Below, piece by piece: positions 1-64,000 of a stretch of 64,000 nucleotides of DNA. Numbering within the stretch: position 1 is the first letter of the stretch; the number at the start of each line of letters is the position of its first letter. The notes beneath the pieces were generated by a model. That model made no database searches. It was not told where the DNA came from and was given only the letters and a program-made list of their open reading frames with translations. The position numbers and the translations under genes are program-made. The DNA is from a virus, in the IMG/VR virus record IMGVR_UViG_3300021088_000009, one strand, 5' to 3'.

Positions 1-218
1 GGTGGTGGTGGGGGATGCGCGGCATTATCGGTGTGTGCCGCCGGTGCGTGGGTTGGGGATTGTGTTTGTGCCTCGGTCGCCGAGTGATAATCGTTCGTTG
101 CGGAATACGTTGTCTGAGTTGCGTCGGTCGGGGGCTGATCTCACCAAACTACCTAAGGGTTGACATCTCGTATGTCAGAGGGTAGTTTGGGGGCACACCA
201 ACCAAGGAGGACAGCGCG

Positions 219-437
219 ATGGGTGCGAAGGATGACAGGCCGACGTCGATTTCGGCGACCAAGGCGGCCCAGATTCTCGGCCTGACCGTTGAGGAGGTGC
301 GGGAGCTGGTCAACCGGGGACACCTCCGGGACGCGAAGGTCAAGGGCCGTCGGTACATGACCTGGGACAGCCAGGTGAGGGATCTGGCCCGTCTGGGTGC
401 GGCGGAGATCCGCCGTTCGAAGTTGCAGGGGATGTGA
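219..437 (+). CDS. small helix-turn-helix DNA-binding protein (MerR/excisionase-like)
   Basis: AAGGAGGA RBS 8 nt upstream of the ATG. 72 aa. The motif SATKAAQILGLTVEEVRELVNRGHL is HTH-like. High GC3. Confidence 0.7.
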   Translation: MGAKDDRPTSISATKAAQILGLTVEEVRELVNRGHLRDAKVKGRRYMTWDSQVRDLARLGAAEIRRSKLQGM

Positions 438-446
438 AACAACTCC

Positions 447-491
447 CTCAAAGGGTTGACACCCCAGGATCAGGCGGGTAGGTTCTGGGGT
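447..491 (+). promoter_or_regulatory. phage early promoter copy P1 (CTCAAAGGGTTGACA-N17-TAGGTT)
   Basis: -35 TTGACA at 456-461. -10 TAGGTT at 479-484. Flanked by the inverted repeat gttgacacccc/ggggtgtcaac. Confidence 0.6.
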
Positions 492-523
492 GTCAACACA
501 ACTACACCGCCACGGAGGATCTG

Positions 524-628
524 ATGTTCAGCTACCTGACCGCCTTGTTCACCACGATCGACAGCGACGTGTACGCCACGGTCACGTGGGTGTGGAACGG
601 GGTGCTCGCGGTCGCCGACCTGTTCTGA
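524..628 (+). CDS. 34-aa hydrophobic peptide (MFSYLTALFTTIDSDVYATVTWVWNGVLAVADLF)
   Basis: GGAGGA RBS 5 nt upstream. Strong GC3 bias. Lies just downstream of promoter copy P1. Below the 60-aa track cutoff. Confidence 0.4.
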   Translation: MFSYLTALFTTIDSDVYATVTWVWNGVLAVADLF

Positions 629-649
629 GTGGGGTTCACTCGAACGGAC

Positions 650-691
650 CAACTCAAGGAGTTGACATCCCGTCTAGACGCGATTAATGTT
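650..691 (+). promoter_or_regulatory. promoter copy P2
   Basis: CTCAAGGAGTTGACATCCCG with -35 at 663-668. -10 TAATGT at 686-691. 17-nt spacer. Confidence 0.6.
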
Positions 692-731
692 CTTCCCGTC
701 AGCACGGAACGCCGAAGCCCCGGAGGACACC

Positions 732-1091
732 ATGAATCCCACGATCACCATCAGCGCCACCTACACCCCCGACAACAAGCCGCAGAGTTTCGCCGCGTGC
801 GGCCCGGAGCGGGCCAGCCGGGAGGCGGCCGAGGCGGACCTGGACTTCTTCCCGAAGATGACCAAGTTCGTCGTGGCGCGCGTGGGGTTCTTCCAGGATG
901 GTCAGTCGGGTCATTACTTCCAGATCCGGACGTCGGCGGCCTTGGCGGCGAACGGGGTCAACGGCGGGGTGAACGAGACGGGCGTGAAGCGGTATCGCGC
1001 GGTGGTGCGTAACGCGCCGGTGGTGGCATGGAAGGGCGACGAGTTCGTGAACAACTACTCGACGCGGGACGCGTTCGAGGCGGCTCTGTGA
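732..1091 (+). CDS. hypothetical protein (ANGVNG-motif family)
   Basis: CCGGAGGA RBS, ATG start. Lies downstream of promoter copy P2. Shares the motif AANGVNGgVN with the gene at 2184-2369. Confidence 0.65.
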   Translation: MNPTITISATYTPDNKPQSFAACGPERASREAAEADLDFFPKMTKFVVARVGFFQDGQSGHYFQIRTSAALAANGVNGGVNETGVKRYRAVVRNAPVVAWKGDEFVNNYSTRDAFEAAL

Positions 1092-1120
1092 CGACCGGCC
1101 TGGGGTGTCATCCTTTCAGC

Positions 1121-1162
1121 CTAGCTCAAAGGGTTGACATCCCGGGCCACCTTGATTAGTGT
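1121..1162 (+). promoter_or_regulatory. promoter copy P3
   Basis: CTCAAAGGGTTGACATCCCG with -35 at 1134-1139. -10 TAGTGT at 1157-1162. Confidence 0.65.
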
Positions 1163-1208
1163 CGTAGACAGCACGGAACAACCACCCCACGGAACCAAGG
1201 AGAATCCC

Positions 1209-1580
1209 ATGGCACACGAGATCCGTTGCGGCAACCGCACCGGGCACCGGTCGGAGCTTCCCGAGTACCACCGCACCGTGGAGGGGGTGCGCCGCTGCTA
1301 CCAGGGCACTGGGTTCCCGTGCAACTGGAACGTTCAGGTGCACACCGAGGATGGTCTGGTGGTGCGGGAGTGCTACGACGTGTCGGGCGCGATGGCGTGG
1401 GAGAACGAGCGGGGGTGGGAGTGCGAGTCGGGCCATGAGCACGTGCGTGACGACGTGCGCCGGGCGGAGGGCTGGGAGTACTGCGCAGACGACTGGGACG
1501 TGAAGGCCGTGATGGCGGGCGGCCGGATGCCGGTGGGCATGGACGGCGGGTCGTACACGAACTGGGGTGTTTCGGCCTGA
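1209..1580 (+). CDS. hypothetical Cys/Trp-rich protein
   Basis: AAGGAGAAT RBS, ATG start. Lies downstream of promoter copy P3. 123 aa. Confidence 0.65.
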   Translation: MAHEIRCGNRTGHRSELPEYHRTVEGVRRCYQGTGFPCNWNVQVHTEDGLVVRECYDVSGAMAWENERGWECESGHEHVRDDVRRAEGWEYCADDWDVKAVMAGGRMPVGMDGGSYTNWGVSA

Positions 1581-1586
1581 TCACTC

Positions 1587-2108
1587 ATGGCGGGGACGGG
1601 GTTTCGGCCCCGTTCTCTGCCATGGATCATCAGTCCACACAGGAGAAAGGGGTGGGTTGTGGTCAGCCTGTTGACGACGCGGATGCGTGTTCCGGCGGGG
1701 TCGCCGGTGGTGTGGAACGGGTATCCGGACTCGAATACGGAGCGGATGGCGGTGGTGATGATGCCGGGGCCGGTGCCGTCCAGTGTGTGGGCCCTGGAGT
1801 TCGGGAGTTGGCTGTGCCTGAAGTGGAATGGGCATCGTCAGGTGTGGATGGACATCACGCGGGAGCATCCGGTGGCGGATCAGCGTGCGTGTGTGGTGAA
1901 CGCGATGGTGGAGGTGGAGTTGCGGTTGCGTCCACGGCGGTATGCGTTTGTGCCTGATTCGGAGCACTATCGGGCGCGGCCGGGGGAGAGTGATCACGCG
2001 TGGTCGATCCGTGCTCGTCGTATTGAGTTGGATCATGATTTGGCGGTGTTGGCGCAGTTGCGGGCGCGGTTTTGGCAAGAGTTGTATGGGGTCACCCAAA
2101 CAGACTAG
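1587..2108 (+). CDS. hypothetical protein
   Basis: 173-aa ORF with high GC3 and G-ending codon preference. The start is uncertain because there is no clear RBS. It may be translationally coupled to the upstream gene. Confidence 0.45.
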   Translation: MAGTGFRPRSLPWIISPHRRKGWVVVSLLTTRMRVPAGSPVVWNGYPDSNTERMAVVMMPGPVPSSVWALEFGSWLCLKWNGHRQVWMDITREHPVADQRACVVNAMVEVELRLRPRRYAFVPDSEHYRARPGESDHAWSIRARRIELDHDLAVLAQLRARFWQELYGVTQTD

Positions 2109-2146
2109 CTCAAGGAGTTGACATCCCGGCCGGTGCCGACTAGTGT
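2105..2146 (+). promoter_or_regulatory. promoter copy P4
   Basis: CTCAAGGAGTTGACATCCCG with -35 at 2118-2123. -10 TAGTGT at 2141-2146. Confidence 0.65.
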
Positions 2147-2183
2147 TCTTCTTGTCAGCACAGAGCGAACCCCGGAGGCCACG

Positions 2184-2369
2184 ATGAGGATCACCACCAC
2201 CCTGAACGCGAACGGTGTCAACGGCATCATCCGCGTGAACGGTGAGGCCATGGGCGCGTACTGGGCGACCAGTGACGGCAAGTGGGGTGTTCGAGTCGAC
2301 GGCTTCCCGACGGCCGTGGTGGCCACCCGCACGGCAGTGCGCGCGTTCGCTCTCTCGGCCCTGTCCTGA
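2184..2369 (+). CDS. hypothetical small protein (ANGVNG-motif paralogue)
   Basis: CCGGAGG RBS, ATG start. Lies downstream of promoter copy P4. Shares the motif LNANGVNGiIRVNG with the gene at 732-1091. Confidence 0.65.
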   Translation: MRITTTLNANGVNGIIRVNGEAMGAYWATSDGKWGVRVDGFPTAVVATRTAVRAFALSALS

Positions 2370-2371
2370 CA

Positions 2372-2420
2372 CATCCCCGACCCCGGGGAGTCTGTCCCCG
2401 GGGCCCCCTTTTTCTTTCCT
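2372..2420 (+). terminator. rho-independent terminator
   Basis: GC hairpin ccccgaccccgggg...ccccgggg followed by the run CCCTTTTTCTTTCC. Confidence 0.6.
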
Positions 2421-2436
2421 ACCAAGGAGAATCGCC

Positions 2437-3204
2437 ATGAGCGTCAAGATCGTGAAGCTGACCGCCCTGAACGTGGAGGCCCTCAACCGGATGGCCCCCC
2501 AGGTCACTGGGCTGGTGGAGATCACGAAGAGCACCGCCACGTTCGTCGGTGTGACCGCCGGGGAGGCGGTGCGGATGGTGCTGAAGATGCAGGATCTGGC
2601 CGGTGACGCGTACGGCAAGACCAGCGGCCCGTACCCGGCGTTGCACGCGGTCCGCCGCAAGTTGGAGACGCTGGTGGCCGCCGAGATCACGGACCAGGAC
2701 CGCATGCGGGCCGAGTCCGCGAAGGTGGAGGCCATGCGTGACTCCGGCGCGCTGACGGATGGTCTGGCCGCCGCGAGGGCGCGTTCCGACGCCCGGGCGG
2801 AGCAGGATGCGGCGAACGATCCGTTGATGGTGTTGCTGAACACCACGACCCCGGCCGATGAGTCGGATGTGGCGCTGCTGGCGGAGACGATCGGCTTCAC
2901 CCCGGACGAGTTGGACGGTGCGGTGCGCCGTCGCCCGGACGGTGGCCTGGTGATCCTGGCTGGCAAGCCGGAGTCCCGCACCCACGCGGCCAGCATCAGC
3001 CCGGTGGGGGCACGGGTGCACGCGGCCTTGTCGGACGCGATGGTGGCACGCGCTGTGATGACACTGGTGGAACGGTCGGAGGCGGCCACGGTGGCGATGG
3101 AGCGGTTCCGTGCGGCGACGCGCCCCACCGGCCGTGTCGCGGGTCGTCTGCTGGCCGCGTCGAAGACGGGGCAGCGTCGGCCGAATCGGTCGCGTCGTGG
3201 CTGA
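2437..3204 (+). CDS. hypothetical protein
   Basis: AAGGAGAAT RBS, ATG start. 255 aa. High GC3. Confidence 0.7.
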   Translation: MSVKIVKLTALNVEALNRMAPQVTGLVEITKSTATFVGVTAGEAVRMVLKMQDLAGDAYGKTSGPYPALHAVRRKLETLVAAEITDQDRMRAESAKVEAMRDSGALTDGLAAARARSDARAEQDAANDPLMVLLNTTTPADESDVALLAETIGFTPDELDGAVRRRPDGGLVILAGKPESRTHAASISPVGARVHAALSDAMVARAVMTLVERSEAATVAMERFRAATRPTGRVAGRLLAASKTGQRRPNRSRRG

Positions 3205-3217
3205 GTGGTCGCGGCCG

Positions 3218-3397
3218 GTGCGGTCACGGGCCGGGCGTGCGGTGCACGCGGCCCCGACCGTCCTGCCCGAGAAGCTGGCCGCGTGGTTCCCGGGTGGGGT
3301 CACGGTGTGTATGCCGTGGGGCCGGTTGGGTGTGGAGTTCGTGGACTGCGACGGCCCGGTGACGTGTGCGTCGTGTCGCCGAGCGATGGGGAAGTGA
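3218..3397 (+). CDS. small zinc-ribbon protein, paralogue A (C-terminal motif CMPwG..VEfvDCDGPVTCASC)
   Basis: Reading frame chosen by GC3 and by motif conservation with the genes at 3398-3589 and 4153-4350. GTG start (3218, or alternatively 3242). Confidence 0.5.
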   Translation: MRSRAGRAVHAAPTVLPEKLAAWFPGGVTVCMPWGRLGVEFVDCDGPVTCASCRRAMGK

Positions 3398-3589
3398 ATG
3401 GCTGGGGCGACGTATCGGCCGGTGTGTTCCGAGCAGGGGTGGGTGGTGCATGCCGCGCCACTGTTGTCGGAGTCGGATCCGGGGTTTTATCGGGCGACGT
3501 TGTGTCGGCCGAAGGGGCGACGTTCGTACTACGAGCGGTGTTCTGGGCCGATCACGTGCCCGGCGTGCATAGAGAAAATGAGCCGTTGA
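3398..3589 (+). CDS. small zinc-ribbon protein, paralogue B
   Basis: The ATG immediately follows the upstream stop codon. 63 aa. C-terminal motif LCRPkG....ERCSGPITCPAC. Confidence 0.6.
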   Translation: MAGATYRPVCSEQGWVVHAAPLLSESDPGFYRATLCRPKGRRSYYERCSGPITCPACIEKMSR

Positions 3590-3599
3590 CCAAGGAGAA

Positions 3600-3869
3600 A
3601 TGATGCGTGAGAAGGTGGCGGTGGTGGTGTTCGCGGAGGTGGACGCCGTGGATTTCACGGACGCGGCGTTCGCGGCGGAGCTGGCGGTGAGGCAAGCGCT
3701 GTATGCGGCTCAGGTGCCGGCCGATGACGGACGGATGTGTGTGACGGCGCAGTGGCCGCACATGTCGGTTCCGGTGTGGCTGGGGCGGATCGCGGAGTTG
3801 AACACGGCGCGGAATCTGTTGGTGGTGTTGCCGGCGGCGGCCGCGTTTAAGCCCCGGGAGGAGGAGTGA
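3600..3869 (+). CDS. hypothetical protein
   Basis: AAGGAGAAATG start context. 89 aa. Confidence 0.65.
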   Translation: MMREKVAVVVFAEVDAVDFTDAAFAAELAVRQALYAAQVPADDGRMCVTAQWPHMSVPVWLGRIAELNTARNLLVVLPAAAAFKPREEE

Positions 3870-4153
3870 GTGAGGGGTTGCCGGTGATTCCGGCGGGCTG
3901 GCCGGGCTGGTCGCTTCGGGGGAAGCCGATTTTCTATCGGCATCGCGGGGTGTGGGGGGTGTTGGGGCCGGAGAAGATGATGACGGTGGGTCGTGCGTTG
4001 TCGGTGGCTCGGGCGGGTCGTTCTCCGGTGGCGGTGATTGTGGGCCGGCCGGTGGCGCGGTATGTGCACACGGATGGCGCGGTGTGGTTGTTGTGCGATT
4101 TCGAGAACACGGGGCCCCCGACGGAGCGCAGCAGGGAGAGGCGGCGGTGGTGA
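3866..4153 (+). CDS. hypothetical protein
   Basis: GGAGGAGGA RBS followed by a GTG start. Overlaps the upstream stop by 4 nt. Confidence 0.55.
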   Translation: MSEGLPVIPAGWPGWSLRGKPIFYRHRGVWGVLGPEKMMTVGRALSVARAGRSPVAVIVGRPVARYVHTDGAVWLLCDFENTGPPTERSRERRRW

Positions 4154-4350
4154 TGGGCCGGTGGAAGCGGGTGAGGTCGCGTCGGGAGCGGGTGGTGCAT
4201 TGGGCTCCGGTGGTTCCGGCGGAGGAGTGGATGGTGGATCGGGTGACGTTGTGTATGCCGCGTGGTCAGCGGAAGGCGTGGTTTGAGGATTACACGAGTG
4301 GTCCGGTGACGTGCGCGCGGTGTCAGACATTGATGATCGGTTCTATCTAA
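4153..4350 (+). CDS. small zinc-ribbon protein, paralogue C
   Basis: TGATG start/stop overlap with the upstream gene. Carries the motif LCMPrGq....DYTSGPVTCARC shared with the genes at 3218-3397 and 3398-3589. Confidence 0.6.
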   Translation: MGRWKRVRSRRERVVHWAPVVPAEEWMVDRVTLCMPRGQRKAWFEDYTSGPVTCARCQTLMIGSI

Positions 4351-4361
4351 AGGAGGTTGTG

Positions 4362-4550
4362 ATGGTGAAGTGGATGGTGGCGGCCGCGTTGGCCGTGGTG
4401 TTGGTGGGGTGTTCGGGGCCGCCGTTTCGGGTGTTGGCGGTGTCCGCGTCGGGTGCGGTGTCGTGTTCGGATGGGCATCGGGGCCGGATTGTGTTGGTGG
4501 CTCCGGGCCGGGTCCGGTCGATTCGGGTAGGTGACGTGTGTCCCGGATGA
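4362..4550 (+). CDS. putative lipoprotein (signal peptide with LVGC lipobox)
   Basis: AAGGAGG RBS, ATG start. N-terminal sequence MVKWMVAAALAVVLVGCSG. Confidence 0.6.
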   Translation: MVKWMVAAALAVVLVGCSGPPFRVLAVSASGAVSCSDGHRGRIVLVAPGRVRSIRVGDVCPG

Positions 4551-4747
4551 GGCAACAGGTGTGGATTGTGTATCGGTTGGCGGTGGACGCGGACGCGTGC
4601 AAGGTGTTGGTGGCGAAGCCGGCGGGGTGGGGGGAGTGGGATGCGGCGCGTCGGGAGGTGTGGGCGCGTGAGCGGTTGGTGGCGTGGCGTGCTCAGTTCG
4701 GTGGGGGGTTTGTGGAGTTTGTGACGTGGCGGGATGCGGGCCGCTAA
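4547..4747 (+). CDS. hypothetical protein
   Basis: ATGA start/stop overlap with the upstream gene. 66 aa. High GC3. Confidence 0.55.
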   Translation: MRQQVWIVYRLAVDADACKVLVAKPAGWGEWDAARREVWARERLVAWRAQFGGGFVEFVTWRDAGR

Positions 4748-4751
4748 ACCC

Positions 4752-4791
4752 CACTCAAGGGGTTGACATCCCGTCTGTGACCGGCTAGTGT
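4752..4791 (+). promoter_or_regulatory. promoter copy P5
   Basis: CTCAAGGGGTTGACATCCCG with -35 at 4763-4768. -10 TAGTGT at 4786-4791. Confidence 0.65.
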
Positions 4792-4828
4792 CTGTGGTGT
4801 TGACAGAGACCACCGCCAAGGAGTGACC

Positions 4829-5584
4829 GTGACCGAGCCGAGTGACAAGATCCTCAACCGCATCCGTGGCCTACTGGACAAGGCCGCGTCCACCGAGTAC
4901 GAGGGGGAGGCCCAAGCCCTCCGGGACAAGGCCATGGAGTTGATGGCCGCCTACGGCATCGAACAGGCCGTGCTGGAAGCCACCGGCCGCAAGGCGGCCG
5001 ACACCGTCGACAAGCTCACGATCCTGTTCAAGAACCCGTTCAGCTACGAGAAGCACAACCTGTTGCTGAACATCGCGAACGCGCTCAGCTGCAAGACACT
5101 GTGCTTCAAGTCTGGTAAGTCCGTCGATCAAACCGTGGTGGTCGGCCACACCGGCGACCTGGAACGCGTCGAATTCCTGTACACGCTCCTGCTGGTGCAA
5201 GCCGAGAACGGCGCGGCCAAGGTGAAGGCCGGCTACGGCGGCTTCTACACCCCCCGCGAGGTGGCCGCTCAAACCCGCTCGTTGCGGGCCGCGTACCTCG
5301 CTGGTTTCGGTGAGGAGATCGGCGACCGCCTGACCGCCCTCACTCAGAACGCGGCCACCCAGAACGACGCCGAACACGCGGGCGACGGCACACCGGGCGC
5401 GGCCCTGGTCCTGACGTCCCGCAAGGAGATGGTGGACCGCCAGTTCCAGGAGTGGTTCCCGCACACGAAGATGGGCGGCGGCCGCACCTATAACGGCGAC
5501 GGGTGGGCGGCCGGTCGGGCTGGTGGCCGCAACGCGGACCTCGGCCAGGATCGGTTCGGCACACGCGGCAAGGCCCTGACCTGA
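4829..5584 (+). CDS. DUF2786-like protein
   Basis: Lies downstream of promoter copy P5. AAGGAG RBS. The N-terminal motif ILNRIRGLLDKAASTEYEGEAQALRDKAMELMAAYGI matches the DUF2786 signature. Confidence 0.6.
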   Translation: MTEPSDKILNRIRGLLDKAASTEYEGEAQALRDKAMELMAAYGIEQAVLEATGRKAADTVDKLTILFKNPFSYEKHNLLLNIANALSCKTLCFKSGKSVDQTVVVGHTGDLERVEFLYTLLLVQAENGAAKVKAGYGGFYTPREVAAQTRSLRAAYLAGFGEEIGDRLTALTQNAATQNDAEHAGDGTPGAALVLTSRKEMVDRQFQEWFPHTKMGGGRTYNGDGWAAGRAGGRNADLGQDRFGTRGKALT

Positions 5585-5823
5585 TGGGCGACAGCGCACC
5601 CGCTCCGCTGACCACGGCGGAGCGGGTGGCGTTGACCGTCGCGGTTGAGACACTGCGACAGACGGCGCTCAACCTTCGCAAGGACTGGGACCTGTTCGCG
5701 GTGACTCACCCGGACAGGGCAACACCCGACGTGCACAAGGGCTTCCTGATGGCGGTCCACCGGATCGGCCACGCGATAGCCAATATTGAGAGGAACACGA
5801 ATGCCGAGGATCTTCGATCCTAA
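5584..5823 (+). CDS. hypothetical protein
   Basis: ATGA start/stop overlap with the upstream gene. 79 aa. Confidence 0.55.
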   Translation: MGDSAPAPLTTAERVALTVAVETLRQTALNLRKDWDLFAVTHPDRATPDVHKGFLMAVHRIGHAIANIERNTNAEDLRS

Positions 5824-6001
5824 GGACAAGTCGATCCGGACCATGCTGATCAAGATGGGGTGGAGGGTGGGGAGCGCGATCACGTTCGCCCAGGGGCACG
5901 CGATCATCGCGAAGGGCACGTGCCCGGGTTGCCAGCAGCGGTGGAGCAAGACGCACCGTAAGTGTGTCCCGGGCCTGTTCCCAAGCGAGACCGGCAAGTG
6001 A
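5801..6001 (+). CDS. hypothetical Cys-containing small protein
   Basis: GAGAGGAA RBS, ATG start. 66 aa. Carries the motif CPGCQ...HRKC. Confidence 0.5.
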   Translation: MPRIFDPKDKSIRTMLIKMGWRVGSAITFAQGHAIIAKGTCPGCQQRWSKTHRKCVPGLFPSETGK

Positions 6002-6014
6002 GGAAGTGAGCACG

Positions 6015-6908
6015 ATGGACACCGAGGAAGCCCTTCAGGTCGCCGACAAGGCAGCGGACCGGAGCACCCCGGCGGCGGACACTCCGTCGCTGGTCAACAT
6101 GATCTACGCCTTGGAGATCCTGGCGGACGGCTACCGTGTCGCGAACCAGAAGGCGCGGGCATGGGAGCTGTCTTCGACTCACGCGCATGATCAGTTGGCG
6201 CTGAAGTTGCGTCAGTCGAAGGACGACCGTCAGCGACTCGATCAGCGTCTGGAACAGATCAACAGCGAAATTGAGTCCTTGAACGACGAGTTGGACCACA
6301 CGCAAGGCTGCTGGTCGGATCTGATGGAGTTCATCCGGACCGCCCTCGGGTTGGATGAGCGGGCTTTGGATGACACCGTTGACGTGCGTCGGATCCTCGG
6401 TCGTGCCCTGGCGGACGCCCGTCTGTTCGCTCAGGTTCGGGACCTGGTCAACGGTGACTTTCGTGCCAGGTTCGCCCAGGGCGACACGGTGACCATCAAC
6501 GATTTCAACAACCCGGCCACGCCAGGGCACACCACGCGTGTGGCGGATGGTCACGTCTGGATGGCCCCGGTCGGGACCGACCCGAAGGACCAGGGCAAGT
6601 GGACTCACGTGGGATTCGCCCAGGGGGCCATGTGGAACGCGACGTTCCCGAAGTTGGCGGACCTGTTGGATCCCGCGACGGCGGACGCGTTCGCGTCTCC
6701 GGCGGTCCAGGAGTTCCCGGCGGGTGCGCCGGATCCGGACGCGCGGGTGACGCGTGTTCGACGGGTTGGGGGTAGCACGGAGTTCGTTCGTGCCGGCCGC
6801 TTGTCCACGGGCGGGAGTCTGTGGACCGGTGTCGACATGCCGGGGGGCGTGTTCCATCCGTGGTCCGCCATCGTCAAGTGGCGTCCGGTGGTGGAGGTGC
6901 GGGAGTGA
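6015..6908 (+). CDS. hypothetical protein with coiled-coil region
   Basis: GAGGAAG RBS, ATG start. 297 aa. Confidence 0.65.
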   Translation: MDTEEALQVADKAADRSTPAADTPSLVNMIYALEILADGYRVANQKARAWELSSTHAHDQLALKLRQSKDDRQRLDQRLEQINSEIESLNDELDHTQGCWSDLMEFIRTALGLDERALDDTVDVRRILGRALADARLFAQVRDLVNGDFRARFAQGDTVTINDFNNPATPGHTTRVADGHVWMAPVGTDPKDQGKWTHVGFAQGAMWNATFPKLADLLDPATADAFASPAVQEFPAGAPDPDARVTRVRRVGGSTEFVRAGRLSTGGSLWTGVDMPGGVFHPWSAIVKWRPVVEVRE

Positions 6909-7207
6909 ACGCGGATGACCATGAGGCGCAGCGGGAGGCGTTGGCGGCCGCGATCCACAAGCGGATGCGGTCCAGCTATATCGGCGCACCGCCCCCGTTG
7001 CTTCGTGGCGACGCGGAACGCGCGGTGTGGGCTGTCATCCATGAGGGGTGGAGCCCGCCCGTCTCGGAAGAGTTGATCGACCACGTGTGGGGCAAGGCGC
7101 ACGCGTTGGAGATGGAGTGTCAGGGGTGGGCGCGGATTCAGCGCGGCGACGTGGAGTGGATCTTGGCGGAGGCGGCGAAGGGTGTGCCGCCGGAAGGTGA
7201 GGAGTAG
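6905..7207 (+). CDS. hypothetical protein
   Basis: GTGA start/stop overlap with the upstream gene. 100 aa. Confidence 0.5.
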   Translation: MNADDHEAQREALAAAIHKRMRSSYIGAPPPLLRGDAERAVWAVIHEGWSPPVSEELIDHVWGKAHALEMECQGWARIQRGDVEWILAEAAKGVPPEGEE

Positions 7208-7404
7208 TGGGGTTTCCGTGGTTTGGTGGTGTTCGTGACGCGGATGGTCACCGTCATGTGGAGTTGATGTTGGGTCCGCAGGATGGGGCGGTGATCGAGA
7301 TCGGCCCGAACGTGATGGTGTGGGAGACCTCCGGTGGCCGCTACGCGCCGGTGTCGGAGGATGATGCGGGCCGGTTCTACTGGGATGTGGGGAGTGCGGT
7401 GTGA
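7207..7404 (+). CDS. hypothetical protein
   Basis: GTG start overlapping the upstream stop. 65 aa. Confidence 0.45.
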   Translation: MGFPWFGGVRDADGHRHVELMLGPQDGAVIEIGPNVMVWETSGGRYAPVSEDDAGRFYWDVGSAV

Positions 7405-7568
7405 GCAAGCACAAGGTGATCTTGAACGGTGGGCCGCGTGACGGCGCTGAAGTGGAAGTGTCCGGTAGCGCAACGGAATACAACGTGGCCGGGTCGGAGA
7501 ACGACGGCGCGTACATCGTGAAGGCCGGCCGCTGGGTGTGGGAGCCGAACAAGCGGAAGCGGAACTGA
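7401..7568 (+). CDS. 55-aa protein (GGPxDG paralogue 1)
   Basis: GTGA start/stop overlap with the upstream gene. The motif VILNGGPRDGAEVEV resembles motifs in the genes at 8184-8357 and 7571-7774. Confidence 0.45.
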   Translation: MSKHKVILNGGPRDGAEVEVSGSATEYNVAGSENDGAYIVKAGRWVWEPNKRKRN

Positions 7569-7570
7569 TC

Positions 7571-7774
7571 ATGGGACGCGACAAGAAGGGCAACGCTGCG
7601 ACGTCACGTGTGTTGCGGTGCGCGGGCGGCCCCTGGAACGGTCAGGACCGCATCGTGGGCGCACAGGGCACATCGCTGGCTGTGGCCGGCGAGAACGACT
7701 ACCGCTACGTGGTGTGGCAGACACGATCGGGGGCGGCGGTGCTGGTGTGGTCGGACAACAAGGCGGCGTGGTGA
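7571..7774 (+). CDS. hypothetical small protein (GGPxNG paralogue 2)
   Basis: ATG start. 67 aa. Carries the motif RCAGGPWNGQDRIV. Confidence 0.5.
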   Translation: MGRDKKGNAATSRVLRCAGGPWNGQDRIVGAQGTSLAVAGENDYRYVVWQTRSGAAVLVWSDNKAAW

Positions 7775-8184
7775 TGTCGGCGGCGGATGCGGCGGTGACG
7801 GCGTTGCGGGAGTCTGTGGCGACGATCATCCAGTCCTATCTGTCGGTGTCCTACGGGTTCGAGGAAGTGCAGGCGGCGAACGGGCGACTCCAGACGGCGC
7901 TGGCCGAGGAACGAGAGCGCCGGGTCGCGGCGGAGCGGCACGCGGCGGAGTTGGCGGACGTGCTGGCCGCGATGCGCGGGGAGCCCGCCCCGGCCGCGTT
8001 CGACGCGTCACGGGTGCCGCTGGGCATGTGCCCCCGCTGCCCGAAGGTGGAGTATTCGGGGCAGCGATTCAACATGAGCCGCTACTCCTGGGGTGTGGAT
8101 TTCGCGGGAGACGATCCGGGGTCGCGGCTGGTGTTCACACACCGGGAGTGCGGCGACGGCGACCACAGCAAGGACGGTGTGTGA
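7774..8184 (+). CDS. hypothetical protein with coiled-coil and Cys cluster
   Basis: TGATG start/stop overlap with the upstream gene. 136 aa. Carries the motifs CPRCP...HRECGDGDH. Confidence 0.55.
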   Translation: MSAADAAVTALRESVATIIQSYLSVSYGFEEVQAANGRLQTALAEERERRVAAERHAAELADVLAAMRGEPAPAAFDASRVPLGMCPRCPKVEYSGQRFNMSRYSWGVDFAGDDPGSRLVFTHRECGDGDHSKDGV

Positions 8185-8357
8185 TGGCGGGACGCGAGAC
8201 GGTCCAGGTGGTGTTCGAGGGCGGCCCGTTGGATGGGCGCGTGCGAAACATCGACGCGGCGTTGACGAAGTTCGAGCCTCGGGGATTGCCGGAGCGCGGC
8301 GTGTATGAGCCGGCGTGGCCGGGCGCGTTGCGGTGGCGGTGGAGGGCGACGGGCTGA
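8184..8357 (+). CDS. 57-aa protein (GGPxDG paralogue 3)
   Basis: TGATG start/stop overlap with the upstream gene. The motif VVFEGGPLDGRVRNI matches the gene at 7401-7568. Confidence 0.5.
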   Translation: MAGRETVQVVFEGGPLDGRVRNIDAALTKFEPRGLPERGVYEPAWPGALRWRWRATG

Positions 8358-8560
8358 TGGCTCCCCGACGACGTGTGGAGGGCCGGGAGGCGGCGAAGTT
8401 GGTGCGGGAGACCCGCCAGGAGCGGATCGCACGGGAAGCGGCGGAACGGGTGGTGTCGGACCGGGAGGCTCGGTTGCGGGCGAATGAGAAGTATGTGGCG
8501 GCGACGGGGAAGCCGATGCCGCAGGGTGGGGCACATCGGCGACGGAGAGGTGACGCGTGA
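8357..8560 (+). CDS. hypothetical basic protein
   Basis: TGATG start/stop overlap with the upstream gene. 67 aa. Confidence 0.5.
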   Translation: MAPRRRVEGREAAKLVRETRQERIAREAAERVVSDREARLRANEKYVAATGKPMPQGGAHRRRRGDA

Positions 8561-8883
8561 GCGGGTCGTTTGAACAGTGGCTGGGGGAGGCGAATCAGTT
8601 CGCGCGCCAGGCCGCACTCGGCCGGGAGTTCGAAAAGCGGAACAACATCGCTTCGGTGTTGATAACGAGTTTCATCTCGGCGGGGGAGTCGGATATCGCG
8701 ACTGGTGTCGCGGCGGATTTGACGGCCGGGGAGGTGGTGGCGTTGTTTCAGTGCGTGTTGGCGGCGCTGGTCGGTGATGACGCGCACGTCTCTGACATGG
8801 TGTGGGCGTCGGGGGACATAGGGTTGATGGCGAAGATGTCTCCGTTGTTGGCCGACGTGGAAGGGGACGCGTGTGGACAGTGA
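8557..8883 (+). CDS. hypothetical protein
   Basis: GTGA start/stop overlap with the upstream gene. 108 aa. Confidence 0.5.
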   Translation: MSGSFEQWLGEANQFARQAALGREFEKRNNIASVLITSFISAGESDIATGVAADLTAGEVVALFQCVLAALVGDDAHVSDMVWASGDIGLMAKMSPLLADVEGDACGQ

Positions 8884-9145
8884 CGGCTTGTATGCGCGGT
8901 TGCATGAGTCGGAGAAGCGCCGGAAGGTCGCGGCGATTCTGATCGATTCGATGCGGGACACCATGTCCGATCATCTACGGAAGCACCCGGACGATGTTCG
9001 GGAGCATTTCGTGAGCATGGAGTTGGGCATTGGGTGGTCGGAGACGGTGTTGCGCGCGTTGGCCGGCGATTTCGAGTATGTGAAGGCGACGATTCCGGCG
9101 GGTCACGAGTTGGTGGCGCGGCTCCGGGTTGTGTTGGGCGAGTAG
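8873..9145 (+). CDS. hypothetical protein
   Basis: GTG start. 90 aa. Confidence 0.5.
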   Translation: MDSDGLYARLHESEKRRKVAAILIDSMRDTMSDHLRKHPDDVREHFVSMELGIGWSETVLRALAGDFEYVKATIPAGHELVARLRVVLGE

Positions 9146-9163
9146 AGGAAAGGAGACTGGGGG

Positions 9164-9379
9164 ATGCGTGCGAGGCTGGTCCGGGCATTGTCCGTGATGG
9201 ATGAGGTGGTCCGGGCCGTGAAGTTTTTGACGGGGATTCTAGTCCTGTGCCTGTTTCAGGTGTTGATCGTGACGGGCCCGATGGGGGGCACGCCGGCCGC
9301 GTGGGTGGCGGTGGGTGTGTTGGTGGCGTGCGAGGTGGTGTTGCTGGTGTTGAGTATGCTGCGCTGGCCACCACGCTAA
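9164..9379 (+). CDS. small membrane protein (2 TM)
   Basis: AAAGGAG RBS, ATG start. Hydrophobic segments. Confidence 0.65.
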   Translation: MRARLVRALSVMDEVVRAVKFLTGILVLCLFQVLIVTGPMGGTPAAWVAVGVLVACEVVLLVLSMLRWPPR

Positions 9380-9411
9380 CTCTTGACAAACCGTAAAACC
9401 CTGGTTAGGAT
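9380..9411 (+). promoter_or_regulatory. promoter copy P11 overlapping the terminator hairpin
   Basis: -35 TTGACA at 9383-9388. -10 TAGGAT at 9406-9411. 17-nt spacer. Confidence 0.45.
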
Positions 9412-9428
9412 TCCCTAACCAGGGTTTT
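9389..9428 (+). terminator. rho-independent terminator overlapping promoter copy P11
   Basis: Perfect 13-bp stem aaccctggttagg/cctaaccagggtt followed by TTCGTTT. Confidence 0.65.
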
Positions 9429-9452
9429 CGTTTACCGTAGGAGAACACCACG

Positions 9453-9638
9453 ATGGTTCCCCAGGTTCGCTACCGCAACGGATGGTTGGCGTGGCAAGCC
9501 CCCGACGGCCGGTGGTGGCAAATCTCCACCTTCCGCCCCGACCTGGGCGCGGTCACCTCATCGGAATCAGCCAACGCCAACGCCGTGAAACTCGTGCCCG
9601 TCGTCAAGATGCCCCAACATGGAGGAAACAATGGCTGA
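9453..9638 (+). CDS. hypothetical protein
   Basis: TAGGAGAA RBS, ATG start. 61 aa. Confidence 0.55.
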   Translation: MVPQVRYRNGWLAWQAPDGRWWQISTFRPDLGAVTSSESANANAVKLVPVVKMPQHGGNNG

Positions 9639-9981
9639 CCAGTCACTCGGGCATTGGCGCGTCGGTCGCCATCAGACCCGGAACCTGTACTACACTCCCG
9701 ACGGCACGGCGGAGAAGGAGACTTTCCGGGGCGTGTTCTTCGACCCCGAGGAAGCGCCGCGTGTCGCCGAAGCGTTGAACGGCTCCCACTCGCCGGAGCT
9801 GGCGGTGGCGCTCGAATTCATCACGGCGTTCGTGGACGATAACCCGTGCCGCTACGACCATAACAACCACTGCCAGGAGCACGGTTGGTACGACGACGCG
9901 GGCGACCCGGAATGGCGGTGCCCGCATCAGGAGGCGAAGAAATTCCTCGACGCGCACGGCATCGATTGGGTGAATCAGTGA
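9631..9981 (+). CDS. hypothetical protein
   Basis: GGAGGA RBS, ATG start. 116 aa. Confidence 0.6.
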   Translation: MADQSLGHWRVGRHQTRNLYYTPDGTAEKETFRGVFFDPEEAPRVAEALNGSHSPELAVALEFITAFVDDNPCRYDHNNHCQEHGWYDDAGDPEWRCPHQEAKKFLDAHGIDWVNQ

Positions 9982-10187
9982 TGTATCGCGTCACACTGCA
10001 CATGACCAATGGCGTGCAAATCAGCACGTACGTGAACGACATCGATGCGGCCATGGTCCGCAGGGAAATGGGCAACGCGTGGAGTAGGGGCGTCACGAAA
10101 GGGGAGATCACCATTCAGGGAGATCCGACCATCGTCGTGAACCCCGTTCACGTCATCGCTGTCACCACACAGGCGGACAACCGGTGA
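9981..10187 (+). CDS. hypothetical protein
   Basis: TGATG start/stop overlap with the upstream gene. 68 aa. Confidence 0.55.
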   Translation: MYRVTLHMTNGVQISTYVNDIDAAMVRREMGNAWSRGVTKGEITIQGDPTIVVNPVHVIAVTTQADNR

Positions 10188-10561
10188 CCGGGGACGCGAC
10201 CGGCGCGGACTGGTGGGACCCCTACAGTCGGTTTGAGTCGTTGACGCCGGCGCAAACCTGTCGCGCGAACCAGGACATGATCGAACCGGCGTCGCGGGTC
10301 ATGTTCTGCGGTCGCTGTGGGCACGCTGCGTCCAACGCCCATCAGGGGCACAGTTGGCAGTGGTGCAGTGTGCTGGGCGCGATGTCCGCCGGGCACCACT
10401 TCTGCTGTCCTGGGTCGTGCGAGTTGGTGGACGGCCGGGACATGGACCCCACCGCGCCGTGCCATCCGGACCCGGACAAGCGTGAGGAGTGGGCGGCGGC
10501 CAAGGACGCGGACCGCGCGAACATGGCTGTGTGGCGGGAGATGGTGGACGGCGATGCGTGA
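10184..10561 (+). CDS. hypothetical Cys/His-rich protein
   Basis: GTGA start/stop overlap with the upstream gene. 125 aa. Confidence 0.55.
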   Translation: MTGDATGADWWDPYSRFESLTPAQTCRANQDMIEPASRVMFCGRCGHAASNAHQGHSWQWCSVLGAMSAGHHFCCPGSCELVDGRDMDPTAPCHPDPDKREEWAAAKDADRANMAVWREMVDGDA

Positions 10562-10961
10562 ACCCCGCGACACGAAACCGACGGATCCTCACTACTACGC
10601 GGTGCTGTCGGCCCCCATGCCCGCGCGGTGTGCCACCAGCATCAACGTCAACCCCTCCGTTCGCGGCTACTTGGCGTCCTTGTTGGAAGCGCTGTGGCTG
10701 GATGGCCCGAACTTCTCCGGCAAGCGGCCGTTCGGCCAGTCCGGGTGGAAGTGGGACGTGTACGAAGCGCTGGTGACCGCCGGCCTGGTGGATGGGCGAT
10801 TCGACGCGGACGGCTGTCTGGCGACCGTTGACGCTGACACCGCTGACCGTCTCATCCACAACGCCATCCACGCCATGGCCGGGTTCGCCCACCTCTACGC
10901 CACCGACGCGGGCCATTTCTGTCAACATCACTGCCCGCAACGCGAAAGGACCGGCACGTGA
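10554..10961 (+). CDS. hypothetical protein
   Basis: ATG start overlapping the upstream stop. 135 aa. Confidence 0.55.
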   Translation: MREPRDTKPTDPHYYAVLSAPMPARCATSINVNPSVRGYLASLLEALWLDGPNFSGKRPFGQSGWKWDVYEALVTAGLVDGRFDADGCLATVDADTADRLIHNAIHAMAGFAHLYATDAGHFCQHHCPQRERTGT

Positions 10962-13219
10962 CGACCGCCCAGGAGCAAGCCCTCCGCGCCACGGAAACCG
11001 CCCTGCTGGCGGCCGTGGACCGTCGCCTGATCCCCGACAACGAACTGGGCACCGTCGCCCAGCTTGCGGCTGTGGTGCGCTCGGGGCGGGAACTGAACCG
11101 CCTGGAAGCCGCCCTGGCGTGGCGTGTCCTCAACCGGCACCGCCCCCGCCTGGCCGCCCGAGGCGTCACCGTGCCCGGGCCGGCCGCCACCCCTCCGCCG
11201 GCCGCGCCCACGGTAGGCGGCCCGCGACCGGAGGTGTCGATCCGCGCGGACGGGCGCATCGCGATCCGCAACGCGCCGTTCGTGGTGAATGAGTCCCTCA
11301 AGGTCGGGTTGCACGCGTCGTTCGAGAAGCGCTACGCCGAGTGGCACGTGTCGCCGACCCCGTCCGGCGCGGCCGGTGTGCTCGCCTTGTTGCGGGATCA
11401 CGGGCCGCTGGTGTCGCCCCGGGTTCAGGAACTCGCGGATGAGGCACACGACTCCGCCCAGCATCGGGCCGTGTTGGACCCGGACGCGCCGGTCCCGACC
11501 ATGCCCACCGATCACTTGGTGTTGTCGCCGTTGTGGGAACACCAGTTGCGGGCCCTGTCGTATTCGTCGCAGGTGTCCGCGTCGATGATCGCGGTCCCGA
11601 TGGGTGGCGGGAAGACGGCGTCCACGGTGGCGACGGTGAACAACGTGGGCGCGGCGCGGGTGCTGATCGTGTGCCCCAACAAGGTGCGGGGGGTGTGGCC
11701 GCGTGAAGTCGCGAAGTGGTCGGCGCGGCCGTGGCACATTGTGGATGGGAAGCGGCCGTCACGGCGGAAGGGCGCGTTGCCGCAGGATATGACGGTCGCG
11801 GAGCGGCTTCACCAGGCGGAGGAGTGCCTGTTTGACTGCGCGTGCGGCGCGGCGCATGTGGCGGTGTTCAACTATGAGATGTTGACGCGGGAGCCGGTGG
11901 CGTCGTGGGTGCCGCCGCAACGACTCGACATGATCATTTACGATGAGATTCACCGCCTCAAGTCCCCCACCGGGAAAGGCTCCAAAACCGCCGGGGCGTG
12001 GGTCGACTTCTCCCAGCGCCGTATCGGCCTGTCCGGGACACCGATGCCGCAACACCCGTGGGACATTTTCGGTGTGTACCGGGCGTTGGACCCGAACATT
12101 TTCGGGCACGTGTGGACGCCGTTTAACCGCAAGTATGTGGAGTCGCGGACCGCGATGATCGAGACACGCGGCGAGGACGGGAACATGTTCACGGTGTCCC
12201 GCGAGTTCCCGGCGCAGATCAAACAGCAGTGGGCGGAGGAGTTCGCCGCAAAGGTGCATAGCATCATGTACCGGCCGACGATCGATTTGAAACTGCCGGG
12301 GGTGGAGCACATCACGCGGGAGGTTCAGTTGGAGCCCGCCGCGTGGAAGGTGTACAAGGATTTGGATGAGCACATGTCCGCCGATTTGCGTGCGTTCGCG
12401 AAAGGCGAGGATGTGGACGAGGCTATGTTGATGCCGAAAAACATCATCGCCCGCATCGGACGGCTCATGCAACTGACCGGCGGCACCGTTCCCGATGACG
12501 GCGAGTATGACAACGATGGGAAACTGGTTCGCCAGAGTTATCGGGTGTCGACGGCGAAAGCGGACGCGTTGGCGGAGATCCTGGACGACGCCGGCTGTGT
12601 GCCGGACCGGCCGGGCGGCCCGGAGCCGGTGATCGTGTACTGCCAGTACCGGACGGATCTGGACGCAATCCGGAAGGTGGTCGAGGACGCGGGGTTGCGG
12701 TACGGGGAGATCTCCGGCCGTCGTTCGGATGGCTTGTCGTCGTTGGGGGAGATGTCGGAGCACGCGGACGTGGTGGGTGTGCAAATCCAGTCCGGTGGCA
12801 CCGGTGTGGACCTCACCCGTGCCCGCTACGGCGTGTGGTACTCGGCGGGGCACAGTCTGGGTGACTATGACCAGGCGTTGAAGCGTCAGGACCGGCCCGG
12901 CCAGACACGACCGGTCGTCTTCATTCACCTGATCGCCGTGAACACGGTGGACTTGGACGTCTACAAGGGCCTGTCGGAGCGGAGTTCGGTGGTGGCCGCG
13001 TTCCTCCGCGCGCGGGGCGTGGATCCGGCCGCGTTGGGCATTGACGACACGGCCGCGCCGGAGGAGATCCTGGACCGGTCGGGTCGGGTGGGGGCGCATG
13101 TGGTGTTGCCGATCGACGAGTTCAAGCCCGCGCCGTGGAACCCGTCGCCGGGGCATGTGCGGAAGCCGGTGGAGCGGGATTGGAATCTGTTGCAACAGTT
13201 CGACCTGGAGGATCTGTGA
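10958..13219 (+). CDS. SNF2/DEAD-DEAH-like superfamily-2 helicase
   Basis: 753 aa. Walker A motif PMGGGKTAS. DEIH box in IYDEIHRLKS. C-terminal helicase-domain motifs (QIQSGGTGVDLT, QALKRQDRPGQTRPV). Confidence 0.8.
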   Translation: MTTAQEQALRATETALLAAVDRRLIPDNELGTVAQLAAVVRSGRELNRLEAALAWRVLNRHRPRLAARGVTVPGPAATPPPAAPTVGGPRPEVSIRADGRIAIRNAPFVVNESLKVGLHASFEKRYAEWHVSPTPSGAAGVLALLRDHGPLVSPRVQELADEAHDSAQHRAVLDPDAPVPTMPTDHLVLSPLWEHQLRALSYSSQVSASMIAVPMGGGKTASTVATVNNVGAARVLIVCPNKVRGVWPREVAKWSARPWHIVDGKRPSRRKGALPQDMTVAERLHQAEECLFDCACGAAHVAVFNYEMLTREPVASWVPPQRLDMIIYDEIHRLKSPTGKGSKTAGAWVDFSQRRIGLSGTPMPQHPWDIFGVYRALDPNIFGHVWTPFNRKYVESRTAMIETRGEDGNMFTVSREFPAQIKQQWAEEFAAKVHSIMYRPTIDLKLPGVEHITREVQLEPAAWKVYKDLDEHMSADLRAFAKGEDVDEAMLMPKNIIARIGRLMQLTGGTVPDDGEYDNDGKLVRQSYRVSTAKADALAEILDDAGCVPDRPGGPEPVIVYCQYRTDLDAIRKVVEDAGLRYGEISGRRSDGLSSLGEMSEHADVVGVQIQSGGTGVDLTRARYGVWYSAGHSLGDYDQALKRQDRPGQTRPVVFIHLIAVNTVDLDVYKGLSERSSVVAAFLRARGVDPAALGIDDTAAPEEILDRSGRVGAHVVLPIDEFKPAPWNPSPGHVRKPVERDWNLLQQFDLEDL

Positions 13220-13419
13220 TGGCACGGAGCACGTGCGTGTATGTGGTGATGGACATGGATTCCACACCGGTCGCGGGGTTCACGGTGAAACATGAGCTGA
13301 TCGAATGGTTGGAGCGGCATCCGGATGTCACGGCGGATGATTTCACGGTGTGGCGGTGCGGTGATGGCCTGTCGCAGAACGCGCCGCGTTGCATGCGTGC
13401 CGTTGAACTGACGGCCTGA
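13219..13419 (+). CDS. hypothetical protein
   Basis: TGATG start/stop overlap with the upstream gene. 66 aa. Confidence 0.5.
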   Translation: MARSTCVYVVMDMDSTPVAGFTVKHELIEWLERHPDVTADDFTVWRCGDGLSQNAPRCMRAVELTA

Positions 13420-13421
13420 TC

Positions 13422-13703
13422 ATGGCGTGGGATCGTCGCCGGTATGATTGGTTGCCGAAGTTTCCGGACGGCTGTCAGGTGTTTTACGCTGAGGATTCGG
13501 GCATGATCGTCGTGAACCGTGTCGGTAAGGACGTCACGACATGGGCGGTGCGGCCGCCGTTCTCGATCGTGTCGGAGTGCCCGTGGTGCGACACGATGGG
13601 AATGCATTTCATGTTCGAACCCGGCATAGAAAACCGTGACCCGACACAGCCGGTGATCGTGCGGGAATGCGCGTGTGGACGACAGTGGATGGAGCGCATG
13701 TGA
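13422..13703 (+). CDS. hypothetical zinc-finger protein
   Basis: ATG start. 93 aa. Carries the motifs CPWC...CACG. Confidence 0.6.
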   Translation: MAWDRRRYDWLPKFPDGCQVFYAEDSGMIVVNRVGKDVTTWAVRPPFSIVSECPWCDTMGMHFMFEPGIENRDPTQPVIVRECACGRQWMERM

Positions 13704-14287
13704 TGGAACCCCGTAGGGTGTTTTACGACACTGAGTTTATCGACGACGGCCGGACGATTCGGCTGATTTCGATTGGCATGGTGGACGAAGACGGTAACAC
13801 GTATTACGCCGTGGTGAACGACGTGGAGGTGATGCATGACGCGATGCGGCATCCGTGGTTGCCGGACAATGTGATGGTGCACCTTCCCGGGCGCGAGACA
13901 CACGGCACCGACGGTACGTGGTGGTGGAACTGGGATCGGGCGCACAAGGACTTTGACGCGGTGAAGCCCCGGGCGCAGATCGCGGCGGAGGTGGCCGTGT
14001 TCCTGCTCGCCCCCGGTGTGCCGGTGGAGTTGTGGGCCTGGTTCGCCGCCTACGACCACGTGGCCCTGTCCCAGCTGTTCGGGACCATGGTGGGGTTGCC
14101 GTCGGGGATCCCGATGTTCACGCACGAGTTGGTGCAACGGTGGAAGGAGTCGGGGCAGCCGGAGAAGCCGGTCCAGCACTCGGCGCACAACGCGTTGACG
14201 GATGCGTACTGGAACCGGGCGTTGTGGTTGCGGTGCGAGGCGGCCCGGTTCCCGCCGGTGTTGCGGCGGGGCGGCGGCCGGGGATGA
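13703..14287 (+). CDS. DEDDh 3'-5' exonuclease (RNase T/DnaQ-like)
   Basis: Exo I motif FYDTEFIDDG. Exo III motif HNALTDA. 194 aa. Confidence 0.7.
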   Translation: MEPRRVFYDTEFIDDGRTIRLISIGMVDEDGNTYYAVVNDVEVMHDAMRHPWLPDNVMVHLPGRETHGTDGTWWWNWDRAHKDFDAVKPRAQIAAEVAVFLLAPGVPVELWAWFAAYDHVALSQLFGTMVGLPSGIPMFTHELVQRWKESGQPEKPVQHSAHNALTDAYWNRALWLRCEAARFPPVLRRGGGRG

Positions 14288-14325
14288 TCAGGTGCGCAAC
14301 CAGGTGGACGGGGAGGTGATGATGG

Positions 14326-14499
14326 ATGGGTGAGGACAGGTCGCCGGACCGGCACGGGTGGGCGTCTCGGGCGTTCGACGCGGTGGCGGAGTGGTTGTTG
14401 CCGGATCCGACGGCACGGGTGGAGCGTGCGTTGCGGGAGTTCAAGGCCCGTGAGCAGCGGGAACAGGGTCCTGACGAGAAACCTTCCCAGAAGGGTTGA
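14326..14499 (+). CDS. hypothetical 57-aa protein
   Basis: GGGAGGTG RBS, ATG start. High GC3. Its end overlaps promoter copy P6. Confidence 0.35.
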   Translation: MGEDRSPDRHGWASRAFDAVAEWLLPDPTARVERALREFKAREQREQGPDEKPSQKG

Positions 14500-14524
14500 C
14501 AACCCGGAAAGCCGTGGGTAATGT
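14485..14524 (+). promoter_or_regulatory. promoter copy P6 (heads the tRNA array)
   Basis: AGAAGGGTTGACAACCCGG with -35 at 14496-14501. -10 TAATGT at 14519-14524. Confidence 0.55.
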
Positions 14525-14584
14525 TCTCGGTGTCAGGACGGGAAGCACTCCCCCGGACAGGCACCAGCAAGGCGGACATGCTCA

Positions 14585-14665
14585 ACACAACTTCACTGAT
14601 GCGATCGCACTGGGTTACTTCAATTGGTGAAACAACACCTGGCGCATTCCGGTTCTCAGTGAAGC
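14585..14665 (+). repeat. tRNA-derived degenerate repeat, copy E (scrambled tRNA-Glu-like: TTCAATTGGTG...GGCGCATTCCGGTTCTCAG)
   Basis: Shares the D-loop, acceptor and anticodon-arm segments of tRNA-Glu(CTC) at 19573, but the arms do not pair. Confidence 0.45.
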
Positions 14666-14678
14666 CACCTAACTACAT

Positions 14679-14750
14679 GCACCCTTAGCTCAGCGGGAGA
14701 GCGGCTCTCTTACAAAGAGCGGGTCGGGAGTTCAATTCTCTCAGGGTGTA
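14679..14750 (+). tRNA. tRNA-Val(TAC)
   Basis: Manual fold. Acceptor stem gcaccct/agggtgt. Anticodon loop CTTACAA. T-loop TTCAATT. No encoded CCA. Confidence 0.7.
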
Positions 14751-14934
14751 CAAGGGGCCGACGTGATGCATGATGCGCGTCAACCATCACGTCGGTTCCG
14801 ATCCACAACTCCATGTTCTTGCGGTGCGGGCGTCAACGTCACCGAACCGGGTCATGGTGACCGGGGAGGATCGAAGATGCGGAGCGTTTACAAGCTTTGG
14901 CGCTGTGAAGTGTCTGCGCCCGCATCGCATACCT

Positions 14935-15007
14935 GGGCCTGTAGCTCATCTGGAAGAGCACCTGTTTTGCACACAGGGGGTGGCGGGTTCAAGTCCTGTC
15001 AGGTCCA
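14935..15007 (+). tRNA. tRNA-Ala(TGC)
   Basis: G3:U70 identity pair is present. Anticodon loop TTTGCAC. T-loop TTCAAGT. Confidence 0.75.
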
Positions 15008-15193
15008 CAACCGGGCGACCGGGATCTAACTGAATGAACTTCCATCAGCTGGTCAGTACACCTCGTAAGTCCTGCCTTGGTAGGCAAGCGGGTTAGGGCC
15101 AGCCACGCGGAAGGTGGGAGTGCAGGCCATCGGCTGAGGGCATGCGCACGAGCGAGGTCGGTGGGGACCAGACTCCAGACAACAACTCCATAT

Positions 15194-15266
15194 GCCACTG
15201 TAGCTCAGTCGGAAGAGCGCCTTACTTGTAATAAGGATGTCGCGGGTTCGAATCCTGTCTGTGGCT
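15194..15266 (+). tRNA. tRNA-Thr(TGT)
   Basis: D-arm TAGCTCAGTCGGAAGAGC. Anticodon loop CTTGTAA. One acceptor-stem mismatch at 6:67. Confidence 0.65.
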
Positions 15267-15288
15267 CGTTATACAACTACAACTACAT

Positions 15289-15359
15289 TGCCCGCTCGTT
15301 CAACGGCAGGACACCGGACTCTGACTCCGGGGATCTAGGTTCGAATCCTGGGTGGGCAG
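15289..15359 (+). tRNA. tRNA-Gln(CTG)
   Basis: U1:A72 pair. Anticodon loop CTCTGAC. T-loop TTCGAAT. Confidence 0.65.
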
Positions 15360-15397
15360 CGTTTGACAGTCTCGGTAGAGCATGGTAGCTTTAATCC

Positions 15398-15787
15398 ATG
15401 CCGCTAGCGGACAAGGAAAAGTACAATAACTACATGCGCGACTACATGAAACGCAGGTATCACCAGCGACGCGCAGAGGCAATCCAGCTTCTGGGCTCCC
15501 GGTGCGTTCAGTGTGGTACGACAGAAAACCTTGAAACCGATCACGTTGATCGGACAACTAAATCGTTTGATCTTGGCAAGCTTTGGTCAGTTGCTCGACA
15601 CCTTTACTTGGAAGAGTTGAAGAAGTGTCAACTACTGTGCGAGGATTGCCATAGGCGGAAATCTGCTTCCGAAATGTCGGTGTCTCACGGAGGCGGTATT
15701 TCCGGCAAGAAGAATTGCAAGTGTGAGCCTTGTCGGATCAAAAAGAGGGCTTACATGCGTAATTATAGGCGAGGGTCGGTATCCTAG
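15398..15787 (+). CDS. HNH endonuclease
   Basis: 129 aa. HNH motif elements CVQCG...ETDHV...CEDCHRRK. AT-richer codon usage than its surroundings. The 3' end overlaps the tRNA-Lys(TTT) gene. Start codon uncertain. Confidence 0.75.
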   Translation: MPLADKEKYNNYMRDYMKRRYHQRRAEAIQLLGSRCVQCGTTENLETDHVDRTTKSFDLGKLWSVARHLYLEELKKCQLLCEDCHRRKSASEMSVSHGGGISGKKNCKCEPCRIKKRAYMRNYRRGSVS

Positions 15788-15847
15788 TCTGGTTAAGGAA
15801 ACGAACTTTTAATTCGTGCGCCGTGGGTTCAAATCCCACCCGGCCTA
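15773..15847 (+). tRNA. tRNA-Lys(TTT)
   Basis: Anticodon loop CTTTTAA. T-loop TTCAAAT. Acceptor stem has two G-U pairs. Confidence 0.65.
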
Positions 15848-15852
15848 CTTGG

Positions 15853-15924
15853 TTCCCGTTGCTCTAATCGGCAAGAGACTGGATTTTGGTTCCGGGGATC
15901 TAGGTTCGAATCCTAGACGGGAAG
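15853..15924 (+). tRNA. tRNA-Gln(TTG)
   Basis: Perfect acceptor stem ttcccgt/acgggaa with U1:A72. Anticodon loop TTTTGGT. Confidence 0.65.
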
Positions 15925-15950
15925 CGTTAGTTCTACACCTACAACTACAT

Positions 15951-16025
15951 GCGCCGTTAGCTCAGGCCGGTCAGAGCTGGATACTCTTACTATTCAGGTC
16001 GGGGGTTCGAATCCCTCACGGCGTA
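15951..16025 (+). tRNA. tRNA-Lys(CTT)
   Basis: D-arm TAGCTCAGGCCGGTCAGAGC. Anticodon loop CTCTTAC. T-loop TTCGAAT. Confidence 0.65.
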
Positions 16026-16123
16026 CGTCACAGCCGGTTCGGCGGCTGCCCGTGGCCAACAGTTGCGACAGAGTGACATGGGGAAACGACAGTGGTATGA
16101 CGTCTACTGCCTAGTCCGAACAT

Positions 16124-16196
16124 GGGTCGGTAGCTCAGATGGTAGAGCACTCCCCTGAAAAGGGAGGGGCCGGTGGTTCGAGTCCACTCCTTCCCA
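16124..16196 (+). tRNA. tRNA-Phe(GAA), acceptor stem imperfect
   Basis: Anticodon stem-loop ctccc CTGAAAA gggag. T-loop TTCGAGT. Two acceptor-stem mismatches, so it may be a pseudogene. Confidence 0.5.
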
Positions 16197-16216
16197 CGCA
16201 CCACACACAATTACAT

Positions 16217-16291
16217 TGCGCGGTAACTCAGTCTGGTAAGAGTGCCGATCTGATACATCGGTGGCCCGTGGTTCAAATCCACGCCGCGCAA
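16217..16291 (+). tRNA. tRNA-Ile(GAT)
   Basis: Acceptor stem tgcgcgg/ccgcgca. Anticodon loop CTGATAC. T-loop TTCAAAT. Confidence 0.65.
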
Positions 16292-16399
16292 CGGGGACAC
16301 TGGAGAAATCGTCCATCCGGGCTTTAGTACCCGGTGTCCTACCAACTGAATGCCCTTGACTGCGGCGACTGTCTTTGACAACTCCATGAACACCTCGCG

Positions 16400-16445
16400 A
16401 TGCGAAGGATCGGGTTACTTCCGCTTCCATGTTAGCGGACTAGCT
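16400..16445 (+). repeat. tRNA-derived degenerate repeat (GATGCG...GGGTTACTTC family), copy A
   Basis: cgcgatgcgaaggatcGGGTTACTTCcgc. Related copies lie at 14585-14665, 16545-16665, 17180-17290 and 17295-17345. Confidence 0.5.
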
Positions 16446-16508
16446 CAATTGGTAGAGCGCCCCCCGATGAGGGGGGAGGTTCCGGGTTCGAGTCCCGGGT
16501 CTCATACC
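16434..16508 (+). pseudogene. tRNA-like pseudogene (anticodon arm CCCCCC-GATGAG-GGGGGG, acceptor stem unpaired)
   Basis: D-arm TAGCTCAATTGGTAGAGC and T-loop GGTTCGAGTCC are intact, but the anticodon loop is aberrant and the acceptor stem does not pair. Confidence 0.35.
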
Positions 16509-16544
16509 TGATTCGCCCGGTTCTCGTGAGGTCTCAAAGTTTTG

Positions 16545-16665
16545 AACGCCGTGTGATGCGTAGGAATGGGTTACTTCAAACTGAACATTTGGCGATCCGA
16601 GTTCGACTCTCGGCGGCTCCACTCGTGGGGCCGTGTGTGGACATAGTTTAACCTGGTCCGCTTGG
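16545..16665 (+). repeat. tRNA-derived degenerate repeat, copy B (orphan T-arm/acceptor GAGTTCGACTCTCGGCGGCTCCA)
   Basis: gtgtgatgcgtaggaatGGGTTACTTCaaactgaa...cgcttGGTTCTCacacgg. No matching 5' acceptor half. Confidence 0.5.
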
Positions 16666-16680
16666 TTCTCACACGGTTAA

Positions 16681-16752
16681 GCCGACGTAGCGCAGTGGTA
16701 GCGCAACACCTTGTCAGGGTGAAGGTCGCGGGTTCGACCCCCGTCGTTGGCG
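16681..16752 (+). tRNA. tRNA-Asp(GTC)
   Basis: Acceptor stem gccgacg/cgttggc. Anticodon loop TTGTCAG. T-loop TTCGACC. Confidence 0.7.
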
Positions 16753-16753
16753 C

Positions 16754-16942
16754 GTGCGTGTAACCACAATCGTGAATCCCGACAGCGGAGACGTTCGACT
16801 GATGTTGGACGGCAACCTGGTCGTGGAACTTCGCGGGGGCAACCCCGCCGGCCTGCTCCGGGAACTGGGCACAGCCATCAAGGACAGCGCCCGTGATGTT
16901 GAGCGGGTACGCACAAGGTTGGGTTACTCGAACAGGGGGTGA
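16754..16942 (+). CDS. hypothetical 62-aa protein embedded in the tRNA array
   Basis: ORF with GTG start immediately after tRNA-Asp. Decent GC3. Confidence 0.35.
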   Translation: MRVTTIVNPDSGDVRLMLDGNLVVELRGGNPAGLLRELGTAIKDSARDVERVRTRLGYSNRG

Positions 16943-16947
16943 CAAGC

Positions 16948-17106
16948 ATGGCGCATTCACCACACAAGCGGTGGAAAGGGTGCGCCATGTGCAAGGCGCA
17001 CAAGTTCAAGGACAACGGTCGTAGTGAGCGGGACCCGTTCCGTTACCTGCGGTTCGTGGGCAAGAGACGCCGGGTCAGTCGTCATGACCTGGGCGACCGG
17101 GTGTAG
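16948..17106 (+). CDS. hypothetical 52-aa basic Cys-containing peptide
   Basis: ATG start. Translation MAHSPHKRWKGCAMCKAHKFKDNGRSERDPFRYLRFVGKRRRVSRHDLGDRV. Its end overlaps the tRNA-Pro 5' end. Confidence 0.35.
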   Translation: MAHSPHKRWKGCAMCKAHKFKDNGRSERDPFRYLRFVGKRRRVSRHDLGDRV

Positions 17107-17173
17107 CTCAGTCAGGATAAAGAGTGCCTGTTTTGGGTACAGGATGCCGGGGGTTCGAATCCCTCCACCCGGA
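17097..17173 (+). tRNA. tRNA-Pro(TGG)
   Basis: Perfect acceptor stem ccgggtg/cacccgg. Anticodon loop TTTGGGT. T-loop TTCGAAT. Confidence 0.7.
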
Positions 17174-17179
17174 CTGGTT

Positions 17180-17400
17180 TCGATGCGCAGAGTTGGGTTA
17201 CTTCACAGGTTCGATTCCTCACGCCCCCACCCCTCGGGGGCGGCCACATGGGTGGTTTGTTCCTGGCTCGCTTGGTTCTCGAAACCTTTCAACGCGTGTG
17301 GTTCTGATGCGTAGACGCGGGATACTTCACTTAATCTGTGGGTTGCGGGTTCGAGTCCCGTCACCCCGCTTCAGGGGTGTAGCTCAAGTGGCAGAGCAAT
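17180..17400 (+). repeat. tRNA-derived degenerate repeats, copies C/D with orphan T-arms and an orphan 5' tRNA half (AGGGGTGTAGCTCAAGTGGCAGAGC)
   Basis: Two GATGCG..GGGTTACTTCA units. Orphan T-arms CAGGTTCGATTCC and GCGGGTTCGAGTCCCGTCACCCCGC. The 5' half is not followed by an anticodon arm. Confidence 0.5.
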
Positions 17401-17607
17401 AGAAGCAAGATACCTGTGTCGACTCGGTTCTCAGAACCACCTAGGATTCCCTTCGCGGGGAATGAGATGAGTGTATGGCCGTTGACTCTGAACAGTCGGC
17501 CACGGCGTACGCTGCGAAGTAGGCAAACGTAAGCCCTTATCCGGGTGCTGATACACTCGACAAGGCAATCGTAAGCCCTACGTTTGCACGTGGCGTGCGC
17601 CAACTAG

Positions 17608-17682
17608 AGCGGGGTGGCGCAATTCGGTTAGCGCGAGGGCCTCATAAGCCTTAGGTTGCCGGTTCAAATCCGGTCCCCGCCA
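17608..17682 (+). tRNA. tRNA-Met(CAT), initiator-like 1:72 mismatch
   Basis: Anticodon loop CTCATAA. T-loop TTCAAAT. A1·C72 mismatch, with the other six acceptor-stem pairs G-C. Confidence 0.6.
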
Positions 17683-17878
17683 CTAGAGGGGTAATGCTGG
17701 TTCAAATCCAGTCGGTGAAAACCTTCGGGTGATTAGCTGTCGGCTAATGGTAAGCCGCCTCTCGTTTTACCATCCGGCATGTTGGCCCGAGTGTCGGAGT
17801 TCGACCCCTAAGTGTGCGCACACAGGACGCGTCCCGTAATCACGGCACACGTGACGTTCATCGGGCTTCCACAATCAA

Positions 17879-17951
17879 TGGCCTATAGCTTAACTGGCAG
17901 AGCGGTGGATTGTTACTCCATCAGATCTTGGTTCGAATCCAAGTAGGTCAG
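17879..17951 (+). tRNA. tRNA-Asn(GTT)
   Basis: Acceptor stem tggccta/taggtca. Anticodon loop TTGTTAC. T-loop TTCGAAT. Confidence 0.65.
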
Positions 17952-18078
17952 CGTAGAATCCGTCAGCTTCCGGAGGTGTGACGGCTAGCTACCCAAGACC
18001 CACGCGGTCGACAACGGTACGGGGGTCGCTCCCCCTTGAAAAGGCCGGTGTCGTCATTGCCTCTCTGTCTTGGTCAAT

Positions 18079-18149
18079 GCGGGTGTAGTTTAATGGTAGA
18101 ACTAGTGCCTTCCAAGCAACAGGCCGGGGTTCGATTCCCCGTACCCGCT
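18079..18149 (+). tRNA. tRNA-Gly(TCC)
   Basis: T4-like D-loop TTTAATGGTAG. Anticodon loop CTTCCAA. T-loop TTCGATT. Anticodon stem is weak. Confidence 0.55.
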
Positions 18150-18213
18150 CTAGGCCCGCCAGCGGGTCTTCGTGCCCCCCGCTTACTGTGGCGGTGGTTG
18201 GGGGCACACCAAT

Positions 18214-18297
18214 GGAGGGTAGCGTCCGATGGTGGACATCCCGCCTCGAAAGCGGGTGCCGGGGGCAACCCCGAGGGTTCGACTCCTTTACCTTCCG
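18214..18297 (+). tRNA. tRNA-Ser(CGA)
   Basis: Perfect anticodon stem cccgc/gcggg with loop CTCGAAA. Long variable arm ccggggGCAAccccg. T-loop TTCGACT. Confidence 0.65.
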
Positions 18298-18605
18298 CGC
18301 CGGGGACCGTCATAAATTGTCAAGGCCCAGTGTCCCGCGATACCCAAGGGACCAGTTTCGATGCGGCTGCGACGGTAAGCACGGATAAGCTGTGAACCCA
18401 AATATCCGAACCTAGGCGGAATGGGTGAGCTGAAACGGGTCGCGTACGGGCCCGCCCCCGCACCACTTCGTGTGAATATGCTCTGGGTCCCGAGGGCCTT
18501 AACTGGTCGGGATACAACACTTGCTAGTAGCACAGCATGCCCCCATGGCCATGGGGGAGTCTGGGCGGGGAAGTAACCGGTCGCCCGGAGTCCACACACG
18601 AAAAT

Positions 18606-18690
18606 GGAAGATTGCCAGAGTCTGGCCGATTGGGCGTCACTGCTAATGACGTGGGCCTCGGTCCCAAGGGTTCGAATCCCTTATCTTCCG
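18606..18690 (+). tRNA. tRNA-Ser(GCT)
   Basis: Perfect acceptor stem ggaagat/atcttcc. Anticodon stem-loop cgtca CTGCTAA tgacg. Long variable arm. T-loop TTCGAAT. Confidence 0.7.
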
Positions 18691-18691
18691 C

Positions 18692-18835
18692 GTGACCGAA
18701 GAGAAGAAGGTCAGAACGTCCGGGGGTGTTCCACTCACGGACGAGTTGCTGGACAAGTTGGCGGAGGAAGCTGAAGCCGGATACGATCCGGCCAAGTTGA
18801 AGCCGCGTAAGAAGAACACCGAAAAGAAGAAGTAA
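18692..18835 (+). CDS. hypothetical 47-aa protein (motif SGGVPLTDELLDKLAEEAEAGYD, RHH/antitoxin-like)
   Basis: GTG start 2 nt after tRNA-Ser. Lys-rich C-terminus. The motif resembles small actinobacterial RHH/antitoxin-like proteins, but that is an inference. Confidence 0.45.
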   Translation: MTEEKKVRTSGGVPLTDELLDKLAEEAEAGYDPAKLKPRKKNTEKKK

Positions 18836-18909
18836 CCCTCTCTAGCTCAACAGGACAGAGCGCCCCATTCCTAACGGGTAGGTTCGGGGTTCGATTCCCC
18901 GGAGGGGGA
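18836..18909 (+). tRNA. tRNA-Arg(CCT)
   Basis: C1:G72 pair. Anticodon loop TTCCTAA. T-loop TTCGATT. Same body as the neighbouring Arg(CCG). Anticodon stem has two mismatches. Confidence 0.5.
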
Positions 18910-18915
18910 CGTTAA

Positions 18916-18989
18916 CCCGCTTTAGCTCAATAGGACAGAGCACCGGTTTCCGAAGCCGGAGGTTCAGGGTTCGATTCCCTGGAGTGGGA
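18916..18989 (+). tRNA. tRNA-Arg(CCG)
   Basis: Perfect anticodon stem ccggt/gccgg with loop TTCCGAA. T-loop TTCGATT. Confidence 0.65.
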
Positions 18990-18990
18990 C

Positions 18991-19067
18991 GGTGGCTGTC
19001 GCCCAATTGGCCGGGAGCCAGATTGTGAGTCTGGATGATGCGGGTTCGAGTCCCGTCAGTCACCCCA
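18991..19067 (+). tRNA. tRNA-His(GTG) with encoded G-1 and 3' CCA
   Basis: Extra 5' G precedes acceptor stem gtggctg/cagtcac. Discriminator C. CCA is encoded. Anticodon stem-loop ccaga TTGTGAG tctgg. Confidence 0.75.
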
Positions 19068-19083
19068 AACTTAAGGAAATAAC

Positions 19084-19347
19084 GTGACTGAGCGCGCGGA
19101 GTTTCCACACTGCGACATGCGTATCTTGCACGCTCCGGGTGAGTGCGAGTATTGCGAAGAATATTCGGACTGGCAGGATCTGCGGAAGCGGTGGGGTATT
19201 GCCTTTACCGGGCATGAACCGCAAGAAGTACGTGTGTCGGGTACGCTGATCGCACGGGAGCTTCCGTGTCCAGCCGATTTCAACCGGCCGCCGTCCAGTT
19301 CCTCGGATCACCGTCAGTGGCCTGGTAACACGCCGGAAGGGTACTGA
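19084..19347 (+). CDS. hypothetical Cys-rich protein embedded in the tRNA array
   Basis: AAGGAAAT RBS followed by a GTG start. 87 aa. Carries the motifs HCDMRILHAPGECEYCEE. Confidence 0.5.
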   Translation: MTERAEFPHCDMRILHAPGECEYCEEYSDWQDLRKRWGIAFTGHEPQEVRVSGTLIARELPCPADFNRPPSSSSDHRQWPGNTPEGY

Positions 19348-19351
19348 CTAA

Positions 19352-19425
19352 GCCCTGGTAGCTCAGCTGGATAGAGTGCCACGCTACGAACGTGGAAGTC
19401 GGGGGTTCAAGTCCCTCTCAGGGTA
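19352..19425 (+). tRNA. tRNA-Arg(ACG)
   Basis: D-arm TAGCTCAGCTGGATAGAGT. Anticodon stem-loop ccacg CTACGAA cgtgg. T-loop TTCAAGT. Confidence 0.7.
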
Positions 19426-19572
19426 CGTTGCACACCGTTCGTTCTTTCGCAAGAAGATCCCGGTACGTGGTTTCCGATGTAGCCAACGACACTCAGACTG
19501 TCGCTCTGGCGGTTACCACCCCTTGACGGAGAGGGACCCGAGTGAAGTCCGTCGTCCGGTGTGCACACCTAC

Positions 19573-19645
19573 GGCGCATTAGTTCAATTGGCGGAACGTC
19601 CGGTTCTCAGCCGGGAGGTTGTGGGTTCGAGTCCCACATGCGCTA
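19573..19645 (+). tRNA. tRNA-Glu(CTC)
   Basis: Acceptor stem ggcgcat/atgcgct. Anticodon stem-loop tccgg TTCTCAG ccggg. T-loop TTCGAGT. Confidence 0.65.
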
Positions 19646-19788
19646 CGTATCGGCTAGTGGGATAGCCCCGTAGGATCGCAACCCACGGGCTAGACGCAGA
19701 GGTGACGGCCACCTGGGAGTCCCTGGGCTGTCTCTCGCTGGTGAACGGTCAGGGACTCCCGACCGGACACCGGGAAGCTATCCATCAT

Positions 19789-19862
19789 GGTCCCTTAGCC
19801 CAATGGCAGGAGGCACTCCGCTCAAAACGGGGACAGTGTGCGTTCGAATCGCACAGGGACTA
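19789..19862 (+). tRNA. class-I tRNA with anticodon CAA (Leu anticodon on a Gln/Glu-type body, short variable arm)
   Basis: Acceptor stem ggtccct/agggact. D-arm gcc-CAATGGCAGGA-ggc. Anticodon stem-loop ctccg CTCAAAA cgggg. Variable region is only 5 nt. T-loop TTCGAAT. Confidence 0.55.
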
Positions 19863-19875
19863 CGCAGTGCAGTAT

Positions 19876-19948
19876 GGCCCGTTGGAGTAATAGGAAGCTC
19901 ACCTGACTTTCATTCAGGAGTGTGCGGGTTCGAGCCCCGTACGGGCTA
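19876..19948 (+). tRNA. tRNA-Glu(TTC)
   Basis: Perfect anticodon stem cctga/tcagg with loop CTTTCAT. T-loop TTCGAGC. Confidence 0.65.
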
Positions 19949-20051
19949 CGTCTACCGGTTAAATGAATTGAATCAGCCTTCGGGTGCCGGGACTGTGAAG
20001 CGGGGAGCGTGGGAGGGTCCGCCGTGCCGACTAGGGATGAGGTCGGCCCAT

Positions 20052-20123
20052 TCCGTACAGCGTTGGTTGTGCCGGCGGGCCTGTAAAGCCCTCCCGTGTG
20101 TGGTTCGAATCCACCGTGCGGAA
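20052..20123 (+). tRNA. possible tRNA-Tyr(GTA), class-I-like
   Basis: Acceptor stem tccgtac/gtgcgga. Anticodon loop CTGTAAA. T-loop TTCGAAT. Short variable region and weak D-arm. Confidence 0.4.
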
Positions 20124-20219
20124 CGATCACCGGGGTTAATCAGGGTGTCCCTGGTGATTGCGGTGAGACAAGTAGGAACGGCGCAGTAAGCGCGGGTGTT
20201 GTGGTAGCGCCCGCGTCAT

Positions 20220-20295
20220 GCTCCCTTAGCCCAACTTTGGCAGAGGCGTCCGGTTCAGGTCCGGGAGGTTGAGAGTTCGAATCTCTCAGGGAGTA
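20220..20295 (+). tRNA. class-I tRNA with anticodon CAG (Leu anticodon, short variable arm)
   Basis: Acceptor stem gctccct/agggagt. Anticodon stem-loop tccgg TTCAGGT ccggg. Variable region AGGTT. T-loop TTCGAAT. Confidence 0.55.
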
Positions 20296-20305
20296 CGTTT
20301 GTTAT

Positions 20306-20380
20306 GCACCTATAGCCCAACCAGGCAGAGGCGTCACCTTGAGGTGGTGGAGGTTCCGGGTTCGAATCCCGGTAGGTGTA
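20306..20380 (+). tRNA. class-I tRNA with anticodon GAG (Leu anticodon, short variable arm)
   Basis: Acceptor stem gcaccta/taggtgt. Anticodon stem-loop tcacc TTGAGGT ggtgg. Variable region AGGTT. T-loop TTCGAAT. Confidence 0.55.
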
Positions 20381-20507
20381 CTGGGCGCGGTACCTTTCTC
20401 TCCGGTGCCAGGTTGCGAAAAGCCGCGCCCTCCTTTCTCGTTCCGGAGCCATCGGATGAGAAACGGCGTCCGTGCCCTGTTGGCTTGATGGGGGGCACGG
20501 GCGTTAT

Positions 20508-20578
20508 GGCGGATTGACCGAGAGGCTAGGTGGCAGCCTGCAAAGCTGCTCACGGGAGTTCGAGTCTCCCATTCGCCT
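20508..20578 (+). tRNA. tRNA-Cys(GCA)
   Basis: Acceptor stem ggcggat/attcgcc. Perfect anticodon stem gcagc/gctgc with loop CTGCAAA. T-loop TTCGAGT. Confidence 0.6.
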
Positions 20579-20640
20579 CGGAAGTGCTGTAGGCCATTCG
20601 CTTCGGGGATCCTAGGAACCCTCGCGCGATGGGGAAGCAC

Positions 20641-20678
20641 GCGATAACTGAAAGCCTTGAAGGTTATCGCTTTGTGTG
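20641..20678 (+). terminator. hairpin plus T-run (candidate intra-array terminator or processing site)
   Basis: Stem gcgataac/gttatcgc followed by TTTGTGTG. Confidence 0.35.
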
Positions 20679-20746
20679 CGCGGATGGATGTAGGCTTCCT
20701 GCCGGTTTCGCACACTAGGACGCCAACGAAGTGGGAGCCAACTTTT

Positions 20747-20815
20747 GCCGGGGCTACTGGCTGTAGACAGCGGATTCCAAACCCGCTAGGCAGGGTTCAA
20801 TTCCTTGGTCCGGTG
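20747..20815 (+). ncRNA. tRNA-like element: possible tRNA-Trp(CCA), or the tRNA-like module of a Y-RNA
   Basis: T-arm caggg TTCAATT ccttg. Anticodon-like loop TTCCAAA. Acceptor pairing is imperfect and the element is unusually short at 69 nt. Lies about 340 nt upstream of the Ro60 gene on the same strand. Confidence 0.35.
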
Positions 20816-20925
20816 CTCAGCGGCCGTCAGCTGTGATGACGGTATGGCTACCTATCGGCCTGATCAGGTAGGGCTAATCCGGGGGTTGCCCGGGTGCCGG
20901 GGAGCGTCGGCTATAACCGCTCACG

Positions 20926-20977
20926 AGAGGTGTTCACATGCCAGCTAGCCCCCGGCGTGTGGACACCTCTTTTTTGT
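20926..20977 (+). terminator. strong rho-independent terminator ending the tRNA array
   Basis: Stem agaggtgttcaca/tgtggacacctct followed by TTTTTT. Confidence 0.75.
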
Positions 20978-20999
20978 TGACCAACACCAAGGAGTGCGC

Positions 21000-21152
21000 A
21001 TGTCCGAAGAGATGATCACCATTCCGATGGCGCGACACGCCGAACTGGTCGAAGCCGAACACCTCCTGTCCGCGCTGGAAGCGGCCGGCGTCGACAACTG
21101 GGAAGGCTACGACCACGCCATGGAGATCATGCGCAGCGAAGGAGGGAACTAA
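21000..21152 (+). CDS. hypothetical 50-aa acidic protein
   Basis: AAGGAG RBS, ATG start. Lies directly upstream of the Ro60 gene. Confidence 0.55.
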   Translation: MSEEMITIPMARHAELVEAEHLLSALEAAGVDNWEGYDHAMEIMRSEGGN

Positions 21153-21155
21153 CCC

Positions 21156-22907
21156 ATGTCGAAGTTCAACCAGAAGACGCCCGACGTGTTCGGCCGTGTC
21201 GGCGCGGGAGCGGGATCCTCCCCGATCGTCGTGGACCGGCGCGCGTCGGCACGCACTTTCGAGGGTGCGCCGTCGTTCGCGCGGTCCGACCGTGGCCAGC
21301 TGTTCCTCACGTGCACGGCCGGGTTCATCGCCGAGGACAAGTTCTACGAGACCGGCGACGCCACGGTGAACCGGGTGCGGGAGTTGACCGCATCCATCGC
21401 GACCGAGACCCGACCGCGTCAGAAGCTGGCCGGCGCGTTCACGGGGAAGTCCGTGGACGTCAAGACCGGCCGTGTGCATTCCGATGACATCGACACCGGC
21501 GCGGCATGGTTGACGCCGTTCATCAACTGGGCCCGGCGCGTCGGCAACGTGCGCACCGCGCCCATCGTCGTCGCCTGCGAGGCGGTGCACGCACGGTTGA
21601 AGGCCGGCATCAACGGCGGCAACCGCGAGATGCTCCGCGCACCGCTGGCCCGGGCCGACGAGCCGGGCGAGATGGTCGCGTACTGGCGGGCCCGGTTCGG
21701 CCGCGCGATCCCCATGTGCATGAAGCGCGCCATCGGGGACGTGCTCCCGCAGTTGTACACGGAGTACTCGGCGTTGAAGTACGACACCGCCGCGCATGCG
21801 GTGCGGTTCGGTGACGTCGTGGACATCGTCCACCCGACCGACGCGGCGACCCCGGCACGGAACGCGTTCTACCGGTGGCTGATGGACCGCCGTCACCGGC
21901 GGGACAACGCGACCGCCAGCGCGGCTGGTCACCTCCCGATGATCGTCGCCCGTGCCCAGTTGGAGACGATCCCGGTCGCGGACCGGCGTGCCCTGGTGGG
22001 TTCGGCTGACCTGGACACGTGGATGCGGAACGCGGGCATGACGTGGGAGTCGCTGTCCGGGTGGCTGTCGGACGGTGGCGGCATGGACGCGGCCGCGTGG
22101 GAGGCCATCATCCCGAACATGGGATACATGGCGTTGTTGCGGAACCTCCGCAACTTTGACCAGGCCGGCGTGTCCGATGAGGTCGCCGGGCTGATTGCGA
22201 CGAAGCTCGCTAACCCGGGCGAGGTGGCGCGGTGCAAGCAATTCCCGTTCCGGTTCCTGTCCGCGTTGCGTCAGGTGCCGTCGTTGCGGTGGGGTCACGC
22301 GCTGGACAAGGCGTTGACGTTGTCCACGGGGAACGTGCCGGTGCTGGACGGGCGGACGTTGATCCTGGTGGACACGTCGGGGTCGATGGGCAACCCGATG
22401 TCGGGGAAGTCGAACGTGTCCTGTGTGGACGCGGCCACGGTGTTCGGTGTGGCGTTGGCGTTCCGGAATCGGGGGAACGTGGACCTGGCGGGGTGGGCTA
22501 CGGGCACGTATGAGCAGACCATCACGCGGGGTGGGTCGCTGATCAGCGAGGTGAAGAAGTTCACCGAGCGCGCCGGGTCGGTGGGTCACGGGACGGATCT
22601 GGGTCAGGCGTTGGCGAAGACGTTCCGGCGTGGGGAGCACGCGCGGGTGTTCGTGTTCTCGGACATGCAGTTGATGGGATCGAGCTGGTACGGCGGCGCG
22701 GATGCGGTCAACCGGTATGTGCCGGCGGAGGTGCCGGTGTACTCGTGGAACCTGATGGGGTACGCGGGTGCGATGACGGCGGGCACGAACCGGCATGAGC
22801 TGGGCGGCCTGACGGACGCGACGTTCCGTCTGGTGCCGACGATCGAGGCGGCGCAGACCGGGGTGTGGCCGTGGGAGTTGGACGCGGCGGAGGTGTTGTC
22901 GCGGTAG
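21156..22907 (+). CDS. rsr: Ro60-like TROVE-domain protein with C-terminal vWA/MIDAS domain (Rsr orthologue)
   Basis: 583 aa. GAAGGAGGG RBS. N-terminal TROVE-like region. C-terminal MIDAS motif in LILVDTSGSMGNP. This domain order is characteristic of Ro60/Rsr. Confidence 0.7.
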   Translation: MSKFNQKTPDVFGRVGAGAGSSPIVVDRRASARTFEGAPSFARSDRGQLFLTCTAGFIAEDKFYETGDATVNRVRELTASIATETRPRQKLAGAFTGKSVDVKTGRVHSDDIDTGAAWLTPFINWARRVGNVRTAPIVVACEAVHARLKAGINGGNREMLRAPLARADEPGEMVAYWRARFGRAIPMCMKRAIGDVLPQLYTEYSALKYDTAAHAVRFGDVVDIVHPTDAATPARNAFYRWLMDRRHRRDNATASAAGHLPMIVARAQLETIPVADRRALVGSADLDTWMRNAGMTWESLSGWLSDGGGMDAAAWEAIIPNMGYMALLRNLRNFDQAGVSDEVAGLIATKLANPGEVARCKQFPFRFLSALRQVPSLRWGHALDKALTLSTGNVPVLDGRTLILVDTSGSMGNPMSGKSNVSCVDAATVFGVALAFRNRGNVDLAGWATGTYEQTITRGGSLISEVKKFTERAGSVGHGTDLGQALAKTFRRGEHARVFVFSDMQLMGSSWYGGADAVNRYVPAEVPVYSWNLMGYAGAMTAGTNRHELGGLTDATFRLVPTIEAAQTGVWPWELDAAEVLSR

Positions 22908-22912
22908 GCGAA

Positions 22913-22947
22913 GGGGGAACGGTCGTGAGGGCCGTTTCCCCTTTTCC
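22913..22947 (+). terminator. rho-independent terminator
   Basis: Hairpin ggggaacgg...ccgtttcccc followed by TTTTCCC. Confidence 0.5.
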
Positions 22948-22956
22948 CGCCACAAC

Positions 22957-22994
22957 TTCAAGGAGTTGACTACCCGGGAACTCTCGGGTAGGGT
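22957..22994 (+). promoter_or_regulatory. promoter copy P7
   Basis: TCAAGGAGTTGACTACCCGGG with -35 at 22966-22971. -10 TAGGGT at 22989-22994. Confidence 0.55.
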
Positions 22995-23021
22995 TCTCGT
23001 CAGACCAAAGGAGGCCCGGAG

Positions 23022-24953
23022 GTGCACACGTCGCCCTCGTTCGAGAAGCTGTTGGACTACACCGGTTTCAGCCGACGCCCACAACAGGACGCCCTGATGT
23101 CGGCCCTGTCCGCACCCCGCGACACCCCCATCTTCGTCCAAGCCGGAACCGGCGTCGGCAAATCCTTCGCGGTCCTGTCCCGCGCGGCCGACATCGGCAC
23201 CCCCGGCCGCCCCGCCGTCGTCGCCTCGGTGACCAACAGCCTCCTTAACCAGTACGTGGACAAGGATCTCCCCCGCGTCGCCGACGCCACCGGCATCACC
23301 TTCGTCCGCGTGCTCGGCGCGAAGAACTACCTGTGCGCCGACTCCGAAGCCGGCAAACTCGCCGGCGTCAACGACCTCACCCCCGGTGAGCGGGACCGGT
23401 GGATGTACAGCCTGTGCAAGCCGTCCACCAACCCGGCGACGCTGGGCGAGTGGCGCGCGGAAGGCCTCGACTTCACCTACGCCTGCCCCGGATCCGGTTC
23501 CTGTAAAGGAAACATGCGCGTATGGGTGCACGCCCCAGAATGCGACAAGTCCTGTGAGGACACGTGCGAGAACGGCTACCGGGGCGACGACGTGTATGGC
23601 GGGTGCGCGTCCAAGCGGGCCCGGTCCCGCGCGTGGGAAGTGAACATTGTCTTGACGAACTTCCACTTCCTGTACTTCCACCAGTACGTGCTGGAGACCA
23701 CGGCCGAGTCCGGCAACCCGGTGGAGTTGTTGCCGCCGTGGTCGGACCTGTTGATCGATGAAGCGCACCACCTTCCCGAGACGGTGCGGGATCTGCGGAC
23801 CCGGATCATCAAGGAGGGCACCGGAAACCTGATCTTCGCGTTCGAGGATGGCGTGGACCCGCCGGAGGTGTGCGAACAGAACCGGAAGCTGATCAAGGCC
23901 ACGAAGGGGATCATCACGTTCGCCACGGAGGTCCGCAAGCCGTGGGGCAAGTGGGACACCGAACGCCCCATCAACACCGTCCGCACCCCCGGTGAGGTCC
24001 AGTTCCTGGCCAAGTATCGGGACAAGCTCAGCGAGTTCGACGGCGCACCGGTCACCGAAGAGATCAACGGCGAACAGGTCCAGACCTTCGGACGCAGCAC
24101 CCTCGCTGACTTGGCGACGGTGTCCGAGCTCATGCAAGGCGGCGACGCGCAATTGAAGTGGACCGCCTTGCACGGTGAGGAGAACCCGGGCCAGATCAAG
24201 CTGATTCCGATCACCGCGCATGAGTCGTTCGTGGCGCGCATGATCGGCACCGGCGCGTTGGTGACCGGCACGGCCGGGGACACGTTGCCGCGCCGGTGCG
24301 GCGTGTACGACCCGGCGGTGAAGGTCGTGGACGTGGGGCACCCGTTCCGGTACGCCACACAGGTCCGTGGCTGGATTTCCCAGTATTCCGGGGTGAAGTC
24401 CAACGCGAACGACTCCGACGTCGTCAAGGCACGCCTGGCGGAGGTCGCGGCGTTCACTGCCGGGCATCCGTCGCTGGTGTTGTGCACGTCGCATGCGGAC
24501 GTGAAGTTGGTGGCGAACACGCTGTCCCGGAAGGCGCATGTGTTTCTTCAGCCCCGGGAGGGTGGTTCGATCGCGGCAAACGAGGTCGCGGCACAGTATC
24601 GAGCCATGGCGGAGCGGGGCTGTCCGGCGGTGTTGATCGGCACGTCCAGTTACGCAACCGGCCTGGACCTTCCCGGTGACCTGTTGACCCGCGTTGTGCT
24701 CTGGTCGTTTTTCGGGATGGCGGATCACGTGGCACAGCAGATGTCGCGCCGATACTCGGGATTCGTGGAGGAACAGCGGCACACGCGGGTGGTGCAGTCC
24801 GCCGGCCGCCTGATCCGCACGGACACCGACCAGGGGGAGATCCTGGTGTCCGACTGCCGTTTCTGGGACTTGTTGCGGCGGGTCAAGAAGTACGAGTTGG
24901 TGTTGGACAAGCATCTGTTGGAAATCCCCTGGCAGAAATACCCCAGGAGTTGA
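23022..24953 (+). CDS. DinG/Rad3-like (XPD-family) SF2 helicase with Fe-S Cys cluster
   Basis: 643 aa. Lies downstream of promoter copy P7. Walker A motif QAGTGVGKS. DEAH box in LLIDEAHHL. Cys-rich insert between the two motifs (C..C..C..C). Confidence 0.75.
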   Translation: MHTSPSFEKLLDYTGFSRRPQQDALMSALSAPRDTPIFVQAGTGVGKSFAVLSRAADIGTPGRPAVVASVTNSLLNQYVDKDLPRVADATGITFVRVLGAKNYLCADSEAGKLAGVNDLTPGERDRWMYSLCKPSTNPATLGEWRAEGLDFTYACPGSGSCKGNMRVWVHAPECDKSCEDTCENGYRGDDVYGGCASKRARSRAWEVNIVLTNFHFLYFHQYVLETTAESGNPVELLPPWSDLLIDEAHHLPETVRDLRTRIIKEGTGNLIFAFEDGVDPPEVCEQNRKLIKATKGIITFATEVRKPWGKWDTERPINTVRTPGEVQFLAKYRDKLSEFDGAPVTEEINGEQVQTFGRSTLADLATVSELMQGGDAQLKWTALHGEENPGQIKLIPITAHESFVARMIGTGALVTGTAGDTLPRRCGVYDPAVKVVDVGHPFRYATQVRGWISQYSGVKSNANDSDVVKARLAEVAAFTAGHPSLVLCTSHADVKLVANTLSRKAHVFLQPREGGSIAANEVAAQYRAMAERGCPAVLIGTSSYATGLDLPGDLLTRVVLWSFFGMADHVAQQMSRRYSGFVEEQRHTRVVQSAGRLIRTDTDQGEILVSDCRFWDLLRRVKKYELVLDKHLLEIPWQKYPRS

Positions 24954-25005
24954 CCAGTCAATACTGGTCGGCTAGACTCCGGCCTGTCTGACTCAAGGAG
25001 GTCAC

Positions 25006-25560
25006 ATGGGCTGGTGTAGCGGGACCAGTATCTTCGACGATGTGCTCCGCGCGGCCTTGCCGCACATCACCGACAAGGCCGCGCGGGAACGTTTCGTGTA
25101 CCAGGTCGCCGTCACCCTCTGGGAAGGTGACTGGGACTGTGAAGGCGACTCCGACTACTACCAGGAATTTCAGCACATCCTGGACGCGGGGGAGGACAGC
25201 GACAAGCCATGGGCGAAAGACCCCGTGGTGGCCGCGAAATTCCCGCCGGTCAAAACGTACCGCAAGACCTACGTGACGCCCGCCATCGAATACACCGGCT
25301 ACAACTTCCACAACGTCCGCGCCTTCTGTGAAGGCGACGGCGGCCATGTGTGGGGAATCGCGGACATCAACGACACCTACGGCAACACAAGGAACCACCC
25401 GGCGTCCACGATGAACGAGCTGTGCGTGTACGACTACTTGCGTCGCGCGTGGATTCCCTTCTCGGTCGGCGACCACATCGCGAAAGGGTCAACCGGGGAG
25501 CACTACCCGATCGGGGCCAGCGTCCTGAAAACTGACTACGTGGAGGTGACTCTCACGTGA
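25006..25560 (+). CDS. hypothetical protein
   Basis: AAGGAGG RBS, ATG start. 184 aa. Confidence 0.65.
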   Translation: MGWCSGTSIFDDVLRAALPHITDKAARERFVYQVAVTLWEGDWDCEGDSDYYQEFQHILDAGEDSDKPWAKDPVVAAKFPPVKTYRKTYVTPAIEYTGYNFHNVRAFCEGDGGHVWGIADINDTYGNTRNHPASTMNELCVYDYLRRAWIPFSVGDHIAKGSTGEHYPIGASVLKTDYVEVTLT

Positions 25561-26366
25561 GTGAGCACAACGGCACCCGACCCATCCCATCGTCCTGGGT
25601 CACCGGGGCCATGGTCGGACTCGACACGGAAACCACTGGTGTCGACCCCGAGAACGACCGCATCGTGACCGCGACCGTGATCGCGGACATTCCGGGCTAC
25701 CCGCTGGAAATCAGCAACTGGACGATCGACCCTGGGGTGGAGATCCCGGCGGCCGCGTCCGAGATTCACGGGGTCACCACGGAGCACGTGCGGGAGAACG
25801 GCCAGCGGCCGATGGTCGCGGTGTGGGACATCTGGGACACGATCGCCGCGTACTGGCGAGACGACACTCCGCTGGTGATCTACAACGCGCCGTTCGACCT
25901 GACGTTGTTGGATCGGGAGTTGGCGCGGCACGGGTACGGCGGTCTGGAGATCCGGGGGCCGGTGATCTGTCCGCTGACGATTGACCGTGCTGTGGACCGC
26001 TACCGCAAGGGCAAGCGGACCCTGACGGATCTGTGCAAGTTTTACGGGGTGGAGCTGGTCAACGCGCACACGTCGGAGGCGGACGTGGCGGCCACGTTGA
26101 TGATCGCCCGCATCATCGGCGAGAAGTACCCGGCCGTGGGCACCGCGTCACTGGAGAAGCTGAACCAGCACCAAAAGGCGTGGTACCACAACTGGGCAAT
26201 GAACTTCGCGGCGTATCTGGTCAGGTCCGCGCATGAGGTGAGCGCGGCCGAGGAAGAACGTCTGCGTGCGATGGTCGACAACTTGAAGGCCAACGCGAGG
26301 AACTGGCCCATGATTCCGGCCAGTGGAGACTTCCATCCCGCACAACGCGGAGATGGGAACGAGTAA
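25557..26366 (+). CDS. DnaQ-like DEDDh 3'-5' exonuclease (Pol III epsilon-like)
   Basis: Exo I motif GLDTETTG. Exo II motif YNAPFD. Exo III motif HTSEADVAAT. 269 aa. Confidence 0.8.
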   Translation: MSEHNGTRPIPSSWVTGAMVGLDTETTGVDPENDRIVTATVIADIPGYPLEISNWTIDPGVEIPAAASEIHGVTTEHVRENGQRPMVAVWDIWDTIAAYWRDDTPLVIYNAPFDLTLLDRELARHGYGGLEIRGPVICPLTIDRAVDRYRKGKRTLTDLCKFYGVELVNAHTSEADVAATLMIARIIGEKYPAVGTASLEKLNQHQKAWYHNWAMNFAAYLVRSAHEVSAAEEERLRAMVDNLKANARNWPMIPASGDFHPAQRGDGNE

Positions 26367-26392
26367 CGCACTAACACCAAGGAGTGTGGCTT

Positions 26393-27286
26393 ATGGGTAT
26401 TTTTGTGGTGGGCTGTCTGCTGGGGGTCATTGCCCTGATCGGGGTCGTGGTCGCCATTGGCGGCCGCGACGATGAGGGAATGTTGGTCGGTGGTGCTGTC
26501 ACGGCCATCGTCGCGGGTCTTCTCAGCGGTGGCCTCATCATCGCGGACTCCCACGTGAGCGTGGACGCGAACACGGTGGCCATCATTCAGGAGTTCGGGA
26601 AGCCCGTTGGCGACCCGGCGGGGCCGGGCTGGAACTGGACCGCGCCGTGGGCGACCGCGTCCGTGATCGACACGAAGGTGCAGACCACGGCGCGGCTGGC
26701 CGGCGACAAGGGCGACACGCCGGGCGCGGACTGCGTGAAGGTCAACTTCAAGGACAACGCGTCGGCGTGCGCGGACATCACCATCTCCTACCGGGTGTCG
26801 TCCGAGAACGCGGTGAAGTTGTGGCGCAACTACAGCTCCCTGGATGACGCCCGGGACAAGCTGTTGCGGCCGGCGACCGACAGCGCTGCGCGGGAGGTGT
26901 ATGGCTCGTTCACGTCCTTGGACGTGATCGACGGGTCCAAGCAATCGGCCATCACTGACGGCATCACCAGTTCATTGCGCGCCAAGCTGGCCAGCTCCGG
27001 CCTGGACCTGGTGTCGGTGGCCCCGGGCCAGATCCACCTGTCCGACTCGGCTCAGGCGAACCTGGACAAGCTCCGCAACGCCCAGGTGGAGACGCAGGTG
27101 GCGCAGCAGACGCTGGCGAAGAACCAGGCGTTGGCAGCGGCGAACAACGCGTTGAACGCGTCGCTGACCGACGGCATCAAGTTCGAGGACTGCCTCAACG
27201 TGGCGCGGGACATCAAGACGGTGGGCTTTTCGTGTACCGGTTCGGGGTCGAACATGCTCTTGAACGTGTCCGGGTCGAACAAGTAG
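26393..27286 (+). CDS. SPFH/band-7 (stomatin/prohibitin-like) membrane protein
   Basis: AAGGAG RBS. N-terminal TM helix. The SPFH-like core begins with TVAIIQEFGKP. Coiled-coil C-terminus. Confidence 0.65.
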   Translation: MGIFVVGCLLGVIALIGVVVAIGGRDDEGMLVGGAVTAIVAGLLSGGLIIADSHVSVDANTVAIIQEFGKPVGDPAGPGWNWTAPWATASVIDTKVQTTARLAGDKGDTPGADCVKVNFKDNASACADITISYRVSSENAVKLWRNYSSLDDARDKLLRPATDSAAREVYGSFTSLDVIDGSKQSAITDGITSSLRAKLASSGLDLVSVAPGQIHLSDSAQANLDKLRNAQVETQVAQQTLAKNQALAAANNALNASLTDGIKFEDCLNVARDIKTVGFSCTGSGSNMLLNVSGSNK

Positions 27287-27297
27287 TGTCGGTGGCC

Positions 27298-27348
27298 TGG
27301 CGGCCCGTGCTCCTTCCCGAAGGGGGCGCGGGCCGCTGCTGTTTTCTG
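27298..27348 (+). terminator. rho-independent terminator
   Basis: Stem gcggcccg...cgggccgc followed by TGCTGTTTTCTG. Confidence 0.55.
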
Positions 27349-27356
27349 AGGAACAC

Positions 27357-27401
27357 TCAAGGCTAGAAGAGTTGACAACCCGGGGATATACGACTAGTGT
27401 C
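27357..27401 (+). promoter_or_regulatory. promoter copy P8
   Basis: CTCAAGGCTAGAAGAGTTGACAACCCGGGG with -35 at 27373-27378. -10 TAGTGT at 27396-27401. Confidence 0.6.
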
Positions 27402-27433
27402 ATCCTCAGTTGATCACCAAGGAGGTCGCCCCT

Positions 27434-28027
27434 ATGACACAAGCCGGATGGGTGGATCACGGCAACGGCCGCCACAGCTTCCGACCCGCCGGGTCCCTCA
27501 ACATCCCCCGGCCCACCCCAACGACCATCCCCCGGCCCGCGCCGGACGCGGCCACCGTCACCACCGTGGAAGGACACGACGTCCCCTCCCCCCACGACGA
27601 GTCCGTGAACGGACTGCTCCGGCGGCTGATCTTCCTCAACACCCAACTCAAGACAACCGAGGGAAGCGTCAAGACCCTCAAGGCGGAGATCCGGGAAGTC
27701 GACGAGAAAATCCGCGAGCACTGGGCCGAGGAGAACATCAACCAGGCCGGCATCGAAGGCAAGATTGCCTACCTGTATCCCGTGTACCACGTGGAAAAGG
27801 TGGACGGTGCGTCCACTGACGACATCCGCCAGGCACTCCGGGACGCCGGCCTTGACTACATGATGTCGGAGAACTACTCCGCGTCATCGCTCACGGCGTA
27901 CCTGAAGGAGCTCCGCCAGGCCGGCGACGAACCGCCCGCACCGCTCGCGGCCGTCGTCAAACTCGTCCCCAGCTCCGTGATCCGCCTCAAGGAAGCCGGC
28001 GCACGGACCGCGCCCATCGCCTACTGA
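27434..28027 (+). CDS. hypothetical protein (Pro-rich N-terminus, coiled-coil)
   Basis: Lies downstream of promoter copy P8. AAGGAGG RBS, ATG start. 197 aa. Confidence 0.65.
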   Translation: MTQAGWVDHGNGRHSFRPAGSLNIPRPTPTTIPRPAPDAATVTTVEGHDVPSPHDESVNGLLRRLIFLNTQLKTTEGSVKTLKAEIREVDEKIREHWAEENINQAGIEGKIAYLYPVYHVEKVDGASTDDIRQALRDAGLDYMMSENYSASSLTAYLKELRQAGDEPPAPLAAVVKLVPSSVIRLKEAGARTAPIAY

Positions 28028-28161
28028 TCACAGTTTCCCGGCACCCGGCGGCAACACGCCGGACACCCGGGCGGGCGGCTGTACTCTCGCGAGACACCGC
28101 CCACACCTCCCGCCCCGGCGGGAGTTCCTTCACCCATCACCCCTCAAGGAGCATGATCCAC

Positions 28162-29004
28162 ATGGCTGGCACCGACGTGGCCAAGAAGGCCACCGGGGCG
28201 GTTGTCGAGATCTCCGACGACTTCCGCGCCAAGTACGGCCGCGCCCTCGTTCCCGACGACGACATGGCTGAGCTCATGGCCGAGACGTTCGGCGACGACG
28301 AACCCGGCATCCGCGACCTGGTCCACATCAAGTTCCCCACCGGCGGGGAAACCTCGTGGATCGTCACCAAGGGCGGCAACAAGCAACTGGTCAGCGAGCT
28401 GATCGGCGTGCTGGTCCTCCAGAACCCGCAGCGCGTGTTCTGGTCCGACCCGGACCCCAAGAACAACCCGCCCGAGTGCATGAGCATGGACGGCAAGAAG
28501 CCCCTCGACGGCGGCGTGTTCACCGCTGACGGCCCCGGCGTCATGATTAACGGCGCGATGGTCACCAACCCTGGCGGCACATGCAAGACGTGCCCCATGG
28601 CCCAGTGGGGCTCCGACCTCAAGGGCCGCGCCGGACAGGGCTGCAAGGAACGCAAGCTGCTGTTCCTGATCACCGAAGGCTCCATGCTGCCCACCGTGGT
28701 CACCGTGCCGCCCGCGTCCCTCAAGTCGTTCAAGGACTTCGTGTACGGCCTGGCCACCGACGGCGTCGGCTACTGGGGCGTGGAGATCGGCCTGGGCCTG
28801 GTCGGCGCGACCGCCAAGGACGGCACCGACTACGCGGCGCTCAAGCCCCGCGTCATCCGGCCCCTGACCGACGCGGAGACCGGCGCGGCCAAGGAGTACA
28901 AGGAAATGGTGAAGGCGTGGGTGGCGAATTCGCCCGCGACGATGTTCGTGGAGAACACCGCCGACTCCGGCGGTGAGGTGAACCTGGAGGACTACGACTC
29001 GTGA
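28162..29004 (+). CDS. hypothetical protein
   Basis: AAGGAG RBS, second ATG chosen as start. About 280 aa. Carries the motifs CKTCP...GCKER. Confidence 0.6.
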   Translation: MAGTDVAKKATGAVVEISDDFRAKYGRALVPDDDMAELMAETFGDDEPGIRDLVHIKFPTGGETSWIVTKGGNKQLVSELIGVLVLQNPQRVFWSDPDPKNNPPECMSMDGKKPLDGGVFTADGPGVMINGAMVTNPGGTCKTCPMAQWGSDLKGRAGQGCKERKLLFLITEGSMLPTVVTVPPASLKSFKDFVYGLATDGVGYWGVEIGLGLVGATAKDGTDYAALKPRVIRPLTDAETGAAKEYKEMVKAWVANSPATMFVENTADSGGEVNLEDYDS

Positions 29005-31178
29005 GCAATGCCGGGCAGGACATTAGCGCGTTCTGCTCGGCGCTTCTCGGCGGTGGAGACGGAACCGGAGACGACCGACTTTCGGGATACTCGGTTTCCG
29101 TCTTCTCTCTTCCAGACAGGGTGACGCGATGGATTCCGGCGGAGGTCCCGGAAGCCATCGCGTCAGCTGTCTCGGAACTGGCTGGCCGCCAACCAAGCGC
29201 CGTGCACGCGGTGTACATCGGACTCGGTTTCGTGCCAAACGAAATCGCGAAGCGCAAGGAGGCAGCCAAGAAGGGGCAACGCGCGGAGGCGGGGGATATT
29301 GCTGGTATCCCGGGCCTTTGGGCCGATATCGACATCGCAGGGCACGGGCACAAGAAAGCCGGCCTGCCGGCTAGCGTCAAATCCGCGATGAAAATCCTGG
29401 ACGCCTGCGGTGTGCCGCCCACCCTGATCGTGCACACCGGCAACGGCATTCAGGCGTGGTGGGCGTTCTCCGAACCGTTGATCTTCGACAACGACAACGA
29501 GAAAGCCGCTATCGCCGCACTCGCCCGCGACTGGAACCTGACACTCAAAATCCGGGCGCGGGAAGCCGGCGGCTGGGAAGCCGGCGTGGACTCCGTGTTC
29601 GACCTCACCCGGTTGATGCGCGCCGTGGGCACCACCAACACCAAGGACGCGGACGGCCAGCACGGCGGTCCCGTCGAAGGACACCGCCCGGTGCGGATCC
29701 TCCGCAACAACGGCTACACCTACGACCCAGACGACTTCCGAGGATTCCTCGCCGACGACATGGCGCTGGCGTCCCTGACCGCCGTGAAGGCGGTCAGCGG
29801 CGCGGACGCGACCACGTTGCCGAACGTGGACCTCCCGGCGGTGTGGCGGCGGGTGCGCGCCGACATGGCCCGCGACCACAACTACATGCCCCAGTTCGTG
29901 GGGCTCATGATCGAAGCCGGCCACGACAAGGTGGAGGACACTTGGCACGGCCGGCGACCCGACCTCAACGGCGACCAGTCCGCGTACGACGCGGCGCTGG
30001 TCCGGATGCTGTACGACAGTGGCGCGTCGCCGGAACAGCTCGTGGAGGCGGTCATGTGCCGCCGGTTGCGGAGCAAGGACACCGACAAAGTGGATCCCGC
30101 GCGCCGCACCGACTATGTGGTGCGGACCGTGCTGAACGTGACCGCGTTGGCGGAGAAGGCCAACGCGGGCCGTAACGAGCTGGCCGGGAAACTTCAGGCG
30201 TTGCGGGACGTGCCGCCCGTGGTGGTGGACGCGTCAGCCGTGAGCGTTCCCGTCCCGGCCCCGGCCGAACCCGTGGCCGCGCTTGAACCGGCCGAGGCCG
30301 CCCCGACGCTGGTCGTGGTGACCGAACCGGAACCCGAACCCGCACAGGAAGCCACGCCCGAACCCGCGCCCGTGGAACGCAACGCGGCGTCCGCGAACGT
30401 GCTGGAAGTGCTGGATCTTCTCCTGATCCCCCAGAAGTTCCGGGACATCGGAGTGCGCACGGTGGGCATGGAGCACCGCGACTACGGCGAGAACCAGAAG
30501 GGCCGCCTGATCTTCGACATCCCGCCTGGCTACCAGTGGCCCGGGTCGGGCCCGGCGCTGTATCGGCCGGGGAAACCGTTGAAGGCCGAGTGGTACCGCA
30601 AGGACATTTTCGAGGTGCCCAAGGGGTATCAGACGACGTTGAAGCGGGACGCGATGATCCCGTCCCGCCACGTTGGGAAAAACAAAGAAGAATGGGAAGC
30701 CGTCATTGAGGAGTTGACGGGGCACTGGGAACGCGATTCCAGCGGCGCGGACCTGGCGACCACCGTCAGCGACTGGTTGCGGAACTATTTGACATCGCAC
30801 GCGCCGACCACCGTGGAGTTCGAGGCGGTGGACAACAAGCGCGCGTACATGGTGGACACCGGCAACTGGGGCGCGAACGGTACCCCGCGCGTGTGGTTCC
30901 TGTTCTCCGCGTTCGCCGAGTTCGTGTCGGCGCAGCCCGGCGGCCGGAACTACGCGGGCCGCGCGGCCCGCAACCTCATCGACTACTTGCATGTGCAAGA
31001 ACTTCCTCGGCCGCGCATGACTGGCCCCGACGGCCAGAAACGACGCACCAACTGGTTCGAAATCGAACCGGACCAGTTCGGCATGGACGACTGGGGGCTG
31101 GTGCTGGAAATCGCCCAGGAGCACATGACATCCGGTGAGGAACGGCGCATGAAAGCAATTCAGGGAGGTCTGGCGTGA
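29001..31178 (+). CDS. bifunctional DNA primase/polymerase (PrimPol, AEP family) N-terminal domain protein
   Basis: 725 aa. D-x-D motif in LWADIDIAGHGHKK. SGxGxH-type motif in HTGNGIQAWW. Confidence 0.65.
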   Translation: MSNAGQDISAFCSALLGGGDGTGDDRLSGYSVSVFSLPDRVTRWIPAEVPEAIASAVSELAGRQPSAVHAVYIGLGFVPNEIAKRKEAAKKGQRAEAGDIAGIPGLWADIDIAGHGHKKAGLPASVKSAMKILDACGVPPTLIVHTGNGIQAWWAFSEPLIFDNDNEKAAIAALARDWNLTLKIRAREAGGWEAGVDSVFDLTRLMRAVGTTNTKDADGQHGGPVEGHRPVRILRNNGYTYDPDDFRGFLADDMALASLTAVKAVSGADATTLPNVDLPAVWRRVRADMARDHNYMPQFVGLMIEAGHDKVEDTWHGRRPDLNGDQSAYDAALVRMLYDSGASPEQLVEAVMCRRLRSKDTDKVDPARRTDYVVRTVLNVTALAEKANAGRNELAGKLQALRDVPPVVVDASAVSVPVPAPAEPVAALEPAEAAPTLVVVTEPEPEPAQEATPEPAPVERNAASANVLEVLDLLLIPQKFRDIGVRTVGMEHRDYGENQKGRLIFDIPPGYQWPGSGPALYRPGKPLKAEWYRKDIFEVPKGYQTTLKRDAMIPSRHVGKNKEEWEAVIEELTGHWERDSSGADLATTVSDWLRNYLTSHAPTTVEFEAVDNKRAYMVDTGNWGANGTPRVWFLFSAFAEFVSAQPGGRNYAGRAARNLIDYLHVQELPRPRMTGPDGQKRRTNWFEIEPDQFGMDDWGLVLEIAQEHMTSGEERRMKAIQGGLA

Positions 31179-31918
31179 TCGAGGTGATAGCCGGCGTCCG
31201 TGACCTGTGCGCGTACTGCGGTGCCCTGTGCGACTGGTGGTGGCGCGGCGCGGACTTCTACGCCTGCGTCCATCCGCAGTGCGCGGAGCACCTGGCGGCC
31301 CGCTGTCCGGCCCTTCTCGGCCGGGCGGCGGCCGCCGTGGTGGTCAACGCCCCCGCGCGGCGTGGTGCGTACGCACGGCGGGGAGGCGTCCAGACGGCGG
31401 CGCTGTTCATCCCGTCCCGGTTCGCGGGGCACACCCGCAACGACGCGTGGCTGGCGGTGGCGGAGACGAACACGGGACAGGTCACCGTGCCTTGTGGCGG
31501 CAACGCGGGACACGGCGTGTCGGTGATGTGGAACTGGGAACTGTTGGCCGTGGGCGGCCAGCCGATCGGTAACGGCGGGGTGCGTGCGATCGGGGGGGCG
31601 CTGTTCGATCCGGACGGTGAGGCGGCAATGGCGTGGGGCTGGCAGCCGGAACGCGGTCAGCCCGCGTATGAGCCGATCTACCAGGTCCAAGACTGGTTCA
31701 CGTGCCCGCAGTGCGGCATGTGGGTGTGGCCTGGCCGGTGGGTGCGTGTCGCGGACCGGGCGTGCCGCTGGTGCCTGTCGGGCACAGACAACCGGACGTG
31801 GCCGGTGGAGGCGGACTTCCCAGGAGACGCGTTCGTCCCTGATCATATGAGGGATGACGCCCCGAAGGGGCGGCGACGGCGCACCGTGAAGGAGTTCAAC
31901 CGTGGAGAGCACGATTAA
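31175..31918 (+). CDS. hypothetical Cys-rich (zinc-finger) protein
   Basis: GTGA start/stop overlap with the upstream gene. 247 aa. Multiple CxxC pairs. Confidence 0.6.
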   Translation: MIEVIAGVRDLCAYCGALCDWWWRGADFYACVHPQCAEHLAARCPALLGRAAAAVVVNAPARRGAYARRGGVQTAALFIPSRFAGHTRNDAWLAVAETNTGQVTVPCGGNAGHGVSVMWNWELLAVGGQPIGNGGVRAIGGALFDPDGEAAMAWGWQPERGQPAYEPIYQVQDWFTCPQCGMWVWPGRWVRVADRACRWCLSGTDNRTWPVEADFPGDAFVPDHMRDDAPKGRRRRTVKEFNRGEHD

Positions 31919-32069
31919 CAGCTCGACAGCGTTTCACCCGTTTCGGTGGATCTTCGGCGCGCTGGTGGCGGTGGTGGTGGCGTACCTGGTGGGTGTGGGT
32001 GTGAACAGCCCGGCCCCGGCGGCACAGTGCACGTACGTTCCGCCTACTGCGGTTGCTCCGACACGGTGA
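31902..32069 (+). CDS. 55-aa small membrane protein
   Basis: AAGGAG RBS, 7-nt spacer, GTG start. Overlaps the upstream gene's 3' end by 17 nt. TM helix IFGALVAVVVAYLVGVGV. Strong GC3. Confidence 0.45.
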   Translation: MESTINSSTAFHPFRWIFGALVAVVVAYLVGVGVNSPAPAAQCTYVPPTAVAPTR

Positions 32070-32074
32070 TGGTG

Positions 32075-32105
32075 AAGCCGCCCCTGGTGGGCGGCTTCTC
32101 TCTCG
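32075..32105 (+). terminator. rho-independent terminator
   Basis: Stem gaagccgccc/gggcggcttc followed by TCTCTC. Confidence 0.55.
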
Positions 32106-32117
32106 CCCAAGACCCCA

Positions 32118-32150
32118 ACACTTGACAAACCAAGCTTGCTTGGCTAGTTT
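32118..32150 (+). promoter_or_regulatory. promoter copy P10 with palindromic spacer (candidate operator)
   Basis: -35 TTGACA at 32122-32127. Spacer contains the palindrome CCAAGCTTGCTTGG. -10 TAGTTT at 32145-32150. Lies upstream of the HTH regulator gene. Confidence 0.55.
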
Positions 32151-32174
32151 CATTCCTGAAAGGAGAGTCAGCAC

Positions 32175-32531
32175 ATGGCCGAACACGAAGAGGAACGCGC
32201 GTGTCGACGCTGCAACCTGCCGATGACGGGCAGCCGCAACGCCGAACCCGGCGAACGGAAACACGTGTCACGCGGCCTGTGTTCAAGCTGCTACTACGGC
32301 GTCCGCACCCGGGGGGAACTGGACCTGTACCCACTCCTCCAAAACAACCGGGAGGACATCGTGGCGGCGTTCGTCGCCGCCCGCACAGCTGACCCGAAAA
32401 TCAGTCAGGAAGACGTCGCGAAATCCCTCGGGATTCACCGAACCACCCTCGCGATGAACCTGCGTCGGGCCGTCGAGTTGGGAGACCCTCGCGTCACCAA
32501 CAGCGGCGGAGTCCTCGACATCGTCAACTAG
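32175..32531 (+). CDS. HTH transcriptional regulator with N-terminal zinc ribbon
   Basis: Lies downstream of promoter copy P10. GAAAGGAGAG RBS. HTH motif ISQEDVAKSLGIHRTTLAMNLRRA. Confidence 0.65.
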   Translation: MAEHEEERACRRCNLPMTGSRNAEPGERKHVSRGLCSSCYYGVRTRGELDLYPLLQNNREDIVAAFVAARTADPKISQEDVAKSLGIHRTTLAMNLRRAVELGDPRVTNSGGVLDIVN

Positions 32532-32551
32532 CACACCAAGGAGTCCCACCT

Positions 32552-33514
32552 GTGACAACGATCAAAACCAAGAGCGTCGGAGACATGCTCGGAACGTTCG
32601 GCCTTCAGTTCGGATCCCTCCCGGCCGGGGTGGAGCGCTACACCGTCGTCATCGACGCGGCCGCCGCCACCCGCCTGCTCAATGCCAACGAAGGCAACCG
32701 GCGACTCAACCAGACCCTGGCCTTCTCCTACGCCCGCATGATGGAAGAGCCCGGCGGCTGGCCGTACGTCGGAGACCCGATCCGCGTCGACAAGACCGGT
32801 CGCCTCCTGGACGGCCAGCACCGCCTGCGGGCCGTGGAACTGTGCGGCGTGCCGCTGACCGTCGACATCATCCTGGGCCTGGAACCGGAAACCCAGGACA
32901 ACATGGACGTCAACGCCACCCGCAAGGCGTCCCACCAGGTCGCCATGGCCGGCGTCAAGCACGCCGTGGCAGCGGCCCCGGCGGCCCGGCTGCTCATGCG
33001 ATGGGGCTTCCACGACGACCCGGAGCGGGAGACGTGGACGCTGGCATCGGACACCTTCGCCCCGGCGCGGCCGGAGATCACACAGTGGGTGCGGCGGCAC
33101 AAGGACGCGATCGAGCGGTCCAGTGGGCTGGCGTTCGCTGCGTTCAACGCGATGGGCATCAAGCCGTCGGTGGCGGCGGCCTTGCACTTCCGGGCCTCCC
33201 GGATCAGCCTGGCCTACGCGGACGAGTTCCTGTACTCCCTGCGTACAGGGGAGGACATGAGCGCGGGCAACCCGATCCTGACACTCCGGAACAAGATCAT
33301 CCGTCAGAAGCGGGACTCCATCCGCGAGGAACAGGACCCCCAGCTGTACCACGCGGTCACCGCCTGGAACTGGTGGATCGCGCGCAAGCCGACCTACAAG
33401 CTTCAGTCGCCCCGGAACGAGCCGATCCGGGCCGGGAGCGAGATCAAGTTGTCCACCAAGATCCTGTTGGTGGACGGCGAGAAGTGGGCCCCGAAGGAGA
33501 AGGACGAGAAGTGA
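32552..33514 (+). CDS. ParB-like nuclease-domain (ParB/Srx N-terminal domain) protein
   Basis: 320 aa. DGQHRLRAV motif (the ParB DGxHR signature). AAGGAG RBS, GTG start. Confidence 0.65.
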   Translation: MTTIKTKSVGDMLGTFGLQFGSLPAGVERYTVVIDAAAATRLLNANEGNRRLNQTLAFSYARMMEEPGGWPYVGDPIRVDKTGRLLDGQHRLRAVELCGVPLTVDIILGLEPETQDNMDVNATRKASHQVAMAGVKHAVAAAPAARLLMRWGFHDDPERETWTLASDTFAPARPEITQWVRRHKDAIERSSGLAFAAFNAMGIKPSVAAALHFRASRISLAYADEFLYSLRTGEDMSAGNPILTLRNKIIRQKRDSIREEQDPQLYHAVTAWNWWIARKPTYKLQSPRNEPIRAGSEIKLSTKILLVDGEKWAPKEKDEK

Positions 33515-33762
33515 TCTCAGACATCACGCTGTCCGTCTTGGGCGTGGTGGTGGTGACGCTCCCGTACGTGCGCTGGTATGTGCGGGAGCGTCGTCATGCC
33601 CAGGACATCGTTGTGCACGCGGAGTTCATGACCTGGGTGGCCGCGTTGGAGCGGGCCGGCTACGAGCAGGCACGGGACATCAACACTGTGGCCATCATCG
33701 CGCGATACCAACGTGGCCGGCGGCGGAGTATGGAGGCCGCCCTCGCTCGCTCAAAGGGTTGA
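33511..33762 (+). CDS. hypothetical small membrane protein
   Basis: GTGA start/stop overlap with the upstream gene. 83 aa. N-terminal TM helix. Confidence 0.5.
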   Translation: MISDITLSVLGVVVVTLPYVRWYVRERRHAQDIVVHAEFMTWVAALERAGYEQARDINTVAIIARYQRGRRRSMEAALARSKG

Positions 33763-33787
33763 CTAGTCGGACTGGCACGGGTAGTCT
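33749..33787 (+). promoter_or_regulatory. promoter copy P9
   Basis: CTCAAAGGGTTGACTAGTCGG with -35 at 33759-33764. -10 TAGTCT at 33782-33787. Confidence 0.55.
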
Positions 33788-33820
33788 TTCGGGTGTCAGG
33801 AACCAACCAGGGAGGCCCGG

Positions 33821-34207
33821 ATGACCGCCACCATCACCCCCGTGATCGACTCCGCCGAATGGGTGTGGGACGAACGCTCCACCTTCGACGACGCACTGAG
33901 CTTCGCGGACTGGCTGGGAATCGACGATTCCGTCATCTCCGCCGCCGCGATCGTCCTACTGAAGCGGAACCTCGCAACCGCATGGGCCAACGAGGGGCAC
34001 ACGATGGTGGACGTCCCGGCCGACAACTACGATCAGCTGATCGACGCGGAACACCTCCCGGCCGAGATCCTCCCCGACCTGGACCTGTGCGAGTCCGTGT
34101 GGAGCAACGCCCTGAACGCCCTGGACTTCGATGACATCATTGCGGTTGCCGGACTGACCGCCGAATACACCGGATTCGTCCAGTCGCAATCCGATTACCA
34201 CTACTGA
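33821..34207 (+). CDS. hypothetical acidic protein
   Basis: Lies downstream of promoter copy P9. GGGAGG RBS, ATG start. 128 aa. Confidence 0.65.
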   Translation: MTATITPVIDSAEWVWDERSTFDDALSFADWLGIDDSVISAAAIVLLKRNLATAWANEGHTMVDVPADNYDQLIDAEHLPAEILPDLDLCESVWSNALNALDFDDIIAVAGLTAEYTGFVQSQSDYHY

Positions 34208-34216
34208 GAGAACAGC

Positions 34217-34414
34217 GTGAGTCGACGCCAGGGAGAAGGCCCCGTCATCATCAAGGACGGGGCAAGAATGAAACAGACCTTCACCGGGAAGGATCTGTGC
34301 TACATCCACGGTTGCACCGGAAGGCCGGCATATAAAGTCGCCTTCCGTCCCCGGGACAACGAGATGGTGTGGATGTGCAAGAGGCACTCCGGGGAATACG
34401 GCGCGGAAGCGTAA
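34217..34414 (+). CDS. hypothetical protein
   Basis: GTG start. 65 aa. Carries the motifs CYIHGC...CKRH. Confidence 0.5.
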   Translation: MSRRQGEGPVIIKDGARMKQTFTGKDLCYIHGCTGRPAYKVAFRPRDNEMVWMCKRHSGEYGAEA

Positions 34415-34433
34415 ACTAAGGAGGTCACCGGAA

Positions 34434-34748
34434 ATGTTCGAACAGGCAGTCCAGGCCGGCATTCAGGTCTTGGAGGAGAAGGGACTCAACTGGCGTGCGG
34501 CCGCCCTCAACCCGCGCCTGGACATGGCGTGGGGCGACGTGTGCATCCTCGGTTTCCTTCAGGGAGACTACGCCACCACCCAGCGGAAATGGGGGGTCAC
34601 GGATGACTGGATGGAGAGGCACGGCTTCTTCGTCACCGAAGCCACCCTGGCCGTGTCGGACATGAACTTCACCGAAGCCTGCCTGGAACTGGCCGAGGCG
34701 TGGCGCAACGCGGCACAGTCCACGGATCTGATCGAGGCGACCGGCTGA
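34434..34748 (+). CDS. hypothetical protein
   Basis: AAGGAGG RBS, ATG start. 104 aa. Confidence 0.65.
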   Translation: MFEQAVQAGIQVLEEKGLNWRAAALNPRLDMAWGDVCILGFLQGDYATTQRKWGVTDDWMERHGFFVTEATLAVSDMNFTEACLELAEAWRNAAQSTDLIEATG

Positions 34749-34957
34749 TGCCCACCCCCAAGGAAACCACGAAGCGCACAGCGAGCAAGATCCGCAAAGG
34801 CGACAGGGTGGTGAGCGACTCGGTCAAGACCAAGGGGCAGATCATTCGGGTGACCAGCGTCGTGAAGGACGGCCCCGACTCCTATTTCATCACCTTCTCT
34901 GATGGTGACTGGACCAGCTGTGCCGGCAACGTCCCCTTCGACGTGGTTACGCGATGA
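34748..34957 (+). CDS. hypothetical protein
   Basis: TGATG start/stop overlap with the upstream gene. 69 aa. Confidence 0.55.
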   Translation: MPTPKETTKRTASKIRKGDRVVSDSVKTKGQIIRVTSVVKDGPDSYFITFSDGDWTSCAGNVPFDVVTR

Positions 34958-35349
34958 GCAACAGTTGGCATCACGCCGTGAGTGCCGCCCACAAGTGGGG
35001 CGGCACCCCCGAGGACTATCTTCCGATCGAGGAATTTATCGACGGAAGCAAACAGGCCATGGGTGACGTTCGGCACCGTGCTCTCTACCATCACACGCTG
35101 GGCGTGTTCCTAGTGGAACAGGTATTCGGCCCCACCATCACCATCACCAAACGCAACGGCACCGGCACCTACCAGGTCCCCACCCGCGAAATCGCCGAAC
35201 GGCACATTGTGGAAGACCTGGGCCGCATCCCGTCCCCGTCCGATTGGCTGGAATGCATGAACGTTCAGCCGTGGATGGGCGGACGCCTCACCCGCTTCGT
35301 CGGCCGTGAAGGCTTCCTCACCACCACCATTCAGGAAGGCCGCAAGTGA
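34954..35349 (+). CDS. hypothetical protein
   Basis: ATGA start/stop overlap with the upstream gene. 131 aa. Confidence 0.6.
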   Translation: MSNSWHHAVSAAHKWGGTPEDYLPIEEFIDGSKQAMGDVRHRALYHHTLGVFLVEQVFGPTITITKRNGTGTYQVPTREIAERHIVEDLGRIPSPSDWLECMNVQPWMGGRLTRFVGREGFLTTTIQEGRK

Positions 35350-35870
35350 CCAAGGACGAGACGTTCGAGGGACGCCCCATCACTGGGGATCTCAGTTACC
35401 GCGACTACACCGCCGTGGAACAGTGGGACCGGCCCCGGTTCCTGGAACTGTTGGACGCTGTGCTGACCGCGCCGGACGTGTCGGCCGTCCGCTGGCGTCA
35501 GTGGGTTCCCTCGTTCAACGACGGCGACCCGTGCGAGTTCACCATGGGTGAGTTCTACCTGCGTCCCGCCACCACCGTGTTGGACGTTTCGGGGGACTCC
35601 GACGACCCGGACCCGGACGACTACGACGATGACGAGACCGGTGAATACGGCGACGGTTTCCAGGACTTCGGGGACCTCACCCGCGTCTGGGACAACACCG
35701 CCGGCAAGTACGTGGAGTTGCCGAACCCGCACCCCGGCGGCGAACCCCTCCGGAAGCTGAACGAGCAGTCCGGGCACTTTGAGGCGGTGTTGCGGGAAAG
35801 CTTCGGGGACCACGCGATTGTCACCGCCACCACCGCCGGATTCCAGGTGGAGTTCTACGAGCATGACTGA
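35346..35870 (+). CDS. hypothetical acidic protein
   Basis: GTGA start/stop overlap with the upstream gene. 174 aa. Asp-rich stretch. Confidence 0.6.
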   Translation: MTKDETFEGRPITGDLSYRDYTAVEQWDRPRFLELLDAVLTAPDVSAVRWRQWVPSFNDGDPCEFTMGEFYLRPATTVLDVSGDSDDPDPDDYDDDETGEYGDGFQDFGDLTRVWDNTAGKYVELPNPHPGGEPLRKLNEQSGHFEAVLRESFGDHAIVTATTAGFQVEFYEHD

Positions 35871-36762
35871 CGTCAGCGCAGACCACGACCGGGTTCCGGC
35901 CCGGTCGTGGTCGGTGTCCCAGTCCCACGCGATGAACGAGTGTCCCCGCGCGTGGTGGTTCCGGTACGTCGCGAAGGCCGCCCCGGCACAGCCACGCCCG
36001 GTAAAGCAAGTCGTGGGGTCCGCGATTCACGCCGGCCTGGAAGCCGCGTACCTCGCGGCGAAGGCTAACGCGGCCTGGGCCGGTTCCCGTCGCATGGTCG
36101 ACACCTACGCAATGGCCGCCCTGACGGCGTTCAGCGCCTACTGGGACGCCAACGGGGCCAGGATCCGGGAGTACGAGCGGCACGACGCTGAGCGGCTCCT
36201 GCTGGAACTGTTGGACGTGCTGGTGACCCCGCGCCCGTGGGAGATCCTCGGCGTGGAAGAGCAGTTCACCCTCCGCACGTTCCCGCAGACCAATACCCCC
36301 CCGGCGACCGTCACGGGCGTGATGGATCTGGTGTTCAACACCAGCTACGCGGATGTGAAGTCCATTCACATTCGGGACTGGAAGCTGGGCACCGTGCCCA
36401 CCGACCCGAAAGAGCTGGAGAACAACCAGCAGTTGTGCACCTACGCGGCGGCGGCCACGCACCGGTGGCCCTGGGTTCAGCAGATCACCGTTGGCCTGTA
36501 CTCGATCCGGGAACGCCGGGAGGTCATCACGGAGCTCCACTCGGACTCGATCAACCATGCCGTGAACCAACTGTCCTACGACGCGGAGACCGGCCGGTTG
36601 CGGGCGGCGCGGCGGTGGGTGGAGCCCCTTCCGGGTGAGCACTGCGGCGGGTGCCGGTTCCGGTCGTACTGTCCGACGATGGTGAAGAACCGGCCGCCTC
36701 TCGTGCCCGGGGTGGATCTGGTGGCGGAACGCGCCATGATCGCCGAGAAGCTCACAAGCTGA
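35863..36762 (+). CDS. PD-(D/E)XK nuclease, Cas4/RecB-like with C-terminal Cys cluster
   Basis: 299 aa. D...E.K motif in MDLVF...IRDWKLG. C-terminal motif CGGCRFRSYC (Fe-S-like). Confidence 0.6.
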   Translation: MTDVSADHDRVPARSWSVSQSHAMNECPRAWWFRYVAKAAPAQPRPVKQVVGSAIHAGLEAAYLAAKANAAWAGSRRMVDTYAMAALTAFSAYWDANGARIREYERHDAERLLLELLDVLVTPRPWEILGVEEQFTLRTFPQTNTPPATVTGVMDLVFNTSYADVKSIHIRDWKLGTVPTDPKELENNQQLCTYAAAATHRWPWVQQITVGLYSIRERREVITELHSDSINHAVNQLSYDAETGRLRAARRWVEPLPGEHCGGCRFRSYCPTMVKNRPPLVPGVDLVAERAMIAEKLTS

Positions 36763-36790
36763 CATCGTTACACACCAAGGAGTGCAAGGC

Positions 36791-38488
36791 ATGGAGGAGT
36801 ACGACGGGACCGTGACCCGGGTGTTTGGGCCGCCCGGCACCGGCAAGACACGTTACCTCGCGGACAACGTCAAGAAGCTAGTCATCGACAACGGCCCGGA
36901 CTCCGTGCTGATCAGCTCGTTCTCCACCACGGCCGCGAACGAGATTGCCTCCCGATTCGCTGACAACGCGTTGCCCCCCAACAAGAAGATGGTGGGCACC
37001 CTGCACAGTCACGCCTACCGCGCCACCGGGCATGGCAACGTGGCGTTGGACCCGAAGGTGATCGCGGACTGGAACGAGCAAGCCACGCCGGAGATGAGGA
37101 TCACCGCCGACAAGCGCGGCACCGGTGGCGACACCGGCAAGTTCGTCACCGACCCCATGAAGGCCGTCACCGGTGACGATCACCTTGGGTGCATGGATCT
37201 GTTGCGCGCCAAGATGATTCCCCGCGACGAGTGGCCCCGCAACATCATGGAGTTCGCCACCCGGTGGGATGCGTGGAAGCGGGACGCGGGCGCGGTCGAC
37301 TTCTCCGACATGATCGAAGGCGCGTACCAGCGTGCCCTTGACGGGGAGCACGCGCCGGGCAATCCGCAGTTCATCGTCTCCGACGAGTCGCAGGACATGA
37401 CCCCGCTGGAAACCAGTCTGGTGCTGGCGTGGGGCCGTCACGCGACTCGGACCGTGCTGGCCGGTGATGATGATCAGGCCATTAACGGGTGGCGCGGCGG
37501 CAGTCCCGGGCCCATGGTCAGTTTGCATGGGCCGGACGTGTCGGATCACATGCTGACGAAGTCTCACCGGGTGCCGGAGAACGTGCGGTTGGTCGCGGAG
37601 AGCTGGATTCGGCGGGTGTCGTACCGGAAGGACAAGACGTACACGGCCCGCACCCGGATGGAAGGAGAGGTGGACACGGGTGAGGTGATCGGCGGCACGG
37701 TGTTCGGGGTGCCGGAGACGCTGGGGTCTCCGGATCTGGTGGTGAGGATCAATCGGGATTTGGACGCCGGCAAAGACGTCATGGTAGTTGCGTCATGCAA
37801 CTATATGTTGGCTCCGTTGGTGGACAACCTCCGCGCCGAAGGCGTCCCGTTCCACAACCCCTACCGACCCGCCGAAACACGATGGAACCCGTTCGGCGGC
37901 GGCCGCGACGACGTGATGTCCACAGCGGAACGCGTCTACCGCTACCTGGTGCTGACCGATCGGGACTGGACCGGTGACGATCTCGCGGCATGGATGGATC
38001 TCGTCAAGATCAAAGACGCCGGCTTGGTGTCCACCGCGAAACAGATCGCAGCCCAGCTCGCGGCCAAGTGGGGCCACGACCCGGTGCCCTACGACGACAT
38101 CCCGCCGCTGTTCGCCACAGACGATGCCCTGGACTGGGCGACCCGACCGGATCCGGACTGGCTGGGATCATGCTTGCTGAAAGCTAAGCAACAATACGCG
38201 TCGTACCCGCTGGAAGTGGCCCGACAGCACGGCCATGCCGCGTTGCGGCAACCGCCCCGCGTGGTGGTCGGCACCGTGCACAGCGTCAAAGGCGCGGGCG
38301 CGGATGTTGTGTACCTCGCCCCGGACGTGTCGCGGGCGGCGGTGCAACAGAAAACACGGGCGAACGCGGACGAGTTGATCCGCCTGTTCTACGTCGGCAT
38401 GACCCGCGCGAAGGAATCCCTCCGCGTGCTTATGCCCAGTGGCGCGTACATGCCGCGCCTGATTCCCACTGGACTGGAGGCAATGTGA
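36791..38488 (+). CDS. UvrD/PcrA-like superfamily-1 DNA helicase
   Basis: 565 aa. Walker A motif GPPGTGKT. DExx motif in FIVSDESQD. Motif VI-like sequences GTVHSVKGAGADVVYL and FYVGMTRAKESL. Confidence 0.75.
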   Translation: MEEYDGTVTRVFGPPGTGKTRYLADNVKKLVIDNGPDSVLISSFSTTAANEIASRFADNALPPNKKMVGTLHSHAYRATGHGNVALDPKVIADWNEQATPEMRITADKRGTGGDTGKFVTDPMKAVTGDDHLGCMDLLRAKMIPRDEWPRNIMEFATRWDAWKRDAGAVDFSDMIEGAYQRALDGEHAPGNPQFIVSDESQDMTPLETSLVLAWGRHATRTVLAGDDDQAINGWRGGSPGPMVSLHGPDVSDHMLTKSHRVPENVRLVAESWIRRVSYRKDKTYTARTRMEGEVDTGEVIGGTVFGVPETLGSPDLVVRINRDLDAGKDVMVVASCNYMLAPLVDNLRAEGVPFHNPYRPAETRWNPFGGGRDDVMSTAERVYRYLVLTDRDWTGDDLAAWMDLVKIKDAGLVSTAKQIAAQLAAKWGHDPVPYDDIPPLFATDDALDWATRPDPDWLGSCLLKAKQQYASYPLEVARQHGHAALRQPPRVVVGTVHSVKGAGADVVYLAPDVSRAAVQQKTRANADELIRLFYVGMTRAKESLRVLMPSGAYMPRLIPTGLEAM

Positions 38489-38694
38489 GCCTGATTCGCA
38501 AGATCAATGGCGTCCCGATTGACCAGATCATCTACATCGAGATGACCGATGGCATCACGCACAACGTGAACAAGGGCACCCTACAGGGATGCTTCGACAT
38601 CGCGAACGAAGGAGTCGACCGCCTGAACTTCCGCAACCAGCACAACAGGTCGGTCACCGTGCGCTACGACTGCATTCGGGAGGTGCGTCGGTGA
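38485..38694 (+). CDS. hypothetical protein
   Basis: GTGA start/stop overlap with the upstream gene. 69 aa. Confidence 0.5.
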   Translation: MSLIRKINGVPIDQIIYIEMTDGITHNVNKGTLQGCFDIANEGVDRLNFRNQHNRSVTVRYDCIREVRR

Positions 38695-39116
38695 TCGACG
38701 ACGCCCCATTCGACCCGGAACCGCTCCGCAAAGCCGCCGCCCGCAAGGCCGCACGGCCCCGACGGCGCAGCGAGAAAGAGATCGTGGACGAAGGCATCGC
38801 CTTCCTGCGGGCACGGCCGGACAGCTACGCCCGCAAGGTCCACGGCTCCCAGTTCGGCAACGCCGGAGAACCCGACGTGGACGCCGTGTGCCGTGGCCGC
38901 TCCATGAAACTGGAATGCAAGGCACCCGACGGCGGCCGCCCCACCGCCGTCCAGTTCGGGGCGCTGAGACGATGGGCGAAAGCGGGCGCGCTCACCGGCT
39001 GGTTCACGTGCCTGGACCACGTGCGGGAGATCCTGGACCACGTGGACGATGATCACGTCATTGACGTGACCTTTCCGGGATGTTCCTGCCCCCGGCATCA
39101 GAACATCAGCACGTAG
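38691..39116 (+). CDS. VRR-NUC domain nuclease
   Basis: 141 aa. PD-(D/E)XK motif in GEPDVDAVCRGRSMKLECK. Conserved Q in AVQFGAL. Typical helicase-adjacent position. Confidence 0.6.
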   Translation: MIDDAPFDPEPLRKAAARKAARPRRRSEKEIVDEGIAFLRARPDSYARKVHGSQFGNAGEPDVDAVCRGRSMKLECKAPDGGRPTAVQFGALRRWAKAGALTGWFTCLDHVREILDHVDDDHVIDVTFPGCSCPRHQNIST

Positions 39117-39154
39117 GATATGCTCCGCGAAGTCACACCCAATAGGAGATCACA

Positions 39155-39487
39155 ATGGCCAGCAAGACCATGGTGGAACTGATCGACGACATCACCGGGG
39201 AACCGGCCGATGAGTCCGTCACCTTCGGCCTGGACAACATCACGTACACGATCGACCTGAGCGCCGACAACGCCAAGGAACTCCGCGACCGTCTCGCCGC
39301 GTTCATCGAGTCCGCACAGCGCGTGAAGGCCGTCAAGGGCGGCACCAAGCGCGCCGCCGGCATGACCCGGGACCAGAACCGCGCCATCCGCGACTGGGCA
39401 CGCGGCCAGGGCGAGACGGTGAGCGAACGCGGCCGGATCCCGGCGGAACTGATCGTCCGTTTCCAGGAAGCGCACGCCAGCGCCTGA
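39155..39487 (+). CDS. lsr2: Lsr2-like nucleoid-associated DNA-binding protein
   Basis: 110 aa. TAGGAGAT RBS. C-terminal Lsr2 DNA-binding motif RGRIPAELIVRFQEAH. N-terminal dimerisation-like region. Confidence 0.7.
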   Translation: MASKTMVELIDDITGEPADESVTFGLDNITYTIDLSADNAKELRDRLAAFIESAQRVKAVKGGTKRAAGMTRDQNRAIRDWARGQGETVSERGRIPAELIVRFQEAHASA

Positions 39488-39515
39488 TCACCATCACCAA
39501 GGAGAACACACCGTC

Positions 39516-40247
39516 ATGACCAGTCTTCACCAGATCCTCGCGGCCGAGAAGGGCGTCAAGGGCCGCACAGCACGCACGTTCACCGACGCCCACCACGCCG
39601 TGGCCAAGACGGCGCTGCTGTCCGGCATCACCCGCACCTACCAGCCGAACGACGACGACGGGGAGCGGTTGCCGTCGGAGTCCACCCCCGTCCAGATCAA
39701 CGCCCGTGACGCCATCGCCGAGGTCACGACCGCGTTGACTGAGCTGTTCGACGTGGTGATCACCAAGGACGCGGCGAACCAGGTCGCTTCGGCGGACCTG
39801 AGGGTGAACGGGAGCGTGCTGGTCCCCGACGTTCCCGTGACGACGTTGCTGTTCCTGGAGAAGCAACTGATCGACATCTACACGTTCGTGCGGAAGCTGC
39901 CCGTTCTGGACCCGGCGGAGCAGTGGCATCTGGATGAGCAGCGTGGCCACTACGCGACCGCGCCTGTGCAGACAGCGCGGTCCAAGAAGATCATGAAGAC
40001 GCACATCGCGTACCCGGCGACCACGGAGCACCCGGCGCAGACCCAGACGTACGGGGAGGACATTCAGGTGGGGCTGTGGACCACGCTGAAGTTCTCCGGC
40101 GCGCTCCCGGCCGCGCGGGTCGCGGAGCTGACGGCCCGTGTGGTGACGCTTCAGAAGGCGGTCACGGCGGCCCGGCAGGCGGCGAACAGCATGGAGATCG
40201 CGGACCGCCGGATGGGTGACGTGGTCCTGGGCTACCTGTTCGCGTAG
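39516..40247 (+). CDS. hypothetical protein
   Basis: AAGGAGAA RBS, ATG start. 243 aa. Confidence 0.7.
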   Translation: MTSLHQILAAEKGVKGRTARTFTDAHHAVAKTALLSGITRTYQPNDDDGERLPSESTPVQINARDAIAEVTTALTELFDVVITKDAANQVASADLRVNGSVLVPDVPVTTLLFLEKQLIDIYTFVRKLPVLDPAEQWHLDEQRGHYATAPVQTARSKKIMKTHIAYPATTEHPAQTQTYGEDIQVGLWTTLKFSGALPAARVAELTARVVTLQKAVTAARQAANSMEIADRRMGDVVLGYLFA

Positions 40248-40264
40248 CAGGCCAGCACGAACGG

Positions 40265-40300
40265 AAAGCCCCCTCCCGGCCGGAGGGGGCTTTCTTGTGG
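40265..40300 (+). terminator. rho-independent terminator (end of rightward arm)
   Basis: Stem aaagccccctccgg/ccggagggggcttt followed by CTTGTGG. Confidence 0.7.
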
Positions 40301-40415
40301 GTTGTCATCCCTTGTGCTAGGGTGGTGGTACCCGCTGAGCGGCGGGCTAACCAAACTGAATCTCACGATCAAGTTCGTCGTTATCAACGCGGCACAGTGG
40401 TGGTTCGACTCCATC

Positions 40416-40566
40416 CCGTGGCTCCAACCATGCCACGGTAGCCCAAGGGCAGAGGCACCGCGACGTCAACTTATTGCTCAAGATTCAGCATCGCACCGAA
40501 CACCAGGTCAACCGCCAGGGGCGAAGATAGTTGAGATTGCCGGTTCGAATCCGGCCCGTGGCTCCA
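40416..40566 (+). ncRNA. tandem tRNA-like modules with encoded CCA (two identical 3' ends cccgtggcTCCA, two 5' starts gccacggTAGC)
   Basis: T-arms ggtggTTCGACTccatc and gccggTTCGAATccggc are each followed by ccgtggc-T-CCA. The complementary 5' acceptor gccacgg follows each. The complete middle copy (40432-40566) carries a roughly 75-nt insertion. Confidence 0.4.
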
Positions 40567-40726
40567 AACCATGCCACGGTAGCGTAATGGCAACGCGCAA
40601 CGTCCTTCAAGAATGACCCCGACGCTTAAACGTACTGGTGTGCGCAATTCGGTGACGCCTAGGACTAAAAATCCTTACAGCATCTGGCCCGGTCGAGTGG
40701 ATACCTCGGCCGGGCCTCCTTATACC

Positions 40727-40773
40727 CCCAGAACGCAGAAAAGCCCCCCGCCGGGGAATCCCGGCGGGGGGCT
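40727..40773 (-). terminator. rho-independent terminator for the leftward late operon
   Basis: Stem aagccccccgccggg/cccggcggggggctt. On the minus strand it is followed by TTTTCTGCG. Confidence 0.7.
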
Positions 40774-40794
40774 TCACTGAACCTCAACTGAACT

Positions 40795-41091
40795 TCACTC
40801 CGCGATCATGGACTGTGCGCCCGTCGCCGGCCGCACATAGGTCGCCGTGGCCGGGTGACCCAACAGAACCGCCGCCAACCACGACGGCAACGCGCCCTCC
40901 GCCGCGTTGAACGCCAGCTTCCACGCCGCGACCGCAACCGGCACCAGAATGGACAGGCCCACGCCGTTCAGGCCATCCGCGAGCCCCGACAGCGCCGGGA
41001 TCCGCGTCACCACCCACGCCACCGCCACACCCCACAACGCCGGCACGACCGTACGCAGCCACGCAATCACCTTGTCGGACACAGGGGTCAC
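40795..41091 (-). CDS. membrane protein (holin-like, 3 TM)
   Basis: GTG start within a GTGTGA overlap with the upstream gene. 98 aa. Hydrophobic helices. Lies in the lysis cassette. Confidence 0.5.
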   Translation of the reverse strand: MTPVSDKVIAWLRTVVPALWGVAVAWVVTRIPALSGLADGLNGVGLSILVPVAVAAWKLAFNAAEGALPSWLAAVLLGHPATATYVRPATGAQSMIAE

Positions 41092-41237
41092 ACTCCCATC
41101 GGGATGAGCAGAGCGGCCACACCGAACAGCACGGCCGAGACAACCGCGAGAACCACGCCGGGGCGGCCCCCGATCAGGATCGCCAACGCGGCGCACAGAC
41201 CAGCCAGCGGCACCATCAACGCACGCAACAGGGTCAC
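41088..41237 (-). CDS. 49-aa membrane protein (holin-like)
   Basis: GGAGGGGA RBS followed by a GTG start. Translation VTLLRALMVPLAGLCAALAILIGG... has two TM helices. Confidence 0.5.
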   Translation of the reverse strand: MTLLRALMVPLAGLCAALAILIGGRPGVVLAVVSAVLFGVAALLIPMGV

Positions 41238-41605
41238 GATGCCGCGTCCCCTCCGGCCGCCTGAACGGCCTTGTCCAGCGCCGTGTAGGCGGCGGTGTTC
41301 GTGGCGTGCGGGGCACCTTCCGGCCAGTGCCAGGTACCGCCCATCTTCTCCGTCTCGTCGTGCCGGATCGGCACGCCGCCGGAGTTGAAGAACACGCCGG
41401 TCGGGTTCCACACCGCCAGGGCGCACGTCTCCCGCTCGAACTGCTGGGTGAGCACCCGCGTGTTCGGGTCCGGTGACGTCGAGTCCACCGTCACCCACTG
41501 CCCCGCTTCGGTGATGATCGCCGCCCGGCACAACGACGCGTACTCGCCGTTGGGGGTGCCGTAGCTGACGTAGTGGACGTTGCGGCCCACGGTCGGCTCT
41601 GTCAT
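41234..41605 (-). CDS. hypothetical protein
   Basis: AGGAGG RBS, ATG start. 123 aa. Confidence 0.65.
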   Translation of the reverse strand: MTEPTVGRNVHYVSYGTPNGEYASLCRAAIITEAGQWVTVDSTSPDPNTRVLTQQFERETCALAVWNPTGVFFNSGGVPIRHDETEKMGGTWHWPEGAPHATNTAAYTALDKAVQAAGGDAAS

Positions 41606-41615
41606 GCGTGACCTC

Positions 41616-41987
41616 CTAGTTGCCGTGCTTTTCCAACGCGTCCGACAGTGATTTGATCGTCAGTCGCATGTTACGCATTTCAAACTGAGCATCGGACAGT
41701 TGAACCAGAAGCGCGTCGTGTTTATCTTGCAAGGTATCGGCCCGCGTGTTCGCGGCCCGCAACTTCTCCGACAGGTCATCCGCCCGCGTGTTGGCGTTGT
41801 TCAGTTGCCGCTGAAGCGTGTCAGCTTGGGCTTGCAACCTCTCAATCAAGCTGACCGCGTTGTTCGCGATCACCGCAGACTGATCGATGGGGATTCGCTT
41901 TCGCCTCCGATACCAGTCAATGGAGGCAATGACACCACCGGCACCTCCAAGAGCGCCGATGATAGCGGTGATGTCTGCCCAGTTCAT
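41616..41987 (-). CDS. membrane-anchored coiled-coil protein (lysis-associated?)
   Basis: N-terminal TM helix ITAIIGALGGAGGVIASI followed by a long coiled coil. 123 aa. Confidence 0.55.
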   Translation of the reverse strand: MNWADITAIIGALGGAGGVIASIDWYRRRKRIPIDQSAVIANNAVSLIERLQAQADTLQRQLNNANTRADDLSEKLRAANTRADTLQDKHDALLVQLSDAQFEMRNMRLTIKSLSDALEKHGN

Positions 41988-42433
41988 TCGTCACCGTCCA
42001 ATGGCTTGGTGGCGATGTCCTCCAAACGTTTCAGGTCGGTTGTGATATACACGAACCGCACTGCGCACGCGATGGCGAACAGTCCTGTGAACAATGCCGG
42101 AAGAGCCCCCCTAAGCCCCACCTGCGTAATAATAGCCATGCTGTAAGCGAGGGTGAGGAACGTCAACATGACGATACCGACACGTTCAATGAGAAGTGAT
42201 GTCACTCCCCGACTGAACACGCCGATGATACCCACCACGCCACCCGCCGCCAGTCCCCCGTACCAGCACACGGATTCCCAGTGCGGCAACGCGGCGGTGA
42301 TCACGCCTGACGCGCTCTGTGGCTCCGCCAGGCCGACCACACCCGAGGCCACGCACGCGGACAGCATGAGCACTTCGAAGGGGTTGCGTCCGGAACGGAT
42401 CAGAAGCGGCACACCGCCGCGCGCCATGATCAT
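41984..42433 (-). CDS. multi-pass membrane protein (holin-like, about 4 TM)
   Basis: 149 aa. Four hydrophobic segments. Lies directly downstream of the lysin. Confidence 0.6.
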   Translation of the reverse strand: MIMARGGVPLLIRSGRNPFEVLMLSACVASGVVGLAEPQSASGVITAALPHWESVCWYGGLAAGGVVGIIGVFSRGVTSLLIERVGIVMLTFLTLAYSMAIITQVGLRGALPALFTGLFAIACAVRFVYITTDLKRLEDIATKPLDGDE

Positions 42434-42437
42434 GAGG

Positions 42438-43472
42438 TCACCCGTTGGTGTGGTACGTCAATGTGGCGTTGTGGTTGGCGAACGCTGCGTCCACAATGGA
42501 TGTCACCTGAGCGGAGGTCGCGCCCCCGCTGGGTGCCGCCACCGTGCCCAGCGTTGTCAGGTTGGTGTCCCGCGCGCGGACGGCCGCGTCCAGAGACACG
42601 TACTTGCCGTAGTCCGCTGTGGACAGTCCCAGCACGCTTCCGGTGCCGTCGCCGCCGTAGGACTTGTCCTTGGCTTGAACGTCGTGCCAGGTGGCGGGAA
42701 CCGCGTAGCCGCCGCCCATCAGCAGCACGACGTTCGGGTTGGTGGTGTCCTTGTCGGCGAGGCTTCCGCTGGGCGCGATGCTGAAGGTGTCGATGTTGCA
42801 CACGAATTCGAACATGATGTCTCCTGGTGTCAGGGGCGGTGGGTTCAGTTGTGTGTCCCCCACGAGCATCTGAGCGAGGGTGAACGGATCCACCGTGCAG
42901 TCCCTGTCGACGGTGCCGGCCGCGCCGGGGACTGTTCCGGCGTCGGTGTGCTGGTGGATTGCCAGGCGCGGGTGTGTCCAGCCGGGGTGTCCGGGGTTGC
43001 CGTTCCACACCGCGATCCACAGGAACGTGTTCGTGTCGGCCCACTGGTCGGCACGCAACACATTCTGGAACCAGTCAAGATTGCTGTACACCGCGATCTT
43101 CGACTGTCCACTGTAGACACGAAACGCGGTGATGAACCGGCGCGTGAAATCCACCGCCGATCCTCGCAACTCCGCCGCCTCCATGTCCAACATCGGCACG
43201 AACGAGCCGTTCTGCAACAACGCCCGCGCCCGACACTCCGACGCGAAGAACTGCGCCTGCGCCTCCGGCGTCGTGTCATTGCGGGCGAAGTGGTAGCCGC
43301 CCACCGCGACACCGGAGTTGCGGGCCCCGTTCGCCTGTGCCGACGCGTCCGGTGACACGTAGTTGGTGGACTCGGTGACCTTCACCGACGCGAACGTGAT
43401 GCCGTTCCCGCGCACCGCGCCCCAGTCCGTCACCGCGTTCCAATGCGAGACGTCGATTCCGTACTCGGTCAT
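42438..43472 (-). CDS. endolysin, glycoside hydrolase family 25 muramidase
   Basis: 344 aa. N-terminal GH25 signature GIDVSHWN...VKVTE...GGYHF. Confidence 0.75.
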   Translation of the reverse strand: MTEYGIDVSHWNAVTDWGAVRGNGITFASVKVTESTNYVSPDASAQANGARNSGVAVGGYHFARNDTTPEAQAQFFASECRARALLQNGSFVPMLDMEAAELRGSAVDFTRRFITAFRVYSGQSKIAVYSNLDWFQNVLRADQWADTNTFLWIAVWNGNPGHPGWTHPRLAIHQHTDAGTVPGAAGTVDRDCTVDPFTLAQMLVGDTQLNPPPLTPGDIMFEFVCNIDTFSIAPSGSLADKDTTNPNVVLLMGGGYAVPATWHDVQAKDKSYGGDGTGSVLGLSTADYGKYVSLDAAVRARDTNLTTLGTVAAPSGGATSAQVTSIVDAAFANHNATLTYHTNG

Positions 43473-43485
43473 GCCGACCTCCTTG

Positions 43486-44049
43486 TCACGGGCCGATACG
43501 CCACATGGACAGTGAGCTGACGGGGATAGCGGTGGTGGTGACAGAGTTCAGGGCTCCACCGGAAGCCTGATACACGATGGCGAAGAACGTGTCCCCGACC
43601 ACACAGTTCGGCAACACCGTCGCGATGTGCATGGTGTTGCCGCGACCTGTCGCCATCGTCGCGCTGATCTGCTCGTCGATACACACCGCGTTAGCGGTGG
43701 ACGTGGAGTTCTTCGTGCCCCAGATCGTGCGGCCACCGGTGTTGTTCGCGGCCCAGCCGAATTCGACGTCCAGGGCGTAACTACCAGCGGTTTGGATGGT
43801 GATCTGCGTCGGCGACACCAGCGTGAACATGTTGTCATTGTTCACATCGATCGTGTCCCAGGACACGGCCGTGTTCGTTGTGTTGGGAATGGACTGCGCG
43901 GCGGTGCGCTTCAACCGCAACAACGGCACATAGGCGCGGGGCGCTACCGCGCCGGTCACCACCGTGTTCAAGTTGTTAACGCCAGTGGACAACGCGTTCA
44001 ACGACGTCTGGTGAACCACCACACCGTCAGTGAATGTCGGCATCGTCAT
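43486..44049 (-). CDS. hypothetical tail-module protein
   Basis: 187 aa. Asn/Thr-rich. Confidence 0.6.
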   Translation of the reverse strand: MTMPTFTDGVVVHQTSLNALSTGVNNLNTVVTGAVAPRAYVPLLRLKRTAAQSIPNTTNTAVSWDTIDVNNDNMFTLVSPTQITIQTAGSYALDVEFGWAANNTGGRTIWGTKNSTSTANAVCIDEQISATMATGRGNTMHIATVLPNCVVGDTFFAIVYQASGGALNSVTTTAIPVSSLSMWRIGP

Positions 44050-44077
44050 GCCGTGACCTCCTTACGTTCGGCCAGAA

Positions 44078-44359
44078 TCAGGGGGCCACTGCCCAGGTGG
44101 AGCCCGCGACGAACTGACCCATGAACTGCTCGGTGGTCAGGAACTGGGGACCCCCGCCACCGGCGACAACCCATGTGCCTGTGGACACCGGCACGGAGTA
44201 CCCGAACGGGGAATGCGCCGTGCCGCCGTTGTCAGCGGTGAAGGACCAACCAACCGACTGCATGACGGTGTTGATGTCGGTGGCGTTGGTCCCGTCCCAC
44301 GCGGCGGCCAGGAACTGGTTGGGACGTTGCAGATAGGTGCCTACAGCCAACGTGAACAC
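44078..44359 (-). CDS. hypothetical protein
   Basis: 93 aa. High GC3. Confidence 0.55.
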   Translation of the reverse strand: MFTLAVGTYLQRPNQFLAAAWDGTNATDINTVMQSVGWSFTADNGGTAHSPFGYSVPVSTGTWVVAGGGGPQFLTTEQFMGQFVAGSTWAVAP

Positions 44360-44362
44360 TCC

Positions 44363-46813
44363 TCAGTAGACGGGCACGGTGGTCGTGCCCAGCACGCCAT
44401 ACGTGGTGTCGCCACAGACCCATGCTGTGGGCACGAACACGGGCGACAGTTGAAGGTCCGTTGTCCAGGTGCCTTGTTCGGCGTCGATGTGATGATCGAT
44501 TTGCTCAATGTAGTAATCGCCGCTGATCGTCAAAAAGTCCGACCGGCGCTTGACGGTGACCCGCTGGGAAATCTCCAACGACAAAACGGCCGGCCACAGC
44601 GCGGGGTTCGACGACGGATCCAACGTCAGTTTGGAGATACGCGTGATCGGCTGCGCATAACGAGCCAGATAAAAAATCCCGGCCTGCGTCAAATCAAAGT
44701 CAGTGTTGCACTGCAACGTTTGACTGAGAATACGCTGACCATAGTTCGTTTGTGCTGTCGCGTTCACCACCGGCGCGAAGTTGCTATTCAACGGTCGCGA
44801 CAGATTGCACTGACTGAACGTGTACGTCGGATCATAGTCAAACTGAATGTCAGTATACGGCAACTCCCCGCCGGCCGCATTCTCACCGAACGTCCACAAC
44901 GCCACCTGATTCAAGTACCGACTCGTGCGATCCTCGAAAATAAACGACCCGGCCGTGTTGATGTAAGCCAGGCCGCGTTCTGATTCCTGGATTTCTTGGA
45001 TGACGTCCAGGAGTGTTCGGGTGTTGTAGTCGAAGTCCGCCGCCAACGCCAACTGTCCACCGGCGATACTATTGGTGGAATTCCAGTACTGGTTGATCAG
45101 GCGTTGCACACGCGCACCGGACAACTCACCGATGTTGCCGACCCCACGGAGATAGTGCTTGTTTCGTTGACCAGAGCCGATGTCACGCGGGTAGTAAGCC
45201 CAGTTGCACACGGACATCTGCGCGTCGGGGTTCCCGAATCCCGTGCTCACACCGAAGTGAATGTTGTTCACTCCCCAAATAGGGGTGACGGGAGTGACCC
45301 CGAAATCAGCTTCGTACCCGTCGAACGTGATAGCGAACGCGCCGGACGCATAGAGCGTGACAGCGATGTAATGCCACACCCCATCGTTGTATCCGACACC
45401 CGCCGGAAGGGCGCTTCCGCCGTTGGAACCGGTCAGGTTGTCTGCCACCGCTGTGCCCAGCCGACCGGAGAACGCGCTGTTCGTCTGAACGTACTGCTGG
45501 TCCGGAAGAACCGTCTTCCCGTCGGTCACCACAGCCGCCTGAAGCGGCGCGATCAACCCCGAGTTGTACTTGCACCACACTTCGAACGTGGCCGACGTGG
45601 TTTTCACGCTGAACGTGCCGGCGGTGATGTTCCATTCGGTGTCCTGCAACAGGCCACCGGAGGCGGGCGGGGTGAACTGGTTCTTTTGGGTCATCACCAG
45701 AGCATCGGTGCCGTCCAGGAACTTGTCGCCGCCCCAGTTGAACGACCCCGTGGGAGTGGGTGACGGTGTGGACAGGAAGTTCTGGCCGCCGATGGCGAAC
45801 CGGCCCGGGGCGGCGGTGTCCGACAGCGGAAGGTACAACTGCGGGCCGTCGGCGTTGATCGTCGCGAAATAGGACTGGGCAATAGCGGTTCGGGACATGA
45901 CGGCCAAACCGTCCACCGACTGAAGCGGGTGGTAGGCGCGCTTACCGGACATATCGTAGAGAGTGGGCCAGCGTTCGACGTACCCGTTGTGCAACATGTA
46001 CAGCGTCGGGCCGGTCGTGACGAACGTGGACGGGGACACCAGGCCGAATTCGAGCATGGTGGCGTCCATGTAAAACGTGGGCGTGGACGCTCCGGTGCCG
46101 AACACGGTGATGAGTTCGAGGGTTTCCACGCACGTCCACGACATGGTCAGCCGTGTCCACGTGTTCAATGTGGACGCGACCGCCGAGCTGTGTGTGACCC
46201 CGTTGCCGTCTACTACTTGCATTTGCACGGAGCAGTTGGTGGGGTACACGTACACGCTCATGGTGTAGTCCACGCCCGGCACGGTGCGAAGAGTGTTTGC
46301 CGCACCAGGTCCGACACCAGCGGACGACTGGGTGACCAGCACCGATTGCGCGCCGACGAAATGCTGGGCGGCGGTGACGGTGATGGTTGTCGTTCCGGTG
46401 ATGATTCCCCAACCGCCCGGGTAGTTGGTTCCCACCGTGTGGAGCTCAAAGGACGGGTCGTAGTTGCTGTTAACGTTGACGTTCATGATGTTGCCGGAGC
46501 CGGGCTGGTTGGGCCACATCGCGCCGACCCGGAAGCATCGGTAGGGCAACAGTTTGTTCGCGCCGGTGTTGAACGGGGAGGAACTGTTGGATGGGGTGAG
46601 CAACTCGGTGGGGTCGGTGACGTTCACGGTCGCTGCGCCGGCCTGGACCTGGTCCAGTTCGTACTGGCGGCCGTGCACGATGTCCGCGCTCCGTACCGCC
46701 AGGCGGCGGTACGGAGCGTTGATGCTGAGACGGTTGTTTGCGGTGGTGGGCGGTCCTTGGGTGAAGTCGACTTCCCAGTAGGTGAGTGGGAAGTTGCTGT
46801 TGGCGTTCGCCAT
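44363..46813 (-). CDS. minor tail protein (large, probable distal tail/receptor-binding protein)
   Basis: 816 aa. Lies downstream of the tape measure gene. Thr/Asn/Gly-rich beta-type composition. Confidence 0.65.
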   Translation of the reverse strand: MANANSNFPLTYWEVDFTQGPPTTANNRLSINAPYRRLAVRSADIVHGRQYELDQVQAGAATVNVTDPTELLTPSNSSSPFNTGANKLLPYRCFRVGAMWPNQPGSGNIMNVNVNSNYDPSFELHTVGTNYPGGWGIITGTTTITVTAAQHFVGAQSVLVTQSSAGVGPGAANTLRTVPGVDYTMSVYVYPTNCSVQMQVVDGNGVTHSSAVASTLNTWTRLTMSWTCVETLELITVFGTGASTPTFYMDATMLEFGLVSPSTFVTTGPTLYMLHNGYVERWPTLYDMSGKRAYHPLQSVDGLAVMSRTAIAQSYFATINADGPQLYLPLSDTAAPGRFAIGGQNFLSTPSPTPTGSFNWGGDKFLDGTDALVMTQKNQFTPPASGGLLQDTEWNITAGTFSVKTTSATFEVWCKYNSGLIAPLQAAVVTDGKTVLPDQQYVQTNSAFSGRLGTAVADNLTGSNGGSALPAGVGYNDGVWHYIAVTLYASGAFAITFDGYEADFGVTPVTPIWGVNNIHFGVSTGFGNPDAQMSVCNWAYYPRDIGSGQRNKHYLRGVGNIGELSGARVQRLINQYWNSTNSIAGGQLALAADFDYNTRTLLDVIQEIQESERGLAYINTAGSFIFEDRTSRYLNQVALWTFGENAAGGELPYTDIQFDYDPTYTFSQCNLSRPLNSNFAPVVNATAQTNYGQRILSQTLQCNTDFDLTQAGIFYLARYAQPITRISKLTLDPSSNPALWPAVLSLEISQRVTVKRRSDFLTISGDYYIEQIDHHIDAEQGTWTTDLQLSPVFVPTAWVCGDTTYGVLGTTTVPVY

Positions 46814-46816
46814 GGT

Positions 46817-49800
46817 TCACCCCGTTCCGAACCCGGTGTAACTGGTGGCGTTGTTGATGTTGCGGATGCCGTAGCGGAGCAGTTCGGTTTGGATCTCCTT
46901 GACGAACTGCTGAGTGGTCCTCACGTTGCCTTGCACGGTGATGTTGAGGACCGTCACCGGGCCCTGGCCGCGTGTCCCGACGCCGGTCGCCATCGCGCCG
47001 ACGCCACCACTGACACCGACGGTGCCGTTCACGTTGAACTGTCCACTGGCCGCGCCCACCACCTGTTGCGTGGTCTTCTTCGCGATGTCCAACACCTGAC
47101 CGGCCTGGGCGCTGATGCCGTTACCCAGACCTACCATCAGATCCTGGCCGATGGCGTGGAAGATCCGGGACGGGCTGTGCGAATCGAACCCGGCCTTGAC
47201 GCCGGCGATCAGGTTGCTGATGAACCCGGTCACCGTGTCCCATACCCAGCCGATTGCGGAGCTGATTCCATCGACCAGACCCTTGAGGATGTCACGGCCG
47301 GTTTCGTACAGCCAATGTCCGGCGTTGCTGAAGAACCTGTTGATGCCGTCGGGGAAGGTGTCACTCCACCACTTCTTGACTTCTTCCCATTTGGCGTCAA
47401 GTCCGTCTTTCGCACCCTTGAGGATGTCATGACCGGCGTTGTACAGCCATTTTCCGGCGTTGCTGAAGTAGGATCCGATGGCGTTCGGAAGGTCATTTAG
47501 CCACTTCTTGAAGTCTTCCCACTTCTGGTTGATGGAATCAAGCCAGCCGTTGACCATGTCCTTGCCGGGACCGACGAGCCAGCGGGCCGCGTCCTTCATG
47601 AGGCCATCAATGTTTTTCGGGATGTCGTGGAACCATTGCATGGTGTTGTCCCACGCGGTTTTGATGGCGTCGGTGAACGCGTCCCAGGCCTCTTTGCCCT
47701 TCTTGGCCAGTGTGCCAATGAGGTAGCCGATGGCGTATCCGGCCTTCTGGGGGAAGTCCTTGAAGTAATTGAGGGTGTTCTGGACCCCGTCGGAAATCGT
47801 CTTCGTGAACGAGTTCCACGCGTTCTTAGCGATGTTGCCGATGGTGGTTCCGAGCGAACTAATTGCATCCCCGATTTTGCCCGGAAGCGACTTGAACCAG
47901 TCGATCACGTCTTTAATGCGGTCGCCGATCCAATTAGTCGCCGTTTCGAATGCGCCCTTCACCGCATCCCAGATACCGGAGAAGAAGCTCACAATGTCGG
48001 ACCAGTGATCTTTGATCTGAATCACGATAAAGATCAGTCCGGCGATAACCGCAATCACGGCCAGCACGACAGCAGTGATCGCGAGCATGATCCCGATCTC
48101 CGGCAACATGGCGATATTCACAATCACCATGGCGGCGGCGAACACCAGCGCGGCAATCGTCAGAATGCCGATGGCGACAGCAATCGCCTTGATCAACGTC
48201 GGGTGCTGCCCCATCCACTTTGCGGCGTCCGCCAACGCGCTGACAAAGTCACCCAGCACGGGCAGGAAAATCTGACCGAGCTCAATACCCAGCGCGCCGA
48301 GAGCGGCTTTCGCCTCGTCCATCTTCTGATTGAACGTGGACTGGATCTCCGTCCAGCCCTTCACGGAGCCGTCCGCTTCCTTGGTGGCCCCGGAAATGTC
48401 CTTGACGGCCTTGCTGGTGGCCGCCGCGTTCTGGCCGGTCAGCATCAGGGCCGCGTTCAGGGAGGTGGCCGTGCCGGTCGCGCGTTGCATGGCCTGCGAG
48501 TAGGACTGCGCCTCCGGGCCGCCTTGCTTGAGGATGTTGTTGAAGCCGTCGGCCTTGTTCGCCAAGGTCGCGAACTGGGTTGCCATTCCCTGTTGGTCGG
48601 TCGGGAGAGACTTGATCGCGGTGCGCCATTCGGCAACGGTGATGGTGCCGTTGAGGAACGCGGTTGCCGTCTGCTGCAACGACTTCGGCATGTTTTGCAA
48701 CATGACCTGAAGGTCTTGTGTCGCGGTCTTTGACTGGTTGAACGCGGAGATGAGAACCTTTCCGGACGGCCCCATCCTGTTCATGATTGTCTGGCTGATG
48801 TCGTTCAGGGTGCCTGTGAGTCCCCGGCTGGACAGCTTGTCCGACAGGTCGGACGCGGTGATTCCCAGCTGTGCCAGGTACTGTGTCTGGTCCTGGGATG
48901 GCTTCTGCATCGATCGCAGCGAGTTCGCCAGGTTCTGGGACGCCTGGTCGGCGCTCATGCCGTGTGCGGTCATCTCGGCCAGCGCACCAGTGATGTCCTC
49001 GAACGGCACGTTCATTGCGGACGCCAGGGGCAGGATGTTGTGGAGCGCGCCGGTGAAGTCCTCGAACGTGGTTCCGGCGTCGGACACGGCCGCCACGAGC
49101 TTGGACATGACGGTGGCGGCGTCGCCCACCTTCGGCCCGTAGTCGTTCATGGTGGCGGTCAGGCCCTTGGCGACCGTGTTCAGGTCGGCGTTCTCCGCCT
49201 TCGCGCCCTGTGCGGCGGCCTTGAGGGCGTCCAGGGCGGCCTGTCCGTGGTAGCCCATGGACTCGATGGCGTACCCGGCCTTGGCCAGGTCCATGGCGCT
49301 GTCACCGACGGTGCCAGCCATTTGCAGGATGCCCTGTCGGACCATGTCCAGGTTGGCCTGTGTCTCCCCGGCGGAGGTCACCAACCTGTTGGTGGCGGCC
49401 TCGAAGTCGCCGGCCATTTTCGCGGTGGCCCCGATGACGATGGCTCCGGCGGCGGCGACGCCCAACCCGACCTTGACCATGGTGGCGGTGTTGGACGCGG
49501 CGGTCTTCGCGGCGTCGGCTTCGGCCTTGGCGGTGGCCGTGCCGATGGCGACGGTGGACGCCTCGGCCTTGGCGGCCATGGCTTCGAAGTCGAGGGACAG
49601 GGTCTTGGTCTTGACCGCCATGGACTCCATGGCGGCGTTGTTCGCAAGCGCCATCTCGTCGGCCGCCGCGCCGACCGAGATCAGGGATTCGTTCATGCGA
49701 ACGATCTCGGCTTCGACATCGGCGGTGACGGCGGCGACCTTGGCGGCCATCTCCTCGCCGGACACGCCGGCTTCGGTGAAGCCACCGATCAGCTGTCCGG

Positions 49801-49846
49801 TTTCGGCCCGGAGCAGCACATAAAGGTCGGTGATCTGCTCCGACAC
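46817..49846 (-). CDS. tail tape measure protein
   Basis: 1009 aa. Ala/Gly-rich helical repeats. Central TM segments LTIAALVFAAAMVIVNIAML / VVLAVIAVIAGLIFIVIQI. Canonical position. Confidence 0.8.
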   Translation of the reverse strand: MSEQITDLYVLLRAETGQLIGGFTEAGVSGEEMAAKVAAVTADVEAEIVRMNESLISVGAAADEMALANNAAMESMAVKTKTLSLDFEAMAAKAEASTVAIGTATAKAEADAAKTAASNTATMVKVGLGVAAAGAIVIGATAKMAGDFEAATNRLVTSAGETQANLDMVRQGILQMAGTVGDSAMDLAKAGYAIESMGYHGQAALDALKAAAQGAKAENADLNTVAKGLTATMNDYGPKVGDAATVMSKLVAAVSDAGTTFEDFTGALHNILPLASAMNVPFEDITGALAEMTAHGMSADQASQNLANSLRSMQKPSQDQTQYLAQLGITASDLSDKLSSRGLTGTLNDISQTIMNRMGPSGKVLISAFNQSKTATQDLQVMLQNMPKSLQQTATAFLNGTITVAEWRTAIKSLPTDQQGMATQFATLANKADGFNNILKQGGPEAQSYSQAMQRATGTATSLNAALMLTGQNAAATSKAVKDISGATKEADGSVKGWTEIQSTFNQKMDEAKAALGALGIELGQIFLPVLGDFVSALADAAKWMGQHPTLIKAIAVAIGILTIAALVFAAAMVIVNIAMLPEIGIMLAITAVVLAVIAVIAGLIFIVIQIKDHWSDIVSFFSGIWDAVKGAFETATNWIGDRIKDVIDWFKSLPGKIGDAISSLGTTIGNIAKNAWNSFTKTISDGVQNTLNYFKDFPQKAGYAIGYLIGTLAKKGKEAWDAFTDAIKTAWDNTMQWFHDIPKNIDGLMKDAARWLVGPGKDMVNGWLDSINQKWEDFKKWLNDLPNAIGSYFSNAGKWLYNAGHDILKGAKDGLDAKWEEVKKWWSDTFPDGINRFFSNAGHWLYETGRDILKGLVDGISSAIGWVWDTVTGFISNLIAGVKAGFDSHSPSRIFHAIGQDLMVGLGNGISAQAGQVLDIAKKTTQQVVGAASGQFNVNGTVGVSGGVGAMATGVGTRGQGPVTVLNITVQGNVRTTQQFVKEIQTELLRYGIRNINNATSYTGFGTG

Positions 49847-49867
49847 GTCACACCACCCTTTGTGAGG

Positions 49868-50356
49868 TCAGCTCACGTTCCACGGGGTTCCGAAGATCTT
49901 CTGGTACGCCAGCGCCGCAATGTGCCGGGTGGCGAAATCCACGGCTGGCCCCATAAACGGATACTTGGCCCCGTTGCGAACCCCTTTGACTTCCAAGTAA
50001 TAGCCGTACTTGTTCGCGGGAGTCTTGCTGGTGAACGTGGACCCCGACAGCGTCCGATACGTGGGATACAGGCCGGTGGCGGTGCCCACCCGCATGGACC
50101 ACCCGAACGCGTCCATAGCCGGATCGGTGTGGGTGATGGACCGGACCAGGGTTCCGGAGATCCGGGCGGGCCCCGCCCCCGGTGACGCGGGGGTCGGGGT
50201 GCCGTAGGGGTGGGCCCCCGTGGACGCGTTGATCTTCGCTTGGCGTTCCACGCCGGTGCCGATGACCGCGAGCGCGGCCGCTGCCTTCCCTTGCGCCTCA
50301 ACGGCGAGACGGGCGAACAGCGCCGTGAACACGCCGGGACGGACCTCACCGCTCAT
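49868..50356 (-). CDS. HK97 gp10-like tail-component protein
   Basis: 162 aa. Weak gp10-like signatures SGTLVRSI ... YGYYLEVKG. That family assignment is an inference. Confidence 0.45.
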   Translation of the reverse strand: MSGEVRPGVFTALFARLAVEAQGKAAAALAVIGTGVERQAKINASTGAHPYGTPTPASPGAGPARISGTLVRSITHTDPAMDAFGWSMRVGTATGLYPTYRTLSGSTFTSKTPANKYGYYLEVKGVRNGAKYPFMGPAVDFATRHIAALAYQKIFGTPWNVS

Positions 50357-50567
50357 GCTTGCGCATCTCCCGCTCCGTAGCCGCCTGCTCAGCGGAAAGC
50401 CTGGCCTGCAACAGATCCCACGCGTAACGCTTCACGTACGGTGGGGTGTTCTCCAGGTCTTGCCACGACCAGTGCATGTGATACATGAGTTCGAAGTCGG
50501 CCAACTCCATCGGGGGCGGTCCCGATGCCCACGTGCCCTCATAGATCGACTCGGCGGGCCAGAGCAC
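50346..50567 (-). CDS. hypothetical protein (possible tail assembly chaperone partner)
   Basis: 73 aa. Overlaps the downstream gene by 11 nt in a different frame. Confidence 0.45.
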   Translation of the reverse strand: MLWPAESIYEGTWASGPPPMELADFELMYHMHWSWQDLENTPPYVKRYAWDLLQARLSAEQAATEREMRKHER

Positions 50568-50593
50568 ATCCTCCGAGTAGGGGTGACCTGGCC

Positions 50594-51010
50594 CTACTGG
50601 GGGTTTACGGCGTTGGTCACTTCCTCCGACAGCCGCTTGACGATCACGACGGGCAGCCGGGACACCAGTTCCGGTGTGGCCGGTGTCGGCAAGAGTGCTT
50701 GCACGGCGGGGGTTCCGTCGGCGTTCAGGGTCATGTCGGACGCGTCGTACACGTGCCAGCCGACGATCAGCTTCGCGAGCGTCTCATACATGGCGTCGGT
50801 GGCGTCGTTCATGTTGACGGGGGTGACACCGTCCGCCTGCATCGGCACGTCACGCGGCCGGAGTTCACCGGCGGTGAGGTGCTTGGGGTTGCGGATGGTG
50901 ACCCACACGGTGTCGCCGGGTTCCGCGAGTTCCTCGGTGAAGTCGACGTGCACGAGCCGGTTTGCGTATCCCATGATTGACCTCCATTGTGAAATACCCC
51001 CACCGTCCAT
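50594..51010 (-). CDS. hypothetical protein (tail assembly chaperone candidate)
   Basis: 138 aa. Sits between the major tail gene and the tape measure gene. Confidence 0.5.
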   Translation of the reverse strand: MDGGGISQWRSIMGYANRLVHVDFTEELAEPGDTVWVTIRNPKHLTAGELRPRDVPMQADGVTPVNMNDATDAMYETLAKLIVGWHVYDASDMTLNADGTPAVQALLPTPATPELVSRLPVVIVKRLSEEVTNAVNPQ

Positions 51011-51035
51011 GGTGGACGGTGGGGGTGGTGTTCGA

Positions 51036-52205
51036 TCAGTACGCGGTGGACTGGAAGTTGACGAGAGTCGCGGTCACCGCGCCGCCGTCAGTGGCGTTAT
51101 AGATGCCGGACAGGGAGAAGTCGGCCTGCACATAGTTGGACGACAGGTCGCGCTTTCCCTTGAAGAAACCGGACTTCGACATGGTGACGGCCAGCGACGC
51201 ACCCATGCCGTTGGTTCCCGACGCCGGTTCCTGAAGCAACGCCGTGGTCGGGCTCTGCGTGTAGTTCAGGTACAGGTTCAGGTCGGTCTGGTTCTCGAAA
51301 ATCGCCTTGTACGTGCCGTCCGCCTCCAACGCGCCCTGGAAGATCTCGCGTGGGGCCTGGATTCCGTCGCTGGAATGCACGGGTTCCACGGCGCGTTTGA
51401 TGGCGTAGTCCAGGGTCAGGCCACGGGTGGACGCGCCACCCGCGTTGGTCATGTTCCATTCCCAGCCCAGGATCGGCGGAAGCGCCGTGTAGGTCGGGGT
51501 CATGGACGACTGGGTCACGCCGGGGAACGTCGTGTATTTGACGTCCAGGGTGACAGCGGCCTTCGGGTCGATCTTCAACGCGAGGTCCGACATGGCCGCG
51601 CCCGCGTAGCCGAGCGTCCCGGTGGTGTCGTACACCGTCAGGCTGTAGGTGGCCTTGGTGGCGGGGTTCGTGGACTGCGCGAACTTGTGCGAACTGGATG
51701 CGATCAGCGGGTCGGCGGAGCTGTGCGCGTTGACCAGCCCTACGGCCGATCCGACAACCGTGGTGACGGTCAGCGTGTACGGTCCGGTGCCGGACACGGC
51801 GGTGACGTAGGCGTATTCGACGGCCGCGCCGGTGCCCACCTTGATGTAGGTGAGAGCGGCGATGCTGGCGGTGGAGGACAGGGTGGTGGCACCGACAACG
51901 GAGCTCGCGGCCAGCGTGGTGGACACACCGGCGGTCACCGTGTCAGGGCCGATGATGCCCCGGAAGAAGTGTCCGATCAGGTCCGGGTAGGCCATGAGGT
52001 TGATGTCCCACGTGGCGTGTACCGGCCCCTGGTACATGCCTTGCAACAGGGTGTCGTTGGCGCGGTACGACTCGTCCTTGAGTTCGGTGTACACGTCTTC
52101 GAAGTCGGCCTTGCTGAAGGGGATGTAGGTTGTGGGGGACACGTATGTGCCGGCCACGGTCTCCTTGGCAATCCCCAGAATGGCAAGGCGGGAAAGCTGG
52201 GTCAC
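51036..52205 (-). CDS. major tail protein (candidate)
   Basis: 389 aa. Thr/Ser/Ala-rich. Position is after the head-tail connector genes and before the chaperone and tape-measure genes. Confidence 0.5.
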   Translation of the reverse strand: MTQLSRLAILGIAKETVAGTYVSPTTYIPFSKADFEDVYTELKDESYRANDTLLQGMYQGPVHATWDINLMAYPDLIGHFFRGIIGPDTVTAGVSTTLAASSVVGATTLSSTASIAALTYIKVGTGAAVEYAYVTAVSGTGPYTLTVTTVVGSAVGLVNAHSSADPLIASSSHKFAQSTNPATKATYSLTVYDTTGTLGYAGAAMSDLALKIDPKAAVTLDVKYTTFPGVTQSSMTPTYTALPPILGWEWNMTNAGGASTRGLTLDYAIKRAVEPVHSSDGIQAPREIFQGALEADGTYKAIFENQTDLNLYLNYTQSPTTALLQEPASGTNGMGASLAVTMSKSGFFKGKRDLSSNYVQADFSLSGIYNATDGGAVTATLVNFQSTAY

Positions 52206-52441
52206 TTGCTCGCCTCCTCATCGGTCGCGGCCGACGGGGCGGCCTTCTCTGTGTCCGGTGTGGACTGTGCTGTGGCCGTGAGGTCCATGACCGTCCTGGC
52301 CGGGTTGTACTCTTCGGGCTTGACCTCTTCGAAACCCGCCAACAGCACGTCACACTCGATGGTGTCGCCCGGAAGCACTTGTGTGGGCGGTTCGAGCGTT
52401 GGCAGGACAAGGGGGTTGCCCGACACGTTGCGCTGCAACAC
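52202..52441 (-). CDS. hypothetical protein
   Basis: 79 aa. Its end overlaps the downstream gene. Confidence 0.5.
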   Translation of the reverse strand: MLQRNVSGNPLVLPTLEPPTQVLPGDTIECDVLLAGFEEVKPEEYNPARTVMDLTATAQSTPDTEKAAPSAATDEEASK

Positions 52442-52462
52442 GCGTGCCTCCGGTTTTCCTTG

Positions 52463-52963
52463 CTAAATGGTGTCTTCCAGATCGTCAGCCTGGTAGTTGA
52501 CGGTCGCGGAGAGGAAGCCGCGTTCCATCGTGGTCTCCGGCGGGTCGAAGTCGATCGGGATCTCCGGGTTGGCCCCGGGGGCTTCCGCGACGGACAGGAA
52601 CCGGCCGCCGTGGGTTTTGTTCCCGAGGGTTCCGCGCAACCGTTGAAGCAACAGGTCCACGGCGGCATCGAAGTTGGCCTGCTCCGTCTCGCCAATCCCG
52701 ACGCCGGTCGTAGTGGATCCGATGCGCCACAACAACCTCAGCCGGAACGAGTGTCGCGGGAGCTTGCGTTGGTTGGACCACCGCATGTCGATCAGCCGCG
52801 TGCGCATGACGTAGATGCCGTTGACGTTGTAGTTCGGGGTACGCGGCCAGTAGGCGTTGATCACGTCCCACGGGCCGCTCGCGGTCTTCAACAGGGCCGG
52901 AAGTCCGTCGCCGGACTGGGAAAGCCAGTCCGTTTCGCGTTGCACAGCGTTCGCTGTGGACAC
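52463..52963 (-). CDS. hypothetical head-tail region protein
   Basis: 166 aa. Confidence 0.6.
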   Translation of the reverse strand: MSTANAVQRETDWLSQSGDGLPALLKTASGPWDVINAYWPRTPNYNVNGIYVMRTRLIDMRWSNQRKLPRHSFRLRLLWRIGSTTTGVGIGETEQANFDAAVDLLLQRLRGTLGNKTHGGRFLSVAEAPGANPEIPIDFDPPETTMERGFLSATVNYQADDLEDTI

Positions 52964-52967
52964 TGAC

Positions 52968-53531
52968 TCACCTCCGTTTGCGGCGGTGCCACACGCGGTG
53001 GTGGCGGACCCTCTTGTGGATGATGATTCGGGTTCGGTGCTTGCGCGGGTGGTGAATGAGCCCGGTTCGCTTGTGGTAGGTGGTCGAGGAGATCAGCCGG
53101 TGCGGTCCACTGTGGAACTTGTGCGTGTGCCGACCGCGCGCCAACGCGTACTTGCGTACTCCCGAGCCCCGTGTGTGGTGCTTCAGGTTCGCCAGTGACT
53201 TGGCGCTGGGTGGCCGTCGGCCGCCCGCGCCGGCCGCCCGAGGGTTGCGGCTGGCGGCCCGGGCGGACATGGCGTGCCGCTTCTTGAGAGCGGCGGAGAT
53301 CTTCGCGCGGGTTTCCGAGCTGAGCGCGTGCCCTTTGTGCGGGTGCTTCTTGCCTTTGAGGGCGGCGGAGATTTTCGCGCGGGTCGATGACGACAGCGCG
53401 TGTCCCCGGTGGGTTTTTCCCCGTAGTGCCTTGGAGATTTTCGCGCGGGCCGACGCTGACAGGTGGTGGCCTTTGCGTGCGGCCGCCATTTTCGCGCGGG
53501 TTGCGGCCGAGATCGGGTGGCCCCTGGCCAT
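52968..53531 (-). CDS. highly basic protein with about 5 tandem NUMOD3-like DNA-binding repeats
   Basis: 187 aa. Five repeats of the form GH(A/H)LS..TRAKIS(A/K)AL(K/R)GK. Arg/His/Lys-rich tail. No nuclease domain is present. Confidence 0.6.
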   Translation of the reverse strand: MARGHPISAATRAKMAAARKGHHLSASARAKISKALRGKTHRGHALSSSTRAKISAALKGKKHPHKGHALSSETRAKISAALKKRHAMSARAASRNPRAAGAGGRRPPSAKSLANLKHHTRGSGVRKYALARGRHTHKFHSGPHRLISSTTYHKRTGLIHHPRKHRTRIIIHKRVRHHRVWHRRKRR

Positions 53532-53534
53532 GGC

Positions 53535-54206
53535 CTAGCTCCGCATGTAGGGCGACAGCCACGACACGGCAAGCGCTTCCAGCTTGTCCGGGTCGTGGCC
53601 GTGCTGGGACTGCAACATGGGGTCGAGTTCGCGGCAGGCGATAGCGGCGGCCATGTATTTGCACGCGCGGACCAGGTCGGCGGGGACGGTGAAGTAGCCG
53701 CCGCCGTAGGTGACGCGGGCCAGGGATCCGATGGGGATGAACTTTCCGAGGTTGAACCACACGTGCCCGGTGTCGATCTCCGGCCCCTGGAACTGAGTGG
53801 TTGTCAGGTTCTCGGATCCGCCGTAGGAGCGGACGATCGTCAGGGAGATGTTGCCGTACGCCCAGTACTCCCCGAACAGGGGCGCGTACTCGTTCAGCCA
53901 CAGGTGACGGACGAGAGTGGACGCGCCCATGGCGTACGCGTATGAGCGGCCCAGCGCGCCCTGAAGGTCCAGGGGCAGGTTCGCGGTGTCGGTGTACTCA
54001 TCCGGGTCGATCCCCTGGCAGCGGTGCGTCTCGAAGTGCCCCACGAACGGGGCGAGACGGCGCTGTGTCTCGGTTTCACACGCTCGGGTGGCCTCCACCA
54101 TGATCTCGTTCAGGGCGTCCGAACTGAAGCTTCGGACCAGGTCCGCGAACGCCCCTTGTTGCATCTGTGCCGCCGTGGCAAGCGGGGTGGGCGAATCCAG
54201 TCCCAT
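53535..54206 (-). CDS. hypothetical head-tail connector region protein
   Basis: 223 aa. Confidence 0.6.
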   Translation of the reverse strand: MGLDSPTPLATAAQMQQGAFADLVRSFSSDALNEIMVEATRACETETQRRLAPFVGHFETHRCQGIDPDEYTDTANLPLDLQGALGRSYAYAMGASTLVRHLWLNEYAPLFGEYWAYGNISLTIVRSYGGSENLTTTQFQGPEIDTGHVWFNLGKFIPIGSLARVTYGGGYFTVPADLVRACKYMAAAIACRELDPMLQSQHGHDPDKLEALAVSWLSPYMRS

Positions 54207-54209
54207 GGC

Positions 54210-54518
54210 TCACTCCGTGAATGTGGAGATGTCGATTCCCTTGGTGGACGGGTTCTTGAGTTTCGGCGCGGCCACTGGCTTGAGGACCGCCGGCTTGGCT
54301 GGCGCGGGGAACGGGGCTTCCGGGGCGACTTCGGAGAAGCTGACCTCCGGTGCCACCTCGCTGAATCCGCCGTCACGGATGGCCAGCAGGATCCGGCCTT
54401 CGCGTTCGGTGACCTCGACTACCGCGCCGGCTTCCGTCCACACGTTCCCGAACGAGTCGGATCCGGCTTGTTCCTTGCGTAGCAACATGTTTCGGTGATC
54501 CTCCTTGGTTGGACGCAC
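54210..54518 (-). CDS. hypothetical protein (Pro/Ala-rich C-terminus)
   Basis: 102 aa. Confidence 0.55.
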   Translation of the reverse strand: MRPTKEDHRNMLLRKEQAGSDSFGNVWTEAGAVVEVTEREGRILLAIRDGGFSEVAPEVSFSEVAPEAPFPAPAKPAVLKPVAAPKLKNPSTKGIDISTFTE

Positions 54519-54604
54519 CCCGCCGACACGGGGAGGTCAGTCCATTGTCGGCGGGGTGCACGGTGCCCCGGCGGGTTGCTGGTTCCCGCCGGGGCACCGG
54601 GTCA

Positions 54605-55969
54605 TCACACAGCCGTGTTGACCCGGTAGAGGCCACCCAGGAACTTCGGTCCGCGCACAGCAAGCACGGTGTCCGACACGATGGCGTACGGGAGGCTGTC
54701 CGGGCTGCTGGTTGTCGGGTAGACATCCAGCGGTGTCAGCTCGCGGACGTACGGGCGACAGATGTTGTCGTAGTCACGCGACATGAGGTACACGTTCTCG
54801 CTGCCCACGGCGGTCGGGAACTTGTTGGTGTTCGTTCCCTGGTAGGTCGCCGGTGTGGTGCCGGGCTGAGTCGATCCGTTCTGCGGGATCAACGTCGCAC
54901 CTGTGTCCACAATGGACGTGGTGAGCAGCGGGGTGATCCCGTCGGCCTGGAAGCCCACGTTCGCGTCCACGTAGCCCAGAAGGGTTTCCGTGCCGGTCGC
55001 GGTGGAGCGGTACACCTTGTAGAGGGTCGGCTGCAAGCCGTCCAGACCCGACGGGGTCGAGAACGACAGGGTCACGGTGGAAGTGGATCCCGTTGTGGTC
55101 TGGGAAACTTCCGCCGATGCGGCGATCTCACCCTGGCGGGCGACGATGGCCGACACCTTGTAGAAGTACGTGGCCGCCGCGAGTGTTCCGCCGCTGGTCG
55201 CTGTCGCCGTGGTGACCGCGCCCATCTGGATCGAGCGGGTGGACATGAAGGACGACTTGATCAGCGGGATGTCGCGGTAGGTCGGCACGATCAGACCGGC
55301 CGCTACCTCGGTGCGGTCCATGAACCGCTGCTGGTTGGTGAGCAGCTGAGCGATCTTCGACACGGCGGTGTTGCTCATGACGATCTGCCATGTGGAGTCG
55401 AACACGCTCATGGCGGCGTTGGTTTCCACCATGTCGATCAGCTCGTCCAGCATGGCCAGGGTCAGCGTCGCACCGGCCTTGTCCTGGGCGTTCTGGTTTC
55501 CGCCGCTGTAGGTGTTGATCAGCGAGTCCAGGCCGTCAAACTGCGGGTACGGGCCGAACTGAGTGGAGCCCGCGTTTCCCCAGAGGAGAGCGGTCTCGAT
55601 GTCCCAGTACAGGCCACGGATCGAGCCTTCGATTTCTCGTGCTCGCAGGTCACCGATGACCTGGCGGGTGACTTCCTGCGCGTAGCCCGTGATAGCGCCA
55701 ACCACCTGAAGGTGCTTGATGCCGAACGAGTTCTGCACGTAGGTGGAGTTGGAGACGACGCGCGCTCCACCGTCCACAACGAACCCGCCGTTGGGGTTCA
55801 CTGTGCGCTGGTTGAAGTAGTACGTGTCCGAGTTCCACTTCTGGGACGGGATGGACCGCACCAGAGGGGAGTAGCGGCGCTGGTACTCCAGCAACATGGG
55901 GTCGATGATCTTGGGGATAAGGGCGGACGCGCCGGCGGCGGTCAGCGCCTCCCGAAGCTCAGAAGGCAC
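54605..55969 (-). CDS. major capsid protein (HK97-fold candidate)
   Basis: 454 aa. N-terminal motif ALIPKIIDPMLLEYQRRYSPL. Lies downstream of the protease/scaffold gene. Confidence 0.65.
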   Translation of the reverse strand: MPSELREALTAAGASALIPKIIDPMLLEYQRRYSPLVRSIPSQKWNSDTYYFNQRTVNPNGGFVVDGGARVVSNSTYVQNSFGIKHLQVVGAITGYAQEVTRQVIGDLRAREIEGSIRGLYWDIETALLWGNAGSTQFGPYPQFDGLDSLINTYSGGNQNAQDKAGATLTLAMLDELIDMVETNAAMSVFDSTWQIVMSNTAVSKIAQLLTNQQRFMDRTEVAAGLIVPTYRDIPLIKSSFMSTRSIQMGAVTTATATSGGTLAAATYFYKVSAIVARQGEIAASAEVSQTTTGSTSTVTLSFSTPSGLDGLQPTLYKVYRSTATGTETLLGYVDANVGFQADGITPLLTTSIVDTGATLIPQNGSTQPGTTPATYQGTNTNKFPTAVGSENVYLMSRDYDNICRPYVRELTPLDVYPTTSSPDSLPYAIVSDTVLAVRGPKFLGGLYRVNTAV

Positions 55970-56140
55970 GGGGGCCTCACTTTCGATAGCTGATGGTCAT
56001 GTGGGTGGGGGCATGAAAAAACCGTCCACTAAGGACGGTTGGTTGGTGACCATCACTGCCGAAACGGCACCGCGTGCGCGGCGGTCGGATCGAAAATCCC
56101 CCGTGTGACCGCCCCGGTTCGCACCCGGGGCGGTCGGGTC

Positions 56141-57976
56141 TCACTGCTGGCGGTAGATGGAACGCGTTCCCAGCACGGCCTGTTCGAGCATCGGCCGGGT
56201 GAGGGAACGGAACTGCTCTTCCGTCAGCTTGTGCGGGGCGAGCGGCTGACCGTTCTCGGTCGGCCAGTTCGCCGGGTACTCGTCGCCGCCGCTGACGGCG
56301 GCGGACTCTGTGACAGCCGGCTGAACCAGTCCCTTGCGGGACGGTCCCTGTCCCGACTCCACCAGCTCCTGAATAAGCTTGGTGCGCTCGGAGGCCATCT
56401 TCTCCTCCACCAGGCGCGTGATGCGCTGGTCCTCGGTCTCCGTCACGACCGGCGCGGCCGGGGCCGGAGCCACGGTCTCCGTCGTCGCGACAGCGGCCGG
56501 TGCGGGCGCGGTCATCTTGGTGACCAGTCCAGCGATGGCGTCGGTGAGCTTGTCGAACTTCGCGGACAGGGCGTCCATGCCGGTCGACTCTGTGGTGGCG
56601 GCCGGAGTCTCCGACGCCGGTGTGGTGGGCTCGCTCACTGCGGGCTCCTCCTTCTGATCGTCGGCAACCGGTTCCGGTGCCGCTTCCTGTGTGGCTTCCC
56701 TGATCATGTTCTTCAAGGCATCTTCGGTGACGATGTCGGTCACACCACCTGTCGACACTGCCACGGTTTCCATGGCGTCGTCGTCCGGCTTGGACTCCAT
56801 GTCGTGGTCGGTGTCCTCCGACGGTGCCCCGTCCACGTCCATGTCCCCGTCCATGTCCGGATCGAGGTTCGCGAGCGCGGCACACGCGGCACCCATAGCG
56901 GCGCGGCCCAACGCGTCCAGGTCATGAGGGTCAACGCAGTAACTGGACACGTTGACGCACACCATGCCGTTGTCGAGGCAGACGCTGAAACTTCCCGGTC
57001 GGTCGTCGTCCATCCCCCAGGACATGCCTTCCAGCACCGATTCCGACACGCGCTCACGAGTGATCAGCCACGACTCGTCTGTGACCTCAACCCCGAACTT
57101 CGTCAGGGCGGACTTGATGCGTCCCTTGATTCGCTTGAGCTGTGCGGCGGTGTAGTTCTTCGCCTGCTTGGCCTGGTTGATGTACCCCCAGGCGGCTTTC
57201 GCGCGTGCCTTCGTGTCCAGCGGGTACCGCTTGGCCTTGTCGCCCTGGTAGCCAGGGTCGGCGTAGGACGTGGCGGGCGCTTTGGTCGGCGCGGCGGCCG
57301 GCTTCCCGGACTTGAGTGGGGCCGCGCCTTTCTCGGTCACGGGCTCTTCGGTCGCTGTCTCCTCAGCGTCCACGTGTCCCTCCATAATGGACTCATAGAT
57401 CAGGACACGATCGTCACTTTCCCGCGCCTGGGACCCAGCGGCCCGATACCCGGTGATCTCCGCCCCGGGCACACCGGGAGTGCCGGTGTAGTCCAGGCCA
57501 TAAATGTGGAGGCTTTCGCCTTTCTCCACGGGCATCCCGTCATGCATGACGGTCTGCACCTTCCCCGACCACGCGCCCCGAATGGACACGCCCTTGAGGA
57601 ACGGGTCCACTTCGTCAGGGTCGTTGGGGTCGCCCTTGGGGCGAACCAACTTGTCGATGGTGCGGGCGTGCGGGGTGTCGGCGATGTCAGCGGTGAACGC
57701 GGCTTCCCCGAGGTTGTTAACTGACAGGGACGTCAGACGGCCGACGATGCGTGTCGAGTCATCCTCGGCCGCGTGGTGGGTGCGTTGCAGCATGGGATCC
57801 GCCGCTTGGTCGTCCATGCGGCGAAAGCTGGCTTCCCCGGTAGTGATCCTGTCTTGGGCTTCAGCCACGGCCCGCGCGATCATGTCCCGTGTGTAAAGTC
57901 GGCCGTTGCGGCTGACCCCGGGGCGTAGCGCGATGCCGTTGACGGTCGCGATGCGTCGGGCCACGGCATCCTCCAA
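56141..57976 (-). CDS. capsid maturation protease fused to a scaffolding-like acidic/coiled-coil C-terminus
   Basis: 611 aa. N-terminal region is HK97-protease-like. Lys/Ala-rich middle. Very acidic, coiled-coil C-terminal half. Confidence 0.55.
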   Translation of the reverse strand: MEDAVARRIATVNGIALRPGVSRNGRLYTRDMIARAVAEAQDRITTGEASFRRMDDQAADPMLQRTHHAAEDDSTRIVGRLTSLSVNNLGEAAFTADIADTPHARTIDKLVRPKGDPNDPDEVDPFLKGVSIRGAWSGKVQTVMHDGMPVEKGESLHIYGLDYTGTPGVPGAEITGYRAAGSQARESDDRVLIYESIMEGHVDAEETATEEPVTEKGAAPLKSGKPAAAPTKAPATSYADPGYQGDKAKRYPLDTKARAKAAWGYINQAKQAKNYTAAQLKRIKGRIKSALTKFGVEVTDESWLITRERVSESVLEGMSWGMDDDRPGSFSVCLDNGMVCVNVSSYCVDPHDLDALGRAAMGAACAALANLDPDMDGDMDVDGAPSEDTDHDMESKPDDDAMETVAVSTGGVTDIVTEDALKNMIREATQEAAPEPVADDQKEEPAVSEPTTPASETPAATTESTGMDALSAKFDKLTDAIAGLVTKMTAPAPAAVATTETVAPAPAAPVVTETEDQRITRLVEEKMASERTKLIQELVESGQGPSRKGLVQPAVTESAAVSGGDEYPANWPTENGQPLAPHKLTEEQFRSLTRPMLEQAVLGTRSIYRQQ

Positions 57977-58426
57977 TCAGATGAACGAGATGGTCACGGC
58001 CGGGTTCGCGGCGTTGCCCGCGACGGTGATGCCGTTCACGGCCGGCATGTCGAAGCTGGCGACGGTGCCGACGGTGGGGGACGCGGCGAACGCGCCGATG
58101 ATGGTTCCGGTGTGGCCACTGGCGTTGTCCCAGATGGTCATGGGGTTGGTGCCGGTGGTGGTGACCAGAACCCGGCACAGGCGACCCGGGGCGGCCTTGA
58201 CGACGGTGTCCGTGGCGACTCCGGCGGCGATGGCGACGGTGGCTGTTCCACCCGGGGTGGTGACCAGCGCGCCCTGACGGGACTGGGTGCGCTCGTAGGC
58301 GGTGCCGTTCCACGTCTGGTTGTTGATGTTCAGGCCGGTGTATCCGGCCGCGCCGTCACCGGTCGCGCCGGACGCGATCGGTACCGCGTTGTCGTCGTAC
58401 AGGGTGCCGATGGTGTTCTTGGCCAT
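57977..58426 (-). CDS. hypothetical capsid-module protein (paralogue of 58607-58933)
   Basis: 149 aa. The motif FDMPAVNGITVAGNAANPAVTISF is shared with the downstream paralogue. Confidence 0.6.
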   Translation of the reverse strand: MAKNTIGTLYDDNAVPIASGATGDGAAGYTGLNINNQTWNGTAYERTQSRQGALVTTPGGTATVAIAAGVATDTVVKAAPGRLCRVLVTTTGTNPMTIWDNASGHTGTIIGAFAASPTVGTVASFDMPAVNGITVAGNAANPAVTISFI

Positions 58427-58433
58427 GAGCGGT

Positions 58434-58610
58434 TCACTTCCTCACTCGCTGGCCACGTGCCAGCGTGGTTGTGCTGGTCTGTTGTGAGCGCCCCACGATT
58501 CTGATGATCGCCATCTTGACCTCTGGGACCTCAAGGGCTTCCAGGAGCGCGGCCACGAAACCGTCCGCTTCCGCGTGGGGGTCGGGAACGTGTCCGGCGA
58601 CGCGGGTCAC
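58434..58610 (-). CDS. hypothetical 58-aa protein
   Basis: GTGA start/stop overlap with the upstream gene. High GC3. Confidence 0.35.
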   Translation of the reverse strand: MTRVAGHVPDPHAEADGFVAALLEALEVPEVKMAIIRIVGRSQQTSTTTLARGQRVRK

Positions 58611-58933
58611 GAGAAACTCACGGTGACGGCGGCTGATCCGGCCGCACCGACGGCGGTGATGCCGTTGACGGCGGGAACGTCGAACGGGTAGCGGGTGCCG
58701 GTGGTCGCGCCGGAGGGCACGACGCCGATGACGGTTCCCGTACCGGTGCTGGCGTTGTCGTAGAACGTAAGCGCCCCGGTGCTGTTGGCTCCGGTGACCA
58801 CGGCGGCGGCCAGGCGGCCGGGGCTGCCTTTAACGATGGTGGTTCCGACTCCGGCGGCCACGATTGCGTTGGTGGCCGCATTGACTGGGAATCCCGCCGC
58901 GTCAACCAGGGTGAGGACAGGGTTGAACGTCAC
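58607..58933 (-). CDS. hypothetical capsid-module protein (paralogue of 57977-58426)
   Basis: AAGGAGG RBS, 7-nt spacer, GTG start. 108 aa. Carries the motif FDVPAVNGITAVGAAGSAAVTVSF. Confidence 0.55.
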   Translation of the reverse strand: MTFNPVLTLVDAAGFPVNAATNAIVAAGVGTTIVKGSPGRLAAAVVTGANSTGALTFYDNASTGTGTVIGVVPSGATTGTRYPFDVPAVNGITAVGAAGSAAVTVSFS

Positions 58934-59937
58934 AGCGTGGCCTCCTTTGGAAGGTATGGCGTGAAGTCCAACGCCTGAAGTGGGTTTGTGGCGACCAGCG
59001 TGCAACGGCAAAACGGATGGATGCTCGGTGTGGGCGCTTCCACCAACGCGTACGGGCTGTTGCGTTCGAAGGTGTCGCAGATGGCACACACGCGGGTGTC
59101 TCCGGCGGTGAAAAAGTCGACGTCGCGGATGCCTTCGCGGGCGTACAGGGCGAGAGCGCCTCGGCTGAAACTCTGCCCCATGGCCATGTCAACCAGGGTG
59201 GTGACGGCCCGGATTTCTTTGTCCCCCAACAGATCCTCAACGGCGGACACCATCTCGGCGTGGGTCGCGCCGTCTTCGGCCAGCCGGGCGAGCAACCGTC
59301 CGACGTCGGTGGCCGCACCGTCCAGGATGCGACCGAGCCACCCTTTGGCGTCGGCCCAGAAGTCGCCGAGCTTCCCCAGTGACTTCCATGCGTCCTTGAA
59401 GGCGATATCAAAGTCGATGCCGATGACGTGGGCGTCTTGTGCGGCAAGGGCAATCGCCCCGGCTTCCCCTTCGGCCATGCCGTCCTTGAGGGCGGTGGCG
59501 AGGGTTTTCACCAACGCCACATAGTCCTCATCGGTGGGGTCGTCGTGGATCTGGTGAATCAGCCACGTGGCCTGTGCGATGGCCGCCGCGAGCCGGTCCT
59601 TTTTGGACTGGTCGGCTTCTTCGAGTCCGAGGGCACGCCGGAACCGGTTGACGGCCAGGGTGACGGGAAGCTTGCCGGCCAGGGGCCGCCACTTGTCGGC
59701 TACGGCCGTGATGTGCTTGGCGTACAACACTTCCCGCCGGTCGTACACCTTGGCCCAGGTGCCTTCGAGGCTTCCGAGTTTGAGGGTCACCTCGAACACG
59801 TCGTCTTCGTCGGCGTGTTCGCATCCCATGGCGACCGCGACACGGCAGGCTTCCTGCACACGGGGGGTCATGGGGCCGCCGCTGGCGGCCCATCCGTAGG
59901 CGAACGCCTTGCGAAGGTAGGGGGCGATCTCGTTCAC
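58930..59937 (-). CDS. phage head morphogenesis protein (Mu F / SPP1 gp7 family)
   Basis: 335 aa. C-terminal HPFCRCTL motif (the HPNCRC signature). Confidence 0.7.
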   Translation of the reverse strand: MNEIAPYLRKAFAYGWAASGGPMTPRVQEACRVAVAMGCEHADEDDVFEVTLKLGSLEGTWAKVYDRREVLYAKHITAVADKWRPLAGKLPVTLAVNRFRRALGLEEADQSKKDRLAAAIAQATWLIHQIHDDPTDEDYVALVKTLATALKDGMAEGEAGAIALAAQDAHVIGIDFDIAFKDAWKSLGKLGDFWADAKGWLGRILDGAATDVGRLLARLAEDGATHAEMVSAVEDLLGDKEIRAVTTLVDMAMGQSFSRGALALYAREGIRDVDFFTAGDTRVCAICDTFERNSPYALVEAPTPSIHPFCRCTLVATNPLQALDFTPYLPKEATL

Positions 59938-59946
59938 GAGGCCCCC

Positions 59947-61455
59947 TCAGTACGCCCCTACCAGTGGCAGGAATCCTGTAGCTGTTCCGATGCTGGTGGG
60001 GTCGAACGATGCGGGCAGCGCGGTCTGGCCGCTGAGGTAGAAACAGCGCCGGTTGCCGCTGTTGGTCACCCCGAGGGCGAACCAAGACGCGTTGGTGTCG
60101 TTGGCTCCCAACGCGTAGGGAACGACGGTGCCCGTGAACCCTCCCAAGATGTACAGGATGTAGACAAACCTCCCGGACGCTTGCGCGGCCACGGTGGTGA
60201 TCGGTCGGGACACCCACCCGGCGGTGGCCCACAGCGTGTTGTCGTCCACTGTGGACTGAACGAGGACCCCGGCGTCCGTGTACACCCCCAACTGGTTGGG
60301 GATCCCCGACGCCGAGTACGTGCCGCCTGTGCGCACAGCGGTTGCCAAATGCCCCAGGGCGGTGTTCGCCGGAACCCAGCACCGCGCCCCGAACAGTGTG
60401 GCGTTCGACAACGGGGAGGTGTTCTGGAACATCGCGGGCGCGTCCGACGCGGTGAGCAACCCGTACCCCGACAGCGGGAACACCGGTCCACCGCCGGTCG
60501 GGGCCGCCCACTTCACGCCGGTTGTCTGCGTGGAATCAGCGGTCAACACCTGCGTGTCGGTGCCGACACCGACCCGGGACACGGCGGCCGCGCCGGTCGC
60601 GGCGAACAGATCACCCTTGGTGGTGGCCACGCTGGTCTGAAGCGCGCCGGTCACTCGCGTGTCGTTGCCCTGGGTGGCGGTGCCCGCGCTGGTGCCGTAG
60701 GCGACGGTCAACGTCCGGTCAGCCGACAGGTCACCACCGCCGCTCAACCCGGTGCCGGAGATGACCTGTCGGGCCGGTTGCACAGCGGTGTTCGCCGCGC
60801 CCAGCGACGTCTGGACGGCGGCGGTCAAGTCCGTGGACGGGATCCCCGGGCCCGGCTTGACATACTTGGCAGCCAGGTCGGACACGAGAGTGGTGACCTG
60901 TGACTGTGCGATGGTGCCGACGGACACGACCGGGGCCACTGTGGGGGTGCCGGTCACGACGATCGTGCCGTCCACGTTGCTGACCGAGGTGACGGTGCCG
61001 TTGCCGGCGGCCGGCAACTGGGAGGTGGGGACGGTGTTACCGGGCCCGGTGAGGGTCGCGACCCCGCCGGGTGCGCCCTTCTGGGTGATCGGGATGTAGG
61101 TGAGCACGGTGGGCGGTGTGCTGACCGGGATTAGGCTGCTGAAACTGACCGTGCTGGGCGACGATGGGAGGCTGAACTGGAACAGGGTGCTTCCGACGTC
61201 GGTGGTGACCTCCACGGTCCACAGCCAGTTGAGGGGCGCGATGTTCGCGGCGTCGGTGGCGGGGAGCGCGACGGTGAACGTCCCGAAGTTCAGGGTCGCC
61301 CGGTAGATGGTGGTTCCCAGGAGAACGTTGCTGGTGGCGTCACGAAGAAACGACGGGTTGCTGAATGCGACGACCCCGTTGGCGGGTGCCCCGGTGACGG
61401 GGTTCCGGATGTCGCCGTTGATGGTGACAAGTGGGACATCGTTCGGGAGCGGCAT
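59947..61455 (-). CDS. hypothetical structural protein (Gly/Thr/Ser-rich, fibre-like)
   Basis: 502 aa. Beta-rich composition with repetitive TG/SG stretches. Lies between the portal gene and the MuF-like gene. Confidence 0.55.
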   Translation of the reverse strand: MPLPNDVPLVTINGDIRNPVTGAPANGVVAFSNPSFLRDATSNVLLGTTIYRATLNFGTFTVALPATDAANIAPLNWLWTVEVTTDVGSTLFQFSLPSSPSTVSFSSLIPVSTPPTVLTYIPITQKGAPGGVATLTGPGNTVPTSQLPAAGNGTVTSVSNVDGTIVVTGTPTVAPVVSVGTIAQSQVTTLVSDLAAKYVKPGPGIPSTDLTAAVQTSLGAANTAVQPARQVISGTGLSGGGDLSADRTLTVAYGTSAGTATQGNDTRVTGALQTSVATTKGDLFAATGAAAVSRVGVGTDTQVLTADSTQTTGVKWAAPTGGGPVFPLSGYGLLTASDAPAMFQNTSPLSNATLFGARCWVPANTALGHLATAVRTGGTYSASGIPNQLGVYTDAGVLVQSTVDDNTLWATAGWVSRPITTVAAQASGRFVYILYILGGFTGTVVPYALGANDTNASWFALGVTNSGNRRCFYLSGQTALPASFDPTSIGTATGFLPLVGAY

Positions 61456-61496
61456 AGCGTGTCACCCGTTCTGTGTGCTGGCCATCGTGACCTCCT

Positions 61497-61721
61497 TCAC
61501 CATTCTTGCAACGGCGACCATGGGGAGCGTTCACCGATTCCGTCACTGTCGTGACGTGCGCGTTCGTACGCGCCGGAGCTCCCCAATGGCATGCGGTTCA
61601 TGTAGGAGATGGCGTCCGGCCAGCGTGAGAAGGTCTTCTCCGTTGCACCGTTGAAACCGAACCCAGGGATGATCATTTTCCATTCCTGGTCGGCGAATTT
61701 GATGGTGATCTTGTCACGCAT
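61497..61721 (-). CDS. hypothetical protein
   Basis: 74 aa. Confidence 0.5.
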   Translation of the reverse strand: MRDKITIKFADQEWKMIIPGFGFNGATEKTFSRWPDAISYMNRMPLGSSGAYERARHDSDGIGERSPWSPLQEW

Positions 61722-61857
61722 CGAATCCCCCTATCCGATTTCCTTGGCGATCAGGGCCTTGGCTCGTCGCGCGGTCAGCGGGAACCCTTCCGCTTCGTCG
61801 TCCGGCTCCGGAGCAACCGGCACCCCCCGGGGATGTGCCGGTTGCTCCGGTGGTGGC

Positions 61858-63498
61858 TCATTCGACGTCATCGGGCAATGCCTTCAACGCTTCACGGAGC
61901 CGTGCTCGGTATCGCTGCTGCCAGTTCTCGCGAAGCGGCCGGGCCGGCCGGCGGGACTCCGCCGGTGCCTTGCCGGCCGGCTTACGGGTGCCCGGCGCGG
62001 GCGGTGCCCCGGGTGGTTGCGGCCCGTCGGTGGGCTGGTTCCCGTCGGTCGGCGCGATGCCGGCGGCGGCGGCCAGCGCGGGCGGCAACGGCTCCTTCTC
62101 CGGCTTCTCCAACTCCATGGCCTCGTCGTCTTCGCCGGGCTCGGCGGGCTCCAACGCGGTGCCCTTGAGTTTCTGTGCGACCCCGGCGCGGGAGTAGGCG
62201 ACCATGTCGCGCCACAACACCAGGTTCTGGCGGTCGACCAGCACGGCGGTGTCTCCGCCGTCCACGGCGGGTTCGCCGATGTCGGCGCGGTAGCGGTCCA
62301 GGGTCCAGGATCCGTTCCGCAGACGCGTGTCCCGGATGTCCTCGATGGTCTTGGAGTCGCGCATGTCGATTTCGCCGAACTTGAGGTGCCAGCCGACGAT
62401 GCCGAACCCGCGTTGCACGATGTAGAAGTTCAACTTTTCCAGCACCAGTTCAGCGATGGGCTGGCATGTGTTGATGAGGAACGTCTTGCGCTGGGACTCA
62501 CCGGTGCCGCCGCCGAGGTTGCCGGATTCGATGACTCCGGCTTCGGCGGGTGGCACACCGTAGGTGGCGAGGATCTCGTCCCGCTTCTGATCGAGGGTGT
62601 GAAGGTATTCCTCGATTTTGTTTTGCTGCAACTCCTTGACGGCCGCGCCGCCCTTGGTCATCAGCGGGAACCCGAGGTTACGGGGGCCGATGTTGCGTTG
62701 CATGTATTGCGCGACCCACCGGTTCATTTCCACCTGGCTCATGCCCTGCGGCATGTCCACGTGAATGTTGGCCGGGTTGCCCTTGCGGAATGTTTCCTTG
62801 AGGGTGGCGGCGGTGAACAGCCATGCCGTGATCGGCAACAAACCGGCTTGGGTGGGGGACACGCCGAAAATACCGGAACGCGGCGAGTCCAGGGAGATGT
62901 GAATGATCTCGTTGGGCTTGAACTCGGCGCGCTGACCGAAGTCGGTCAACTGAATGTACTTGCTGATCTGGCCGTGCTCATCGGCAATGGGGAACACCGA
63001 AGGCGCGTCCAGGCTGTACATGGACACAGGGATGCCGGCGACCCACACCACTTCGATGTAGGCGTCCCCGAACACCAACAGGTCGCAGATGATGCCCCGG
63101 AGCAGTTGCCGCATGTCTTCCTGCGGGTTGCAGTACTTGAGAAGCCGTTCCAACGCCAGCACGTTGTCGGGCTTGTCGGGGGCTTCCTGGTCGCCTTCAC
63201 CGGTGTCGGTGTCCCAGTCGGTGGTGAGACCACCGGCGGTGATGGTGCGGGCAATGGCGTTGACGCACGCCCAACTCCACGGGCACGCGAGGTACGCTTC
63301 GTAGAGTTGTTGGAGCATGGACCGACGGTCGGTTTGTGTGGCGGATCCGATGCCCTGGGTGTATTCGTTGATACCACCGGACGGGATTCCGTACTCGTAT
63401 CCGGCGCGTGTCGGTGTCGTGGTCGGGTCGAACTCTTTCTTGGCTTCTTCGACTACTGCCAGCGATTCCCGTCCGAGAACCCGCCCCCAAAACCCCAT
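61858..63498 (-). CDS. portal protein
   Basis: 546 aa. Lies directly downstream of the terminase gene. Acidic, Pro-rich C-terminus typical of portal proteins. Confidence 0.7.
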   Translation of the reverse strand: MGFWGRVLGRESLAVVEEAKKEFDPTTTPTRAGYEYGIPSGGINEYTQGIGSATQTDRRSMLQQLYEAYLACPWSWACVNAIARTITAGGLTTDWDTDTGEGDQEAPDKPDNVLALERLLKYCNPQEDMRQLLRGIICDLLVFGDAYIEVVWVAGIPVSMYSLDAPSVFPIADEHGQISKYIQLTDFGQRAEFKPNEIIHISLDSPRSGIFGVSPTQAGLLPITAWLFTAATLKETFRKGNPANIHVDMPQGMSQVEMNRWVAQYMQRNIGPRNLGFPLMTKGGAAVKELQQNKIEEYLHTLDQKRDEILATYGVPPAEAGVIESGNLGGGTGESQRKTFLINTCQPIAELVLEKLNFYIVQRGFGIVGWHLKFGEIDMRDSKTIEDIRDTRLRNGSWTLDRYRADIGEPAVDGGDTAVLVDRQNLVLWRDMVAYSRAGVAQKLKGTALEPAEPGEDDEAMELEKPEKEPLPPALAAAAGIAPTDGNQPTDGPQPPGAPPAPGTRKPAGKAPAESRRPARPLRENWQQRYRARLREALKALPDDVE

Positions 63499-64000
63499 GG
63501 CATGTTCACCTCCCCACCGTAATCGTCGTACGTGTACGGGTTGTCGTCGGCGCGCGGGATGTAGGCGAACTGGCCGAGTGGCTGTCCCACGGCCGTGATG
63601 TCACCTACGGTCGGCGCGGATTCCAGCATCATGAACTCTGGGCCGGAACCCATGTTCACGAGCATGTAGCGCAACGCGTCCGCGATGTGGTCTTCCGAAT
63701 GCGTGTCGACGTCTTCCGGGTCACCGGTCTTGGCGTGCGGCAACGCGGGGAGGGTGCGGATGAAGTTCTCGCACGTGTCGAACACGTGGAGGTTCGGGCA
63801 CGTGGCCCAGCCCAGTTCCCGGTGATGCGGGCAGGCGGGGGCGTCTTTCAGGTATGAGTGGATGCGTTGCCACCCGTTGACGCGGGACCCGCTTCCCTTG
63901 CCGGCCTTGGACAGGTGTACGCCGTTGTCCGCGTACACGTCCGCGATGGGTTTGGCGTCGCCTCGGGTCGCCCACATGGCGTCGTCGGCGAACCGGTCGG
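63453..64000 (-). CDS. terminase large subunit, C-terminal nuclease domain (partial, continues beyond the window)
   Basis: Motif HSEDHIADALRYMLVN typical of the large-terminase nuclease domain. The ORF is open to the window edge. Confidence 0.65.
   Translation of the reverse strand, partial: DRFADDAMWATRGDAKPIADVYADNGVHLSKAGKGSGSRVNGWQRIHSYLKDAPACPHHRELGWATCPNLHVFDTCENFIRTLPALPHAKTGDPEDVDTHSEDHIADALRYMLVNMGSGPEFMMLESAPTVGDITAVGQPLGQFAYIPRADDNPYTYDDYGGEVNMPWGFGGGFSDGNRWQ

What the first reader, a model, noticed from the sequence alone, without database searches (positions are those of the whole stretch)
447..33787. Eleven copies of an extended early-promoter motif CTCAARGGRTTGACA-N17-TAGTGT
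Copies lie at about 456, 663, 1134, 2118, 4763, 9383, 14496, 22966, 27373, 32122 and 33759. Each pairs a consensus -35 TTGACA/TTGACT with a TANNGT/TAGTGT -10 at exactly 17-nt spacing, matching actinobacterial sigma-70 (HrdB-type) promoters. Seven copies also share the upstream block CTCAA(A/G)GG(G/A)G and a CCCGG right after the -35. That suggests an UP-like element or the binding site of a phage regulator. P1 sits inside a 12-bp inverted repeat. P10's spacer is the palindrome CCAAGCTTGCTTGG, upstream of an HTH regulator. P11 overlaps a terminator hairpin. These copies define the operon structure of the early and replication arm.
Basis: seen in the sequence. Interest (0 to 1): 0.6.

Follow-up and report, generated by a model that had tools for sequence, protein, structure and literature searches.

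The report
Repeated early promoter cassettes, soil phage
An uncultured soil phage that probably infects an actinobacterium carries 14 copies of a near-consensus host-type promoter in front of its early, tRNA and replication genes; the motif is real and longer than an ordinary promoter, but it is a familiar kind of phage feature.

Summary
TTGAC[A/T]-N17-TANNNT occurs 13 times in the window against 0.14 expected. A 14th copy has TTGACC. All copies lie on the + strand between 160 and 33787. None lies in the structural-gene arm or on the - strand. All eleven reported copies are confirmed, and I add 160, 15363 and 24950.

Eleven of the 14 sit 24-46 nt upstream of a Shine-Dalgarno sequence and start codon. 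One heads the 27-tRNA array.

Related soil-metagenome phage contigs carry the same motif. In 134 copies not selected on their flanks the consensus is YCAARGAG-TTGACA-TCCC-N10-GR-N-TAGTGT. C+9 and G+20 are each 97% conserved. The upstream block never occurs without a -10 at the right distance (94 of 95 at 17 nt, one at 18).

The best reading is a set of strong promoters for the host principal sigma factor, reiterated as hairpin-promoter-leader cassettes. Homology between relatives starts exactly at these cassettes, and gene order differs from cassette to cassette. This resembles the PeSL elements of T4-like phages.

The role of the extra conserved positions is unresolved. They could be added polymerase contacts or the site of a phage regulator. 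Transcription itself was not tested. This is a new member of a known kind, of modest interest.

The parts
151..188 (+). Promoter copy P0 (new): ACCTAAGGG-TTGACA-N17-TAGTTT. It drives the 72-aa HTH_17 protein gene at 219-437.
447..497 (+). P1: CTCAAAGGG-TTGACA-N17-TAGGTT. A perfect 13-bp inverted repeat (455-467 / 485-497) brackets the -10. It drives a ~34-codon ORF that starts at 524.
653..690 (+). P2: CTCAAGGAG-TTGACA-TCCCGT-..-TAATGT, followed by the leader tcttcccGTCAGCACGGAACG. It drives the gene at 732-1091. An upstream hairpin ends in GTTCACTCGAACGG.
1125..1162 (+). P3: CTCAAAGGG-TTGACA-TCCCGG-..-TAGTGT. It drives the gene at 1209-1580. Homology to relatives starts at 1126.
2109..2146 (+). 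P4: CTCAAGGAG-TTGACA-TCCCGG-..-TAGTGT, followed by the leader tcttcttGTCAGCAC. It drives the genes from 2184 onward.
4754..4791 (+). P5: CTCAAGGGG-TTGACA-TCCCGT-..-TAGTGT. It drives the DUF2786 gene at 4829-5584 and the genes after it. Homology to relatives starts at 4750.
9383..9434 (+). P6: bare TTGACA-N17-TAGGAT without the extended blocks. Its -10 lies in the 5' arm of a perfect 15-bp hairpin (9395-9428) followed by TTTTCGTTT. This is a terminator overlapping a promoter, conserved with compensatory changes in L032. It drives 9453-9638 and the SNF2 helicase operon.
14487..14524 (+). P7: CCAGAAGGG-TTGACA-ACCCGG-..-TAATGT, followed by the leader tctcggtGTCAGGAC. It lies 155 nt upstream of the first of 27 tRNA genes (14679-20579).
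15363..15391 (+). Bare TTGACA-N17-TAGCTT (new), directly after tRNA-Gln and before the HNH endonuclease ORF at 15398-15787. This is the weakest candidate and may be a chance match or a leaderless-type promoter.
22957..22994 (+). P8: TTCAAGGAG-TTGACT-ACCCGG-..-TAGGGT. It drives the DinG-like helicase gene at 23022-24953. A terminator hairpin with a T-run lies just upstream (22911-22945). Homology to six relatives starts at 22959.
24941..24978 (+). Copy with TTGACC (new): CCCCAGGAG-TTGACC-N17-TAGACT. It overlaps the end of the helicase gene and drives 25006-27286 (exonuclease, SPFH).
27363..27400 (+). P9: CTAGAAGAG-TTGACA-ACCCGG-..-TAGTGT. An 18-bp terminator hairpin (27298-27338) followed by TGTTTTCT lies upstream. 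It drives 27434-31918, which includes the primase/polymerase gene.
32122..32150 (+). P10: bare TTGACA-N17-TAGTTT. The spacer holds the inverted repeat CCAAGC-TT-GCTTGG. A hairpin (32077-32095) followed by TTCTCTCTC lies upstream. It drives the HTH gene at 32175-32531.
33750..33787 (+). P11: CTCAAAGGG-TTGACT-N17-TAGTCT, followed by the leader ttcgggtGTCAGGAACC. It drives 33821 to about 41400 (PD-(D/E)XK nuclease, UvrD helicase, Lsr2).

Best explanation
These are strong promoters for the host RNA polymerase carrying its principal sigma factor (sigma-A/HrdB type). They are reiterated in front of the early, tRNA and replication transcription units of an uncultured soil siphovirus-like phage whose host is probably an actinobacterium.

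Each copy is part of a roughly 100-nt cassette with these elements, in order:
1. an optional stem-loop or terminator that insulates the unit from upstream transcription;
2. YCAARGAG abutting the -35;
3. TTGACA;
4. TCCC;
5. a variable 10 nt;
6. G-R-N;
7. TAGTGT;
8. a pyrimidine-rich 7-nt discriminator;
9. a purine start, often GTCAG;
10. an unstructured leader of about 30 nt, with a Shine-Dalgarno sequence and start codon.

Shown here: the sequence anatomy, the statistics, the position and orientation of the copies, the conservation in relatives, and the coincidence of the cassettes with module boundaries.

Inferred: the host holoenzyme recognises the -35 and -10 immediately after infection. 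The extra, nearly invariant positions (CAA/GAG upstream, CCC at about -27, G at -15) increase promoter strength or give one protein a common handle on all the promoters. The hairpins terminate or process read-through transcripts. The repeated cassettes serve as recombination points that shuffle early genes, as proposed for PeSLs in T4-like phages.
For: Statistics in the window:
- 13 matches against 0.14 expected, all on the + strand.
- The extended block gives 6 against 0.06 expected.
- No copies lie beyond 33.8 kb or on the - strand.
- No copies occur in 27 structural-arm loci of relatives.

Geometry:
- 11 of 14 window copies have a Shine-Dalgarno sequence and start codon 24-46 nt after the -10.
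- In the family the figure is 118 of 137, with a median of 38 nt.
- This matches the commonest 5'-UTR length class (30-39 nt) and the TANNNT -10 found in S. coelicolor (PMC4895711).
- The spacer is 17 nt in 94 of 95 family copies that carry the upstream block and 18 nt in one. No copy lacks a -10.
- The 8th nt after the -10 is a purine in 71% of copies. GTCAG sits in exactly that phase in 48 of 168 copies, against 2 of 168 in a control window.
- The leader is unstructured (-10.4 against -19.1 kcal/mol), while -60..+23 is more structured than random windows (p = 2e-9).

Conservation:
- In 134 family copies not selected on their flanks, C-7 is 81% conserved, A-5 96%, G-1 84%, C+9 97% and G+20 97%.
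- In six orthologues of P8 the upstream DNA is unrelated, and identity begins at CAA.GAGTTGAC.

Cassettes and shuffling:
- blastn blocks start at window positions 1126, 4750 and 22959.
- The order of cassette-borne genes differs among relatives, for example F11/F2.
- Perfect stems of at least 8 bp occur in 35% of copies against 10% of random windows.
- Terminator-like hairpins lie upstream of P8, P9 and P10.

Host and polymerase:
- Host clues are an Lsr2 homologue, an Rv2179c-like exoribonuclease and a GH25 endolysin.
- No phage RNA polymerase or sigma factor was found among the window ORFs screened.
Against: - There are no transcription data, so start sites, timing and strength are all inferred.
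- The host is unknown.
- The extended flanks are not generic to actinophage sigma-70-type promoters. The 26 such sites in Streptomyces phage pSt2308 have flat flanks.
- The full extended pattern is at chance level in 185,579 bacterial and archaeal species genomes: 11 single hits. Plain host-polymerase preference therefore does not obviously explain the extra blocks.
- Only part of the genome was screened for a phage sigma factor or polymerase. The window is 64 kb, while a relative's contig is 94 kb.
- Three copies (9383, 15363, 32122) lack the extended blocks, and 15363 may be a chance match.
- The hairpin component is weak in this window, though strong in several relatives.
Confidence: 0.8

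Rival explanations
1. The 18-nt asymmetric block YCAARGAG-TTGACA-TCCC, possibly with G-15, is primarily the binding site of a phage-encoded regulator. One protein would then switch all these promoters together, either shutting early genes off or activating them. Candidates are the 72-aa HTH_17 protein at 219-437 and the HTH protein at 32175-32531. The promoters would still be read by the host polymerase.
For: - The flanking positions are as conserved as the hexamers themselves. C+9 and G+20 are 97% conserved and A-5 is 96%.
- The flanks are lineage-specific. They are absent from the 26 pSt2308 promoters and at chance level in 185,579 genomes.
- Position -9 differs by phage lineage: CTCAA in the window and GTCAA in all 13 copies of L058.
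- GTCAA-RGAG-TTGAC is a partial dyad.
- Small HTH genes sit behind P0 and P10.
- There is precedent in the 13-mer asymmetric repressor sites of cluster A mycobacteriophages, whose orientation follows the direction of transcription (PMC9283540).
Against: - No orphan sites exist. None of 95 upstream blocks lacks a correctly spaced -10, and none lies in the late arm. This differs from stoperators.
- The mirror half of the dyad is poorly conserved (G-9 at 48%, T-8 at 54%), while the central GAG is well conserved. That pattern is atypical for a dimer operator.
- No regulator was linked to the motif.
- T4 early promoters also have a long consensus without a dedicated repressor (own knowledge).
Confidence: 0.25
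2. The conserved element is a nucleic-acid hairpin rather than a linear promoter extension. GTCAA-RGAG-TTGAC would form the tip of a covarying stem whose 3' arm is the promoter spacer. The element would act as a bifunctional terminator/promoter, as an RNase III-type processing site for read-through RNA, or as a structure-dependent promoter.
For: - In relatives, many copies have copy-specific complementary arms directly flanking the block, for example GGTGGCCCGGG / CCCGGGCCACC, CCCACTCGGGT / ACCCGAGTGGG and GCCACGTGGGG / CCCACGTGGC.
- 37% of copies reach -15 kcal/mol or better, against 17% in cross-copy controls.
- 32 of the 58 perfect stems of at least 8 bp are centred on RGAG.
- The stem is followed by T-rich sequence: the -10 plus TCTTCTT.
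Against: - The hairpin is present in only a minority of copies and in variable register. Per-column covariation is weak, with z of 2-5 at a few positions.
- Only 3 of the 14 window copies (456, 1134, 4763) span the -35 with a stem, and each does so with a different geometry.
- The linear motif is equally conserved in copies without a stem.
- No phage RNA polymerase of the N4 type was found in the window.
- The T-tracts are poor by the standard terminator scan.
Confidence: 0.15
3. The similarity outside the hexamers is only shared ancestry. Cassettes would be duplicated and homogenised by recombination, with no function for the flanks.
For: - The cassettes coincide with recombination and module boundaries.
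- Paralogous cassettes within one genome are alike over about 100 nt.
Against: - Conservation is position-specific, not uniform. +8, +9, +20 and +21 are 90-98% conserved, while +10..+18 between them is nearly random.
- The same pattern holds across contigs whose DNA is only about 70-80% identical to the window.
Confidence: 0.1

Closest known systems
PeSLs (promoter-early stem-loops) of T4-like myoviruses (Arbiol et al. 2010, PMC2839356; Comeau et al. 2014, PMC4122927)
   Same: Both are reiterated composite cassettes with four features:
- a stem-loop;
- a near-consensus sigma-70 early promoter with an N17 spacer;
- a Shine-Dalgarno sequence and start codon at the 3' end;
- a location between small early genes, at the boundaries of indels and ORF exchanges between close relatives (compared).
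   Different: - The phage lineage and host are unrelated: a high-GC siphovirus-like soil phage, probably of an actinobacterium.
- The -10 is TAGTGT/TANNNT rather than TATAAT.
- There is no A/T-rich upstream tract.
- Extra conserved blocks are present: YCAARGAG, TCCC and G-15.
- The stem-loop is optional and, in relatives, often centred on the -35 rather than lying just upstream of it.
- Recombination at the cassettes is inferred from comparison only.
Actinobacterial principal-sigma (HrdB/SigA) promoters, e.g. the S. coelicolor TSS map (PMC4895711)
   Same: - The -10 is TANNNT.
- The -35 is of the TTGAC type.
- The 5'-UTR is about 30-39 nt.
   Different: - Host promoters have a weakly conserved -35 (NTGACC) and a variable spacer.
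- Here the -35 is essentially invariant, the spacer is fixed at 17 nt, and about 10 further positions are conserved.
Operators and stoperators of cluster A mycobacteriophages (L5 gp71 type; PMC9283540)
   Same: - Many copies of an asymmetric site occur.
- Their orientation follows the direction of transcription.
- They lie in short intergenic gaps.
- The L5 site at Pleft overlaps a TTGACA -35 (own knowledge).
   Different: - Here every site is a complete promoter, with no stand-alone sites.
- Sites occur in one arm of the genome only.
- No repressor has been identified.
- A temperate lifestyle has not been shown.
Streptomyces phage pSt2308 (PV588686) intergenic promoters
   Same: - It is an actinophage with a tRNA array and a Ro-like gene.
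- It has 26 TTGAC[AT]-N17-TANNNT sites.
- One of them, near 11.8 kb of the record, shares the -10 and leader TAGTGTTCTTCCTGTCAGCAAGGAACG and is preceded by a terminator hairpin.
   Different: - The flanks of its promoters are not conserved: there is no CAARGAG, no CCC and no G-15.
- It is a myovirus with 53% GC.
- Its Ro-like protein, the only protein compared, is about 38% identical.
T4 early promoters and phiC31 early promoters with conserved inverted repeats (own knowledge, not checked in the library)
   Same: - These phage early promoters are reiterated.
- Their consensus extends well beyond the two hexamers.
- In phiC31 the promoters are associated with conserved inverted-repeat operators and terminators in intergenic gaps.
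   Different: - The sequences differ.
- phiC31 early promoters are not sigma-70-like.
- The T4 extension is A/T-rich.

Membership tests
Sigma-70 / sigma-A (HrdB-type) -35/-10 promoter | -35 hexamer close to TTGACA | tested here: met
   All 14 copies have TTGAC[A/T/C], and 11 are exactly TTGACA.
Sigma-70 / sigma-A (HrdB-type) -35/-10 promoter | -10 hexamer TANNNT (actinobacterial consensus) at 16-18 nt | tested here: met
   All 14 copies have TANNNT at exactly 17 nt. In the family the spacer is 17 nt in 94 of 95 copies. The consensus is taken from PMC4895711.
Sigma-70 / sigma-A (HrdB-type) -35/-10 promoter | Intergenic, co-oriented with and upstream of a gene or RNA gene | tested here: met
   All copies are on the + strand, upstream of + strand genes. 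Eleven of 14 have a Shine-Dalgarno sequence and start codon 24-46 nt downstream, and one lies ahead of the tRNA array.
Sigma-70 / sigma-A (HrdB-type) -35/-10 promoter | Transcripts start 6-9 nt downstream of the -10; recognition by host holoenzyme | not testable with these tools
   The evidence is only indirect. A purine occupies the 8th nt after the -10 in 71% of copies, and GTCAG sits in a fixed phase.
UP element (alpha-CTD site) | A/T-rich tract between about -40 and -60 | tested here: not met
   The conserved block spans -44 to -36 and reads YCAARGAG. Positions -45 to -60 carry under 0.2 bit each and are G-rich.
PeSL-type composite terminator/promoter cassette | Early sigma-70-like promoter with N17 spacer, plus a Shine-Dalgarno sequence and start codon at the 3' end | tested here: met
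   compared with the description of PeSLs.
PeSL-type composite terminator/promoter cassette | Stem-loop or terminator just upstream of the promoter | tested here: inconclusive
   Perfect stems of at least 8 bp occur in 35% of copies against 10% of random windows. Clear hairpins lie upstream of P8, P9 and P10. Many copies lack one, however, and in relatives the stem often encloses the -35.
PeSL-type composite terminator/promoter cassette | Cassettes lie at the boundaries of indels and ORF exchanges between related phages | tested here: met
   Homology blocks begin at window positions 1126, 4750 and 22959. The DNA upstream of P8 is unrelated among orthologues. The order of cassette-borne genes differs among relatives.
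PeSL-type composite terminator/promoter cassette | Found in hyperplastic regions of T4-like myoviruses | tested here: not met
   The structural genes are of siphovirus type, with a tape-measure protein and no sheath. The MCP and portal are unrelated to T4, and the GC content is 64%. This is therefore an analogue, not a member.
Stoperator/operator system (cluster A mycobacteriophages) | Asymmetric sites also occur away from promoters, throughout the genome | tested here: not met
   None of 95 blocks lacks a -10. No site lies in the late arm or on the - strand.
Stoperator/operator system (cluster A mycobacteriophages) | Cognate repressor binds the site | not testable with these tools
   Only candidate HTH proteins were found, at 219-437 and 32175-32531.
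Hairpin promoters of a phage-encoded RNA polymerase (N4 type) | Phage RNA polymerase gene present; short hairpin is the recognition element | tested here: not met
   No RNA polymerase or sigma domain was found in the window ORFs screened. The hairpin is absent from most window copies. The rest of the genome was not seen.

The most novel reading that the evidence does not exclude
The extra, nearly invariant positions (CAA/GAG at -42..-36, CCC at -28..-26, G at -15), together with the dyad GTCAA-RGAG-TTGAC and the covarying stems that enclose the -35 in relatives, would define a lineage-specific control layer on top of host-type promoters. This layer could be a single phage protein that recognises all early promoters at once. 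It could instead be a bifunctional hairpin that both terminates or processes upstream RNA and carries the -35 of the next unit. Either would be a promoter architecture not described for actinophages.
Probability: 0.2. Interest if true: 0.55.

Novelty: new member of a known kind. Interest (0 to 1): 0.3.

Why it matters
- The motif gives a ready transcription map for a family of uncultured soil phages: 14 units in this window, including the promoter of a 27-tRNA array.
- It provides a set of compact, probably very strong promoters for high-GC Gram-positive hosts.
- It shows that the PeSL principle is not confined to T4-like phages. In that principle, each small early gene carries its own hairpin-promoter-leader cassette, and the cassettes mark the points where genes are swapped.
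- The lineage-specific extended consensus is a clean target for asking which positions beyond the two hexamers matter for actinobacterial RNA polymerase or for a phage regulator.

Tried and rejected
- **Close relatives in GenBank.** megablast of 12 kb and 20 kb of the window against GenBank phages found nothing. tblastn with the MCP found only 27% hits to Leptospira phages.
- **Generic scan.** The E. coli-style promoter and terminator scan misses these sites, because TAGTGT scores 3 of 6 against TATAAT.
- **Viral-contig scans.** The scan with the DinG-like helicase found no relative. The first motif scan of viral contigs gave mostly chance single hits.
- **Genome scan.** The extended pattern gave 11 single hits in unrelated MAGs, about the number I estimated beforehand from the pattern's information content. 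It gave no clue to the host and showed no host use of the motif.
- **Dyad inside the spacer (CCCG..CGGG).** It is seen in the P8 orthologues but shows no covariation across the family. Rejected as a general feature.
- **Inverted repeat between the -35 block and the start region.** It is real only for the P1 class and is at control level elsewhere.
- **Late-promoter motif in 34-64 kb.** Direct-repeat search gave nothing promoter-like.
- **Y-RNA next to the Ro gene.** No Rfam match at E <= 1.
- **Literature.** Searches for the motif strings gave nothing relevant. The phiC31 genome paper is not held in the library.

Full report
**What the window is.**
- The window has 64% GC.
- Genes from 1 to about 41.4 kb run on the + strand. 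They include many small ORFs, an SNF2 helicase, an Rv2179c-like exoribonuclease and 27 tRNA genes at 14679-20579.
- The same arm holds a Ro/TROVE-VWA protein, a DinG-like helicase, an exonuclease, an SPFH protein, a primase/polymerase, a PD-(D/E)XK nuclease, a UvrD helicase and an Lsr2 homologue.
- From 42.4 to 64 kb the genes run on the - strand: a GH25 endolysin, a tape-measure protein, the major capsid protein and the portal.
- This is a siphovirus-like phage with converging early/replication and structural arms.
- GenBank phages hold no close relative.
- The Lsr2 homologue, the Rv2179c-like exoribonuclease, and Ro-protein hits that are best in Arthrobacter, Streptomyces and Gordonia phages point to an actinobacterial host. 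That assignment is an inference.

**Checking the observation.**
- TTGACW-N17-TANNNT occurs 13 times against 0.14 expected. All copies are on the + strand between 160 and 33787.
- A 14th copy at 24950 has TTGACC.
- All eleven reported copies are confirmed within 1 nt.
- Three copies are new: 160, 15363 and 24950.
- CTCAARGGRTTGAC with at most 1 mismatch occurs 6 times against 0.06 expected.
- CCCG follows the -35 in seven copies.
- The P1 inverted repeat is real: 13 bp, perfect, at 455-467 and 485-497.
- The P10 spacer contains CCAAGC-TT-GCTTGG.
- The P11 'terminator' is only a 6-bp stem without a T-run, and the region folds no better than shuffles.

**Position relative to genes.**
- Eleven of the 14 copies have a Shine-Dalgarno sequence and a start codon 24-46 nt after the -10.
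- The copy at 14496 lies 155 nt upstream of the first tRNA gene.
- The copy at 456 precedes a ~34-codon ORF.
- The copy at 15363 precedes an HNH endonuclease ORF inserted in the tRNA array.
- Copies are dense at the left end, with six in the first 4.8 kb, each before one or a few small genes. They are sparser over the replication genes.
- No copy lies beyond 33.8 kb or on the - strand.

**Relatives.**
- MCP-based and motif-based scans recovered a family of soil and rhizosphere phage contigs.
- The early arm of one relative (L032, 78% amino-acid identity in one gene) has 11 copies on the coding strand and none on the other. Twenty-seven structural-arm loci have none.
- Pooling the window and related loci gives 168 distinct copies.
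- In the 134 copies that were not retrieved on the basis of their flanks, the consensus is Y-C(81%)-A(82%)-A(96%)-R-G(68%)-A(77%)-G(84%) | TTGACA | T(63%)-C(76%)-C(90%)-C(97%) ... C(70%)-G(97%)-R(98%)-N | T-A-G(82%)-T-G-T | T.
- Positions +10 to +18 between these blocks are nearly random, so the conservation is position-specific.
- In 95 distinct occurrences of the upstream block plus TTGAC, the -10 is at 17 nt in 94 and at 18 nt in one. It is never missing.
- The block is therefore part of one composite promoter, not a free-standing site.

**Downstream of the -10.**
- The 8th nucleotide after the -10 is a purine in 71% of copies.
- GTCAG begins exactly there in 48 of 168 copies, against 2 of 168 in a control window.
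- In the window the leader reads GTCAGCACGGAAC or a variant at 662, 2118, 14496 and 33759.
- The 60 nt after the -10 are far less structured than random windows (-10.4 against -19.1 kcal/mol). The region -60..+23 is more structured (-32.5 against -27.5, p = 2e-9).
- This is what one expects of a start site followed by an open translation-initiation region, preceded by a hairpin.

**Hairpins.**
- Clear terminator-like hairpins lie just upstream of P8, P9 and P10.
- P6 (9383) is special. Its -10 lies in the 5' arm of a perfect 15-bp hairpin followed by TTTTCGTTT. The hairpin is kept with compensatory changes in L032.
- A transcript that starts at P6 would lack the 5' arm and escape this terminator. 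That point is inference.
- In relatives, many copies have copy-specific complementary arms that directly flank GTCAA-RGAG-TTGACA, so the -35 lies at the tip of a long stem.
- This is more frequent than in cross-copy controls: 37% against 17% at -15 kcal/mol or better, and 39% against 24% with 16 or more pairs.
- Thirty-two of the 58 perfect stems of at least 8 bp are centred there.
- The feature covers a minority of copies, its register varies, and only three window copies show anything like it.
- I treat it as an optional terminator or insulator that has come to overlap the promoter, not as the core of the element.

**Cassettes and mosaicism.**
- blastn blocks between the window and relatives begin at the motif: window position 1126, position 4750, and position 22959 in six loci.
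- In the alignment of six P8 orthologues the upstream DNA is unrelated. It is a terminator in two, the end of an extra gene in three and another sequence in one. Identity starts at CAA.GAGTTGAC.
- Clustering the first ORF behind each copy shows different orders and contents. The window has F17-F22-F11-F2-F18-F4. L032 has ..F0-F2-F31-F11-F3-F4. L048 has F0-F11-F2-F3-F4. L069 has F0-F2-F34-F3-F4.
- This is the pattern described for PeSLs of T4-like phages. Those are composite stem-loop plus early sigma-70 promoter cassettes, ending in a Shine-Dalgarno sequence and start codon, at the boundaries of ORF exchanges (PMC4122927).

**What the extra conserved positions are.**
- They are not a classical UP element. 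The block lies at -44 to -36, it is not an A/T tract, and -45 to -60 is not conserved.
- They are not generic to actinophage promoters. The 26 TTGAC[AT]-N17-TANNNT sites of Streptomyces phage pSt2308 have flat flanks.
- One pSt2308 promoter does share the -10 and leader TAGTGTTCTTCCTGTCAGCAAGGAACG behind a terminator hairpin.
- The extended pattern is at chance level in one genome of each of 185,579 species.
- The extension is therefore specific to this phage lineage.
- Two explanations remain: additional contacts that make these promoters outcompete host promoters, or a common site for a phage regulator.
- Small HTH genes follow P0 and P10.
- The lack of orphan sites, and the poor conservation of the mirror half of the dyad, argue against a stoperator-like or dimer-operator system. 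They do not exclude a regulator that acts only at promoters.

**Verdict.**
- The finding is real and its interpretation is essentially right. This is a reiterated set of host-type promoters that defines the transcription units of the early, tRNA and replication arm.
- It is best described as a PeSL-like cassette system in an uncultured, probably actinobacterial, phage family with its own extended consensus.
- Transcription, timing and the role of the extra positions are untested.
- It is a new member of a known kind, of modest interest.

Noticed in passing
window 9383-9434; L032 14024-14082: The -10 of this promoter lies inside the 5' arm of a perfect 15-bp hairpin followed by TTTTCGTTT. The hairpin is conserved with compensatory base changes in a relative. 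Upstream transcripts could terminate here, while transcripts that start at the promoter would lack the 5' arm and read on.
   Followed up: partly
window 455-497; orthologues in L004, L034, L048, L061, L069: The P1-class promoter has a 13-bp perfect inverted repeat (GTTGACACCCCAG / CTGGGGTGTCAAC) bracketing the -10. It is kept in five relatives with a compensatory change (CCCCAG/CTGGGG to CCCCGG/CCGGGG). It lies directly after the 72-aa HTH_17 gene (219-437) and may be that protein's operator.
   Followed up: partly
window 14679-20579: An array of 27 tRNA genes (ARAGORN; 25 pass the Rfam threshold) lies in a lower-GC stretch (58%). An HNH endonuclease ORF is inserted at 15398-15787.
   Followed up: partly
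window 20580-21155 and 21156-22907: A Ro/TROVE-VWA protein gene follows the tRNA array. The ~400-nt non-coding gap before it contains a tRNA-like T-arm (GGGTTCAATTCCTTG) and ends in a strong hairpin plus TTTTTT near 20990. This could be a Y-RNA-like partner of Ro, but Rfam gives no match at E <= 1.
   Followed up: partly
window 39155-39487: A phage-encoded Lsr2 homologue, with both the dimerisation and DNA-binding domains. Lsr2 is an actinobacterial nucleoid-associated silencer of AT-rich DNA. This is the best clue to the host.
   Followed up: no
window 53280-53524 (- strand gene 52968-53531): Four imperfect tandem copies of a ~56-nt unit, spaced 51-72 nt apart, lie inside a structural-arm gene. 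This implies an internally repeated protein.
   Followed up: no
L082 19900-20030 (Streptomyces phage pSt2308, record ~11.8 kb): A cultured Streptomyces myovirus has a terminator hairpin followed by GAG-TTGACA-N17-TAGTGT-TCTTCCTGTCAGCAAGGAACG. From the -10 onward this is almost identical to the leader of this family's cassettes (BLAST E = 0.08, so it could be chance). The same phage also carries a Ro-like gene and a tRNA array.
   Followed up: partly
L058 (Ga0105237_10003245), L043, L044, L052: In some relatives nearly every cassette has GTCAA, completing the dyad with TTGAC, plus long covarying arms. The -35 then sits at the tip of a stem of about 16-20 bp. Some of these contigs also carry the motif on both strands, which indicates divergent early units.
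   Followed up: partly

Follow-up and report, generated by a model that had tools for sequence, protein, structure and literature searches.

Type I tRNA-Leu is an uncommon but already described form of leucine tRNA. In S. coelicolor, the type I tRNA-Leu(CAA) could not be removed from the genome, and the organism's own leucyl-tRNA synthetase (LeuRS) charges it with leucine (Fan et al. 2019, PMC6614811). Its charging depends on U8-A14, on C74 and on a variable loop 5 nt long, and the E. coli LeuRS is unable to charge it (PMC6614811). In M. tuberculosis, long variable loops were described only for tRNA-Leu-2, -3 and -5 (PMC11541572), and a contact of LeuRS Arg921 with the long arm of tRNA-Leu(CAG) was proposed (PMC3561953). 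Animal mitochondrial type I tRNA-Leu shares a short variable region and A73 with the genes described below (PMC6614811), yet it represents another lineage and another recognition system and includes no relatives of these genes; human mitochondrial tRNA-Leu(UUR) is not a substrate of ScoLeuRS (PMC6614811). Class II tRNA-Leu, such as E. coli leuW and Streptomyces Leu(GAG), carries a variable stem-loop of 11-17 nt. Minimal substrates of the E. coli LeuRS were reportedly the subject of work by Larkin et al. in 2002.

The window, by which we mean the whole 64,000-nt stretch of viral DNA analysed here, holds three leucine tRNA genes without such a stem-loop, all of them in one phage tRNA array:

14679-20579, plus strand: phage tRNA array with 27 tRNA genes at the default threshold of ARAGORN, holding the three tRNA-Leu genes
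19789-19862, plus strand: type I tRNA-Leu, anticodon CAA (19823-19825), UUG reader; ARAGORN and Rfam, 50.6 bits
20220-20295, plus strand: type I tRNA-Leu, anticodon CAG (20256-20258), CUG reader; ARAGORN and Rfam, 48.4 bits
20306-20380, plus strand: type I tRNA-Leu, anticodon GAG (20341-20343), CUC/CUU reader; ARAGORN and Rfam, 52.7 bits

The initial annotation had read these genes as canonical cloverleaves with 5-nt variable regions, A73 and the anticodons CAA, CAG and GAG in the loops CTCAAAA, TTCAGGT and TTGAGGT, and this description was confirmed throughout: the fold, with no long arm, is the same by ARAGORN, by the Rfam tRNA model and by RNAalifold, ARAGORN returns the same anticodons, and A73 is seen in the sequence of all three. 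ARAGORN spans at default settings (19789-19863, 20220-20296 and 20306-20381, that is 75, 77 and 76 nt for CAA, CAG and GAG) take in one base 3′ of the discriminator. Scores with the Rfam model RF00005 (E-values 2e-9 to 3.5e-8) lie well above its gathering score of 29. According to the ARAGORN brackets, each tRNA has an acceptor stem of 7 bp, a D stem of 3 bp, anticodon and T stems of 5 bp and a D loop of 11-13 nt, and the anticodon loops have 7 nt with U33. The variable regions are ACAGT (CAA) and AGGTT (CAG and GAG), 5 nt each, whereas a canonical class II tRNA has a variable stem-loop of at least 10 nt. U8, A15, A73, the encoded C74 and U48, the final base of the variable region, occur in all three genes, as does a G1.U72 pair; the CCA end is not encoded. 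Both CUN readers have G at position 37 and the UUG reader has A, matching the canonical leucine isoacceptors. The CAA gene has the acceptor strands GGTCCCT/AGGGACT, U8 A9, the D arm GCC-CAATGGCAGGA-GGC, the T loop TTCGAAT and C74 encoded at 19863. The D arms of the CAG and GAG genes read GCC-C-AACTTTGGCAG-A-GGC, with a C13xA22 mismatch, and GCC-C-AACCAGGCAG-A-GGC, respectively. An RNAalifold consensus of 60 family members, the three included, gave the same cloverleaf with a 7-nt anticodon loop, without a variable arm or any helix in the stretch from the anticodon arm to the T arm, and compensatory changes were found in 19 of its 20 predicted pairs.

Another statement that stood was the lack of a class II tRNA-Leu in the array, since ARAGORN places none among the 27 tRNAs; the only long tRNAs are two tRNA-Ser (85 and 86 nt), which have kept their long variable arms. 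C74 is encoded by all 27 genes and a full CCA only by His(GTG), while G1.U72 occurs together with A73 in 9 of the 27. The leucine genes form no separate block, being interspersed with Glu genes and a Tyr-like element, and the first of them (CAA) is flanked by two tRNA-Glu genes. Some members of the array are dubious, as the acceptor stem of His(ATG) is broken, Phe has two acceptor mismatches and the Tyr-like element is sub-threshold. A tRNA-mimicking Y-RNA-like element also lies inside the array, and a search of the array for a tmRNA found none. The region has no megablast match among 50,697 phage records, and its blastn matches are only short and tRNA-sized. The phage is without a close isolated relative: an ORF of 725 aa, similar to annotated DNA primases, has less than 35% identity to actinophage proteins. 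The Ro60-like gene retrieves distant relatives only (36-40% identity). Two of these have arrays, and type I tRNA-Leu occurs in both, the leucine set being mixed in one and entirely type I in the other.

In comparison with the described systems, the three tRNAs resemble those of S. coelicolor and other Actinomycetota in combining a leucine anticodon with a 5-nt variable region, U8-A14, A73, C74 and the D arm, so that the features on which charging of the S. coelicolor tRNA depends (U8-A14, C74 and the 5-nt variable region) are present in all three. The D arm TA-GCCCAATTGGCAGCAGGC of a Streptomyces sp. tRNA-Leu(CAA) and the D arm TA-GCCCAAC(T)GGCAGAGGC of the Kutzneria and Amycolatopsis type I tRNAs are as in the window, and the CAA tRNA is 71-74% identical to type I tRNA-Leu from Streptomyces, Kutzneria and Amycolatopsis. 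What sets the window genes apart from those of Actinomycetota is that a phage encodes them, within an array of 27 genes, that they start with G1.U72 and lack an encoded CCA, and that two of them (CAG and GAG) are readers of CUN codons. The Bxz1-like mycobacteriophages carry short tRNA-Leu genes with the same three anticodons, annotated as tRNA-Leu. Genes 80-82 of mycobacteriophage Cali (Bixzunavirus) are an adjacent trio of 76, 75 and 74 nt whose anticodons, CAG, GAG and CAA, and A73 agree with the window, and two of the three have G1.U72. The window CAG gene is 80% identical to the annotated tRNA-Leu(CAG) of Bxz1-like phages, and the Cali CAG gene has the same extra G in its D arm as the window CAA gene. 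Yet the D stem of the Cali GAG and CAA genes is GGC/GCC and their variable region has 4 nt, unlike in the window, and beyond these genes the two phages show no relationship in their DNA (no megablast match).

The initial annotation had called the D arm and body of these tRNAs Gln/Glu-type, an assignment that did not hold. We defined a D-arm signature (3-bp stem, 13x22 mismatch, A14, R15, GG-N-A-R), which in phage arrays is carried by 84% of the tRNA-Leu with a short arm and 55% of those with a long arm, against 9% of tRNA-Gln, 2% of tRNA-Glu and 0-4% of each other isotype; the CAG and GAG genes match it strictly, whereas a single G is added in the CAA gene (GGCAGGA). The 3-bp D stem itself is found in 98% of tRNA-Leu with a short arm, in 87% of those with a long arm and in 26-27% of Gln and Glu tRNAs, the Levitt pair A15:U48 in 93% and 89% of short-arm and long-arm tRNA-Leu, and A73 in 255 of 261 short-arm tRNA-Leu. 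Class II tRNA-Leu shares with the window genes the 3-bp D stem, the order N13-A14-A15-(N1-3)-G18G19-Y-A-G-A, A15:U48, A73 and the G37 of CUN readers, whereas it has G9 and G12-C23 where the window tRNAs have A9 and C12-G23. For profile scoring, the anticodon and the variable region were removed. The profile built from 78 cellular type I tRNA-Leu that occur as solitary genes gave 35.8, 38.2 and 27.9 bits, with 20-26 bits for the best other isotype, a test that is partly circular because this set was gathered by the window's own D-arm motif. With the Gln profile the three tRNAs scored 6.9-14.0 bits, compared with 39-50 bits for the window's own tRNA-Gln, and with the Glu profile 8.4-17.9 bits, compared with 22-37 bits for its own tRNA-Glu. 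The good scores that class II descent would lead one to expect from the arm-excised long-arm tRNA-Leu profile did not appear (no hit, 18.1 and 11.4 bits). Thus, the Leu-type body rests on D-arm architecture, A15:U48 and A73, and not on overall similarity to class II. Raw identity over the D region or the whole body was non-discriminating, with Asn, Thr and Lys topping the non-leucine isotypes because of a generic GCTCA..GG.AGAGC similarity, and was therefore replaced by the structural signature and profile scoring.

What likeness there is to bacterial tRNA-Gln and tRNA-Glu begins with class I size, and E. coli tRNA-Gln shares the GCC/GGC 3-bp D stem and the 5-nt variable region. Yet the D loop of bacterial Gln/Glu tRNAs, at 7-9 nt, is shorter than here and has no GG-N-A-G-A tail; bacterial tRNA-Gln has U1-A72, G73 and a YUG anticodon in place of G1.U72, A73 and leucine anticodons, and bacterial tRNA-Glu has a D arm of the GUC-UAG..GG..AG-GAC type, a 4-nt variable region and a YUC anticodon. 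In the window itself, tRNA-Gln and tRNA-Glu both show D stems of 4 bp with D loops of 7-8 nt, and tRNA-Gln combines G73 with a variable region of 4 nt. The D-arm likeness of the trio to E. coli tRNA-Gln is real but superficial.

Family scans were run with the D-arm motif TAGCCCAA..GGCAG..GGC, which was derived from the window tRNAs, and this makes the likeness of D arms among family members partly circular. The motif occurs at no fewer than 128 sites in IMG/VR, at least 113 of them being 73-79-nt tRNAs with leucine anticodons, on more than 100 phage contigs, and no long-arm tRNA was seen among the matches listed (at least 128 sites). Matches in GTDB genomes amounted to at least 122 sites, at least 101 of them 74-79-nt tRNA-Leu. 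Actinomycetota, with the phylum taken from organism names, account for 92 of the 120 genome loci listed, and 81 of the 87 type I tRNA-Leu in the Actinomycetota loci listed are the sole tRNA of their 8-kb locus. The type I sequences are near-identical among Mycobacterium, Nocardia, Rhodococcus and Gordonia. The anticodons among the Actinomycetota matches listed are TAA, CAA and TAG; CAG is rare and GAG was not seen as a solitary gene, which leaves the CUN-reading type I forms of this kind without cellular precedent, and outside arrays and phages type I CAG and GAG hardly occur. An independent sample of phage arrays was anchored on tRNA-Trp, a choice that does not depend on leucine, and there 10 of 48 tRNA-Leu, none of 37 tRNA-Ser and 1 of 17 tRNA-Tyr were short-armed. 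Serine and tyrosine synthetases need the long variable arm, and the loss of the arm in leucine, never in serine and almost never in tyrosine tRNAs of these samples mirrors which synthetases need it. Literature searches found no paper describing phage type I tRNA-Leu or this Leu/Ser/Tyr pattern of arm loss.

Taken together, our analysis indicates that the three genes are very probably genuine type I leucine tRNAs that are charged by the host LeuRS and decode leucine codons for the phage. Type I tRNA-Leu is a normal component of actinobacterial chromosomes and frequent in phage tRNA clusters, so the trio is ordinary and gives no sign of genetic-code rewiring. The tRNAs would be transcribed within the array and processed, with the U at position -1 fitting RNase P and CCA presumably completed after the encoded C74. 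Charging with leucine would then fall to the host LeuRS, which is expected not to read the anticodon and which in actinobacteria would already serve chromosomal type I tRNA-Leu; the proposed contact of Arg921 with the long arm means that charging of type I CAG and GAG is not guaranteed in every host. Decoding of CUG, CUC/CUU and UUG as leucine may top up the supply for codons that the phage uses almost exclusively. Leucine codons in the 48 predicted genes of the window are CTG (46%), CTC (23%), TTG (23%), CTT (7%), CTA (1%) and TTA (0%), so that the three anticodons cover 99% of them. This match, and the Leu or other hydrophobic residues found in homologues at the CTG, CTC and TTG sites of a conserved helicase, indirectly favour leucylation and use in translation, for which S. 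coelicolor tRNA-Leu(CAA) is the one demonstrated case (PMC6614811). From the three readings initially offered, we thus favour that of structurally unusual leucine tRNAs charged by the host LeuRS, most likely as ordinary leucine decoders, while anticodon switching and recoding found no support.

Perhaps the short arm has itself been selected. It is conceivable, though unlikely, that the tRNAs are leucine decoders whose short arm evades defence or toxin enzymes that target class II tRNAs through the long arm; that leucine decoding would in this way survive inactivation of host tRNA-Leu is an equally doubtful part of the idea. Efficient modification is lost when the arm is deleted, and a 2-nt deletion turns tRNA-Leu-3 into a full substrate (PMC11541572). 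Moreover, short-arm tRNA-Leu in phage arrays comes in at least two D-arm flavours, which suggests recurrent loss of the arm. The near confinement of type I CAG and GAG to arrays and phages also counts in favour of the idea, as does the retention of the arm by serine and tyrosine tRNAs. On this evidence phages might repeatedly strip the arm from tRNA-Leu, including CUG and CUC readers that hosts keep as class II, the LeuRS tolerating the loss, but we give this little probability. We may speculate that an arm-less tRNA-Leu is invisible to MenT/AbiEii-type nucleotidyltransferases or to nucleases recognising the class II arm. If this is true, the all-type-I leucine set of the window would be a counter-defence module and not a simple codon-supply module. 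However, Actinomycetota hosts themselves have type I tRNA-Leu, so that simple inheritance or capture, with a later switch of anticodon inside the family, accounts for the data; 38 of the 48 phage-array tRNA-Leu still have the long arm, and the literature examined documents no tRNA-Leu-specific, arm-dependent antiphage nuclease.

Less probable still is a role outside translation, in which the three would be either pseudo-tRNAs in decay, or else decoys or regulators that stay uncharged and soak up a host tRNA-binding factor, a nuclease or a modification enzyme. The dubious array members named above (His(ATG), Phe and the sub-threshold Tyr-like element), the Y-RNA-like tRNA mimic of the same array and the weak G1.U72 pair of all three leucine tRNAs would fit such a role. 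Yet all stems are intact and the Rfam scores lie within the range of the other array tRNAs, the covariation in the family and the conserved U8, A14, A15:U48, G18G19 and A73 point to selection for a working tRNA shape, the anticodon set fits 99% of the phage leucine codons, and G1.U72 is not peculiar to the trio, being present in 9 of 38 long-arm tRNA-Leu. E. coli tRNA-Leu(UAA) likewise has G1.U72.

Finally, the proposal of anticodon-switched Gln/Glu tRNAs, charged with Gln or Glu or suppressor-like and recoding leucine codons in phage or host proteins, is scarcely credible and close to refuted: although E. coli tRNA-Gln has the GCC/GGC 3-bp D stem and 5-nt variable region and two tRNA-Glu genes lie beside the first tRNA-Leu, the trio's 6.9-17.9 bits on the Gln and Glu profiles are below those of the window's own Gln and Glu tRNAs, A73 contrasts with the G73 of the window's tRNA-Gln and there is no U1-A72 pair, GlnRS and GluRS each require their cognate anticodon bases and so would not charge CAA, CAG and GAG tRNAs, the D arm is tied almost exclusively to leucine anticodons at more than 200 independent sites, and the CTG, CTC and TTG sites of a UvrD-like helicase align with Leu in 66-75% of the residues of 113 homologues, the remainder being mainly I, V, M, F and A, with neither Q nor E among the six commonest residues at these sites.

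The preferred reading, that of leucine tRNAs serving the phage, removes a false lead, as leucine anticodons on short tRNAs of phage arrays are not evidence of recoding or mischarging. Type I tRNA-Leu is an under-appreciated yet documented class, and such genes should not be flagged by annotators and isotype classifiers as a mismatch of anticodon and body. About one in five phage-array tRNA-Leu in our samples lacks the long arm, for which escape from arm-recognising toxins may be offered as a modest hypothesis.

Twenty-seven tRNA genes, all on the + strand, were called by ARAGORN at 14679-20579 of the window, and three of them, of 75-77 nt, carry leucine anticodons and score well above the gathering score (29 bits) of the Rfam tRNA covariance model:

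19789-19863, + strand, tRNA-Leu(CAA), 50.6 bits
20220-20296, + strand, tRNA-Leu(CAG), 48.4 bits
20306-20381, + strand, tRNA-Leu(GAG), 52.7 bits

In the ARAGORN structures the acceptor stem of each has 7 bp and carries G1.U72, positions 8 and 9 are U8 and A9, and a GCC/GGC D stem of 3 bp encloses a D loop of 11-13 nt; the anticodon stem has 5 bp, as has the T stem, whose loop is TTCGAAT. The anticodon loops read CTCAAAA, TTCAGGT and TTGAGGT in the CAA, CAG and GAG genes, the variable region has 5 nt (ACAGT in the CAA gene, AGGTT in the other two), and A73 is followed by an encoded C74 in all three. ARAGORN found no long-arm tRNA-Leu among the 27 tRNAs of the array, and its two tRNA-Ser genes (85 and 86 nt) have kept their long arms. 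Given these calls and the Rfam scores, the structural observation of the initial annotation, namely a short-variable-region fold with leucine anticodons and A73 and no class II tRNA-Leu in the array, was correct. Toxins that depend on the long arm are known, such as MenT3, whose substrate is tRNA-Ser, and AbiEii, which probably prefers class II tRNAs; it is therefore conceivable, albeit improbable in our estimate, that the missing arm serves to escape them.

The three genes are members of one family whose fold is under selection. IMG/VR was scanned with the D-arm motif of the window tRNA-Leu, TAGCCCAAN{1,4}GGCAGN{1,2}GGC, giving at least 120 loci, as did GTDB at one genome per species; the counts from both scans are samples, not totals. 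Among the IMG/VR matches listed, ARAGORN called tRNAs of 73-79 nt with leucine anticodons (TAA, CAA, TAG, GAG, CAG and AAG) at 113 of the 128 motif sites, a tRNA-Gly at one and no tRNA at 14, and a long-arm tRNA at none of the 128. In GTDB, 101 of the 122 sites among the matches listed held a tRNA-Leu of 74-79 nt. RNAalifold, run on 60 family members (among them those of the window and the three of phage Cali, a Bxz1-like mycobacteriophage), returned a class I cloverleaf without a helix in the variable region, and 19 of the 20 consensus pairs were maintained through two-sided changes. Across the 14,225 codons of 48 window genes, picked by a crude selection, leucine is encoded by CTG (46%), CTC (23%), TTG (23%), CTT (7%), CTA (1%) and TTA (0%), so the anticodons CAG, GAG and CAA cover 99% of leucine codons. 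Position 37 is G in both CUN readers and A in the UUG reader, which also has A38, as in canonical leucine isoacceptors. A decoy or pseudogene role is disfavoured by the covariation across the family, the conserved identity positions and the match between the anticodons and the leucine codons of the phage.

The initial annotation had further proposed that the bodies are of the Gln/Glu type. From all fetched loci, 1,192 tRNAs were parsed initially and 1,776 later, with classes taken from ARAGORN calls (long-arm being a variable region of at least 9 nt) and the long-arm tRNA-Leu set chosen independently of the D-arm motif. The D-arm signature was defined as a 3-bp stem, a 13x22 mismatch, A14, R15 and G18G19-N-A-R.

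Table. Body features in the sampled loci (short-arm Leu; long-arm Leu; Gln; Glu)
3-bp D stem: 98%; 87%; 27%; 26%
Median D-loop length, nt: 11; 10; 8; 9
D-arm signature: 84%; 55%; 9%; 2%
A15:U48: 93%; 89%; 66%; 17%

The signature occurs in 0-4% of all other isotypes, and 255 of the 261 short-arm tRNA-Leu of these loci have A73. The D arm of the window tRNA-Leu, TA-GCC-CAATGGCAGA-GGC, has the same D loop as the long-arm tRNA-Leu of the same arrays, TG-GCG-GAATGGCAGA-CGC, and differs from it at position 9 and in the third D-stem pair. In contrast, the D stems of tRNA-Gln and tRNA-Glu in the window itself have 4 bp and their D loops 7-8 nt, and its tRNA-Gln has G73 and a 4-nt variable region. When the anticodon and variable region are left out, isotype profile HMMs place most other window tRNAs in the isotype defined by their anticodon. 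The three tRNA-Leu score 6.9-14.0 bits with the Gln profile, 8.4-17.9 bits with Glu and 20-26 bits with the best other isotype, and 27.9-38.2 bits with a profile of 78 solitary cellular type I tRNA-Leu, which were collected with the window D-arm motif. The long-arm tRNA-Leu profile scores them poorly (at most 18 bits), so that the leucine assignment rests on architecture and identity positions rather than on overall class II likeness. The body is thus Leu-type, not Gln/Glu-type; the Gln/Glu comparison probably came from E. coli tRNA-Gln, which shares the 3-bp GCC/GGC D stem.

Several protein genes of the window were identified by Pfam matches:

10958-13219, + strand, SNF2-family helicase
21156-22907, + strand, Ro60-like protein (TROVE, 8.4e-16, and a VWA domain), directly downstream of the tRNA array
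23022-24953, + strand, DEAD/Helicase_C_2 helicase
25557-26366, + strand, RNase T-type exonuclease
26384-27286, + strand, SPFH/Band 7 protein
35779-36762, + strand, PD-(D/E)XK nuclease
36782-38488, + strand, UvrD-like helicase

Ro60/YrlA pairs encoded by phages were reported earlier (Chen et al. 2014, PMC4201824), and tRNA arrays also adjoin distant Ro60 homologues at two IMG/VR loci (L293, L297). The UvrD-like helicase has metagenomic relatives up to 86% identical, on contigs up to 90 kb; no close isolated relative of the window phage was found. Recoding of leucine codons was examined by aligning this helicase with 113 homologues of 45-86% identity. Its CTG, CTC and TTG sites align with L in 75%, 71% and 66% of residues, the others being mainly I, V, M, F and A, and its CAG, GAG and GAA sites align mostly with Q or E. 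Since the homologue sequences were also translated with the standard code, and many come from related phages, it is mainly the pattern of hydrophobic substitutions that makes this comparison informative. Neither the Gln/Glu-body reading nor the recoding reading is supported.

Other elements of the array deserve mention. C74 is encoded in all 27 genes and CCA only by tRNA-His(GTG), ...(C)AT stands in front of most genes and gives U at -1, and G1.U72 with A73 is found in nine (Val, both Lys, Arg-ACG, both Glu and all three Leu). Among the matches listed, G1.U72 is commoner in short-arm tRNA-Leu from IMG/VR (64/148) than in genomic ones (20/113). Weaker elements are:

16124-16197, + strand, tRNA-Phe(GAA) with two adjacent acceptor-stem mismatches
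16434-16508, + strand, tRNA-His(ATG), unusual anticodon, 39.9 bits (the array's lowest Rfam score)
17315-17422, + strand, YrlA-like Y RNA match, 46.1 bits, below the Rfam gathering score of 69
20052-20124, + strand, sub-threshold tRNA-like element

The acceptor stem of tRNA-His(ATG) is mostly unpaired, and the gene is possibly a pseudogene. Relaxed ARAGORN adds two calls, another tRNA-Phe-like element, of poor quality, at 16553-16620 and a 'tRNA-Leu(taa)' at 17296-17370 that overlaps the YrlA-like match. The 73-nt element at 20052-20124, between tRNA-Glu(TTC) and tRNA-Leu(CAG), was detected solely by ARAGORN -ps90 and the tRNA-Sec model (23.8 bits). It has the anticodon loop CTGTAAA (GTA, Tyr), a 5-nt variable region, U1-A72, A73, C74, a weak D arm, a 4-bp T stem and the 'CAT' 5' leader common to other array genes; no tRNA-Tyr or tRNA-Trp was called in the array at the ARAGORN default threshold. 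A genuine gene here would encode a short-arm tRNA-Tyr, which would be a greater oddity than the three tRNA-Leu, given that TyrRS in bacteria makes use of the long arm.

Among the GTDB matches listed, 92 of 120 genome loci belong to Actinomycetota (phylum read from organism names), where 81 of the 87 type I tRNA-Leu have no other tRNA in their 8-kb locus; in other phyla 3 of 26 are solitary and the remainder lie in multi-tRNA arrays. The actinobacterial anticodons among these matches are TAA (51), CAA (18), TAG (13) and CAG (5), with no GAG, whereas the window has both CAG and GAG as type I CUN readers. The sequences are nearly identical in Mycobacterium, Nocardia, Rhodococcus and Gordonia, which would fit a vertically inherited core gene. 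Larkin and colleagues reportedly found in 2002 that E. coli tRNA-Leu can dispense with its variable arm and its anticodon arm for leucylation. S. coelicolor has one type I tRNA-Leu(CAA), which attempts failed to delete, beside four type II isoacceptors; its single LeuRS leucylates both types, removal of the variable stem from type II tRNA-Leu(UAA) left charging unharmed, and with E. coli LeuRS the type I tRNA stayed uncharged (Fan et al. 2019, PMC6614811). In M. tuberculosis only tRNA-Leu-2, -3 and -5 are named as having long variable loops (PMC11541572, on MenT3), from which we infer that the remaining two lack them. As a counterpoint, Arg921 of M. tuberculosis LeuRS was proposed to contact the long arm of tRNA-Leu(CAG) (Hu et al., PMC3561953).

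Phages go unmentioned in Fan et al. 2019, and we found no description of phage type I tRNA-Leu in the literature. In 74 records of Mycobacterium phages and in some Gordonia phages, annotated tRNA-Leu genes are about 80% identical to the window CAG gene. Cali (Bixzunavirus) carries the anticodons of the window trio, CAG, GAG and CAA, on three adjacent short tRNA-Leu of 76, 75 and 74 nt. In a leucine-independent sample of phage arrays, drawn with a tRNA-Trp pattern (48 stretches matched, 45 with tRNAs), a variable region of at most 8 nt was found in 10 of 48 tRNA-Leu, 0 of 37 tRNA-Ser and 1 of 17 tRNA-Tyr. These short tRNA-Leu show at least two D-arm flavours, one being the window's TA-GCC-CAA and the second, TG-RYG-GAA..GGTATAC, resembling class II tRNA-Leu minus the arm (variable region 5-8 nt; IMG/VR loci L251, L273, L276, L278 and L262/L271), which suggests that arm loss is recurrent and, in the second flavour, independent of the window's family. 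Two points are mildly new: in the sampled phage arrays the arm is dropped often in tRNA-Leu, never in tRNA-Ser and almost never in tRNA-Tyr, and in the window phage and Bxz1-like phages all leucine isoacceptors, including the CUN readers, are type I. The three genes are type I tRNA-Leu, very probably charged by the host LeuRS and used to read the CUG, CUY and UUG codons of the phage as leucine.
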